Assembly (NCBI GenBank): GCA_965655095.1
Contig: OZ296659.1
Span: forward strand, 35,278,001-35,342,000
Origin: Haplodiscus bocki
Lineage: Eukaryota
Direction of reading: 5' to 3'
DNA length: 64,000 bases
Made by a program: the position numbers and the translations under genes
The notes under the pieces: model-generated
Told to the model about the DNA's origin: nothing
What the model saw: the letters and a program-made list of their open reading frames with translations, nothing else
The model's database searches: none
Shown: positions 1 through 64,000 of the stretch, piece by piece
Layout of the letters: every line of letters begins with the position of its first letter
Position numbering within the stretch: the first letter of the stretch is position 1

Positions 1-2139
1 TATTTGCGAGTCTCCTTGAATGGCTTTGATTGTTTATCGTCTGCGCAAGGTCGCGACATTCTGACAAACAAAGTTCTTTCAGTTCATTTGGCTTTGTTTC
101 AGGCGCAGGAAAATGATGATTTGGGATTAGATATCAGATCAGATGAAACGCAAGAAAGGCGTTTGCAGGGACATGGGTGTAGGGACTTTGATGATCAATT
201 TGAGATGCAGAATGACGAACAAAGTCCAAGAATGCCCATTTTTGTAGCCGGTTTGTTTCATGATTTTCATACCAGCAAAAATATTTCTTTTAGATTTTGT
301 TTAGGTGAAGGAAATCAAAAAATAGGCGAATAAGTTGTAACTTGCTCGTCAGAAGATGTATGTAGTTGTCGAAACTAAGAAAAGAAGCTACTGGAAAACA
401 GCTCGCTCTTGATACGATCTATTAACTTGAAAACTTTGTAGGGGTGGGAGTATTGTAAAACAACGTCGATTGCTGTCTTCTTTCGTTTCATTGTGTTACT
501 ACACTCTGGTGAACCTAATAAATGGAAGTGTCCCGGTTAGTGTCTAAGCGTTAAAATCGGCAAACCCATCTAATTAGAACCCCTTTTAATAAAATTTCGG
601 CATCTTTAAAAACGGACGAGTGCAAAGAAATGAACTAAATTTTTGCCAAGCAGTCCTCTTCGGCTCCGGTAAATGCAAATTCATTATGAAAAACTTTTTC
701 TGAAATGAAAACGCTGTCTAATTTAACGTGTGGTCACAGTTTTGAGTGTTATTACTCGTCGGCGTATTCTTTTTATTTTCCGCCATATTTATGTTATCCA
801 GGAACATCTGTCTCGCCGCGAGCGCTTTTTACGTCTATTTGCCGCTAGAACGATTCCGGCAAAATTACACGGTTTGGGAAATTTTTCATCAATGTTGCCA
901 CCAAAGGCTTGAAAAACTCTAAAATCTGAACGTTTCTCGTGTTTAGCGAATTACTTCAAAAGTTTATTTTGGATCGAAATATTGCACAAAGGTAGCCTTC
1001 TCGGGTACCTCCAGTGAAACAATCCATTTGCGTAATGTTTGTGATCTTGCCCTGAATGATAACTTGAAAGTACCTTTTTCCACCTATAGTACAAAGCCCA
1101 ACATTGAAGTGCTCCAAAATCTCCCGAACAAGAGCTAACGGACGAAGCTGCGGTCTCTGGGAATCTTTTAAGCCCCTCAACACTCAAAAGCAATTTGAGC
1201 CCAATCGGAGGCAAAAAAGTCCTCATCTGGCCCTACGGCGCTTTTTTCAGAAGTTCGTTTTTTTGCTAAGTTTGGGATGAATCTCAGTCAATTTTACTGT
1301 CAGTTTGATGCAATATTTTTTTCTCAAAGCTTTAATAAGATCATCGGTGCTTGAAAGTTTTTTAATATTTGTCTTGTTGAATCATTTGAACTCTTTTTTG
1401 ATAGTTTGCATCGAAGGAATTTGCAAATTTCTTGAGGTTTTTTCTACTAGTTTCCGTTTTACGGCATGATTTCCTGTTCCAGAACCTTTTAGCCTTTTCA
1501 AACCATTGTTCAAGCCGCACCCGCACAAAGCAGGTGTTTTGGCATCGTATGTTGTTTTTAATCTTTGAAACCACTTCTTCATTTAATGTTCAATGATTTT
1601 GATTTTAGTTTATTTTGATTTCTTAAATGTCATCCATGATTGTTCATCTCGAGGTATTTTACACCCACTTACATATTTGTGGCCGCATATGACCAATTGT
1701 AGTCCTGTACGCCACCAATCCGCTCTTTATTCACGGACTATAACTTGAAAATTCTATTGATGTTGTTTGTTTGTTATTTAGACAATGTGTTCTAATAGTT
1801 ACTTAGACCGGTCGGAATAGACGCTAGAAATCAGATTGTTTTGAATTGGAGATTTTAATTTTCGTTTCTTCATAGTCGAGCGCTAAAGGTAGATCTTAAT
1901 CGAAGACGGGACTGTTATCGCAGTTCTGCCTGCTCGAAGAAGAACTTAAATCTAGGACTTTCTGAACTTTGGAAAATCTTGACTTGAGTTCAATTCAAAG
2001 ATGCGTGTATCAAACTGTTTTTATCTCTGCTTCATTAGTGGAAAGCTGAGAGAACCAGAGACTGGTATAAGCCTAAATCAGTTTTTTGGGATATCAGCCA
2101 GATGTTACAAACAAAGTTTTGCAGTTTTAAAAATGCAAA

Positions 2140-2440
2140 GGAAGTTGTGGACTATCCCAAATACGTACGAAATTTTGGTTTTTGTTAAAAGGTAAATTCT
2201 CAAAATTGATAGAAGGTGGCAAATTTGATGTAAAATGTGTGAAATGATTTTTCCTCTTAAAAATGGGGTTTCCACATAAATTGAAGGTTTTTTTGTGGAA
2301 AGGAAAATAGTTTTTGATTCAAGAAAATTTATCAAAATTTGCTGAAGCTGGAATTTTTCGAAGAAAAAACTTTTTCATCCTTCTAAAACGAATCATTAGC
2401 AACATTGGACGGCGGAAAATATGCCGGCGGTAGCCGTTCG
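2140..2440 (-). repeat. Dispersed interspersed repeat, copy 1 (inverted relative to copies at 7.1 and 12 kb)
   Basis: The reverse complement of ttggacggcggaaaatatgccggcggtag (2405) matches ctaccggcatattttgcgccttcccaa (about 7115) and tttccgccgtccaa (about 12396). An internal cattcta..gcaaatttgc motif is shared. Confidence 0.6.
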
Positions 2441-3463
2441 TCTTGTTTTATGACGCACTCCTTTTTAGACCCCACCTATCATTGTCCGAGATGTTTCTAT
2501 TGCACCCCCATACTTTTTGCTCCCCTTGTAATTCAGCTTACCAGAGTACTTTTTCAAAAAAAATCAGGGGTATGTGGAAGAATAAAATCTCTTGGAACTA
2601 AAGTGCGGTGGTCGACTTTTCAAAAAAATTAGGTGTGGTTATCGACATTTTGAGAATTTTTGGTCTTTGCCTTTGCGAACATTTTTTTGCTGCTGCTGTT
2701 TATTGTTATCTGGGAGGCTTTTTCGTGCGCTGTTCAGTTTTAGATGATACCAGCTTTCAAGCTCTACAATTTTTCTTAAAAGAAGAAATTTGAATACCGT
2801 GCGAGCTTTTGCGTCATAAAAACTAAGTACTCTAATAGTCGTGCTTTCCAGTAACATCACTAAAGCGCGAACTAAAAGATGATCATCAACATTCATCAAA
2901 ACTTGCAAGTGTATAATGAGCTGTCTCGCATATTTTAGCTGCGTTTTGAGTTGCTGAGGAATTAGGAAAATTGTTGAGCAAATCAAATTTCAACTAAAAA
3001 GTCAATTAAGCGGTCAGAAAGTTAGAGCCAAAAAATCGAGGAAATCACTCCTTAACTAGTTGTTCACATGTGAGCTCCCTGACTCACACTGTAAACCTGC
3101 TAGCATAAAGGAGCCATGAGACCGTACAGCGGAATAGACACATGAGGTACATGAACTTCTAGATCTAACTTGAAGTCATGCAGATTGGAGCAACAGACAA
3201 ACAACAATCATGACTTAATGCGAAAGATCAAAACTTAATGGTTGAAAAAGAGGAGTATTCTTTTTTTTCGTTTTTTAGGGGACGGGGGCTCTTTCAGTGC
3301 AGCAAGAGTATATCGAAATTTGATGTAGCTTAAACCCAATGAACAGCGACATTTTCAGTCTTCAGCAGCTTGTATAGAGTTTCTGCGGAGATGCATTTTG
3401 TTTTTTTTTGGGTCGAGTGTTTGCTCTTTTTTGTGACACTAATGAATAATTAGAATATTTTAG

Positions 3464-3661
3464 GAAGATCTCCCCGTTATGTGAACCAATCACCACGTAA
3501 AGGTGACCCTGGAACTCTAATATATGAAAGTTCGACGTCGCCTAACGTGTCTCCGAGGGTGAAACTAACAGGAGGCTCTTTTGGTGCAGCCATGGGAGCT
3601 GCTACTGCAACTTCTGGTGCTTCGCAATCTCAAAACGCTAATATTACCATTGGGTCACCAG
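3464..3661 (+). CDS. TCP11L1: TCP11-like protein, internal exon (Ser/Pro-rich N-terminal region)
   Basis: Acceptor tttag|GAAG and donor CCAG|gttaga. The frame RSPRYVNQSPRKGDPG...NITIGSPG is open, and the phase-1 junction splices in frame to the 4119 exon. The low-complexity sequence is not itself diagnostic. Confidence 0.65.
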
Positions 3662-3845
3662 GTTAGAATGTCACAAATTGGTTATTTTGGATTATATCCC
3701 GCTGATTGAGAGGTCATGTGTTTTATCATCATCACAAGTTGGGTTCATCTCAAGCCAGCTCTTGGACATGGTCTGAAGTTTGAAAATTGGCGGTTTTTAA
3801 TTTTTGAAATGCGTCTGAAAGTATTCCATGATTACAATTATGAGA

Positions 3846-4036
3846 AATTTCTTAAAATGCAACATATCCATTAAATTTTTATCGTCATTCAATCCATGAT
3901 TACCGATCTACAAGACCATTTTACAAGACAATTTGGCATGTAGTTTCTTGTGAACCCTTTTATGCTAAATGTAGATCGGTAATCATGGATTGAATGACGA
4001 TAAAAATTTAATGGATATGTTGTATTTTAGGAAATT
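3846..4036. repeat. Long inverted repeat/hairpin (53-bp perfect arms 3860-3912 and 3970-4022, 57-nt loop); MITE-like
   Basis: caacatatcc...ccgatctaca is the exact reverse complement of tgtagatcgg...ggatatgttg. The stem extends about 14 bp outward with 2 mismatches. Confidence 0.92.
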
Positions 4037-4118
4037 ATAATTTCCACTGAGTGGTCTCAATTATATCTCATTGCAATACATGTATGATCTTTTTCGTTCA
4101 TTTCATTCTCTTGTTTAG

Positions 4119-4308
4119 GCAAAAATGTGCTCATGTCTCCTCTGAGGTTTGGCCATTCCCCCATGAGCATGTCACCTCCAGGGGCTTCCATGATATCCCT
4201 GGAGGAGTTGAAACAAGTGGCAGAGACTGCAGCGAATTACAAACTGGTGCATGAAATATCAACAGAACCTGACTTCAAACTGTCCCCACGCACTGTGGAC
4301 CCTAACAG
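4119..4308 (+). CDS. TCP11L1: TCP11-like protein, exon
   Basis: gtttag|GC...AACAG|gttact. SPPGASMISLEELKQVAETAANYKLVHEISTEPDFKL resembles the TCP11L motif SPP..V.VEEL.ETA..V.N..LAHEI....DF. Confidence 0.9.
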
Positions 4309-5509
4309 GTTACTGGCGTTCTCTGAGTACCCTGTACTATTTGAAGTTTTTGGAACAAGCTTTTCTAGTTGATCTGTTGTGGAACCTGTCCGGTATAGTA
4401 CAGATAACATAGGTGGAACTCTCGAGATTGTTAGTTTTTCGATTGAGACAAGAATTTGAATTCGTCCTGTTTATTTAGCTCTGCGTGATTGCATCGAAGC
4501 AGCTCAATTCAATTACGTGTGAATCATTGTCAGTCGGCGAGTTATTTGAGTTACGAGGTCGACTATTATTACTTATTTTTTTGTTAGGCAGCAGGTTCAT
4601 TTGGAATCGACCTACTTATAGAGTTGCTCAAATTAATATTGAAATCCGAGGTACTGATGCTACAAAATTTTGTGATACCCCTCCTTTCCATATGCCAAGA
4701 AGTTATCGGAAAAAAGGTAAACAGCGTTTATTTTAAATATAGCTGTTACAGAAGCGATTTTTCCTTTGAATATTTTCCTTCGTAAAGTTCTACATGTTTG
4801 TGTGCGGGTACATGTATGAAGTCGTACAGACATGTAAACATGTACATGTTGTCTGCAGAGCTCCCGCTAACGTAGGTCGAGATCACCCCTGAATTCTTAT
4901 GTTCTCTGGGAGGTCTCTTCTGGTCTCTAGGTGTAATTTGTATTTGGTATTGTTGAATGTGTTTTTTATCAGCCATATAAATTCAAATTATTATTATATT
5001 ATTATTATGACGCCGCAGCAAAAGTGAAGAAAAAATAGAGGGCGCTCATGAATAGAAGTCGCATCAGAATTGAATCACACCATTGCTCTCCTCTTTGTCT
5101 GGGATTAATTGTGGGAAATATCCGATAAAGTATTCAACGAAGAATCAAAAATTTTACACAGACGAACTTACAAATGAATTGTTGCTTTTGCTGGATCGAT
5201 AAAATAGCAGCAAAACGATAGCTCGCATATCAACGATGTGTGAACCATTGCAAAATAAGGACTTGATAACGCGACGTCACGGCAGCAATTCTTTTCATTT
5301 CGGTACCACGACACGCCCTTCTTTGTTTCCGAAAGGTTTCTCGCAGAGAGACTAAAATTTTTCGTGATGTCTCTGACCCCTTGCATATTTCAATAATTAT
5401 TCGAATACCATTTTTTTTGCATTCAATTATTAAAATTTTTTACACATTCTGACTGACAGAATGTGCATTGGAAACCGGCTTAAACATAGTTTTTATCCTG
5501 TTCAAATTT

Positions 5510-6670
5510 GCAAAATGTGACGCCATCAGAGAATTTAGTCATCTAGTGAATTGGTCGAGAACGGTCTCTTTTTGGCATGTATTTGTTCATTTTCGTGTTG
5601 CTTACATTGAAAATCTCAGGAACATTCATTGGGTGGCAGAATAGCGTAACCTGAAAAACATGACTGAAACATTAATGTGAGCGGTGTATTAGGTGCTCCC
5701 AAAAAACGCTACATGCAAACATTTTGAGCTCTCAAAATGCTTAATATTAGGAAAAAAATACCGGAACTTCTTAAAAATCGACACATGCCGCCTCTCAATC
5801 ATCAAAATTGACACTAAATCTCACATTGAAATTGGCCATTTCAGGTTTACATTATGAGAATCGCTTCCACTTATTCGATCGAAATTATGCATTTTTTATG
5901 TTTTACTGAAGTCACAAGTCCTCGTAATTGATAAATCAGATAAGAATTTTTTAAAGCTTTTCTGACATCTTGTTGATTAATATTAACGATTTGGAGAGCT
6001 CCAAATTTTTGCCATGCAGCGCTTTTTGAGACACCTAGTTTTCATTTTTGCGTTGTTTACTGTGTAAATCTTCTAAACATTGGGCTGCATATTGGGCTGG
6101 GAATCTATAAATGCATTATTGGCAGATCAACTTTTCGAGTATTGACGCTGTGACCGCTATTTTTCAACTTGACTTTTTCGAACAACCTGATAATCATCTG
6201 CTTCTGTCTGTCTAAAAGTGTCAATCTTGAATTTGATCAAGGCTCAGATGTCTCAAGACCTTGATGTGTAAATTTTTTCTCTGATCTCACTTGACAAGTC
6301 AGAATGCATTGCAAAGTTCCGCTTCGCCTCTCTGTAAATTAGTATGAAACGCACCGAAAAATCTCCCTGAGGAACTTTTTGGCATTGAGACAAAAAAATG
6401 GGACAAGTGTCTGAGCACCTCCGCCCTTTTTTACCCAATCTGACTGAAAGGAGGAATGCATATTGAAACGGGGTTAAGGTTCGTTTTTAATCCTGACCAA
6501 AGATTGCATTTTTTGACGTCATCAGAGAGTGTAGTCATCTACTAATGCAAATGGCCGGAAACTGCTCTTTTGGTAGGTATTTGTTCATTTTCGCGTTGTT
6601 TACTTGCAAACTTCTGTCATTGGTCAACAAAATGGCGTAACATAGAACAACTTGATTCAAATATCAAATT
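5510..6670 (+). repeat. Diverged direct repeats (about 5510-5680 and 6505-6670, partial copy about 6040)
   Basis: Shared tgacg.catcagaga.t.tagtcatcta...tatttgttcattttcg.gttg.ttac. Confidence 0.6.
5692..6035. mobile_element. MITE with about 60-bp imperfect TIRs and TA flanks (Tc1/mariner-type non-autonomous element)
   Basis: Left end TA|ggtgctcccaaaaaacgctacatgcaaacattttgagctctc. Right-end reverse complement TA|ggtgtctcaaaaagcgctgcatggcaaaaatttggagctctc. Confidence 0.7.
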
Positions 6671-7099
6671 TTTGAGTACGAGACCCTGTGAGAGGTACTT
6701 GGTTCGTTTTTCCGTCATTAATCTTTTAAACCGTGGTTTGTAAAATGACATAACATAAAAAGACGTGAATGACAGATCAAATGTTCAAGTATGAGACACT
6801 ATGGCAGGTACCAGTCTCAACTCGACTTTTGATTGACAGCTGGTGTAGTAATTTGAAAGTATCAGTCACTTCCCTGATCATGGTTTCAATTATTTTCAGG
6901 ATCTTTGATAGCTGCTCATAAGTCAGAATGTGTTGAGAAGTTCTGCTTCGTCTCTTCAATTTTTTTTCCGAGGAGCCTAAACTTTCAAGCATATCAAACT
7001 GTTAACCCTATGAATTTTCGAGCTTTACGAACAGGCCGGACTTTTGCCGCTATCAGCTTTGTTGCTACTCTGCCATTAGATTTTTGAGGCGAAAGCTGA

Positions 7100-7610
7100 C
7101 TAGACGGCCGACTACTACCGGCATATTTTGCGCCTTCCCAATTTGCTAAAGATGCAATTTTAAAAGACTAAAACGTTTCTTCCTCGAAAAAAGCACTTCA
7201 TCATATTTTCTAATTTTTCCAACGTTCAAAGTTTTCTGATTTTCTGCCGAAAAACCTCCGAATGAGGGCGGAAAAGATATTTTTAGGAAATATTACCATA
7301 TGATACGCATTCTACAGCAAATTTACTACCCATAGCGATTTTTAAAAAATACAAAATTTTCGAAAAACCCATCTATTTTTTAAGAAAAGCCCCAAATTTT
7401 GAACGTTTTGAGAAATCTTACTATTTCAGTCGCATTCTGCGGTAAGTTTGCTACAATTTGATGGAAAAAAATTGACATTCAGACACGTAATCAACCGATG
7501 TTGGCTCGTTTACGCGAGCTCAATTGGCAATCATGGGGTGAAAAACGCACCTAATTGAGAGGAAGATTTTGCTTTCCATATTTTCAATATGGCGCAAAAT
7601 GAACTTAAGG
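7100..7610 (+). repeat. Dispersed interspersed repeat, copy 2
   Basis: Shares ttactatttcagtcgcattct...aatttgcta...ttgatgg with 12220-12270, and shares the terminal motif with 2405-2435 (inverted). Confidence 0.65.
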
Positions 7611-8873
7611 GCTGGAGATTTTACTTTTTTTCCTGACCTCGCAAATCGATTTCATGATCGGCGGGCTGACCGCGAAATAATTCCAACTTATTTATTTTCA
7701 TGCATTTGCTTTAATTACTGTCGATTCGATAAAATAACTTATTTCGCTGCTAAGTGAGTGGAGAACTCAATGAAAGTGCGGAAGTAAAGTTATTCAATTC
7801 CTTTTTTAGCTATTTAAGTCACTATTCACTCTTCATTTTCAAGTACGCGCAGTTATTGATTCAAATATTGTCAAAATAGTCAATGTAATTTGCATCTTAT
7901 TTCCTGCTTTTTCAAAATTATCATTTTTTGCAAACTTGGCTTAATTCTGATTTTTCCTATACTTAAGTTTTAGCGCTTGATGCCCAGCATACTTGATGCA
8001 CATGTTTTAATTTTCAATACCTGGATTCACCTGGTCCATGCGATTAAAAAAAAATAAGCCCGGAACGCTCAAATTGGCGCTGCCTGCATGGAACAAAATA
8101 TATAAGGTATCATAAAATTGAGAGGAGTGGACGTTGAAAAATTTCTTCAATTTCTCGCCAAAAAAATTGGACGTACCTTGTCTGGAACCCGTATCCTATG
8201 GCTCAAAAAACTTTCACACCTACCCTTTAGGCCACGGGGCTTCTAAATTACCGGCATTTTGGGTTGGTCATAAAATTTTTCCAAAACGTTTTGTACCTTT
8301 TATGCATTGAATAAAAACGAGTCACTGCTAGAGTCGGCTTTTTACAAAGTAAAGCGCCGACTAAAAATAGCAAAAATATCTATAACTTGCAACGTCTTTT
8401 TCAGTTGCATTTATTTTCGGTCTTCGTCCTAAACTTAGACTCTCCAACGTCTAATTTCATTTTTCTAAATGGGAATGATAAAACTGTGACTGGCACTGAC
8501 TCCGTGTTATTCGATTTTCGAATACAACATACGGACTTGAATGCATCTTCTAGCAGTTGAAAGTTCATTGGTTATTCATAAAGAAACAAGTTAGCGATCC
8601 AATTATTAAATGTAATAAATATCATTAGCATAAAAAACGCATGTAAAATCTTCTATCAAGAACGAGAGTAAACGTATTGATGGAAAAATGACGATTATTC
8701 TAATTTTAACGATTAATGAAATATTAATCACAGAATAAATTTCAAAATTTTCCTTCTAGCAATTGGTGAAACTCCATGTATCCAAGTTTGGGATGGCTAG
8801 AACGTTTCTGAAGTACATCATGAATGCATCGGGGACTTTCAAAAAATAATTCTTTTTGAGATTGCAATGATTG

Positions 8874-9241
8874 CCGTATTTCTTCGATTACAAATCGCCC
8901 TCGAATAGAAACCGCCCTCGATTAGAAGCCCCACATATTTTCGTTCAAGTTAAACTCAACTGTTTCAAATTATCAAATATTTAAAATGTTTTGTGGTAGT
9001 ATACAAATACAAAAAATACAAAACAGTCTTCACAAATTTCGAACGCAAAAACATCATCAATTTCAATGCTTCTTTTCTCGGAGTTATATGCGGTCATGAT
9101 CTCAAATCAGATAAATGGAAACGATTCAAGCGACAGAATAATGATATGACCAAAGTGAAATGGAAGCCGCCCTCGACTAGAAGCCGCGCCAAATTATTGA
9201 AGTTTCTATACAAGCCGCAGTTTGTAATCGATGAAATACGC
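8874..9241. mobile_element. Tc2/pogo-type MITE
   Basis: TIRs ccgtatttcttcgattacaaa and tttgtaatcgatgaaatacg(c), followed by TA. Repeated subterminal gaagccgccctcga motifs. CCGTATTT ends are typical of Tc2-group elements. Confidence 0.7.
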
Positions 9242-10043
9242 TATAATGCAATTACGTATTTTTACTGGAGGGGTGAAAAACAGAAATTATTGCAATAATG
9301 CAGTGCGAAGGACTTCGAATTACAATCATTTTTTTCTACAACGTAATATAAATTGTTTATTATGACCTCACAATTTATTTCATTACTGTTTCGAGTATCT
9401 TGATTATCAGTTTATTGTACACGCTATAAATTATATGAAAAAAATAAAACGATGTTAGGCTGATTATTATATACGATTATATGGTAAACTCAAGATATAC
9501 GAGGTTTACACGAAGTTCGGTAGAGTCTTTAACAAAATAAAACAAATGTATTAAAACAGTAGATAGTTGCTCTTTTTGAGTGAGTTGGAAGTTTCGAATT
9601 TACTCAAAATTAATGATTTTTAAAGGAATTTTTTGTGAAATGATTATACGTTGAAGCGATTGCTGAACTATACGATTACGTGTTACATGGAAAAGTAGTA
9701 TTCACCTATACAATGCTGATTATGAACAAAAAATCCCTCCAGAGAGTGAAAGATGAGTCAATTGGCATAACTTACCTTGCTTGTTTATTGGTGGATGTAG
9801 GTTAAAACTACCTCCTCAGAAAACGTATGCGAAAAGCAGAAAAATCAGTTCACGCACTTGAGGTGGGAAGAAGAAAATTCAAATAAATTGGGCTGGAGTA
9901 ATGAGGATCATTATATGAGTGCATAATTTGAAAATCATTCCGGCGCAACGCTATAATAGCGAAAGTCGAAGTCCAACAGTAGCCAAAACGTCTGTAAAAA
10001 CTTAGGCTACAATGTAGAGAATTCTTAAATGCAAGTTTAATCG

Positions 10044-11010
10044 CTAGTATTTCAAAACCGGGCCATCATTGGCTTCCATTATTGCCTGTAAGCGCTTGGG
10101 AAATGACTAAATGAGCATCTGTACGAGGGAGATGTCTAGTGAATCCAAGTTGCATGGCTTGTTTAAGTCCCACGATATTGTTTTAACTTATCCAACATCG
10201 TAAATTCCATTAACAAATACTCCCCTTAAATGTTCTCCGAGTTTGCAATCTGGTGAATGAGAAGCTCAAACCAGAAGTGGTTTTTCTGTCTCCTGGAAGA
10301 AACGCACACTATCTCGGAAAACATGGGGTGTTGCATTATCTTGCTTCAGCACAAAGCTTGCTCTGTGAAATGGAACTTAGAAGGTCCGAATTACTTGTGG
10401 GTTGCATTGGATGTCACGTTCTGTTCAAAGAAATGTAAATTAGTTGTACCATCATAACCGAATACCATACCATGACACGTTTCGAGAAAAATTTCTATAC
10501 CGTTGAAGTGTTTGGTGCGCACCTTCATGGACTGCAATGGTCCAGTCCATCTAGCAAAAAAGTCTTTCATCTTAATATGTTTTTTTAATATCGGCGCTAG
10601 CAAATTTTTTTCCTCATTTCTTTCGCGCATGTGGGACACTTTATTTTGGCTGAAGTTGATAGGCTGGGAGCTTTGAGTAGTTTCGTGTAATTAGATCCTT
10701 CACTCTTGAGAAAGTTGCGCGCTGTGTCTTGCGACCAACCGAGCCCAATCTGAGGCAGTAATTTTCCAATAAGAGGCGTGTTCTCTGCAGACGTCGATCG
10801 CACGATTTACCGCTCGTCAAGTTTGTCCAATTTCTGCCTTGGACCTCCACCGCGTTTGTAATTGCCATTTCGACCCAAGTTTTTGATTGAATTATAACAT
10901 CGTCCTGTTTTCGAAGCAATATCAGAAATTGTCTGGCAACCTTCATTCATGAAGTCCCAGAATACGTCCTTGATCGTCCTCAGACAATTTTTTTGGGTTT
11001 GACTTTTGTA
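10044..11010 (-). pseudogene. Degenerate Tc1/Tc3-like DD34E transposase
   Basis: Across frameshifts: HTH-like N-terminus ISDIASKTGRCYNSI...KLDER; DERLF.LDGLD (cf. DEKKFNLDGPD); MVFG..YDGTTNLHF; LKQDNATPHV; PLLV*ASHSPDCKLGEHLRG (cf. WPARSPDLNPIENLWG); C-terminus PKRLQAIMEANDGPVLKY*. Confidence 0.85.
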
Positions 11011-11768
11011 CTCACCGAAGAAAGTTACACAACTGTCCGACCTCACGGGTACTCTGCAATGTCTCCAATCTTCAAACAGCTCAAAAACTTTCAACGCATC
11101 CAAACAGCAACGTGTATTTTCATCGGGCTAACATTCTTTTCATTTTTTTTCTCCTTTATCGTGAAACGATAGTTCGAATTCAAATTTCAACTTTTGCAGA
11201 AGGAATAGATTTTTATTTAGTGTCCAAATGCTGACATGAACTTTTCTGCTGATGCAAACTCGGTAGTCGAAATTGACATTTCGAAAGCTTTTGCTTCAGT
11301 CAAAAAAACCTTGAAAGGGCGGAAACGGAAACCTTGAAATCTTTCTACGGTGAATTCAAAAATATTCAGTTTTCGACTGAATGAAATGGAAAAGGAAATC
11401 AAAACAACTGGCTGTTAACGAGTAATTTTTGATGGGGTTAATCTGCTCAAAGAAGCGTTTAACGGAAGAAAGGAAGAAGTGATGCGTGAATGCGGCGTAA
11501 TAGAACTAAGGTGGAAAGAAAGTTTTGGCATGCATTTAAACCATTTTTCTTTGTAGGGGAAGTAAATTTTGCCGATCTCCTGTCAAAGTTTTACCGTGAA
11601 ATTTGTTTGGAATTTCATCCTTTTTTCACGGAAAACCTACTGGTCATATAATGTCTTTCTGAGGACAACTGTTTCAGAAATACTTACTTTTGTCTAGAAT
11701 TAAACGCTAGGTGTTGCTGTCCACATACATTTCAGTCAGAGTGTGTATTTTCCTCCCTTTCTTTTCAG

Positions 11769-11889
11769 TTTGGAGGGGCGAATAAAAGAAGTGATGGAAC
11801 GTGCATTCTGGGATGTGTTGAGAGATGATTTGGAACAAGATCCACCCAATTATGATCACGCCCTCAATTTGTTGCAAGAAATTCGACAA
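11769..11889 (+). CDS. TCP11L1: TCP11-like protein, exon (not in the ORF track)
   Basis: cttttcag|T...CAA|gtatga. Translates (S)LEGRIKEVMERAFWDVLRDDLEQDPPNYDHALNLLQEIRQ, the hallmark TCP11 AFWD...DPP.YDHA motif. Phases 2 and 0 fit both neighbours. Confidence 0.95.
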
Positions 11890-11929
11890 GTATGAAACCT
11901 ACTAATTTAGTTCTCAATGGATGTTAGAC

Positions 11930-12410
11930 AACACGCCTGGATACCAACGGGATTTTTTCCGCCTATTAGTTTTAATTTTTCCGAAAAGTTACCCTTCTAT
12001 GTCTTCGGCATTAATTTTTACACCTATATTCTCCTGATTTTTCAAAGTTTTCATTTTTTCAAAAATTGCCAAATTTCCACGAATGAATTTTTTTAAAGGT
12101 GTGTTACTATTTTATTCGAATCGATCAGCAAATTCGCCACCTTTTCCATTTCAAAAAATGTCCAGTTTTTTCAAACAAAAATTTCTTAATAATCCGAATT
12201 TTTCTTCGTATTTGAGGAATGTTACTATTTCAGTCGCATTCTACGCTAAATTTGCTATTTTTGATGGTGAGAAAAAATCAAAGTCAGAAAGTGCACGATT
12301 ATCGATTTTGGTACAATTGGCAAGTAAACACCAAAAAGCGCAAGCCTTGAGTGCATGATTTCTTTCCATAAGAGGGCGGGCAAACTCCGGGATAGTTTCC
12401 GCCGTCCAAA
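11930..12410 (+). repeat. Dispersed interspersed repeat, copy 3
   Basis: Same internal and terminal motifs as the 7.1-kb copy. Confidence 0.6.
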
Positions 12411-12922
12411 TTAAGGAAACGTTAATAATCCGTGATTAAAAAACTTGCATTGAAACTCAAAAATGTAAAGTGTATCATGCCATTGGCAGATGTGTAGTAA
12501 AGAAAACCTGAATGTTGACTGAAAGATTTTCATTCCATATGTGAAATATGGGCGAAAAATGAAAATACCAAACGGATATTGTCAGTCTTTCAATGTTTAT
12601 GACATTACAGTAAATACTTCTAACGGTGCATCTTTAATGATTTAATAAAAAGATTTTGGAGGAAGAATGACTGTCTTTTATACTGCTCCGAAGCTCCGCA
12701 GTTTTTTGTTTACAAACCAAGCAATTCATGATACAAGTAAACTCATAGAGCTGAAGAAAAGGAACGGTTATTGAAATGGTCTAAGGATTCAGAAGTTTTA
12801 CCGGGTTTTTAGCTGCAAACATTGACTACATACATATGTATATTCATAACGTATATTCTTCTCATAAATTTCATTGTTTTCAGGAACCAAAAGAATAACC
12901 AAAGTTTTCTGTTGTATTGCAG

Positions 12923-13149
12923 GTAGTGTTGGATCATTTGTTGAAACCGGAAAACTGTAAGCAAATAGTGCAGAAGTTCAAAGAAACGATTGACATTGAT
13001 TTGATCAAGCAGCAAATCGAACAGGGATCTTTCGACATCTACCAGTACTCAAATTACATCATCGATACTCTTTCCAAAGTGTGTGCTCCTTGCAGAGACG
13101 AGAGAATGGCGGAGATGCGCAAAATCAAAGATGTAGTTCTTCTTTTTCG
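12923..13149 (+). CDS. TCP11L1: TCP11-like protein, exon
   Basis: ttgcag|GTA...CG|gtcagt. ETIDIDLIKQQIEQGSFDI...LSKVCAPCRDE matches TCP11 LDLDLIKQ...G.LD...LCAP.RDE. Confidence 0.95.
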
Positions 13150-13759
13150 GTCAGTATGTGTTCGTCTGCACAATGCTTAGAATCTTCGCCTGACGTACAA
13201 AAATTTTAAGAGTCTCGATTTCTTTTCATCCCTAAGCAAAAACGTTTCTCTCCCACTTTTGGGGTTGAATTTTTGTACCTTCTTGATCAACACATTTCTT
13301 GGCGGTTCGGACTTCTTTTTGAGATTACGTACCAAATGGCCTGGAACCATTGAACATAAGTTTGAAAATAGTTATAAGCTTGGATGTAATGGCAAGTTGT
13401 GGGCATCAAACGATGGCCCATTTGTTTTCCCCTCCATAGGAGTACCAAGAATTTTTTGTTCATCATCCTTCTTACATTCTCACAAGCAAATGTTGCAACA
13501 CAGAGTTGAATTTTTTTCCGATCTAGGTATTCCGCAAAAATAAGTGCAAAATAAATAATTGCCATGAATAATTCTTTTCTGTTCATCCCCACGTCTTCAA
13601 AAAGTTATTTGCCAAAAATTTTTTGCAATTATTTACGGGACAAGATGCAGAGTTAGTTTTCAGATTTTATCCGTAATTTTTAATTGGAACCTTTTGATGA
13701 CAAGAACTTAATTGTTCTATGAACTGTATTCTGAAAGCTCCAAAACTCATCGCGAAGGT

Positions 13760-14110
13760 AAAACCTAACTCGTTGCTGTGTGAGATTAACTTGTCGTTTA
13801 AATACATTTCAGTGCGGGAGAACAAAGCGTGAAGCGTATTGTTTGAAAAAAACTGTGGGAAACTCATTGAGTTTGGCGCGAATTTTGGCAGCGCGAATTT
13901 TGGCATCCTCCGTTTAGACCTCTACTTCCGCTCAAAAGATTACGATTCAAGTCAATCAATTTTTTTGCTCCTGGCGTTAGAAAAAAACTCCGACTGAGGG
14001 CTTGTACGTCCTACATAAGGAGACATTTCTTTGCCGAAGGAACCTTCATAATTGGTCATTACATTTGTTTTCTCGAAAAAGTCCAAAGCACTCTGAGTGA
14101 ATGGGCTCGC
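13760..14110 (-). pseudogene. Polinton major capsid protein (hexon-like), N-terminal remnant
   Basis: SALDFFEKTNVMTNYEGSF...EF...IDLNR then FFSNNTLHALFSRTEMYLNDKLISHSN. This matches the Polinton MCP signature NN.LHSLFSQ.DV.LN...IS.SN. Most of the remainder is deleted or unrecognisable. Confidence 0.8.
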
Positions 14111-14199
14111 ATTTTCATTCCGCTCTGTGAGATTGTGGTTGAAGTTGTCGCCGCTGAAACAATAACACTTGCTGTGTTCTTCTTTATTGTTGTTATTGT

Positions 14200-14607
14200 A
14201 TTAACTAAAATGACTTTCGGACAAAATATCCGAGCGACTTCTTTCTGCAGCATTTCGGTTGCGAATGGTGTTCGGCGTTTTCAGGTCCGAGCAGACCTTT
14301 CGCAACTTTTTTCCGCAGCGGTCTTTCTCTGTAACATGTTTTAACATTCTGCGACTGGGTGTCTTTTTGCGAACCCAAACTTGACGTATTTCAGGTATAG
14401 CGGGCTCCAACAAATTTAAGCAACGTGTTCAGATACAGGTAGGAAGTATTTGCGCACATTTGGAATCGCCGCTCTTCCCATGCTCATCGTGGAAGCTCCC
14501 AATTCACCAAGGTCTGCTCGCAATTTCCGCGCTGGACCACAAAATGCTGCGTTTTGTTGAGCTGCCCGATGATAGTTTGTTATTTGGGAATCGTAATGAG
14601 CTTCTAT
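14200..14607 (-). pseudogene. Polinton PW-like / basic core protein remnant
   Basis: EAHYDSQ...FCGPARK...LGELGA...MGRAAIPNVRKYFLPV..., then LLEPAIPEI.QV...KKTP and an Arg/Lys-rich tail. It lies between the minor and major capsid genes. Confidence 0.55.
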
Positions 14608-14799
14608 CTAACTTTTGATTACGCTACAAAGAAAATCTAGTTTACAGTGATGATGATTGTGATGTTGTAATTCATTACACTTGGAAGTGGAACCTGGAAA
14701 AAATCCTTGGTTCCGAAACAAAGTTTTGACGCAGAGCGACTCAACTTTTGTACAGTAGTGTCCCTTCCTCCTTGTCACTCCGCTGATCGTCTGGTCAGT

Positions 14800-15800
14800 G
14801 TGCATTAGACTTGAGTGCCAATGTAATGTTTGTGCAATCGCCACTCACAGATGGTATCTGCCGATTTTTTCGTTGGCCAGAGTCAGAATATTTGACTGAA
14901 ATCGCGCTTTGTAATTTCGCTTCCATTGCAAGGTGGAAAAACTCCGATGGTCCACCTCTCTTCTGTTTTGGTTCGCCGAAAAAAAGGCCCCCGAGGTGAA
15001 TGGATTGCAGCAACGCAGTGTGTGTGTGTGTGTGTCGTCCCATGTCTCATCTTGAATCAGATCGCAGTTTGAAATTATTGTGTGACGGCTAGCATCCACG
15101 TCAACTGGCCACGGCTTAGATATTTTTTCAGAACTGATATCTCCGAAGTAATTTCTTGATCGTCTTGGAACCTGCTATTATTGTTAGTCTTTCTACTGTT
15201 GTCGCTGTTCAACATCCTGGAAGTCAATGGTTGTGGTCTTGCCGTGATTATTTTTCAAGTCTTTCCAAAGGGCTTGGATCATCAAACTGTGTTGTTCTAC
15301 CTTTCCACACAACTTGACGCCAAGTTCTTGCGTCGTCGTCCCAACTTTCCATGAAATGTTTCTTGATGTGCTCGCTAAACCTGCACTTTCCTGAGCGGTT
15401 GGTGACAAAATATCTTCCTGATTGCTTTTGGAAGCACATTTCATCATCGCGTCCATGATGAAAAAAACCTGCTTTAATGTAGCGAACTTCTGCTGCGATA
15501 AATATTCTTGCTGGTTCTTTTTTATATTGCTGCGTCACTCTCTTTGAGACAATCCCTGGTCCTCTGCTCGGGATGTTTTAGCTCGTTTATTGCAGCGGCG
15601 ATTTTGGGCTTGACACGCTTCTTGAAGCAGTAATTTTCCCTCAGTTAGATTACGAACCATTACCGCTCAAGGACTTTCCAGCAAGGCCACCTGTCGGCCC
15701 ACGAAGTCGTAGGTCTGGGTAAGAGTGTTCTAAAATTCGACAACTAGTTTGCGCGAATTGTTCCAGTGGATACATTGGAGATCAATTTCGGCGTCATCTT
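14800..15800 (-). pseudogene. Polinton minor capsid protein (penton-like) remnant
   Basis: N-terminus LISNVS...N.LSNFRTLLP...QVALLE...VRNLTEG. C-terminus WPVDVDASRHTIISNCDLIQDETWDD..ALLQSIHL...FQS..LTLANE..QIPSVSG..TNITLAL. A (TG)n expansion at about 15018-15034 frameshifts it. Confidence 0.75.
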
Positions 15801-15939
15801 ATGACTTCCACAACCGATCATGCCTTGAAGAGGATATCGTTTTCTTTTCTGCTGAAATACCTACTCGCTGTTGATCAAAAAAGTGTAATTTCGTGCGTAG
15901 TTAGATGGCTGTTTTTGATGTGGTACAGACAAACTTGAC

Positions 15940-16450
15940 CAGTTCAAGCTCTTGGAATATATCTTGATTGACTTCGTCTTTCTAGTATTTGACAACATAT
16001 GTTAAATTGTTTTTTGTAGGTATCTGTGAAATTGAGAAGTTCATTGACTTGTATTCTGTAACCACGATTAAATGTATCTATTTTCATTGGAATGCGAACT
16101 CGGTCGCCGGTTTTGAACTTTGGTCGCTGTGGTAGCACATTGTTGCAAAGAGATAATAATTAAGGAAGTTTCTGTTATGAAACTTTTTTTGGAGACAGCT
16201 TGGTCATACGACTTTCTATTGTTTATACAATTCACAATCTGTAGTTTTGGGAAAAGTTTTTTGGTAAATTCGATTTGTGCAAGTATCACTCGAGTTCAAA
16301 AAGCGATCAACTTGTTTGGGTTAGCATATAGTCCTTCTGAATAAGTTTTGGGGACTACCAGAAGCCGTTCAGGTTACGTGTAGTTAATGTGAGTTTTGGT
16401 ATATGCAACTGCGAATGGATCACCTTTTTCTATAATAACTTTCCTTTGTG
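15940..16450 (-). pseudogene. Polinton retroviral-like (RVE) integrase remnant
   Basis: LQIVNCINNR and PKFKTGDRVRIPMKIDTFNRGYRIQ..FTD match the Polinton integrase C-terminal PKFKVGD.VRI......F.KGY...W/FT.E motif. The catalytic core is badly eroded. Confidence 0.7.
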
Positions 16451-16759
16451 CTTTTTGTGCATATTGCATTTTGTGCATAAAAAGTCCTAATAGTCGGTAG
16501 TCACGTGATCAAATAGGTGTAGCCAGCCACACACGTGGCACCACAGTGACGGGCAGGTTTTGATCCTTTAACCAGACGTTTTTGGCAACACCCGGAGAGT
16601 CATTTCTTAGGGGCCATTTGTGTCTCAGTAAACTCAGATTGTTAGCCAACTGTTGAGAAGAACAGTGTCAAGTTTAGTACGTTTAGTGGGCGTTTCTCTG
16701 GGCAGTAACTGGTTTTGAATTTTAGAACTTGACTGTGTGGTAAGTCTTCGCCAAGCAAA

Positions 16760-17540
16760 ATTGTGTTAAAGCAAGTCACTCGACCAACTTAAGAAATTGT
16801 CTGGGCTATTGTTTATTGCTCACTTGGATAGTGCTTGGAAAGTCAGTTACCTTCATTGATGTATCTTGTTGATCGACAAAAAAGTGTTAAGATTGTTCTC
16901 ATCAATGCTGATTCTTTCGTTTTTCTGCATTATTTCCAAGTTTTGCCGAGATCGTTCAGTTTTTTTCCGGCTATTCCGGCCTGAAATAGGCTTCCCCGAA
17001 ATTTGTCCGGTGTTTCGTTTTTTTTTCGTGATCAACGCTTTCTTGCGGGGCAGATGTTTTGTCTGTTCGAATTTTTCCAATCTAGAAACACTGACATTTT
17101 CACTTTGGATACTCTAGTGATGCGGGTACTTGAGCAAGAATTTGTTGTTTCTGTTTGTCACGATAATCGATACTTCCGAGTTCGTTTTGCGACTTTCCTA
17201 AAAGCAATGCACATTGTTTTTTCTGAGGATAAACTTTTCAACGCCACCGTTTGATGTCATGGTAGGACTTCAAATGATTTGAACACTGAATGCATAATGA
17301 TTTTTAGTAAACGTGAACCTCGAGAAGTCAACAGATGACGCATACGTTTGAGAGGAGTCTCTCTTTTTGAACAGAGAGTCCCTATGATGCTTCTTTTTGG
17401 TGAAAGTAGAGCTATTTTTGCTTGCACCTTCTCTAGTTCAACATTTCCTTCATCAAGTTAAAATTACAATCGAAAAAGATTTCGACTGTGTCATCAGAAC
17501 AGCTGATATTGAAACGTCTCTTCCAAATTACAAGAAAGTT
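16760..17540 (-). pseudogene. Polinton conserved accessory ORF remnants (PZ/PM-like)
   Basis: RFNISCSDDTVEIFFDCNFNLM(KGNV) resembles the conserved small Polinton ORF (..EC..N.LKGNV). It is followed by RSRQNLEIMQKNERISIDEN. The position between ATPase and integrase fits. Confidence 0.45.
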
Positions 17541-17565
17541 AATGTATACGTCGACTGTACAAATC

Positions 17566-18233
17566 AAAATCTCCCACACCCTTCGTTCAGGTTCAAGTAT
17601 AATTGATCTGTTAACCAATACAGTATGGATGGCTCGTCATTGTGGCAATTCAATGGTTTGCTCAGCGTTTTACTACTTCTCACGTAGAGGTATATCATGA
17701 ATTGACCGAAAGGTTTCTGGGTAGTTCTTTTATAGAGCCTCATTTAGTATGTGGCTCACCCTTTTGACCCAAAGTACCAATCTGTTTTGAATCTCTGGGG
17801 CTGTTGAAGAAAGTTTTCTGTATGACGTTCAAATCGATTGTTTTGTCTCAATGAATCGGGACGCAAAACCATCAAATGGACGTTCTGATGTCCATTAGCA
17901 ACAATTAGAGCCAGGAACTCTGCTTTTCGCAGTATCGCTGAACAAATCATCCGAAACTAACAAAATTGGTTTATTGTGCGCTTCAGTTTCTTGCAGATAG
18001 TTCCACTGAAATCCTTGAACTTCGATATCAAAATATTTGGATTCACCTTCCTCTAAAATGATGCCTTAATGTTGCTGATAATTTTTATGAAAGTAGATTT
18101 TTTTTGAAAAAGGGGTGAAAATACTTTTTCTTGATTGCCAATAGTACCCCCCATCAGTCTGGTTTTTTTCCCACCCTACAGGGCCCACAACCAAAACGAG
18201 TTGTTGAGGCTGAGTGCTTATGCGCTTAATCAT
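17566..18233 (-). pseudogene. Polinton A32/FtsK-like genome-packaging ATPase remnant
   Basis: Walker A VLVVGPVGW(G)KTRL (frameshifted); KIYFHKNYQQH; Walker B ILLVSDDLF; FLALIVANGHQNVHLMVLR; KTIDLNV...FNSPRDSKQIGTLGQ. Confidence 0.85.
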
Positions 18234-19915
18234 TGCTTTGGCTCCGGTAAAATATGGCCTAAACATGCTGATAAAGGGGCTATCAAGCTTGATACAAATC
18301 GCCTGTCTGCCTCACAAAGCAAGAGATAAGATATTCAAAAATTAACAAGAATCAAAATAGCTAAGTGCTGAACCATAGTTCCAGGCAGCGATCGTTCGAG
18401 TTTTGAATTGTCACCGCATCAAAATTTCAGACTAAACGGTGGCCGCTCGTGGTTGTTTGCGTCAAAAAACAGTCGATGAGTTTTACGTTGAGAAAAACTT
18501 CCAAAGTCCGATTCATTGCTTCTCTTGTTTCAAGCAAAGCTCACTGCGATAACCACTACAACGAGTCGACTCTACGTTCTTCATGGCAGACATGGAAAAA
18601 TTTTTGAAATAAATTGCTTGTGCGGAATCACCCGACTGTTTACCAAGTCGGAAATTTCAAATGGTCACAAAAGTTATAGAACTGCTGAAAATCGAAATTT
18701 TTTTGCCTAAATATGACCCAATGGCATTCTGATTTCCAAGTACTTTTCAGTTGTTATTGTGAAAAAGTGACCTAGTCCGATATTTTTGACAGTCGTGATA
18801 TAACCATAGGCATCATGGAAAGTGGCATGCATTCTTGATTTTTTTAAAAAAAACTTCGAACTTTTATGTAGAAGGCTGTCCCTGGCTCCAAGTTCGCCTG
18901 TCAAAGGTGGCCTTGAATTTACTTATTGCAAGTCTATTGTCGCGTCCAAGTAGAGACGGACTTCCAGATCGGCGATTTCAGTGGTTTATTTTTTGGAGGT
19001 CAATAGGTAATTTCCACAAAATATTCACATATAATCATAGAAAACCTTATGATCCACAAAATTTGAATTGAAGCAATCGTCTGCTGGACAACAAAACTTG
19101 TAAAAATGATGGATCGTTAACTGTAAACTCGTCATAAAGAGAGAAAATAGCTGTGGAATGTATTTTTTCGCTTGTTGAGTTTTCGAACCGATGAGATGAC
19201 GTGCGGGTTCAGGCATTCAAACGTGCGTTCCGCATTGGTCACACCCAAGTCAAAATCCAAGGTCCGACTGTGTTCAGATAGGTAAAGTTGCCCTATTTTT
19301 CGCAAAAGGTTGTTTTAAGACAGCATGCTGTCTTTGAACGGTGAGTAATATTTCTCAAACTCAACCAGACGCTCGAAAATAAGCAATACCTTCTCCATCA
19401 ACGGACGATGTCAATGAGTTGTGTTTTTCAAACTCCTATGCGCAATTGAAGTTGCTTCCAAGTTCTTCTGTAGTCTTCTTATTTATGAAGGGTTGCATCT
19501 TTCCGCCTCTGACGTTTGATTTGTTTGTTTCTGCTCTGGGAAAGTTTTCGGAATATGAAACAGTCATCAATTCAACATGACCGATTTGTGCTGTAGATAA
19601 AACCTGGATAATAGTCTGCTTCAAAATGATTCACGCAATCTGCGATGAATAGCAAAGTATGGTGATCAATCGAGGGCAGTGTTTGACAAAGTCCATCCAA
19701 ATGCCCATAGTTAAGCTCGTTCGCTTGATGTTGTCTGCTGAGATATTGAGCGTTTTCATTAACCTATTAGTACCTCAAGAGCATTGCACAAACTCTGAGC
19801 TGTTGTATTTTTTATTGGTATGAAACAGGAGAAACCAAAAGTTCGACGGAACTTCTCTAAACAGCAGGCATTTGTTTCATTTGTTGAGATATTGAACCAA
19901 CTGATTGTGGGCTGG

Positions 19916-20001
19916 AACTGTCTAAAAATGAACGGTCGCAGAGTTCTTGTTTTCTTGCTGAAACTGTCTAAAAATGAACGGTCGCAGAGTTCTTGTTTTC
20001 T
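19916..20001 (+). repeat. Perfect 40-bp tandem duplication (period 46)
   Basis: aactgtctaaaaatgaacggtcgcagagttcttgttttct occurs twice. Confidence 0.9.
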
Positions 20002-20814
20002 AACTCATGTCAAATTCAAGAATTTTCGATCCACTCAATAGGATTTTTCGTCAATACGGAAGAAAAGCATACCTGGGACAGTCTTGACACGATCCCTCTT
20101 GTAATGGTATCCGCAGTTGTTCAACATGATTGTTCCAAGTGTTTTTCCAAACTGTAATATTTGAACTTGATAGAGCTGGTACCGTTTTACTTCTGTTATC
20201 TCTATCTCAAATTGGGAATGAACATGAAATTTATCAAAGGCTCTACAGATTTTGTATACTGTCAAATAAATCGAAGAATGGTGTCAAAATTGAAATTTAG
20301 TGTACTTAGTCAACAAAAAATTTTGTTTCAGTTGGTTTTGTCCTCTTGATTTTTTGACTTGGAAAATTTTCGCTTTGGCAATCAAAAACGGCTATAACCC
20401 CCCCCCCCCCACCCTCACCCACTTTCCCTTTCTTCTGATACCTTTGAAAGCAATTGCAAAGATCCAAAATAATTCCTGCTTTGATGACCCAAATTCCTAT
20501 CCTTGAGCCCGCAGTATATTTTATAAAGGATGCTCATAACTACTGCCGTCAAGAGACGGGTTGAATGTGTTTCGATGCAGTTTAGCTGACTCTGTTCTTC
20601 ATTTTGCTTAGTGACAGCAGGGAGCGGCAAAATTTATGCTTTTTGGATTTTTTAAATAAGAGTTCTATGGTCATATTCGAACTTAAATGTATTAATTTGT
20701 TCATTGTAAAGTCCGTTATCCGTGAAAAAATAGCATACTCGTTGCAAATTGTCACTCTGATCATTTTGCGTAATTTGCCTGTGTTAATTTGAACGAGCCG
20801 ACTCAAGCACTAAG

Positions 20815-21629
20815 CAGAGGTGTGTTTCGCTAATGAAAAATCGCTATCAGCTAATGCCGCTGTTGGAATAACCGCTACTAGTTAATTACAGCTACTAACC
20901 ACCGCTAATAAATCGCTAAATTCGCTACTACTTGTCAACAATGGCATTATCAAGTATTCTAAAATATACATGATATTAATAAACGAGAAATTACCCTAGA
21001 TGATCCTCCAGAGATATCTTGCCAAGGATCTTAAAAGAAAGGCTCGCATTAGAGAATATTTGAAAACTCTTACAACAACGGAGTTATCTTGCAAGTACAG
21101 AAAAATCTGGCAGATTTCTTGAAAGAATCTTGCAAGGAAACGACGTCTGATCTGCTCAACAGACATTTCCTGCAGTAAAAATGGACAAATCAGAAGTCCC
21201 TTGCCAGAATTTTCAAGACCTTGCATTTCTTGCACTTTTTGCAAGTTTCTTGCAATTTTCTGCAAGAATAATGCATTATCTTGCAAGAAACTTCCAAGAA
21301 TGTTGCAAGTATTGTGTGATAGATTAACCGGGGTAATAGCACTAAAAGGAAATCGTTTTGCGGTTCAAAAGGAATCAGCAAATGCGTCTCCGAAGTTAGC
21401 AGGCTTCTTTCTTTGCGTTGCAGGTAACATATTCGAACGACAAGCTTCTGACAACCTTTCAAGCATTTGGATTACTGGAGTGCTTTCCAGAATGGACGGA
21501 GAAAATCCAATTTCCAAAGTCCGCTAATAGCGCCGCTCATACGTATTTTATTCGCTAATAGCGATCGCTATTAGCAGCTGATAAATTCCCATTAATAGCG
21601 TCACTACCGCTATCGTTAACACACCTCTG
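20815..21629. mobile_element. hAT-type non-autonomous element
   Basis: 12-bp TIR CAGAGGTGTGTT...AACACACCTCTG, 8-bp TSD gcactaag/gcgctaag (1 mismatch), and many subterminal cgcta/tagcg motifs. Confidence 0.8.
20994..21333. mobile_element. Non-autonomous element nested in the hAT element (TA|CCC...GGG|TA ends, TCTTGCAAGA palindrome repeats)
   Basis: Ends ttaccctagatgatc and gattaaccggggtaa, with more than 8 degenerate cttgcaag motifs inside. Confidence 0.55.
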
Positions 21630-22547
21630 GCGCTAAGTATTCGAAATTTTCCTTTTTCGAATCATTCTGAATCGTCGCTTGGTCGCGTTCCTGAAATCAC
21701 AACTGTTCAGTGCCAACCCTTCACTGTTTAACATTGTTTTGCAATATCAAGTATCCGTAGAATGAGATCTTTTGAAACGAAATTCGTGCGCTGGAAATTT
21801 ATCTCCGTAAAATGATTGGTTAGAACAATTTTGGCTCGTACCATGGTTCTCCTCCGGATGTACCGAATCCTATCTAATTCATTTGTTTTGAACGACACCT
21901 GCCGGTGGTATTGTAAAGTAAAATTTAAGACCACACAGATAATGGGATTACCCTCTCCTTCGTTTATTTGAGCCTATTATCATCTGATTGACGTTTGATT
22001 GCCAACCTTTCGGAGTCTTGATATATTTCACCCGCAGAAATTTTCACCAAAACTTTCAGAATGATCTTACAATTCTGCAATTGGTTCAACTCAGGCTAAG
22101 GAAGTGGCCTAATTTTTCGCTCGTTCGAAATTTGCTCTTTTCCGTGTGTCAGATTTTCTTTTGATTTTATGGCTTTTCATCTTTTATCCCCCAATATGTT
22201 TCCAACTTTTTAAAAAGCTGGCTTTCAATGTGCTCTCGGGCTCTAAAACCATTTTTCATGACGTCCACAAACCGTATTGCATGAGAAACACGTAGTTGTC
22301 AACCCATGATTAAACAGAGAAGGCCAGCTTCTCAAAAATTCAAGATATACTGGGAGAAAGCAGAAAAAAGTTATAAAATATTCGAACATAGCTATAAAAC
22401 TAGGTGCTCCGCCTTCAATATTGAGAATGGAATCTTAGCAATATCCTTGGACACCATACTAAACGCCCCCTAGTATGTTTATTAAATCTGTCTGTGAAAT
22501 TTCGTTGCAAATTTGTTTTCGAAATCTTCATCCCTATTATACATGCA

Positions 22548-22660
22548 CCGTATTTCGACGGAAGCAAGCCCCTTAGCTTGAAAGTCGCGGTATTGATCCG
22601 CAGAGCTCCTCACTGTAGTTTTTGGATATTGCGTATAAGCCCACCCCCCCTTCCATAGAT
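22548..22660 (+). mobile_element. Tc2-like terminal fragment
   Basis: ccgtatttcgacggaagcaagccc...gcgtataagcccacccc. The second TIR was not found. Confidence 0.3.
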
Positions 22661-22804
22661 TTTGACTTTTTTCGGAAATGAGCAGTTCATAAGTAGAAAA
22701 CGATGTACTTTCACTGATAGAAGTTTGATCAAATGATGATTTTGCGTAATGTAAGTGCTTGTCTTGTTTTTGTAAGTGCTCAGAATGTTTGCTTCTTTCT
22801 GCAG

Positions 22805-22941
22805 AGAGCTAATGAAGACGTTGGACTTGATGAAACTGGACATGGCTAACTTCCTCATTGCGCAATCGAGACCTCTGTTCCAACAACATTCAATCGAGTA
22901 CGAAAGAGCTCAGTTTGATAAGTTTCTAGCTACTCAAAAAG
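22805..22941 (+). CDS. TCP11L1: TCP11-like protein, exon
   Basis: tctgcag|A...AAAG|gttatc. ELMKTLDLMKLDMANFLIAQSRPLFQQHSIEYERAQF matches TCP11 LDLMK.DMANF....RP......EYER..F. Confidence 0.95.
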
Positions 22942-23079
22942 GTTATCATAGTTTTTTTTAAAAAATTACTGACTTTGTTCATTTTGTTATAACTTCACCT
23001 GACCTAAAAGTAACCTAAAAACAGTTTTCAAAATTGCAATTTCACAAGTTACGTTAGTGTTGCTCTTCTAAAATTGTAG

Positions 23080-23321
23080 ATCAGGGCTTGCAGTATACAA
23101 GGGAGTGGTTGTTCCGCGCCAAGGAGAGACTGACGACTCAACTCGTGCCAACTAATAGTCCCACAGGACCAGTGCAAGTAGTCAGCCCTGGTGAAGCCGC
23201 AAGTAGTAGTGGCAGTGGAACAACAAGTGAGGGAGGCAGGATGCCCACCGGCAGGGAAATCTTAAATGAAGCTTTCATGGAGTTGTTGGATTGGAAAGAG
23301 CCCATTGAAAAGTATCCTGAG
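23080..23321 (+). CDS. TCP11L1: TCP11-like protein, last exon visible in the window
   Basis: ttgtag|AT...GAG|gttagc. DQGLQYTREWL...ILNEAFMELLDW...YPE ends at the conserved (F/Y)PE, before the expected T.xMD segment, which was not found downstream. Confidence 0.88.
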
Positions 23322-23419
23322 GTTAGCTATAGTTACAATTGCGCAATGAGGACCATTTTCTCCGTCCTCATACTCGAAATATCTGGAAGCTTCATCTTCG
23401 CAGTTAGAATCAGCCACAG

Positions 23420-24340
23420 CGAACAACAGTGTTAAAGAAGAAGAACTATGGCCCAGACCACTAGAATATGAAAATTCAAAGTGAACCAAAACAGTGCAAG
23501 AATTAAAACTGTCGGAGATTTTGCAAGACTCGAACTAAGAATTCAAGACATTACATGTTCAACTTTTGTGTAGTATCGGCTAGTCATGACACGTTCACTG
23601 ACACTGGCAAGGCTACCACAAGCAGGTGCTAATTCAAAGCCTCATCTTTACAAAAAAGTACAAAAAGCACCTTCCAAAAACCATTTGAAGACTTCAGACA
23701 AAGAAAAAGAACAAAAACTCTTCTCTTATCATTGGAGAACAAAACAAAGGAACCGCAAGACCCTAGAGGCAAAAACTAAACATGGACCTCGTAACCAGGG
23801 AATAATAAACTAAAGAAAAATTGAAACTAGCTTTCAGATTTAAACCCTGGAACTTTTTCTAGAATCGAACTAAGAAGTCAAGTTTTTACATGTTCACTTT
23901 CGTGTATTCTCGGCTAGTCATGACATGGTGACTGACAATGGCAGAGCTACTGCCACCTGCAGATGAAAATTGAAAGCCCCATTGTGAGAGTAAAACTACC
24001 AATGACGGCGGATCTTCCAGAAACATGGGTTTCAACTAAAAAAATCATTTGAAGATTTTAGACAAAAAGAGATGAAAATCTTTACTGTTGCCCATTATAA
24101 AACAACCCATTAGAAGCTAAGGGGGCCGAAAGGCAACAACTGAACATGCATCTTGTAACCAGGTATGTTAAACTAAAGCTTATTTGTATGAATCATTCGG
24201 ATTGAAAGTGTCAGAACTTTTCCGACACTCGAACTAATAAATCAAGACTTTACTTATTCAGCCTTTCAGACTTATTCAGCCTTTCAGAGTTATCGCTTGT
24301 TATCCAATGCTCACCGACAATAACAGAACTACCATGTGAA
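23420..24340 (+). repeat. Old tandem repeat, about 3 copies of about 335-365 bp
   Basis: tcgaactaa.aa.tcaag..tt.ac.t.ttca recurs at about 23530, 23865 and 24229. ggctagtcatgaca and gtaaccagg also recur. Confidence 0.7.
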
Positions 24341-25199
24341 GGTTCAAAATTGTTTTAACCTTGGAGTTCTCAAAATAGTTGATATTAGATAAGAAGCTAA
24401 AATGCCGTGTTTAATTTTCTCGTTTGTGAATTACTTGAAATCAGACGTAAGAAACTCATCATTTTGGTGAAACAAATATGCACAACTTTTATAATCTGAG
24501 TTGAACTTTGTCACGTCAATTTTACACTATTATGAGATGTCAGCGGACAATTGTGATAACTGATAGACACGACGGGAGACTTCCTGAACGGAGTTTCGCA
24601 ACTCTGTTGATTGAAAGGGCTAATTCAGGTGACCTAATGGAGACAAGTACCCGCGACTTTGTCTGATTTTGAAAGCTTGATCCGGAATGGCGCATTTTCG
24701 AGTCACACCCTTTTCCACAGGCGAAAGTTTCATAGAGCACATTTCGGAACGAGAAAACAAACAAGGACGTGAGAAACGTCTCAAAAACGCGTGTTATCGT
24801 TTTTCTTAAACCACTAAAGCCTATGATGATGTTCAGTAAATGATTTCTTCCAATTGGCTTTGACATCAACGGTATTGAAGTACAATCGTGCATAAAGTTT
24901 CAAGAAAAATCAGTCGTATCTATGCATTTTTCGGTTTCTGTATTTGAAACGGAACTTGGAGTGGGTGATTTCACTCAGCCTGCACACACACACACTATTA
25001 GAGCTAGTTATGTTAATAAACCGCAAAGGCATGACGAGAAACATTAACGAGAGTTGACGAAGTGTTTTATGAACTACCGGGACTTAATACTGCTCAAAAT
25101 TCTTCATTTGCTTCACAAGTGAGAGCGTGGAGTTGAAGTCAAATCGAATGAGATCATGTTTGATGGAATTTAGAGCAAAAACTGTTTATCGGTTAGTTG

Positions 25200-28000
25200 G
25201 AGCAGCTTCATATCTGAAAGTCAAAGATTCGTCTCCCGTAAGGAACGGCATTTAATTTTTTGAGAACGAACGGAGGTAAACTAATTTTTCCTCTATTTTC
25301 AAAAAACAAAAGGATACAGTCAAAGCCAAAGTTCCATTTTCAACCTCGTTGAGGGCGACTAAGGAGCCATGTCCACTTCTAGTATATGCTTTGGAGTCAA
25401 GAATAAAACACCTAATTGTGCAACTGGAACGACTTGTTGCGTTCTTGTCCAGAACTTCTTGATAATCTAAGGATATAAGCCACACTCGTCGTTGAACTCT
25501 GTGGAGCAGAAATCGAGGAAGTTTTCGATCGAACTTCTCACAAAGTCGTCATGAATATCGGCCATTTTCATCACCAACATATGCATTTAACGTGTAACCA
25601 TGATACTGTGATAGTTCTTGTTGCATGTAAAAGTTCTTTTGAAGAAGTGACTTTCTGACATGAACAGGGCTGAAACGACCCGAAGTTTTTAACCGAAGTT
25701 AATTGACAGAGTGCCTGAAGTCGATGGATTGAGACGCCTACAGGGTACTTTAAAGCCATATTTATTACGAAACTTTCGATCTTTCACTCACATTTCCAAT
25801 CTGTCCCCCACAAGCATTCCCTCACGTTTTCTCATTTCCTCCAATCCTTCCCAGGTCTGTTAATGTCTGGACTGGTAATTTCAGTTCGTCCAAGGCAAAG
25901 TCAGCGTTTGTGTTGATGAGAAAAGGTCAGAAGATACTTGGTGCCAAGTAAGCGAAACAGGTTTCGAGATCATGTCCTCTGAGATTATCGCAGCAACGAA
26001 GAGGTTGCTAGTTTACTTCAAACTCACATGCTAGTTTCAGCTCCGTAATGCTTTGTCAATCGCAATTTTTTGATTTTCAACGCCGTTATGAAAATTTTTA
26101 CAGTTTATCAGCTTCCCCTAAGTACAATTGATGCATAGCTATTGGGGCTGTCAAGAGTATATTCGGTAGCAGGACAGAAAACTTCCCCCCTCCAGGAACT
26201 CTTGTCACCCCTTGAAATAATTTCTTTTCAAATGTTTTGCATCATCCTGAATGTCTTCTCCGCCTTCTGCGTTAAATTCTTATGTTCGGATGGGATCTTC
26301 GTGTGAAAGATAATGTACGGCGGTAAACATATGCTTCTAATGCACGACATCGTTGCATAAAACAGATAATTTAGCCATAATAGCCGTTGTACTATCTCAA
26401 ATTAAGCAACCTTGCTTCGGCAGTTAAGTCAGCAATAATCAGGATTGGCAGGAATGCAAATTTATAGGTCTTCGTTGCCGATTGTAGTGTGTAGCTTCCG
26501 AGATCTGTTCAATAAGTGATCGAACACTTCTGAAAGTCTGGTTTTCCACTACCAAAGAACAAGGAACAAAGAGTAATACTTATCAATGCAGCGCGTTTCC
26601 TGGGTAGGAGATCCGCAATAGCTGCACAATAAAGACCAAGCGCTCAATTCAATCAGAGACATTCAATCAGTTGACACCCGTCAGACTTCGAAAAAGAGAG
26701 TCCTAGTCCAGCAGCGGTAGCTACTTCAAGTTAACAACTTCACATTTAAGAAACTCCAGAAAGCATACAAGTTGCTCTCAACGGTGACTAACAGTATTTT
26801 CTGGAAATTCAGTCAGGTGAAGTCACCGTTCTCTTTTTGTTTAAAGCAGTACATGGGTTGATTTCTTGACTGGATTCATCAAGATTCCTGGGATACTTCG
26901 AAATATAATCAATCTTTTCTCAGTACGATGTCAAAGAATAGTTCGTCTCGACTACAATGTTTCGAGATAACCCCCAGAAGGCTGTGTGGAGTTAGCAGTG
27001 CTATCGACTAACCCACGAAAAACGCTTGGCACTTTGAATTCAAGAATTTTTGGTTGCAGCCCTATTACTGGAGGTAAATTCAGACTCACATGCATCGAAC
27101 GACGCTTGCTATTCACCAAGAACAGACGATTCAGGCTCAAAGTCTGTGTCATTTTCCACTTCAGATAGCTTTGGAATGGCGGTTCTCTGAAATCGGGGTC
27201 AACACATTCCGAAGGAATGCTTCGAATGCCGCGAGCGTCCTTTTCATTCGACTTAAGGCTATCACTGCGTTCGCGAGAGTATTCGGAAGCCTAATTGGAA
27301 TTTGTGAAATGGAATGGACTTTCGGACACTAGCAATTTTTTTTATCTTCAGCAAAACTGTCTGGCCCATCGAAAACAGTTATTTCTTCGGCTGGTAGAAT
27401 TTAATCCTGCACCTTCAGACTCACGCAAAGACAACGTACATATGGACGTACGCAAGAACGCTATGGATACAATGAGAGCAATAAAATCTAAGTCATTGTC
27501 TCTCAACATTACCGACAATTGAATCACTGAACTCTGTTGAACAACTTTTTCTCGCAGGAGGCCAATTGGGAACTTCAGTGTGCCTCTCTTGTTAACATGT
27601 TGAGACCCATTGAACAGTCCGACTTCGGTTCGATTTTGGAACCCATGGCTTCAGTTTATCTGTATACGTCTTCAACCACCTGCGTTTTTTGCTGTCTCCG
27701 TTCAGAACAAATTTTTCCAACGAGTTTTCGAGGAGACTCTAGTTCAATCACTGGTTCTGGCTGTTCGATAAAACGTCGAACATTTTATTTCTTTAGATCT
27801 ATCCGTCTATATGAAGAAGACCTGTAAAGTCAACTGAAGCTCTCAATAAGGAATGACCATCAAATCGGCACAGCTTGGGAACTCAAATCGTTCTGAAATA
27901 GCACTACTACGCTCACACAATAAGAAACCAGATCTTTCTGGAGAGATTAGTCATGGAAGTACTCGTCACTCCGCTTGCATCTTGCAAACCATCCTTGTGA
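25200..28000 (-). mobile_element. Highly degenerate Ty3/Gypsy-like LTR retrotransposon internal region (gag-RT-RNaseH-IN order)
   Basis: By-eye remnants in the expected order: possible knuckle NCFR.. (about 27370); RT-like KIDYISKY..LDESSQEI (about 26900); W....EVFDHL (about 26530); IN-like IVLRGS, LTWHQVSSDLF, INMALKYP, ENG...RFVRS (26.1-25.5 kb). LTRs were not identified. Confidence 0.45.
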
Positions 28001-28117
28001 TGCGCTCATAAATTGAGTGTGCCTACGAAATCATCGAATTTTGACTCTGATGTCTCTAAAGTTTCTGCTTTCACTCATTCAACCATTATTTTATCAGAAC
28101 TGATGAGGTTTTTGAGG

Positions 28118-31100
28118 TCTATGCCCGCAAGTGTTAACTATCACCCAGAGGCTCACATGCACTTCTGCGCACACGTGTGCTTGACGAAACGGAGTTACTC
28201 TAGTGATCTCGACTCCACTCGTTTTTTTTCTGGACAGATATATCCAAAAAGTTTAATGTGTTGGGTATTTGAGACAAACTACAGGCATTTTCCTTTTCAA
28301 CAGTGACTCCTTCTTAGTCATCATAGCAATTTTTGTGAGCTGTTTCTGCACTCTTGAGCTGCTTCGTGGACTTTTGAGACAGGAGGAAGAACGCTGACAT
28401 GAGCCGATTTCGATACGGGATTTTTGTTCTCAGGAAGAAATACTGAAGTTGTAAACTTACTGAAGCTTTCGCGTGAAGTTCTGGTCAGTCCATTTCCTGG
28501 ATCAAAGCCCAAAAATAGATACACGATTAGAAGGGCTAACGTCTGAAAGCATCAACACCCTCTGCATCTGCTTTTGATCTCCCACCTTTTCTTGCAGATT
28601 CTTTCATGCAATCAGGAAGTCCCTCATTTCCCCAAATTGTCACTCTGAGGTACGTCCAATATTTTTCTTTGTTGCAACCAATGCAGCTTTTTTCTGGATT
28701 CTTGACTTTTCGGAAACTTCCATCGCTCGCCGTGGTCTCCTCCAATTCTGAATCAAGCTTGTGCTCTGACCTTTCGCTTTGTTTTCCGGCGGCATGTTTG
28801 AGGTAAATCGATGCGGTTTCATTCAAACACGAATTGCGTCGACTTCCTATAGAACTTCCTACCAGTTAATGAGAAGAAATGGAACCTGCCTTAACTTCAG
28901 GTAACTCAGAGCTAACACACAATGGTATAGCCGTACTATAATTTTAGCTAACAATTGACTTGAGTGATACAACTTGTTTTTGTAAATCGTCATTCTAGGA
29001 CTGCAAGACGTCTTTGTATTTTGTCAACGAGGACACAAAATGTAGCCCGGGTTCGTGGAACTTTTCGGCTAACTCAATATAAATCTTCAGCGCTGGCGAA
29101 AATCGAAGCTGATTGGGTTGTGCACCCTATTTTTTCCCTTTATGCCAAAAAATCAATCTGAGTCGTTCTTTTTCTGACTCAGGAATCAAATATTTGACTT
29201 CACTGGAAACAACAATGTTCGCAGATACCCTTCGTGCGTTCCTTTTTTTAATTGGGAATGCTTGGGGCAATATCTTAATGTCTGAGATAAATGCCTGCAA
29301 CCTCTTTGCCCGCAAGTATTAACTATCACCCAGAGGCTCACATGCACTTCTGCGCACAGGTGTGCCTGATGAAACGGAGTTACTCCAGCGATCATGTCTC
29401 CACTCGCTTTTTTTCCGGACAGATACATCCAAAAACTTTGATGTGTTGGGTATTTGAGACAAAACTACAGGCGTTTTTAACAGTGACTCTTTTTTAGTCA
29501 TCAAAGCAACTTGCGAGCTGTTTCCGAAGATTTCTTTCATAATCTTTTCTCCGCCTTTATCGGAGAATATCGTTGATCATGATGAAACATCAATGTGTCA
29601 TTTTTTGACAGTGCCTTCCTGCAAAGAGATCTGTTGCCAACAACTTCAGCAACAGAGCAGTCGGGGGCTAAAAATAACCAGTCATTCCGACTGAAAAACA
29701 CCAGATTCTTTTTGATAACTGTATTCAAAGCGAAAGAAGTTCATCTGCATTGGAAAATACATTTTTTTTATCTTGTAACTTTATTGAAAAGAAAATTTGA
29801 GAAGCTTTATAAAAGTTGATACAAACATTGAGTTCGTGGAACTTGCTGCCAAAATTAATGACAAAATAGAAATTATTTTCTATAACTGCTTCATTAGGTG
29901 AATGCAATCAAGGAACTATCAAAAACATCAGAAGCAAAATCATCAACTCCGGAGCCAAAGTCCCCGTTTCCATTTCTTCCTCTTGTGTTGCTAATTGTAT
30001 CTCTCCTTGCTTTGTTGACTGCTCTTTTGGCTTCCAGGATACAGTTCTTCAAATATATTTCAGGAAAGTTGTTTTGTATTTCACATGATGAGTAAAAATG
30101 CTGCTACTTTTTTTTCGGTTAGAATTTGGAAACTGATCTTCGAAAAAGTAGCGCTTTTGCTATTAACGCAAATACTAACACTTACCAGCCAAAGATCTCG
30201 AAGTCGTTTTTGAGTGTTTTTCACAATATCGTTCTGTTGACTTCTTAACGTGCGTTTTTGAGACTGAAGGAAAAACGTGGACATCAGCCGGTTTCTATTC
30301 GGCAGTTTTGTTTTCAGTAAGAAATACTGCAAGATTACACTTCTTGAAGCCTTCGCTTGAAGTTCGTTCAGTGCACTTCCCTGTTAAAAGGATAAGAATA
30401 GCTACACGATTACAACGGCTAACGTATGAAGGCATCAACCCACTGCATCTGCTTGTGGTCTCACGGCTTTTCTTTCAGAATCAAAAATGCAATCAGGGAA
30501 TCCCTATTTTCCCCAATTGCCACTCTGAGGTACCTCCAATACTTCTCTTCATTGCAACATTTGCAGCTTTTTTCTTGAGTCGTGGCTTTTCAGAAACTTC
30601 GGTCCCTCGGCATGGGCACCTCCAATTCTGAATCAACCTTGGGCTCTGACTTCTCGTTTTGCTTCCCGGCAGCATCTTTAAGCTAAATTGATGCAGCTTC
30701 TTTCAAACACAAATTGCATTGAGTTCCTATAGAAGCTCCAAGCAGTTATTGAGAAAAAATGGACCCTTGCTTAAACTTCAGGTAACTCGGAGCTAACATA
30801 TAATGGTATGGATGTTCTATAATTTTCGCTAACAAGTGGCTCGAGCGAAACAACTTGTTCTTGTAAACTGTCATTCTGGGACTGCAAGACGTCTACGTTG
30901 TGCACCTTATTTCTTTCACTTTATGCCAAAAATCAATCTTAATGTTTATTTAATGTTTGATTGCACCGGAAACCACAATGTTGGCACATACCTTTCGTTT
31001 TTTCAATTGGGGAGGCTTGGGGTAGTATCTTATCGTCTGATACAAATTACTGGAACTTTTGTGTCCGTATGTATCAACTATCACCCAGAGGCTCACTTGA

Positions 31101-34100
31101 ACTTCTGCGCACAGGTTTGCTTGTTGAAACGGGGTTTGAATTTAAGGATCGCGACTCTTTTCTTTTTCCGGACGGATACATATAAAAAGTTTGACGGGTT
31201 GGGTATTTGAGACAAAACTAGTCATTTTTTGATAGTGACTCTCTTTTAGTCATCAAAGCAACTTTTGCGAGCTGTTTCTGAAAACTTCATTCCACATCCT
31301 TTTCCGCATTTATCAGAGAAATTCGTTGATCATGATGAAACATCAATGTCTCATTTTTCGACAGTGCCTTTTTGCAAAGAGATCTGTTGCCATCAACTTC
31401 AGCAAGAGAGCAGTCGGGTGTCAAAATTAAGCAGGCACTCCGACTGAAAGACATGTGATTCTTTTTGATAACTGTATTCAAAACTATAGAAATTCAGCTG
31501 CATTGAAAAATACATTTTCTCTCACATAACTTTATTGAATGGAAACTTCGGGAAGCTATATGAAAGTTAATACAAACATTGAATTCGTGAAACTTGCTGC
31601 CAAGGTAATGATAACATAAAATTGAAAGTTTATAACTGATTCAATAGGTGAATGCAATCAAGGAATTCATTAATAATATCAGAGAAAAAATCATCAACTT
31701 CGAAACAGAATCCCCGTCTCCATTTCATCCTGTTTGTTGATTATTGTATCTGTCTTTGCTTTGTTGACTGCTCTTCTGTTCTTGAAGAAAGAGTTCTTGA
31801 ATTGTGGATAAGGAGACTTGTTTTTAATTTCACCTGAAGAGTGGAATTTCTACTACATATATTTTGGTTAGATTTTGGAAACTGATCTCCAAAAAAATAT
31901 CGTTTTGGAGATTAACGGAATTACTAACAACTACAGCGAAATGTTTCGAAGTCGTTTTCAAGGGTTTTCCATTATACTACTCTACTGACTTCAGAACGTG
32001 CATCTTTGAGACAGGAGGAAAAACGTAGACATGACCCGGTTTCGATACGGCATTTTTGTTTTCAGGAAGAAATACTGAAGGTGTAATCTTACTGAAGCTT
32101 TCGCCTGAAGTTTTGTTCAGTCCATTTCCCGGCTGAAATCCCAAGAATAACTTCACGATTAGAAGGGCTAACGTCTGAAGGCATCAACACCCTCTGCATC
32201 TGCTGGTGGTCTCCCGCCTTGTCCTTCAGAATCTTTCAAGCATTCAGGGAGTCCCCCAAATTGCCACTCTGAAGTACCTCCAATACTTCTCTTTATTCCA
32301 AGCATTGCAGCTTTTTGCTGGAGTTTTGCCTTTTCAGAAACTTCCATGGCTCGCCATGGGCTCCTCCAATTCTCAATCAACCTTGTGCTCTGACCTTTTG
32401 TTTCGCTTTCCGTCGGAATCTTTGAGGTAAATTGATGCGGCTTCATTCAAACACGAATTGAATTGCATCGACTTCCTATAGAACCTCCTACCAGTGACTT
32501 ACAAGAAGTGGAACCTTGCCTAAACTTCAGGTAACTCAAAGCTAACACACAGTGGTATAGACGTACTATAATTTTCGCTAACAAGTGACTTGAGTGAAAC
32601 ACCTTTTTTTGTAAATCGTCATTCTGGGACTGCAAGACGTCTTTGTATTTTGTCATCGAGGACACAAAATGTAGCCCGGATTCGTGGAACTTTTCTGCTA
32701 ACTCAATATAAATCTTCAGCGCTGGCGAAAATCGAAGCTGATTGGGTTGTGCACCCTATTTTTTCCCTTTATGCCAAAAAATCAATCTGAGTCGTTCTTT
32801 TTCTGACTCAGGAAACGAATATTTGACTTCACTGGAAACAACAATGTTCGCAGATACCCTTCGTGCGTTCCTTTTTTTAATTGGGAATGCTTGGGGCAAT
32901 ATCTTAATGTCTGAGATAAATGCCTGCAACCTCTTTGCCCGCAAGTATTAACTATCACCCAGAGGCTCACATGCACTTCTGCGCACAGGTGTGCTTGATG
33001 AAACGGAGTTACTCTAGCGATCATGTCTCCACTCGCTTTTTTTCCGGACAGATACATTCAAAAACTTTGATGTGTTGGCTATTTGAGACGAAACTACAAG
33101 CAATTTTAACAGTGACTCTTTTTTAGTCATCGAAGCAAATTTTGCGTGCTTTTTCTGAAGAATTCATTCTAAATCTTTTTCCGCTTTTATCATAGAGACT
33201 CGTTGATCATGATGAAACATCAATGTCTCATGATTTGACAGTGCTTTTTGGCGAAGGGATCTGTTGCCGTCAACTTCACCAAGAGAGCGGTCGGGGGACA
33301 AAAATAACCAGTCACTCCGACTGAAAAACACGTGATTCTTTTTAATAACTGTATTCAAAGCTATAGAAAATCATCTGCATTGGAAAATACTGTTTCTTAT
33401 CACGTAACTTTAGTGAAAATAGTTTTCGAGAAGTTATATAAAAGTTATTACAAACATTGAGTTCGTGAAACTTGCTGCCAAAATAATGACAACATAAAAG
33501 TAAAACTTTATAGCTGATTCATTAGGTGAATGCAATCAACGACTTAATTGATAACATCAGAATAAAAATCATCAACTTCGGATAGAAAATCCCCGTCTCC
33601 ATTTCATTCTGTTGTGTTGCTAATTGAATATGTCCTTGCTTTGTTGACTGCTCTTCTATTTTTGGAGAAAGAGTTCTGGAACTTGTGATAGGGAAACTTG
33701 TATTGCACCCGAAGAGTGAAATTTCTGCTACTTATTTTTGAGTTAGATTTTGGAAACTGATCTCCAAAAATATAGCGTTTTAAAGATTAACGGAATTACT
33801 AACAACTACTAGCGAAATTTCTCGAAGTCGTTTTCGAGCGTTCTTCAATATACCATTCTGCTGACTTCAGAACGTGCATTTTTGAGACAGGAGGAAAAAC
33901 GTAGACATGAGCCGGTTGCGATACGGGATTTTTGTTTTCAGGAAGAAATACCGACGTTGTAAACTTACTGAAACTTTCGCTTGAAGTTCTGTTCCGTCCA
34001 TTTCCTGGATCAAAGCCCAAGAATAGATACACCATCAGAAAGGCTAACGTCTGAAGGCATCAAGACCCTCTGCATCTATTTTGATCTCCCACCTTTTCTT

Positions 34101-37100
34101 TCACAGAATCTTTCATGCAATCAGGGGAGTCCCTCATTTCCCCAAATTGCCACTCTGAGGTACCTTCATTACTTCTCTTTGTTGCGACAAATGCGGCTTT
34201 TTTCTGGAATCTTGCCTTTTCAGAAACTTCCATCGCTCGCCATGGGCTCCTCCAATTCTAAATCAAGCTTGTGCTCTGACATTTCGCTTTGCTTTCCGGC
34301 GGCATCTTTGAGGTAAATCGATGCGGTTTCATTCAAACACGAATTGCATCGACTTCCTAAAGAACTTCCTACCAGTTAATGAGAAGAAATGGAACCTGCC
34401 TAAACTTCAGGTAACTCAGAGCTAACACACAAGGGTATAGACGTACTATAATTTTCGCTAACAAGTGATTTGAGTGAAACAACTTGTTTTTGTAAATCGT
34501 CATTCTGGGACTGCAAGACGTTTTTATATTTTGTCAACAAGGACACAATTTGTAGCCCGGACTGTTGGATGTTTTCTGCTAACTCAATATATATTTGGAG
34601 CACTAGCGAAAATCCAAGCTGATTGGGTTGTGCACCCTATTTTTCTCACTTTATGCTAAAAATTCAATCTGAGTCGTTATTTTTCTAACTCAGGAATCAA
34701 ACTTTTGATTTCACCCGAAACAACACTGATCGCACATACCTTTCGTGTGTTCGTTTTTTCAATTAGGAAGGCTTGGGACAAGATCTTAATGTCTGAGACA
34801 AATGCCTGCAACTTCTATGCCTGCAAGTATTAACTATCACCGATAGGCTCACATGCACTTCTGCGCACAGGTGTGCTTGATGAAGCGGATTTTGACTCTA
34901 GGTATCACGACTTTGCTCGCTTTCTTTTTCCGGACTGATACATCCGAAAAGTTTGATGTGTTGGGTATTTGAGACAAAACTGCAAGCATTTTCCTTTTCA
35001 ACAGTGACTCCTTTTTAGTCCTCAAAGCAACTTCTGCGAGCTGTTTCTGAAGATTTCTTTCCACAACTTTTGCCGCATTTATCGGAGAAACTCATTGATC
35101 ATGATGAAACATCAATGTCTCATATTTTGACAGTGCCTTTTTGCAAAGAGATCTGTTGCCATCAACTTCAGCGAGAGAGCAGTGGGGGGTCAAAATTAAC
35201 CAGTCACTGCGACTGAAAAACAGCTGATTCTTTTTGATAACTGTATTCAAAACTATAGAAATTCATCTGCATTGGAAAATACATTTTCTTATCACGTAAC
35301 TTTATCGAAAATAAATTTCGAGAACTTATATAAAAGTTCATACAAACATTGAGTTCGTGAAACTTGCTGCCAAAATAATGACAACATAAGATTGAAACTA
35401 TATAGCTGATTCATTAGGTGAATGCAATCAAGGAATTCATTAATGACATCAGAATAAAAATCATCAACTTCAGATACAAATGCCCCGTCTCCATTTCATC
35501 CTGTTGTGTTGCTAATTGAAAATGTCCTTGCTTTGTTGACTGCTCTTCTGTTTTTGAAGAAAGAGTTCTTGGAATGTGGATAAGGGAACTTGTTTTGTGT
35601 TTCACCTGAACAGTGAAAATTCTGCTACTTATTTTTGAGTTAGATTTTGGAAACTGATCTCCCAAAAAATAGCGCTTTAGAGATTAACGGAGTTACTATC
35701 AACTACCAGCAAAATGTCTCGAAATCGTTTTCGAGCGTTGTCCAATATACCACTCTGCTGCCTTCAGAACGTGCATTTTTGAGACAGGAGGAAAAACGTA
35801 GACATGAGCCGGTTTCGATACGGGATTTTTGTTTTCAGGAAGAAATACCGAGGTTGTAAACTTACTGAAGCTTTCGCTTGAAGTTCTGTTCCGTACATTT
35901 CCTGGATCAAAGCCCAAGAATAGATACACCATTAGAAAGGCTAACGTCTGAAGGCATCAACAGCCTCTGCATCTTTTTTGATCTCCCACCTTTTCTTTCA
36001 GAGTCTTTCATGCAATCAAGGAGTCCTTCATTTCCCCAAATTGCCACTCTGAGGTACCTCCAATACTTCTTTGTTGCAACCAATGCAGCTTTTTTTGGAG
36101 TCTTGACTTTTCGGAAACTTCCATCGCTCGCCGTGGTCTCCTCCAATTCTGAATCAAGCTTGTGCTCTGAGCTTTCGCGTCGTTTTCCGGCGGCATCTTT
36201 GAGGTAAATCGATGCGGTTTCATTCAAACACGAATTGCTTCGACTTCCTAAAGAACTTCCTACCAGTTAATGAGAAGAAATGGAACCTGCCTTAACTTCA
36301 GGTAACTCAGAGCTAACGCACAATGGTATAGACGTACTATAGTTTTCGCTAACAAGTGACTTGAGTGAAACAACTTGTTTTTGTAAATCGTCATTCTGGC
36401 ACTGCAAGACGTTTTTATATTTTGTCAACAAGGACACAAGTTGTAGCCCGGACTGTTGGATGTTTTCTGCTAACTCAATAATATTTGGAGCACTAGCGAA
36501 AATCGAGAGAGCAGTGGGGGGTCAAAAATAACCAGTCACTGCGACTGAAAAACAGCTGATTCTTTTTGATAACTGTATTCAAAACTATAGAAATTCATCT
36601 GCATTGGAAAATACATTTTCTTATCACGTAACTTTATCGAAAATAAATTTCGAGAACTTATATAAAAGTTCATACAAACATTGAGTTCGTGAAACTTGCT
36701 GCCAAAATAATGACAATCAGAATAAAAATGCACCCTATTTTTCTCACTTTATGCTAAAAATTCAATCTGAGTCGTTATTTTTCTCACTCAGGAATCAAAC
36801 ATTTGATTTCACCCGAAACAACACTGATCGCACATACCTTTCGTGTGTTCGTTTTTTCAATTAGGAAGGCTTGGGACAAGATCTTAATGTCTGAGACAAA
36901 TGCCTGCAACTTCTATGCCCGCAAGTATTAACTATCACCGATAGGCTCACATGCACTTCTGCGCACAGGTGTGCTTGATGAAGCGGATTTTGACTCTAGG
37001 TATCACGACTTTGCTCGCTTTCTTTTTCCGGACTGATACATCCGAAAAGTTTGATGTGTTGGGTATTTGAGACAAAACTGCAAGCATTTTCCTTTTCAAC

Positions 37101-40100
37101 AGTGACTCCTTTTTAGTCCTCAAAGCAACTTCTGCGAGCTGTTTCTGAAGATTTCTTTCCACAACTTTTGCCGCATTTATCGGAGAAACTCATTGATCAT
37201 GATGAAACATCAATGTCTCATATTTTGACAGTGCCTTTTTGCAAAGAGATCTGTTGCCATCAACTTCAGCGAGAGAGCAGTGGGGGGTCAAAATTAACCA
37301 GTCACTGCGACTGAAAGACAGCTGATTCTTTTTGATAACTGTATTCAAAACTATAGAAATTCATCTGCATTGGAAAATACATTTTCTTATCACGTAACTT
37401 TATCGAAAATAAATTTCGAGAACTTATATAAAAGTTCATACAAACATTGAGTTCGTGAAACTTGCTGCCAAAATAATGACAACATAAGATTGAAACTATA
37501 TAGCTGATTCATTAGGTGAATGCAATCAAGGAATTCATTAATGACATCAGAATAAAAATCATCAACTTCAGATACAAATGCCCCGTCTCCATTTCATCCT
37601 GTTGTGTTGCTAATTGAAAATGTCCTTGCTTTGTTGACTGCTCTTCTGTTTTTGAAGAAAGAGTTCTTGGAATGTGGATAAGGGAACTTGTTTTGTGTTT
37701 CACCTGAACAGTGAAAATTCTGCTACTTATTTTTGAGTTAGATTTTGGAAACTGATCTCCCAAAAAATAGCGCTTTAGAGATTAACGGAGTTACTATCAA
37801 CTACCAGCAAAATGTCTCGAAATCGTTTTCGAGCGTTGTTCAATATACCACTCTGCTGCCTTCAGAACGTGCATTTTTGAGACAGGAGGAAAAACGTAGA
37901 CATGAGCCGGTTTCGATACGGGATTTTTGTTTTCAGGAAGAAATACTGAAGGTGTAATCTTACTGAAGCTTTCGCCTGAAGTTTTGTTCAGTCCATTTCC
38001 CGGCTGAAATCCCAAGAATAACTTCACGATTAGAAGGGCTAACGTCTGAAGGCATCAACACCCTCTGCATCTGCTGGTGGTCTCCCGCCTTGTCCTTCAG
38101 AATCTTTCAAGCATTCAGGGAGTCCCCCAAATTGCCACTCTGAAGTACCTCCAATACTTCTCTTTATTCCAAGCATTGCAGCTTTTTGCTGGAGTTTTGC
38201 CTTTTCAGAAACTTCCATGGCTCGCCATGGGCTCCTCCAATTCTCAATCAACCTTGTGCTCTGACCTTTTGTTTCGCTTTCCGTCGGAATCTTTGAGGTA
38301 AATTGATGCGGCTTCATTCAAACACGAATTGAATTGCATCGACTTCCTATAGAACCTCCTACCAGTGACTTACAAGAAGTGGAACCTTGCCTAAACTTCA
38401 GGTAACTCAAAGCTAACACACAGTGGTATAGACGTACTATAATTTTCGCTAACAAGTGACTTGAGTGAAACACCTTTTTTTGTAAATCGTCATTCTGGGA
38501 CTGCAAGACGTCTTTGTATTTTGTCATCGAGGACACAAAATGTAGCCCGGATTCGTGGAACTTTTCTGCTAACTCAATATAAATCTTCAGCGCTGGCGAA
38601 AATCGAAGCTGATTGGGTTGTGCACCCTATTTTTTCCCTTTATGCCAAAAAATCAATCTGAGTCGTTCTTTTTCTGACTCAGGAAACGAATATTTGACTT
38701 CACTGGAAACAACAATGTTCGCAGATACCCTTGGTGCGTTCCTTTTTTCAATTGGGAATGCTTGGGGCAAAATCTTAATGTCTGAGACAAATGCCTGCAA
38801 CTTCTATGCCCTCAAGTTTTAACTATCACCCAGAGGCTCACATGCACTTCTCCGCACAGGTGTGCTTGATGAAACGGAGTTACTCTAGCGATCATGTCTC
38901 CACTCGCTTTTTTTCCGGACAGATACATCCAAAAACTTTGATGTGTTGGCTATTTGAGACGAAACTACAAGCAATTTTAACAGTGACTCTTTTTTAGTCA
39001 TCGAAGCAAATTTTGCGTGCTTTTTCTGAAGAATTCATTCTAAATCTTTTTCCGCTTTTATCATAGAGACTCGTTGATCATGATGAAACATCAATGTCTC
39101 ATGATTTGACAGTGCTTTTTGGCGAAGGGATCTGTTGCCGTCAACTTCACCAAGAGAGCGGTCGGGGGACAAAAATAACCAGTCACTCCGACTGAAAAAC
39201 ACGTGATTCTTTTTAATAACTGTATTCAAAGCTATAGAAAATCATCTGCATTGGAAAATACTGTTTCTTATCACGTAACTTTAGTGAAAATAGTTTTCGA
39301 GAAGTTATATAAAAGTTATTACAAACATTGAGTTCGTGAAACTTGCTGCCAAAATAATGACAACATAAAAGTAAAACTTTATAGCTGATTCATTAGGTGA
39401 ATGCAATCAAGGACTTAATTGATAACATCAGAATAAAAATCATCAACTTCGGATAGAAAATCCGCGTCTCCATTTCATTCTGTTGTGTTGCTAATTGAAT
39501 ATGTCCTTGCTTTGTTGACTGCTCTTCTATTTTTGGAGAAAGAGTTCTGGAACTTGTGATAGGGAAACTTGTATTGCACCCGAAGAGTGAAATTTCTGCT
39601 ACTTATTTTTGAGTTAGATTTTGGAAACTGATCTCCAAAAATATAGCGTTTTAAAGATTAACGGAATTACTAACAACTACTAGCGAAATTTCTCGAAGTC
39701 GTTTTCGAGCGTTCTTCAATATACCATTCTGCTGACTTCAGAACGTGCATTTTTGAGACAGGAGGAAAAACGTAGACATGAGCCGGTTGCGATACGGGAT
39801 TTTTGTTTTCAGGAAGAAATACCGAGGTTGTAAACTTACTGAAACTTTCGCTTGAAGTTCTGTTCCGTCCATTTCCTGGATCAAAGCCCAAGAATAGATA
39901 CACCATCAGAAAGGCTAACGTCTGAAGGCATCAACACCCTCTGCATCTATTTTGATCTCCCACCTTTTCTTTCACAGAATCTTTCATGCAATCAGGGAGT
40001 CCCTCATTTCCCCAAATTGCCACTCTGAGGTACCTTCATTACTTCTCTTTGTTGCGACAAATGCGGCTTTTTTCTGGAATCTTGCCTTTTCAGAAACTTC

Positions 40101-43100
40101 CATCGCTCGCCATGGGCTCCTCCAATTCTAAATCAAGCTTGTGCTCTGACATTTCGCTTTGCTTTCCGGCGGCATCTTTGAGGTAAATCGATGCGGTTTC
40201 ATTCAAACACGAATTGCATCGACTTCCTAAAGAACTTCCTACCAGTTAATGAGAAGAAATGGAACCTGCCTAAACTTCAGGTAACTCAGAGCTAACACAC
40301 AAGGGTATAGACGTACTATAATTTTCGCTAACAAGTGATTTGAGTGAAACAACTTGTTTTTGTAAATCGTCATTCTGGGACTGCAAGACGTTTTTATATT
40401 TTGTCAACAAGGACACAATTTGTAGCCCGGACTGTTGGATGTTTTCTGCTAACTCAATATATATTTGGAGCACTAGCGAAAATCCAAGCTGATTGGGTTG
40501 TGCACCCTATTTTTCTCACTTTATGCTAAAAATTCAATCTGAGTCGTTATTTTTCTAACTCAGGAATCAAACTTTTGATTTCACCCGAAACAACACTGAT
40601 CGCACATACCTTTCGTGTGTTCGTTTTTTCAATTAGGAAGGCTTGGGACAAGATCTTAATGTCTGAGACAAATGCCTGCAACTTCTATGCCTGCAAGTAT
40701 TAACTATCACCGATAGGCTCACATGCACTTCTGCGCACAGGTGTGCTTGATGAAGCGGATTTTGACTCTAGGTATCACGACTTTGCTCGCTTTCTTTTTC
40801 CGGACTGATACATCCGAAAAGTTTGATGTGTTGGGTATTTGAGACAAAACTGCAAGCATTTTCCTTTTCAACAGTGACTCCTTTTTAGTCCTCAAAGCAA
40901 CTTCTGCGAGCTGTTTCTGAAGATTTCTTTCCACAACTTTTGCCGCATTTATCGGAGAAACTCATTGATCATGATGAAACATCAATGTCTCATATTTTGA
41001 CAGTGCCTTTTTGCAAAGAGATCTGTTGCCATCAACTTCAGCGAGAGAGCAGTGGGGGGTCAAAATTAACCAGTCACTGCGACTGAAAAACAGCTGATTC
41101 TTTTTGATAACTGTATTCAAAACTATAGAAATTCATCTGCATTGGAAAATACATTTTCTTATCACGTAACTTTATCGAAAATAAATTTCGAGAACTGATA
41201 TAAAAGTTCATACAAACATTGAGTTCGTGAAACTTGCTGCCAAAATAATGACAACATAAGATTGAAACTATATAGCTGATTCATTAGGTGAATGCAATCA
41301 AGGAATTCATTAATGACATCAGAATAAAAATCATCAACTTCAGATACAAATGCCCCGTCTCCATTTCATCCTGTTGTGTTGCTAATTGAAAATGTCCTTG
41401 CTTTGTTGACTGCTCTTCTGTTTTTGAAGAAAGAGTTCTTGGAATGTGGATAAGGGAACTTGTTTTGTGTTTCACCTGAACAGTGAAAATTCTGCTACTT
41501 ATTTTTGAGTTAGATTTTGGAAACTGATCTCCCAAAAAATAGCGCTTTAGAGATTAACGGAGTTACTATCAACTACCAGCAAAATGTCTCGAAATCGTTT
41601 TCGAGCGTTGTTCAATATACCACTCTGCTGCCTTCAGAACGTGCATTTTTGAGACAGGAGGAAAAACGTAGACATGAGCCGGTTTCGATACGGGATTTTT
41701 GTTTTCAGGAAGAAATACCGAGGTTGTAAACTTACTGAAGCTTTCGCTTGAAGTTCTGTTCCGTACATTTCCTGGATCAAAGCCCAAGAATAGATACACC
41801 ATTAGAAAGGCTAACGTCTGAAGGCATCAACAGCCTCTGCATCTTTTTTGATCTCCCACCTTTTCTTTCAGAGTCTTTCATGCAATCAAGGAGTCCTTCA
41901 TTTCCCCAAATTGCCACTCTGAGGTACCTCCAATACTTCTTTGTTGCAACCAATGCAGCTTTTTTTGGAGTCTTGACTTTTCGGAAACTTCCATCGCTCG
42001 CCGTGGTCTCCTCCAATTCTGAATCAAGCTTGTGCTCTGAGCTTTCGCGTCGTTTTCCGGCGGCATCTTTGAGGTAAATCGATGCGGTTTCATTCAAACA
42101 CGAATTGCTTCGACTTCCTAAAGAACTTCCTACCAGTTAATGAGAAGAAATGGAACCTGCCTTAACTTCAGGTAACTCAGAGCTAACGCACAATGGTATA
42201 GACGTACTATAGTTTTCGCTAACAAGTGACTTGAGTGAAACAACTTGTTTTTGTAAATCGTCATTCTGGCACTGCAAGACGTTTTTATATTTTGTCAACA
42301 AGGACACAAGTTGTAGCCCGGACTGTTGGATGTTTTCTGCTAACTCAATAATATTTGGAGCACTAGCGAAAATCGAGAGAGCAGTGGGGGGTCAAAAATA
42401 ACCAGTCACTGCGACTGAAAAACAGCTGATTCTTTTTGATAACTGTATTCAAAACTATAGAAATTCATCTGCATTGGAAAATACATTTTCTTATCACGTA
42501 ACTTTATCGAAAATAAATTTCGAGAACTTATATAAAAGTTCATACAAACATTGAGTTCGTGAAACTTGCTGCCAAAATAATGACAATCAGAATAAAAATG
42601 CACCCTATTTTTCTCACTTTATGCTAAAAATTCAATCTGAGTCGTTATTTTTCTCACTCAGGAATCAAACATTTGATTTCACCCGAAACAACACTGATCG
42701 CACATACCTTTCGTGTGTTCGTTTTTTCAATTAGGAAGGCTTGGGACAAGATCTTAATGTCTGAGACAAATGCCTGCAACTTCTATGCCCGCAAGTATTA
42801 ACTATCACCGATAGGCTCACATGCACTTCTGCGCACAGGTGTGCTTGATGAAGCGGATTTTGACTCTAGGTATCACGACTTTGCTCGCTTTCTTTTTCCG
42901 GACTGATACATCCGAAAAGTTTGATGTGTTGGGTATTTGAGACAAAACTGCAAGCATTTTCCTTTTCAACAGTGACTCCTTTTTAGTCCTCAAAGCAACT
43001 TCTGCGAGCTGTTTCTGAAGATTTCTTTCCACAACTTTTGCCGCATTTATCGGAGAAACTCATTGATCATGATGAAACATCAATGTCTCATATTTTGACA

Positions 43101-46100
43101 GTGCCTTTTTGCAAAGAGATCTGTTGCCATCAACTTCAGCGAGAGAGCAGTGGGGGGTCAAAATTAACCAGTCACTGCGACTGAAAAACAGCTGATTCTT
43201 TTTGATAACTGTATTCAAAACTATAGAAATTCACCTGCATTGGAAAATACATTTTCTTATCACGTAACTTTATCGAAAATAAATTTCGAGAACTTATATA
43301 AAAGTTCATACAAACATTGAGTTCGTGAAACTTGCTGCCAAAATAATGACAACATAAGATTGAAACTATATAGCTGATTCATTAGGTGAATGCAATCAAG
43401 GAATTCATTAATGACATCAGAATAAAAATCATCAACTTCAGATACAAATGCCCCGTCTCCATTTCATCCTGTTGTGTTGCTAATTGAAAATGTCCTTGCT
43501 TTGTTGACTGCTCTTCTGTTTTTGAAGAAAGAGTTCTTGGAATGTGGATAAGGGAACTTGTTTTGTGTTTCACCTGAACAGTGAAAATTCTGCTACTTAT
43601 TTTTGAGTTAGATTTTGGAAACTGATCTCCCAAAAAATAGCGCTTTAGAGATTAACGGAGTTACTATCAACTACCAGCAAAATGTCTCGAAATCGTTTTC
43701 GAGCGTTGTTCAATATACCACTCTGCTGCCTTCAGAACGTGCATTTTTGAGACAGGAGGAAAAACGTAGACATGAGCCGGTTTCGATACGGGATTTTTGT
43801 TTTCAGGAAGAAATACCGAGGTTGTAAACTTACTGAAGCTTTCGCTTGAAGTTCTGTTCCGTACATTTCCTGGATCAAAGCCCAAGAATAGATACACCAT
43901 TAGAAAGGCTAACGTCTGAAGGCATCAACAGCCTCTGCATCTTTTTTGATCTCCCACCTTTTCTTTCAGAGTCTTTCATGCAATCAAGGAGTCCTTCATT
44001 TCCCCAAATTGCCACTCTGAGGTACCTCCAATACTTCTTTGTTGCAACCAATGCAGCTTTTTTTGGAGTCTTGACTTTTCGGAAACTTCCATCGCTCGCC
44101 GTGGTCTCCTCCAATTCTGAATCAAGCTTGTGCTCTGAGCTTTCGCGTCGTTTTCCGGCGGCATCTTTGAGGTAAATCGATGCGGTTTCATTCAAACACG
44201 AATTGCTTCGACTTCCTAAAGAACTTCCTACCAGTTAATGAGAAGAAATGGAACCTGCCTTAACTTCAGGTAACTCAGAGCTAACGCACAATGGTATAGA
44301 CGTACTATAGTTTTCGCTAACAAGTGACTTGAGTGAAACAACTTGTTTTTGTAAATCGTCATTCTGGCACTGCAAGACGTTTTTATATTTTGTCAACAAG
44401 GACACAAGTTGTAGCCCGGACTGTTGGATGTTTTCTGCTAACTCAATAATATTTGGAGCACTAGCGAAAATCGAGAGAGCAGTGGGGGGTCAAAAATAAC
44501 CAGTCACTGCGACTGAAAAACAGCTGATTCTTTTTGATAACTGTATTCAAAACTATAGAAATTCATCTGCATTGGAAAATACATTTTCTTATCACGTAAC
44601 TTTATCGAAAATAAATTTCGAGAACTTATATAAAAGTTCATACAAACATTGAGTTCGTGAAACTTGCTGCCAAAATAATGACAATCAGAATAAAAATGCA
44701 CCCTATTTTTCTCACTTTATGCTAAAAATTCAATCTGAGTCGTTATTTTTCTCACTCAGGAATCAAACATTTGATTTCACCCGAAACAACACTGATCGCA
44801 CATACCTTTCGTGTGTTCGTTTTTTCAATTAGGAAGGCTTGGGACAAGATCTTAATGTCTGAGACAAATGCCTGCAACTTCTATGCCCGCAAGTATTAAC
44901 TATCACCGATAGGCTCACATGCACTTCTGCGCACAGGTGTGCTTGATGAAGCGGATTTTGACTCTAGGTATCACGACTTTGCTCGCTTTCTTTTTCCGGA
45001 CTGATACATCCGAAAAGTTTGATGTGTTGGGTATTTGAGACAAAACTACAAGCATTTTCCTTTTCAACAGTGACTCCTTTTTAGTCCTCAAAGAAACTTT
45101 TGCGAGCTGTTTCTGAAGAATTCTTTCCACAACTTTTGCCGCATTTATCGGAGAAACTCATTGATCATGATGAAACATCAATGTCTCATATTTTGACAGT
45201 GTCTTTTTGCAAAGAGATCTGTTGCCATCAACTTCAGCGAGAGAGCAGTGGGGGGTCAAAAATAACCAGTCACTGCGACTGAAAAACAGCTGATTCTTTT
45301 TGATAACTGTATTCAAAACTATAGAAATTCATCTGCATTGGAAAATACATTTTCTTATCACGTAACTTTATCGAAAATAAATTTCGAGAACTTATATAAA
45401 AGTTCATACAAACATTGAGCTCGTGAAACTTGCTGCCAAAATAATGACAACATAAGATTGAAACTATATAGCTGATTCATTAGGTGAATGCAATCAAGGA
45501 ATTCATTAATGACATCAGAATAAAAATCGTCAACTTCAGATACAAATGCCCCGTCTCCATTTCATCCTGTTGTGTTGCTAATTGAAAATGTCCTTGCTTT
45601 GTTGACTGCTCTTCTGTTTTTGAAGAAAGAGTTCTTGGAATGTGGATAAGGAAACTTGTTTTGTGTTTCACTTGAACAGTGAAAATTCTGCTACTTATTT
45701 TTGAGTTAGATTTTGGAAACTGATCTCCCAAAAAATAGCGCTTTAGAGATTAACGGATTTACTAACAACTACCAGCAAAATGTCTCGAAATTGTTTTCGA
45801 GCGTTGTTCAATATACCACTCTGCTGACTTCAGAACGTCCATTTTTGAGACAGGAGGAAAAACGTAGACATGAGCCGGTTTCGATACGGGATTTTTGTTT
45901 TCAGGAAGAAATACCGAGGTTGTAAACTTACTGAAGCTTTCGCTTGAAGTTCTGTTCCGTCCATTTCCTGGATCAAAGCCCAAGAATAGATACACCATTA
46001 GAAAGGCTAACGTCTGAAGGCATCAACACCCTCTGCATCTTTTTTGATCTCCCACCTTTTCTTTCAGAGTCTTTCATGCAATCAAGGTGTCCTTCATTTC

Positions 46101-49100
46101 CCCAAATTGCCACTCTGAGGTACCTCCAATACTTTTTGTTGCAACCAATGCAGATTTTTTTGGAGTCTTGACTTTTCGGAAACTTCCATCGCTCGCCGTG
46201 GTCTCCTCCAATTCTGAATCAAGCTTGTGCTCTGAGCTTTTGTTTCGCTTTCCGTCGGAATCTTTGAGGTAAATCGATGCGGTTTCATTCAAACACGAAT
46301 TGCATCGACTTCTTATAGAACTTCCTACCAGTTAATGAGAAGACATGGAACCTGCATTAACTTCAGGTAACTCAGAGCTAACACACAATGGTATAGCCGT
46401 ACTATAATTTTCGCTAACAAGTGACTTGAGTGAAACAACTTGTTTTTGTAAATCGTCATTCTGGGACTGCGAGACGTCTTTGTATTTTGTCAACGAGGAC
46501 ACAAATTGTAGCCCAGATTGGTGGAACTTTTCTGCTAACTCGATATGAATCTTCAGCACTGGCGAAAATCGAAGCTGATTGGGTTGTGTACCCTGTTTTT
46601 TCCCTTTATGCCAAAAAATCAATCTGAGTCGTTCTTTTCCTGACTCAGGAATCAAATATTTGACTTCACTGGAAACAACAATGTTCGCGGATACCCTTGG
46701 TGCGTTCCTTTTTTTAATTGGGAATGCTTGGGCCAATATCTTAATGTCTGAGACAAATGCCTGCAATTCTATGCCCACAAGTATTAACTATCACCCAGAG
46801 GCTCACATGCACTTCTGCGCACAGGTGTGCCTGATGAAACGGAGTTACTCCAGCGATCATGTCTCCACTCGCTTTTTTTCCGGACAGATACATCCAAAAA
46901 CTTTGATGTGTTGGGTTTTTGAGACAAAACTACAGGCATTTTTAACAGTGACTCTTTTTTAGTCATCAAAGTAACTTTTGCGAGCTCTTTCCGAAGATTT
47001 CATACAAAATCTTTTTCCGCATTTATCAGAGAGACTCGTTGATCATGATGAAACATCATCGTCTCATAATTTGACAGTGCTTTTTGGCGAAGGGATCTGT
47101 TGCCATCAACTTCAGCAAGAGAGCAGTCGGGGGTCAAAAATAACCAGTCACTCCGACTGAAAAACAACTGATTCTTTTTGATAACTGTCATCAAAACTAT
47201 AGAAAGTCATCTGCATTGGAAATTACATTTTATCACATAACTTTATTGAAAATAAATTTCGAGAAGTTTTATAAAAGTTAATACAAACCTTGAGTTCGTG
47301 GAACTTGCTGCCAAAATAATGACAACATAAAATTAAAATTTTATAGCTGATTCATTAGGTGAATGGAATCAAGGAATTCATTAATAACATCAGAATAAAA
47401 ATCATCGACTTCGGATACAAAATCCCCGCGTACATTTCATGCTGCTGTGTTGCTAATTGTATCTGTCCTTGCTTTGTTGACCTCTCTTCTGTTCTTGAAG
47501 AAAGAGTTCTTGAAATCTGGATAAGGAAACTTGTTTTGTATTCCACCTGAAGAGTGAAAATTCTGCTACTTATTTTTGAGTTAGATTTTGGAAACTGATC
47601 TCCAAAAATATAGCGCTTTAGAGATTAACGGATTTACTAACAACTACCAGCAAAATGTCTCGAAATTGTTTTCGAGCGTTGTTCAATATACCACTCTGCT
47701 GACTTCTGAACGTGCATTTTTGAGACAGGAGGAAAAACGTAGACATGAAACGGTTTCGATAAGGGATTTTTGTTTTCAGGAAGAAATACCGAGGTTGTAA
47801 ACTTACTGAAACTTTCGCTTGAAATTCTGTTCCGTCCATTTCCTGCATCAAAGCCCAAGAATAGATACACCATCAGAAAGGCTAACGTCTGAAGGCATCA
47901 ACACCCTCTGCATCTATTTTGATCTCCCACCTTTTCTTTCAGAGTCTTTCATACAATCAAGGAGTCCTTCATTTCCCCAAATTGCCACTCTGAGGTACCT
48001 CCATTACTTCTCTTTGTTGCGACCAAGGCAGCTTTTTTCTGGAGTCTTGACTTTTCGGAAACTTCCATCGCTCGCCGTGGTCTCCTCCAATTCTGAATCA
48101 AGCTTGTGCTCTGACCTTTTGCTTTGTTTTCCGGCGGCATCTTTGAGGTAAATCGATGCGGTTTCATTCAAACACGAATTGCGTCGACTTCCTATAGAAC
48201 TTCCTACCAGTTAATGAGAAGAAATGGAACCTGCCTAAACTTCAGGTAACTCAGAGCTAACACACAATGGTATAGCCGTATTATAATTTTCGCTAACAAG
48301 TGACTTGAGTGAAACAACTTGTTTTTGTAAATCGTCATTCTAGGACTGCAAGATGTCTTTATATTTTGTCAACGAGGACACAAATTGTAGCCCGGATTGG
48401 TGGAACTTTTCTGGTAACTCAATATAAATCTTCATTGCTGGCGAAAATCGAAGCTGATTGGGTTGTGCACCTTATTTTCTTCACTTTATGCCAAAAAATC
48501 TATCTGAGTCGTTCTTTTTCTGACTCAGGAATCAAATATTTGACTTCACTGGAAAGAACAATGTTGGCAGATACGCTTCGTGTGTTCCTTTTCTCAATTG
48601 GGAAGTCTTGGGGCAGTATCTAAATGTCTGAGACAAATGCCTGCGACTTCTATGCCCACAAGTATTAACTATCACCCAGAGGCTCACATGCACTTCTGCG
48701 CACAGGTGTGTTTTTTTAAACGGAGTTACTCTAGCGATCACGTCTCCACTCGCTTTTTTTTCCGGACAGATACTTCCAAAAACTTTGATGTGTTGGGTAT
48801 TTGAGACAAAACTACATGCATTTTTAACAGTGACTCTTTTTTTGTCATCAAAGCAACTTTTGCGAGCTGTTTCCGAAGATTTCATTCATAATCTTTTTCC
48901 GCTATTATGAGAGAGACTCGTTGATCATGATGAAACATCAATGTCTCATAATTTCACAGTGCTTTTTGGCGAAGCGATCTGTTGCCATCAACTTCAGCAA
49001 GAGAGCAGTCGGGGGTCGATAATAACCAGGCACTCCGACTGAAAAACAACTGGTTCTTTTTGAAAATTGTATTCAAAACTATAGAAAGTCATCTGCATTG

Positions 49101-52100
49101 GAAAATACATTTTCTTATCATGTAACTTTATTGAAAATAAATTTCGAGAAGTTTCATAAAAGTTAATACAAACTTTGAGTTCGTGAAACTTGCTGCCGAA
49201 ATAATGACAACATAAAATTAAAACTTTATAGCTGATTCATTAGGTGAATGCAATCAAGGAATTCATTAATAACATCAGAATAAAAATCATCGACTTCGGA
49301 TACAAAATCCCCGCGTCCATTTCATCCTGCTGTGTTGCTAATTGTATCTGTCCTTGCTTTGTTGACTGCTCTTCTGTTCTGGACGAAAGAGTTCTTGAAA
49401 TGTGGATAAGGAAACTTGTTTTGCATGTCACCTGAAAAGTGAAAATTCTGCTACTTATTTTTGGTTAGATTTTGGAAACTGATCTCCAAAAAATAGCGCT
49501 TTAGAGATTAAGGGAATTACTAACAACTACCCGCGAAATGTCTCGAAATCGTTTTCGAGCGTTGTTAAATATACCACTCTGCTGACTTCAGAACGTTCAT
49601 TTTTGAGACAGGAGGAAAAACGTAGACATGAGCCGGTTTCGATACGGGATTTTTGTTTTCAGGAAGAAATACCGAGGTTGTAAACTTACTGAAACTTTCG
49701 CTTGAAATTCTGTTCCGTCCATTTCTTGGATCAAAGCCCAAGAATAGATAAACCATCAGAAAGGCTAACGTCTGAAGGCATCAAAACCCTCTGCATCTAT
49801 TTTGATCTCCCACCTTTTCTTTCAGAGTCTTTCATGCAATCAAGGAGTCCTTCATTTCCCCAAATTGCCACTCTGAGGTACCTCCAATACTTCTCTTTGT
49901 TGCAACCAATGCAGCTTTTTTCTGGATTCTTGCCTTTTCAGAAACTTCCATCGCTCGCCATGGGCTCCTCCTTGTTCTGAATCAAGCTTGTGCTCTGACC
50001 TTTCGCTTTGCTGTCCGGCGGCATCTTTGAGGTAAATCGATGCGGTTTCATTCAAACACGAATTGCATCGACTTCCTATAGAACTTCCTACCAGTTAATG
50101 AGAAGAAATGGAACCTGCCTAAACTTCAGGTAACTCAGAGCTAACACACAATGGTATAGCCGTATTATAATTTTCGCTAACAAGTGACTTGAGTGAAACA
50201 ACTTGTTTTTGTAAATCGTCATTCTAGGACTGCAAGATGTCTTTATATTTTGTCAACGAGGACACAAATTGTAGCCCGGATTGGTGGAACTTTTCTGCTA
50301 ACTCAATATAAATCTACATTGCTGGCGAAAATCGAAGCTGATTGGGTTGTGCTCCTTATTTTCTTCACTTTATGCCAAAAAATCTATCTGACTCGTTCTT
50401 TTTCTGACTCAGGAATCAAATATTTGATTTCACTGGAAACAACAATGTTGGCAGATACCCTTCGTGCGTTCCTTTTTTCAATTGGGAAGGCTTGGGGCAA
50501 TATCTAAATGTCTGAGACAAATACCTGCAACTTCTATGCCCACAAGTATTAACTATCACCCAGAGGCTCACATGCACTTCTGCGCACAGGTATGTTTGAT
50601 TGAACGGAGTTACTCTAGCGATCACGTCTCCACTCGCTTTTTTTCCGGACAGATACATCCAAAAACTTTGATGTGTTGGGTATTTGAGACAAAACTACAG
50701 GCATTTTTAACAGTGACTCTTTTTTAGTCATCAAAGCAACTTTTGCGAGCTGTTTCCGAAGATTTCATTCATAATCTTTTTCCGCATTCATGAGAGAGGT
50801 TCGTTGATCATGATGAAACATCAATGTCTCATAATTTGACAGTGCTTTTTGGCGAAGGGATCTGTTGCCATCAACTTCAGCAAGAGAGCAGTCGGGGGTC
50901 AATAATAACCAGTCACTCCGACTGAGAAACAACTGGTTCTTTTTGATAACTGTTTTCAAAACTATCGAAATTCATCTGCATGGGAAAGTACATTTTCTTA
51001 TCACGTAACTTTATTAAATATAAACTTCGAGAAGCTATATAAAAGTTAATACAAACATCGATTTCGTGAAACTTGCTGCCAAAATAATGACAACATAAAA
51101 TTGAAACTATATAGCTGATTCATTAGGTGAATGCAATCAAGGAATTCATTAATAACATCAGAAGAAAAATCATCGACTTCGGATACAAAATGCCCGCGTC
51201 CATTTCATCCTGCTGTGTTGCTAATTGTATGTGTCCTTGCTTTGTTGACTGCTCTTCTGTTCTTGAAGAAAGAGTTCTTGAAATGTGGATAAGGAAACTT
51301 GTTTTGTATTTCACCTGAAGAGTGAAAATTCTGCTACTTATTTTTGAGTTAGATTTTGGAAACTGATCCCCAAAAAAATAGCGCTTTAGAGATTAACGGA
51401 ATTACTAACAACTACGAGCAAAATGTCTCGAAATCGTTTTCGAGCGTTGTTCAATATACCACTCTGCTGACTTCAGAACGTGCATTTTTGAGACAGTAGG
51501 AAGAATATAGACATGAGCCAGTTTCAATACGGGATTTTTGTTCTCAGGAAGAAATACTGAAGTTGTAAACTTACTGAAGCTTTCGCTTGAAGTTCTGTTC
51601 AGTCCGTTTCTTGGATCAAAGCGCAAGAATAGATACACGATTGGAAAGGCTAACGTCTGAAGGCATCAACACCCTCTGCATCTGCTTTTGATCGCCCACC
51701 TTTTCTTTCAGAATCTTTCATGCAATCAGGGAGTCCCTCATTTCCCCAAATTGCCACTCTGAGGTACCTCCAATACTTCTCTTTGCTGCAACCAATGCAG
51801 CTTTTTTCTGGAGTCTTGCCTTTTCAGAAACTTCCATCGCTCGCCATGGGCTCCGCCAATTCTGAATCAAGCTTGTGCTCTGACCTTTCGCTTTGCTTTC
51901 CGGTGGCATCTTTGAGGTAAATCGATGCGGTTTCATTCAAACACGAATTGCGTCGACTTCCTAAAGAACTTCCTACCAGTTAATGAGAAGAAATGGAACC
52001 TGCCTAAACTTCAGGTAACTCAGAGCTAACACACAATGGTATAGACGTACTATAATTTTCGCTAACAAGTGACTTGAGTGAAACACCTTTTTTTGTAAAT

Positions 52101-55100
52101 CGTCATTCTGGGACTGCAAGACGTCTTTGTATTTTGTCATCGAGGACACAAATTGTAGCCCAGATTGGTGGAACTTTTCTGCTAACTCGATATGAATCTT
52201 CAGCACTGGCGAAAATCGAAGCTGATTGGGTTGTGTACCCTGTTTTTTCCCTTTATGCCAAAAAATCAATCTGAGTCGTTCTTTTCCTGACTCAGGAATC
52301 AAATATTTGACTTCACTGGAAACAACAATGTTCGCGGATACCCTTGGTGCGTTCCTTTTTTTAATTGGGAATGCTTGGGCCAATATCTTAATGTCTGAGA
52401 CAAATGCCTGCAATTCTATGCCCACAAGTATTAACTATCACCCAGAGGCTCACATGCACTTCTGTGCACAGGTGTGTTTGATTAAACGGAGTTACTCTAG
52501 CGATCACGTCTCCACTCGCTTTTCTTTCCGGACAGATACATCCAAAAACTTTGATGTGTTGGGTTTTTGAGACAAAACTACAGGCATTTTTAACAGTGAC
52601 TCTTTTTTAGTCATCAAAGTAACTTTTGCGAGCTGTTTCCGAAGATTTCATACAAAACCTTTTTCCGCATTTATCAGAGAGACTCGTTGATCATGATGAA
52701 ACATCATCGTCTCATAATTTGACAGTGCTTTTTGGCGAAGGGATCTGTTGCCATCAACTTCAGCAAGAGAGCAGTCGGGGGTCAAAAATAACCAGTCACT
52801 CCGACTGAAAAACAACTGATTCTTTTTGATAACTGTCATCAAAACTATAGAAATTCATCTGCGTTGGAAAATACATTCTCTTATCACGTAACTTTGTTGA
52901 AAATAAATTTGGAGAAGTTATATAAAAGTTAATACAAACATCTAGTCCGTGAAACTTGCTGTCAAAATAATGACAACATAAAATTAAAACTTTATAGCTG
53001 ATTCATTAGGTGAATGCAATCAAGGAATTAATTGATAACATCAGAATAAAAATCATCAACTTCGGATAGAAAATCCCCGTCTCCATTCCATTCTGTTGTG
53101 TTGCTAATTGAATATGTCCTTGCTTTGTTGACTGCTCTTCTATTTTTGGAGAAAGAGTTCTGGAACTTGTGATAAGGAAACTTGTATTTCACCCGAAGAG
53201 TGAAATTTCTGCTACTTATTTTTGAGTTAGATTTTGGAAACTGATCTCCAAAAATATAGCGTTTTAAAGATTAACGGAATTACTAACAACTACTAGCGAA
53301 ATTTCTCGAAATTGTTCTCGAGCGTTTTTCAACATACCACTCTGCTGACTTCAGAACGTCCATTTTTGAGACAGGAGGAAGAACGTAGACATGGGCCGGT
53401 TTCAATACGGGTTTTTTGTTCTCAGGAAGAAATACTGAAGTTGTAAACTTACTGAAGCTTTCGCTTGAAGTTCTGTTCAGTCCATTTCCTGGATCAAAGC
53501 CCAAGAATAGATACACGATTAGAAGGGCTAACGTCTGAATGCATGAACACCCTCTGCATCTGCTTTTGATCTCCCACCTTTTCTTTCAGAATCTTTTATG
53601 CAATCAGGGAGTCCCTTATTTCCCCAAATTGCCACTCTGAGGTACCTCCAATACTTCTCTTTGTTGCAACCAATGCAGCTTTTTTCTGGATTCTTGCCTT
53701 TTCAGATACTTCCATCGCTCGCCGTGGGCTCCTCCTTGTTCTGAATCAAGCTTGTGCTCTGACCTTTCGCTTTGCTGTCCGGCGGCATCTTTGAGGTAAA
53801 TCGATGCGGTTTCATTCAAACACGAATTGCTTCGACTTCCTAAAGAATTTCCTACCAGTTAATGAGAAGAAATGGAACCTGCCTTAACTTCAGGTAACTC
53901 AGAGCTAGCGCACAATGGTATAGACGTACTATAGTTTTCGCTAACAAGTGACTTGAGTGAAACACCTTTTTTTTGTAAATCCTCAATCTGGGACTGCAAG
54001 ACGTCTTTGAAATTTGTCAACAAGGACACAATTTGTAGCCCGGACTGTTGGATCTTTTCTGCTAACTCAATATATATTTGCAGCACTGGCGAAAATCGAA
54101 GCTGATTGGGTTGTGCACCCTATTTATCTCACTTTATGCCAAAAATTCAATCCGAGTCGTTATTTTTCTAACTCAGGAATCAAGTTTTTGATTTCACCGG
54201 AAACAACACTTCGCACATACTTTTCGTGTGTTCGTTTTTTTCAATTAGGAAGGCTTGGAGCAATATCTTAATGTCTAAGACAAATGCCTGCAACTTCTAT
54301 GCCCGCAAGTATTAACTATCACCCAGAGGCTCACATGCACTTCTGCGCACAGGTGTGCTTGATGAAACGGAGTTACTCTAGTGATCTCGACTCCACTCGC
54401 TTTTTTTCCGGACAGATACATCCAAAAACTTTGATGTGTTGGGTTTTTGAGACAAAACTACAGGCATTTTTAACAGTGACTCTTTTTTAGTCATCAAAGT
54501 AACTTTTGCGAGCTGTTTCCGAAGATTTCATACAAAATCTTTTTCCGCATTTATCAGAGAGACTCGTTGATCATGATGAAACATCATCGTCTCATAATTT
54601 GACAGTGCTTTTTGGCGAAGGGATCTGTTGCCATCAACGTCAGCAAGAGAGCAGTCGGGGGTCAAAAATAACCAGTCACTCCGACTGAAAAACAACTGAT
54701 TCTTTTTGATAACTGTAATCAAAACTATAGAAATTCATCTGCATTGGAAAATACATTTTCTTATCACGTAACTTTATTGAAAATAAATTTGGAGAAGTTA
54801 TATAAAAGTTAATACAACATTGAGTCCGTGAAACTTGCTGTCAAAATAATGACAACATAAAATTAAAACTTTATAGCTGATTCATTAGGTGAATGCAATC
54901 AAGGACTTATTTGATAACATCAGAATAAAAATCATCAACTTCGGATAGAAAATCCCCGTCTCCATTTCATTCTGTTGTGTTGCTAATTGAATATGTCCTT
55001 GCTTTGTTGACTGCTCTTCTATTTTTGGAGAAAGAGTTCTGGAACTTGTGATAAGGAAACTTGTATTTCACCCGAAGAGTGAAATTTCTGCTACTTATTT

Positions 55101-58100
55101 TTGAGTTAGATTTTGGAAACTGATCTCCAAAAATATAGCGTTTTAAAGATTAACGGAATTACTAACAACTACTAGCGAAATTTCTCGAAATTGTTCTCGA
55201 GCGTTTTTCAACATACCACTCTGCTGACTTCAGAACGTCCATTTTTGAGACAGGAGGAAGAACGTAGACATGGGCCGGTTTCGATACGGGTTTTTTGTTC
55301 TCAGGAAGAAATACTGAAGTTGTAAACTTACTGAAGCTTTCGCTTGAAGTTCTGTTCAGTCCATTTCCTGGATCAAAGCCCAAGAATAGATACACGATTA
55401 GAAGGGCTAACGTCTGAATGCATGAACACCCTCTGCATCTGCTTTTGATCTCCCACCTTTTCTTTCAGAATCTTTTATGCAATCAGGGAGTCCCTTATTT
55501 CCCCAAATTGCCACTCTGAGGTACCTCCAATACTTCTCTTTGTTGCAACCAATGCAGCTTTTTTCTGGATTCTTGCCTTTTCAGATACTTCCATCGCTCG
55601 CCGTGGGCTCCTCCTTGTTCTGAATCAAGCTTGTGCTCTGACCTTTCGCTTTGCTGTCCGGCGGCATCTTTGAGGTAAATCGATGCGGTTTCATTCAAAC
55701 ACGAATTGCTTCGACTTCCTGAAGAATTTCCTACCAGTTAATGAGAAGAAATGGAACCTGCCTTAACTTCAGGTAACTCAGAGCTAGCGCACAATGGTAT
55801 AGACGTACTATAGTTTTCGCTAACAAGTGACTTGAGTGAAACACCTTTTTTTTGTAAATCGTCAATCTGGGACTGCAAGACGTCTTTGAAATTTGTCAAC
55901 AAGGACACAATTTGTAGCCCGGACTGTTGGATCTTTTCTGCTAACTCAATATATATTTGCAGCACTGGCGAAAATCGAAGCTGATTGGGTTGTGCACCCT
56001 ATTTATCTCACTTTATTCCAAAAATTCAATCCGAGTCGTTGTTTTTCTAACTCAGGAATCAAGTTTTTGATTTCACCGGAAACAACACTTCGCACATACT
56101 TTTCGTGTGTTCGTTTTTTTTCAATTAGGAAGGCTTGGAGCAATATCTTAATGTCTAAGACAAATGCCTGCAACTTCTATGCCCGCAAGTATTAACTATC
56201 ACCCAGAGGCTCACATGCACTTCTGCGCACAGGTGTGCTTGATGAAACGGAGTTACTCTAGTGATCTCGACTCCACTCGCTTTTTTTCCGGACAGATACA
56301 TCCAAAAACTTTGATGTGTTGGGTTTTGGAGACAAAACTACAGGCATTTTTAACAGTTACTCTTTTTTAGTCATCAAAGCAACTTTTGCGAGCTGTTTCT
56401 GAAGATTTCATTCCACATCTTTTGCCGCATTCATCGGAGAAACTCGTTGATCATGAAACATCAATGTCCCATATTTTGACAGTGCCTTTTTGCAAAAAGA
56501 TCTGTTGCCATCAACTTCAGCAAGAGAGCAGTCGGGGGTCTAAAATAACCAGTCACTGGGACTGAAAAACAACTGATTCTTTTTGATAACTGTAATCAAA
56601 ACTATAGAAATTCATCTGCATTGGAAAATACATTTTCTTATCACGTAACTTTATTGAAAATAAATTTGGAGAAGTTATATAAAAGTTAATACAAACTTTG
56701 AGTCCGTGAAACTTGCTGTCAAAATAATGACAACATAAAATTAAAACTTTATAGCTGATTCATTAGGTGAATGCAATCAAGGAATTAATTGATAACATCA
56801 GAATAAAAATCATCAACTTCGGATAGAAAATCCCCGTCTCCATTTCATTCTGTTGTGTTGCTAATTGAATATGTCCTTGCTTTGTTGAGTGCTCTTCTGT
56901 TTTTGGAGAAAGAGTTCTGGAACTTGTGATAAGGAAACTTGTATTTCACCCGAAGAGTGAAATTTCTGCTACTTATTTTTGAGTTAGATTTTGGAAACTG
57001 ATCTCCAAAAATATAGCGTTTTAAAGATTAACGGAATTACTAACAACTACCAGCGAAATTTCTCGAAATTGTTCTCGAGCGTTTTTCAACATACCACTCT
57101 GCTGACTTCAGAATGTCCATTTTCGAGACAGGAGGAAGAACGTAGACATGGGCCGCTTTCGATACGGGTTTTTTGTTCTCAGGAAGAAATACTGAAGTTG
57201 TAAACTTACTGAAGCTTTCGCTTGAAGTTCTGTTCAGTCCATTTCCTGGATCAAAGCCCAAGAATAGATACACGATTAGAAGGGCTAACGTCTGAATGCA
57301 TCAACACCCTCTGCATCTGCTTTTGATCTCCCACCTTTTCTTTCAGAATCTTTTATGCAATCAGGGAGTCCCTTATTTCCCCAAATTGCCACTCTGAGGT
57401 ACCTCCAATACTTCTCTTTGTTGCAACCAATGCAGCTTTTTTCTGGATTCTTGCCTTTTCAGAAACTTCCATCGCTCGCCATGGGCTCCTCCTTGTTCTG
57501 AATCAAGCTTGTGCTCTGACCTTTCGCTTTGCTGTCCGGCGGCATCTTTGAGGTAAATCGATGCGGTTTCATTCAAACACGAATTGCTTCGACTTCCTAA
57601 AGAACTTCCTACCAGTTAATGAGAAGAAATGGAACCTGCCTTAACTTCAGGTAACTCAGAGCTAACGCACAATGGTATAGACGTACTATAGTTTTCGCTA
57701 ACAAGTGACTTGAGTGAAACACCTTTTTTTTGTAAATCGTCAATCTGGGACTGCAAGACGTCTTTGAAATTTGTCAACAAGGACACAATTTGTAGCCCGG
57801 ACTGTTGGATCTTTTCTGCTAACTCAATATATATTTGCAGCACTGGCGAAAATCGAAGCTGATTGGGTTGTGCACCCTATTTATCTCACTTTATGCCAAA
57901 AATTCAATCCAAGTCGTTATTTTTCCAACTCAGGAATCAAGTTTTTGATTTCACCGGAAACAACACTGTTCGCACATACTTTTCGTGTGTTCGTTTTTTT
58001 CAATTAGGAAGGCTTGGAGCAATATCTTAATGTCTAAGACAAATGCCTGCAACTTCTATGCCCGCAAGTATTAACTATCACCCAGAGGCTCACATGCACT

Positions 58101-61100
58101 TCTGCGCACAGGTGTGCTTGATGAAACGGAGTTACTTTAGTGATCTCGACTCCACTCGCTTTTTTTCCGGACAGATACATCCGAAAAGTTTGATGTGTTG
58201 GGTGTTTGAGACAAAACTACAGTCATTTTCATTTTCAACAGTGACTCCTTTTCAGTCATCGAAGCAACTTTTGCGAGCTGGTTTTGAAGAATTCATTCCA
58301 CATCTTTTGCCGCCTTCATCGGAGAAACTCGTTGATCATGATGAAACATCATCGTCTCATAATTTGACAGTGCTTTTTGGCGAAGGGATCTGTTGCCATC
58401 AACTTCAGCAAGAGAGCAGTCGGGGGTCAAAAATAACCATTCACTCCGACTGAAAAACAACTGATTCTTTTTGATAACTGTAATCAAAACTATAGAAATT
58501 CATCTGCATTGGAAAATACATTTTCTTATCACGTAACTTTATTGAAAATAAATTTGGAGAAGTTATATAAAAGTTAATACAAACATTGAGTCCGTGAAAC
58601 TTGCTGTCAAAATAATGACAACATAAAATTAAAACTTTATAGCTGATTCATTAGGTGAATGCAATCAAGGACTTAATTGATAACATCAGAATAAAAATCA
58701 TCAACTTCGGATAGAAAATCCCCGTCTCCATTTCATTCTGTTGTGTTGCTAATTGAATATGTCCTTGCTTTGTTGACTGCTCTTCTATTTTTGGAGAAAG
58801 AGTTCTGGAACTTGTGATAAGGAAACTTGTATTTCACCCGAAGAGTGAAATTTCTGCTACTTATTTTTGAGTTAGATTTTGGAAACTGATCTCCAAAAAT
58901 ATAGCGTTTTAAAGATTAACGGAATTACTAACAACTACTAGCGAAATTTCTCGAAATTGTTCTCGAGCGTTTTTCAACATACCACTCTGCTGACTTCAGA
59001 ATGTCCATTTTCGAGACAGGAGGAAGAACGTAGACATGGGCCGCTTTCGATACGGGTTTTTTGTTCTCAGGAAGAAATACTGAAGTTGTAAACTTACTGA
59101 AGCTTTCGCTTGAAGTTCTGTTCAGTCCATTTCCTGGATCAAAGCCCAAGAATAGATACACGATTAGAAGGGCTAACGTCTGAATGCATCAACACCCTCT
59201 GCATCTGCTTTTGATCTCCCACCTTTTCTTTCAGAATCTTTTATGCAATCAGGGAGTCCCTTATTTCCCCAAATTGCCACTCTGAGGTACCTCCAATACT
59301 TCTCTTTGTTGCAACCAATGCAGCTTTTTTCTGGATTCTTGCCTTTTCAGAAACTTCCATCGCTCGCCATGGGCTCCTCCTTGTTCTGAATCAAGCTTGT
59401 GCTCTGACCTTTCGCTTTGCTGTCCGGCGGCATCTTTGAGGTAAATCGATGCGGTTTCATTCAAACACGAATTGCTTCGACTTCCTAAAGAACTTCCTAC
59501 CAGTTAATGAGAAGAAATGGAACCTGCCTTAACTTCAGGTAACTCAGAGCTAACGCACAATGGTATAGACGTACTATAGTTTTCGCTAACAAGTGACTTG
59601 AGTGAAACACCTTTTTTTTGTAAATCGTGAATCTGGGACTGCAAGACGTCTTTGAAATTTGTCAACAAGGACACAATTTGTAGCCCGGACTGTTGGATCT
59701 TTTCTGCTAACTCAATATATATTTGCAACACTGGCGAAAATCGAAGCTGATTGGGTTGTGCACCCTATTTATCTCACTTTATGCCAAAAATTCAATCCAA
59801 GTCGTTATTTTTCCAACTCAGGAATCAAGTTTTTGATTTCACCGGAAACAACACTGTTCGCACATACTTTTCGTGTGTTCGTTTTTTTCAATTAGGAAGG
59901 CTTGGAGCAATATCTTAATGTCTAAGACAAATGCCTGCAACTTCTATGCCCGCAAGTATTAACTATCACCCAGAGGCTCACATGCACTTCTGCGCACAGG
60001 TGTGCTTGATGAAACGGAGTTACTTTAGTGATCTCGACTCCACTCGCTTTTTTTCCGGACAGATACATCCGAAAAGTTTGATGTGTTGGGTGTTTGAGAC
60101 AAAACTACAGTCATTTTCATTTTCAACAGTGACTCCTTTTCAGTCATCGAAGCAACTTTTGCGAGCTGGTTTTGAAGAATTCATTCCACATCTTTTGCCG
60201 CCTTCATCGGAGAAACTCGTTGATCATGATGAAACATCATCGTCTCATAATTTGACAGTGCTTTTTGGCGAAGGGATCTGTTGCCATCAACTTCAGCAAG
60301 AGAGCAGTCGGGGGTCAAAAATAACCATTCACTCCGACTGAAAAACAACTGATTCTTTTTGATAACTGTAATCAAAACTATAGAAATTCATCTGCATTGG
60401 AAAATACATTTTCTTATCACGTAACTTTATTGAAAATAAATTTGGAGAAGTTATATAAAAGTTAATACAAACATTGAGTCCGTGAAACTTGCTGTCAAAA
60501 TAATGACAACATAAAATTAAAACTTTATAGCTGATTCATTAGGTGAATGCAATCAAGGACTTAATTGATAACATCAGAATAAAAATCATCAACTTCGGAT
60601 AGAAAATCCCCGTCTCCATTTCATTCTGTTGTGTTGCTAATTGAATATGTCCTTGCTTTGTTGACTGCTCTTCTATTTTTGGAGAAAGAGTTCTGGAACT
60701 TGTGATAAGGAAACTTGTATTTCACCCGAAGAGTGAAATTTCTGCTACTTATTTTTGAGTTAGATTTTGGAAACTGATCTCCAAAAATATAGCGTTTTAA
60801 AGATTAACGGAATTACTAACAACTACTAGCGAAATTTCTCGAAATTGTTCTCGAGCGTTTTTCAACATACCACTCTGCTGACTTCAGAACGTCCATTTTT
60901 GAGACAGGAGGAAGAACGTAGACATGGGCCGGTTTCGATACGGGTTTTTTGTTCTCAGGAAGAAATACTGAAGTTGTAAACTTACTGAAGCTTTCGCTTG
61001 AAGTTCTGTTCAGTCCATTTCCTGGATCAAAGCCCAAGAATAGATACACGATTAGAAGGGCTAACGTCTGAATGCATGAACACCCTCTGCATCTGCTTTT

Positions 61101-64000
61101 GATCTCCCACCTTTTCTTTCAGAATCTTTTATGCAATCAGGGAGTCCCTTATTTCCCCAAATTGCCACTCTGAGGTACCTCCAATACTTCTCTTTGTTGC
61201 AACCAATGCAGCTTTTTTCTGGATTCTTGCCTTTTCAGATACTTCCATCGCTCGCCGTGGGCTCCTCCTTGTTCTGAATCAAGCTTGTGCTCTGACCTTT
61301 CGCTTTGCTGTCCGGCGGCATCTTTGAGGTAAATCGATGCGGTTTCATTCAAACACGAATTGCTTCGACTTCCTAAAGAATTTCCTACCAGTTAATGAGA
61401 AGAAATGGAACCTGCCTTAACTTCAGGTAACTCAGAGCTAGCGCACAATGGTATAGACGTACTATAGTTTTCGCTAACAAGTGACCTGAGTGAAACACCT
61501 TTTTTTTGTAAATCGTCAATCTGGGACTGCAAGACGTCTTTGAAATTTGTCAACAAGGACACAATTTGTAGCCCGGACTGTTGGATCTTTTCTGCTAACT
61601 CAATATATATTTGCAGCACTGGCGAAAATCGAAGCTGATTGGGTTGTGCACCCTATTTATCTCACTTTATTCCAAAAATTCAATCCGAGTCGTTATTTTT
61701 CTAACTCAGGAATCAAGTTTTTGATTTCACCGGAAACAACACTTCGCACATACTTTTCGTGTGTTCGTTTTTTTCAATTAGGAAGGCTTGGAGCAATATC
61801 TTAATGTCTAAGACAAATGCCTGCAACTTCTATGCCCGCAAGTATTAACTATCACCCAGAGGCTCACATGCACTTCTGCGCACAGGTGTGCTTGATGAAA
61901 CGGAGTTACTCTAGTGATCTCGACTCCACTCGCTTTTTTTCCGGACAGATACATCCAAAAACTTTGATGTGTTGGGTTTTGGAGACAAAACTACAGGCAT
62001 TTTTAACAGTTACTCTTTTTTAGTCATCAAAGCAACTTTTGCGAGCTGTTTCTGAAGATTTCATTCCACATCTTTTGCCGCATTCATCGGAGAAACTCGT
62101 TGATCATGAAACATCAATGTCCCATATTTTGACAGTGCCTTTTTGCAAAAAGATCTGTTGCCATCAACTTCAGCAAGAGAGCAGTCGGGGGTCTAAAATA
62201 ACCAGTCACTGGGACTGAAAAACAACTGATTCTTTTTGATAACTGTAATCAAAACTATAGAAATTCATCTGCATTGGAAAATACATTTTCTTATCACGTA
62301 ACTTTATTGAAAATAAATTTGGAGAAGTTATATAAAAGTTAATACAAACTTTGAGTCCGTGAAACTTGCTGTCAAAATAATGACAGCATAAAATTAAAAC
62401 TTTATAGCTGATTCATTAGGTGAATGCAATCAAGGAATTAATTGATAACATCAGAATAAAAATCATCAACTTCGGATAGAAAATCCCCGTCTCCATTTCA
62501 TTCTGTTGTGTTGCTAATTGAATATGTCCTTGCTTTGTTGACTGCTCTTCTGTTTTTGGAGAAAGAGTTCTGGAACTTGTGATAAGGAAACTTGTATTTC
62601 ACCCGAAGAGTGAAATTTCTGCTACTTATTTTTGAGTTAGATTTTGGAAACTGATCTCCAAAAATATAGCGTTTTAAAGATTAACGGAATTACTAACAAC
62701 TACCAGCGAAATTTCTCGAAATTGTTCTCGAGCGTTTTTCAACATACCACTCTGCTGACTTCAGAACGTCCATTTTCGAGACAGGAGGAAGAACGTAGAC
62801 ATGGGCCGCTTTCGATACGGGTTTTTTGTTCTCAGGAAGAAATACTGAAGTTGTAAACTTACTGAAGCTTTCGCTTGAAGTTCTGTTCAGTCCATTTCCT
62901 GGATCAAAGCCCAAGAATAGATACACGATTAGAAGGGCTAACGTCTGAATGCATCAACACCCTCTGCATCTGCTTTTTTGATCTCCCACCTTTTCTTTCA
63001 GAATCTTTTATGCAATCAGGGAGTCCCTTATTTCCCCAAATTGCCACTCTGAGGTACCTCCAATACTTCTCTTTGTTGCAACCAATGCAGCTTTTTTCTG
63101 GATTCTTGCCTTTTCAGAAACTTCCATCGCTCGCCATGGGCTCCTCCTTGTTCTGAATCAAGCTTGTGCTCTGACCTTTCGCTTTGCTGTCCGGCGGCAT
63201 CTTTGAGGTAAATCGATGCGGTTTCATTCAAACACGAATTGCTTCGACTTCCTAAAGAACTTCCTACCAGTTAATGAGAAGAAATGGAACCTGCCTTAAC
63301 TTCAGGTAACTCAGAGCTAACGCACAATGGTATAGACGTACTATAGTTTTCGCTAACAAGTGACTTGAGTGAAACACTTTTTTTTGTAAATCGTCAATCT
63401 GGGACTGCAAGACGTCTTTGAAATTTGTCAACAAGGACACAATTTGTAGCCCGGACTGTTGGATCTTTTCTGCTAACTCAATATATATTTGCAGCACTGG
63501 CGAAAATCGAAGCTGATTGGGTTGTGCACCCTATTTATCTCACTTTATGCCAAAAATTCAATCCAAGTCGTTATTTTTCTAACTCAGGAATCAAGTTTTT
63601 GATTTCACCGGAAACAACACTGTTCGCACATACTTTTCGTGTGTTCGTTTTTTTCAATTAGGAAGGTTTGGAGCAATATCTTAATGTCTAAGACAAATGC
63701 CTGCAACTTCTATGCCCGCAAGTATTAACTATCACCCAGAGGCTCACATGCACTTCTGCGCACAGGTGTGCTTGATGAAACGGAGTTACTCTAGTGATCT
63801 CGACTCCACTCGTTTTTTTTCCGGACAGATACATCCGAAAAGTTTGATGTGTTGGGTGTTTGAGACAAAACTACAGTCATTTTCATTTTCAACAGTGACT
63901 CCTTTTCAGTCATCGAAGCAACTTTTGCGAGCTGGTTCTGTAGAATTCATTCCACATCTTTTGCCGCCTTCATCGGAGAAACTCGTTGATCATGATGAAA
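28118..64000. repeat. Tandem macrosatellite array, about 19 monomers of about 1.88 kb (three 2098-bp variants), continuing past the window end
   Basis: The anchor ttaactatcacc.a.aggctcacatgcacttctgcgcac recurs at about 28134, 29320, 31075, 32948, 34830, 36928, 38819, 40700, 42798, 44896, 46785, 48665, 50550, 52431, 54312, 56192, 58071, 59959, 61845 and 63725. The ORF track repeats with the same periods. Confidence 0.98.
45470..47200 (-). pseudogene. Representative array monomer: eroded gene with a coiled-coil-like segment and putative BEN-like domain
   Basis: ORF-track pieces (NTVIKK..., TKKESLL..., LQAFVSDIK..., NETASIYLKD...) lie in one frame in the consensus. Most separating stops are sense codons in some other copy. 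KYWRYLRVAIWGNEGL (intact e.g. at 28.6, 36.0 and 42.0 kb; frameshifted in this copy) resembles a BEN-domain helix. Confidence 0.55.

What the first reader, a model, noticed from the sequence alone, without database searches (positions are those of the whole stretch)
28118..64000. The 1.88-kb satellite is a decayed tandem GENE array encoding a coiled-coil plus BEN-like protein
Seen: stitching minus-strand ORF pieces gives one consensus frame of about 400 codons, from LNTVIKKNQLF to VDAFRR. The interrupting stops are polymorphic. EKDxx* is open in the 34.9-kb copy, LRA* is K at 29.3 kb, GKK* is Q at 46.6 kb, SSH* is open at 32.5 kb, and GSF* is R at 28.7 and 36.1 kb. Only the PLGDS* stop looks fixed, whereas random AT-rich DNA would give roughly one stop per 15-20 codons. 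The frame contains a heptad-like stretch (LTKYKDVLQSQNDDLQKQVVSLKSLVSEN), a Ser-rich linker and KYWRYLRVAIWGNEGL. From memory this motif aligns with the BEN-domain helix of BEND5-type proteins (KYTKNLAVMIWGTDVL). Established: BEN domains are DNA/chromatin-binding modules, often paired with coiled coils, and occur in animal insulator/repressor proteins, poxviruses, polydnaviruses and transposon-linked genes. Inference: one intron-poor BEN gene, possibly TE- or virus-derived, was amplified as one gene per repeat unit, in a D4Z4/DUX4-like layout, and kept expanding after the ORF began to decay. Intact copies may exist elsewhere in the array or genome.
Basis: partly seen in the sequence, partly recalled or inferred. 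Interest (0 to 1): 0.88.

Follow-up and report, generated by a model that had tools for sequence, protein, structure and literature searches.

The report
Satellite copied from a transposon gene
A 150-kb tandem repeat on this animal chromosome is a 1.88-kb inner piece of one old jumping gene (a DNA transposon) copied about 80 times on the spot. Each unit carries the dead remains of the transposon's small accessory gene, so this is a transposon-derived satellite, a known kind of repeat, and not a working gene array.

Summary
The 1.88-kb satellite is real. It runs from window 28118 to the window end and on to about C12:35456737, roughly 150 kb and 80 units.

The minus strand of each unit is colinear, at about 65% DNA identity, with an internal segment (L021:4519-6399) of a large dispersed DNA transposon. 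That transposon has a 999-aa SET-plus-transposase ORF with weak CACTA/Mirage-type matches.

The array sits inside one old copy of that transposon. A decayed transposase lies to its left (window 24346-28077) and the transposon's upstream part lies to its right. So it arose in place by tandem amplification.

Each unit holds three coding blocks of the transposon's second accessory gene: an N-domain, a heptad-like stretch and a 65-aa C-domain. These blocks lie in different frames and need splicing in the transposon itself, so there is no single 400-codon frame.

Blocks B and C diverged from the transposon under purifying selection (dN/dS about 0.3). Inside the array evolution is neutral, and 0 of 33 units are intact.

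BEN: Pfam and PDB sequence searches are negative, but fold and language-model searches point to BEN. I read it as a distant BEN-like domain, not proven.

The scan noted this array before (s1-362033) and a similar transposon-derived satellite elsewhere in this genome (s1-381246).

The parts
24346..28077 (-). 3' part of one old, decayed copy of the transposon. The SET-plus-transposase ORF remnant lies at about 25075-27904, followed by the transposon's 3' non-coding tail down to at least 24346.
   Evidence: tblastn of the 999-aa ORF of L021 covers residues 1-998 in several frames at 26-62% identity. blastn matches L021:6656-9835 at 69-72% identity. Other copies carry the match down to 24346. No ORF of 110 aa or more survives here.
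28118..28620 (-). Rearranged, truncated units at the left edge of the array: a fragment of block A, then a spacer fragment.
   Evidence: Self-BLAST: 28118-28348 matches unit positions 684-919, and 28365-28626 matches unit positions 1640-1900. A PLGDS* motif sits at 28151.
28118..64000 (-). Tandem array of about 1.88-kb units, each equal to transposon segment L021:~4519-6399. It continues past the window to about C12:35456737.
45291..47165 (-). Reference unit cut in transposon phase (junction to junction).
   Evidence: MAFFT alignment of 33 units with L021:4519-6399.
46664..47151 (-). Block A: remnant of the accessory gene's N-terminal domain (WLFLTPD...) and its Ser-rich linker. The start codon is GTG instead of ATG in 31 of 33 units. 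A stop at about codon 48 is shared, and the block ends at PLGDS*.
46422..46556 (-). Block B: the heptad-like stretch (LTKYKDV...). It is open in 26 of 33 units.
46010..46268 (-). Block C: acidic linker plus the 65-aa BEN-like domain (KYWRYLRVAIWGNEGL ... VDAFRR*). This unit is frameshifted.
45343..46009 (-). Non-coding spacer, equal to transposon 5741-6399. Its distal half is the most variable part of the unit.
28539..28802 (-). An open copy of block C (88 codons without a stop) in the oldest unit.
46332..46778 (-). The longest fully open ORF on this strand in the window that spans block B (148 aa). It covers block B plus the stretch between A and B, which carries stops in the transposon and in most other units.
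34131..45900 (.). Recently duplicated multi-unit blocks. 34131-36030 and 40001-41900 are 99.9% identical, and 2.1-kb variant units recur at 36025, 41895 and 43993.

Best explanation
The array is a transposon-derived satellite born in place.

One old copy of a large DNA transposon (over 11 kb) inserted here. Its order is: accessory module 1, accessory module 2, then a SET-plus-transposase gene. A 1.88-kb internal segment was duplicated in tandem. That segment runs from about 14 bp upstream of the start codon of module 2 to about 0.66 kb downstream of its last coding block. The duplication possibly used a short GTTTTT microhomology. Unequal exchange then expanded it to about 80 units (150 kb).

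Each unit therefore contains one copy of module 2: an N-domain, a heptad-like stretch and a small C-terminal domain with a BEN-like fold. In live transposons this gene is presumably a spliced DNA- or chromatin-binding helper of transposition.

In the array the gene is dead. The start codon is lost and a stop is shared by nearly all units, so the copy was already broken when, or soon after, amplification began. The units now drift neutrally while being reshuffled by recent block duplications.

Shown: the homology, the flanks, the neutrality and the lack of intact copies. Inferred: the duplication mechanism, the splicing model and the DNA-binding role.
For: 1. Colinearity. The unit's minus strand aligns over its full length with L021:4519-6399 at about 65% identity.
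2. The source is a mobile element. Copies on C8, C4, C2 and C12 are 99.6-99.7% identical over up to about 10 kb of shared sequence, and an intact 999-aa ORF was read in L021 and L022. That ORF carries SET (PF00856, above cut-off) plus weak Transposase_21 and DUF1258 matches at the same place in four diverged homologues.
3. Flanks in the right order and orientation. Decayed transposase at window 24346-28077. Transposon positions 29-3521 at L041:4753-5955, just past the far end of the array.
4. The coding blocks are real. Module 2's C-domain has a paralogue in module 1 (31% identity, E 4e-6) and 22 homologues in other organisms. Three of these lie 1-1.2 kb upstream of SET/transposase ORFs.
5. 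Selection before amplification, none after. For block C, transposon versus satellite gives dN/dS of 0.24-0.45 (about 0.3 against L021). Differences by codon position in blocks B plus C are 26/26/48 (p = 0.008), with flat controls. Within the array: 143/124/118 by codon position (p = 0.27), synonymous fraction 0.20 against 0.23 expected, new stops 20 against 20.6 expected, and equal diversity in coding blocks and the gaps between them.
6. 0 of 33 units are intact.
7. BEN-like fold.
Against: - Its superfamily therefore rests on sub-threshold Pfam matches.
- No RNA data exist here. The four runs found behave like DNA. The exon model of module 2, and whether the array is silent, are untested.
- Block A shows no third-position excess between transposon and satellite, so its coding status rests on an open frame in young copies and a weak paralogy (E 0.001).
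- Both edges of the array are rearranged and not cleanly colinear.
- The BEN assignment fails every sequence-based test.
Confidence: 0.85

Rival explanations
1. One reading: a gene array in the D4Z4/DUX4 sense. A BEN-type gene was amplified as a gene, with usable or recently usable copies somewhere in the array. The amplification mattered for dosage or function.
For: One gene remnant per unit. Block C is open in 8 of 33 units and block B in 26 of 33. Many more open C copies lie further along the array.
Against: No unit of 33 is open in all blocks. The ATG is lost in 31 of 33, and the stop at codon 48 of block A is shared even by the most diverged units. There is no codon-position bias, no synonymous excess and no deficit of new stops within the array. 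The number of open C copies fits neutral decay of an 88-codon frame at 5-10% divergence; that is my own estimate, not a tool result.
Confidence: 0.05
2. Reverse direction: the transposon family picked up a pre-existing satellite unit, or the array was formed elsewhere and moved here, so the satellite is not derived from the transposon.
For: Satellite and transposon are only about 65% identical. No closer parent copy was found.
Against: The shared segment contains a conserved protein module. That module has a paralogue inside the transposon and homologues next to SET/transposase ORFs in another organism. It evolved under purifying selection before amplification. The array is bracketed by the matching transposon parts at similar divergence, 69-72%. 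All strong hits to the satellite lie at this one locus.
Confidence: 0.03
3. The array has a non-coding function acquired after its birth. For example, it may be a small-RNA (piRNA-like) source that silences the still-active transposon family, or it may be structural heterochromatin.
For: It carries about 80 antisense-capable copies of a gene of a family with 99.6-99.7% identical, probably active, members. Recent block duplications show ongoing turnover.
Against: At 65% DNA identity few small RNAs would match the active family. There is no RNA evidence at all. Diversity is flat along the unit apart from one more variable spacer, so no conserved non-coding core is visible.
Confidence: 0.07

Closest known systems
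Transposon-derived satellites, e.g. Chenopodium CficCl-61-40 from the tnp2 region of the CACTA-like element Jozin (PMC7320549), and Tetris-derived satellite in Drosophila virilis (PMC4079207); review PMC9659126
   Same: A satellite whose unit is an internal piece of a DNA transposon of the CACTA/tnp2 kind. The array is physically attached to the parental element.
   Different: Here the unit is long (1.88 kb). It comprises a whole accessory gene plus spacer, not a 40-bp transposase fragment or terminal repeats. Both flanks of the parental copy are still in place at a single locus.
D4Z4 / DUX4 macrosatellite
   Same: A kilobase-scale unit with one protein-gene copy per unit.
   Different: D4Z4 units keep an intact DUX4 ORF. 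Here 0 of 33 units are intact and evolution is neutral. This gene also needs splicing.
BEN domain proteins (Pfam PF10523; solved: NACC1 8yzs, Bsg25A 4x0g, BEND6 7yul, BANP 7yuk)
   Same: A small, mostly helical domain of about 65-75 aa, preceded by a heptad-like stretch. The best structural matches of the model are BEN domains.
   Different: No sequence-profile match to PF10523 or to solved BEN chains. Z is only 2.1-3.1, and the model's pLDDT is 69. The domain ends at the stop codon a little short of a full BEN.
CACTA / EnSpm / Mirage (CMC) DNA transposons
   Same: The large ORF matches Transposase_21 (tnp2) and DUF1258 over the same 120 residues in four homologues. The element is multi-copy with near-identical members.
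   Different: All transposase matches are below Pfam's cut-offs. The ORF starts with a SET domain. Terminal repeats were not seen. Two BEN-like accessory modules lie upstream.

Membership tests
Satellite / tandem repeat | Head-to-tail copies of one unit over a long stretch | tested here: met
   About 19 units in the window. 33 full units were read. Hits run on to C12:~35456737.
Transposon-derived satellite | The unit is homologous over its whole length to part of a dispersed mobile element | tested here: met
   Colinear with L021:4519-6399 at about 65% identity. Per-segment identity is 56-74%.
Transposon-derived satellite | The array is attached to the rest of the parental element (in-place origin) | tested here: met
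   Transposase remnant to the left and transposon 5' part to the right, in the correct order and strand. Both junctions are rearranged.
BEN domain (PF10523) | Match to the Pfam model at or above its gathering score | tested here: not met
   No hit for satellite pieces, transposon pieces or 10 homologues at E up to 1-10. A six-frame search of the genome with PF10523 does not touch the element.
BEN domain (PF10523) | BEN fold | tested here: inconclusive
   Model pLDDT is 69. The all-against-48,161-chain structural search (pdb_via_wide) puts NACC1 BEN top at Z 3.1, rmsd 3.4 over 68 residues, and 4 of 14 rows are BEN. The Atlas shape search's top hit is a BEN-bearing cluster at TM 0.66. Foldseek against PDB and BFVD gives nothing.
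BEN domain (PF10523) | Sequence-specific DNA binding | not testable with these tools
   Needs the protein and a binding assay.
CACTA/EnSpm (CMC) transposon | DDE transposase of the tnp2 type | tested here: inconclusive
   Transposase_21 E-values run from 0.0007 to 0.09 and DUF1258 from 0.0001 to 0.02, all below cut-off but at the same residues in four homologues.
CACTA/EnSpm (CMC) transposon | Terminal inverted repeats (CACTA-type) and target-site duplication | not tested
Gene macrosatellite (D4Z4-like) | At least some units keep an intact ORF under purifying selection | tested here: not met
   0 of 33 intact. Neutral pattern within the array.
Coiled coil | Heptad periodicity or a predicted long helix in block B | not tested
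   Judged by eye only. Pfam gives only weak helical DUF hits.

The most novel reading that the evidence does not exclude
The accessory module (N-domain, heptad-like stretch, 65-aa C-domain) would be a previously undescribed, very divergent BEN-type DNA-binding family. It travels in two paralogous copies with SET-fused CACTA-like transposases of marine animals. The 150-kb array of its dead copies would serve as a decoy or small-RNA source against the still-active family.
Probability: 0.1. Interest if true: 0.6.

Novelty: new member of a known kind. Interest (0 to 1): 0.3.

Why it matters
The origin of a satellite can rarely be traced. Here the parent is still visible on both sides of the array, and the breakpoints can be placed to within a few bases: about 14 bp upstream of a start codon, and inside the spacer before the transposase.

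That makes it a clean textbook case of a macrosatellite born from an internal transposon segment. It also gives a dated contrast between purifying selection before amplification and neutrality after it.

It warns that "fossil ORFs" in satellites can be real without the array ever having been a gene array.

As a side product it points to a small conserved domain family, possibly a divergent BEN, that accompanies SET-fused transposases.

Tried and rejected
- Tandem Repeats Finder cannot see the array, because its longest period is 500.
- A DNA search of the genome with one unit was not scored: too many candidates.
- Pfam on six satellite ORFs and on the transposon pieces gave only chance-level hits.
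- phmmer and a profile against PDB sequences gave no BEN.
- The first AlphaFold model, from the shallow 17-sequence alignment, was unusable at pLDDT 52.
- Foldseek against PDB, the second-look search limited to Foldseek's own PDB hits (pdb_via) and BFVD gave nothing.
- The Atlas search of module 1's C-domain among named clusters gave nothing.
- The Atlas search of the N-domain gave only unnamed arthropod clusters at 0.88.
- RNA evidence: both run searches found only four runs of one study, none on record as RNA. Laying them on L021:2450-8400 gave even cover and no GT..AG joints, so they behave as DNA.
- My first guesses at splice sites were wrong when checked against the letters. What is there is GTTAGT after block B and after block C. 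The phase of the second does not fit a direct join to the transposase exon, so I make no claim of a fusion.
- A lower count of variant alleles in the coding blocks looked like constraint. It is due to one hypervariable spacer, not to conserved exons.
Majority bases were used only inside scripts for counting. The element is a cut-and-paste-type transposon, not a virus.
Full report
**The repeat.**
Self-BLAST with one unit shows head-to-tail copies from 28118 to the window end. The period is 1.875-1.90 kb, with a few 2.09-kb variants and a rearranged left edge at 28118-28620. The 18 full units in the window are 81-100% identical. The two leftmost are the most diverged, and blocks of several units recur at 99.9-100% identity. 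The window is G000:C12:35278001-35342000 in a 1.5-Gb genome. Protein-level hits show the array running on to about C12:35456737, which makes roughly 150 kb and 80 units. The last dozen or so units are a 1.77-kb variant.

**The claimed frame.**
I counted, for each codon column of the unit alignment, how many units carry a stop. All six frames have 25-35 stops that are present in at least half of the units, per 628 codons. The longest majority-open gap (120 codons) is on the plus strand. So there is no consensus 400-codon frame. Openness alone is therefore no better than chance. Homology is what gives the signal.

**Homology to a transposon.**
The 148-aa ORF (window 46332-46778, minus strand) hits copies on seven or more other chromosomes at 35-48% identity, besides the array itself. 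Three fetched copies (L021-L023) carry a 170-aa ORF, the matching pieces, and a large ORF that is a single 999 aa in L021 and L022 and broken in L023. The large ORF has a SET domain above Pfam's cut-off and weak Transposase_21 matches. Four diverged homologues repeat SET, Transposase_21 and DUF1258 at the same residues. Copies on different chromosomes are 99.6-99.7% identical over up to about 10 kb of shared sequence, so this is a young mobile family. Earlier notes of this scan describe the same SET-plus-CACTA pairing elsewhere in the genome.

The minus strand of a satellite dimer is colinear with L021:4519-6399 over the whole unit at about 65% identity. By segment, identity is 71-74% in the coding blocks (63% in the Ser-rich linker of block A) and 56-72% in the stretches between and after them.

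**Anatomy of the source segment.**
In the transposon there are two paralogous accessory modules upstream of the transposase:
- Module 1 lies at L021:2615-3187 plus 3636-3923.
- Module 2 lies at 4533-5045 (block A), about 5151-5285 (block B) and 5477-5743 (block C).

The C-domains of the two modules are 31% identical (E 4e-6). The N-domains are 28% identical (E 0.001). Blocks A and B share a frame but are separated by two stops, and block C is in another frame. The gene must therefore be spliced. GTTAGT follows both B and C. Without RNA I cannot fix the model, and I make no claim that it joins the transposase exon.

The satellite unit starts about 14 bp upstream of module 2's ATG and ends about 0.66 kb past block C. 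The two breakpoints share GTTTTT in the L021 family, which suggests microhomology but does not prove it.

**Origin in place.**
To the left of the array, window 24346-28077 (minus strand) is the decayed transposase and 3' tail of the same kind of element, 69-72% identical to L021:6656-9835 and beyond. To the right of the array's far end, L041:4753-5955 matches L021:29-3521. Order and strand are those of a single insertion with the array in the place of module 2. Both junctions carry deletions and rearranged fragments.

**Selection.**
For block C, transposon versus satellite gives dN/dS of 0.24-0.45 (about 0.3 against L021), and satellite versus satellite gives 0.5-2.1. Differences between the transposon and the majority satellite base in blocks B plus C fall 26/26/48 by codon position (p = 0.008). 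Block A and three non-coding controls are flat.

Within 33 units:
- Variant alleles fall 143/124/118 by codon position (p = 0.27).
- The synonymous fraction is 0.20 against 0.23 expected from the non-coding spectrum.
- New stops number 20 against 20.6 expected.
- Diversity is the same in coding blocks and in the gaps between them. Only the distal spacer is more variable.

Block B is open in 26 of 33 units, block C in 8 and block A in none. The ATG is GTG in 31 of 33, and a stop near codon 48 is shared by nearly all units, including a diverged one at 31.3 kb. So the gene was dead at or near the start of the expansion and has drifted since.

**BEN or not.**
Sequence tests are negative.

A profile search of 1.84 billion representatives found 22 relatives. 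All are short exon-like ORFs, several from marine metagenomes. Three of them lie 1-1.2 kb upstream of SET/transposase ORFs in contigs of another organism. The domain is therefore a conserved companion of this transposase.

With these sequences the AlphaFold model reached pLDDT 69: a short hairpin followed by four helices. Against 48,161 solved chains only 14 reach Z of 2 or more. The best is the NACC1 BEN domain (Z 3.1, rmsd 3.4, 68 residues), and three more are BEN domains: Bsg25A, BEND6 and BANP. The Atlas shape search puts a BEN-bearing cluster first at TM 0.66, and the Atlas feature search puts BEN-bearing clusters first at 0.91 with 173 shared features. Foldseek against PDB, pdb_via and BFVD give nothing.

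I put the odds that this is a true, very divergent BEN at about 60%. It is not a member by Pfam's rule.

**Expression.**
No RNA run is on record. The four runs that hold the sequence cover a transposon copy evenly and show no splice-like joints. Expression of the array and of the transposon gene is therefore untested.

**Comparison and verdict.**
Satellites born from transposons are well documented, including one from the tnp2 region of a CACTA-like element (PMC7320549; see also the list). This scan has already met one in this genome (s1-381246) and has noted this same array beyond the window (s1-362033).

The present case is a new member of that kind. It is notable for its long unit containing a whole accessory gene, and for keeping both parental flanks. 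But the single 400-codon frame and the D4Z4-like reading do not hold.

Noticed in passing
L021 (C8:66699357-66709356), L022, L029, L030: A young, probably active transposon family. Copies on four chromosomes are 99.6-99.7% identical over up to about 10 kb of shared sequence. An intact 999-aa SET-plus-transposase ORF was read in L021 and L022. The element is longer than 11 kb and its ends were not reached.
   Followed up: partly
L021:2615-3923 and L021:4533-5743: The transposon carries two paralogous accessory modules (N-domain plus BEN-like C-domain) in tandem upstream of the transposase. L052 from another organism shows two C-domain copies upstream of its transposase as well.
   Followed up: partly
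L021:4507 and 7794 (read-laying table 5c, runs X2 and X3): Contigs join transposon position 4507 to 7794 with 38 foreign letters between. This is an internal-deletion derivative whose left breakpoint lies within about 12 bp of the satellite unit's junction (about 4519). It may be a recurrent break site.
   Followed up: no
window 45343-45680 and the same part of every unit (transposon 6061-6399 equivalent): The distal half of the spacer is markedly more variable than the rest of the unit: pi 0.114 against 0.06-0.075, with 77% of columns polymorphic.
   Followed up: no
C12:35431000-35456737 (L041:1-4738): The far end of the array consists of a 1.77-kb unit variant that lacks about 350 bp (transposon 4873-5228 equivalent).
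   Followed up: no
L049-L051 (marine metagenome contigs), L052-L054 (one ENA sample): Relatives of the C-domain occur in Tara and other marine metagenome contigs, and in large eukaryotic contigs of another sample. This suggests the transposon family is spread among marine animals.
   Followed up: partly
L021:5286-5291 and 5737-5742: The same hexamer, GTTAGT, follows coding blocks B and C. It may be this gene's donor splice motif.
   Followed up: no
L022:5966-10000: This otherwise 99.6%-identical copy loses homology to L021 upstream of L021:4342. It is either a 5'-truncated copy or an insertion.
   Followed up: no
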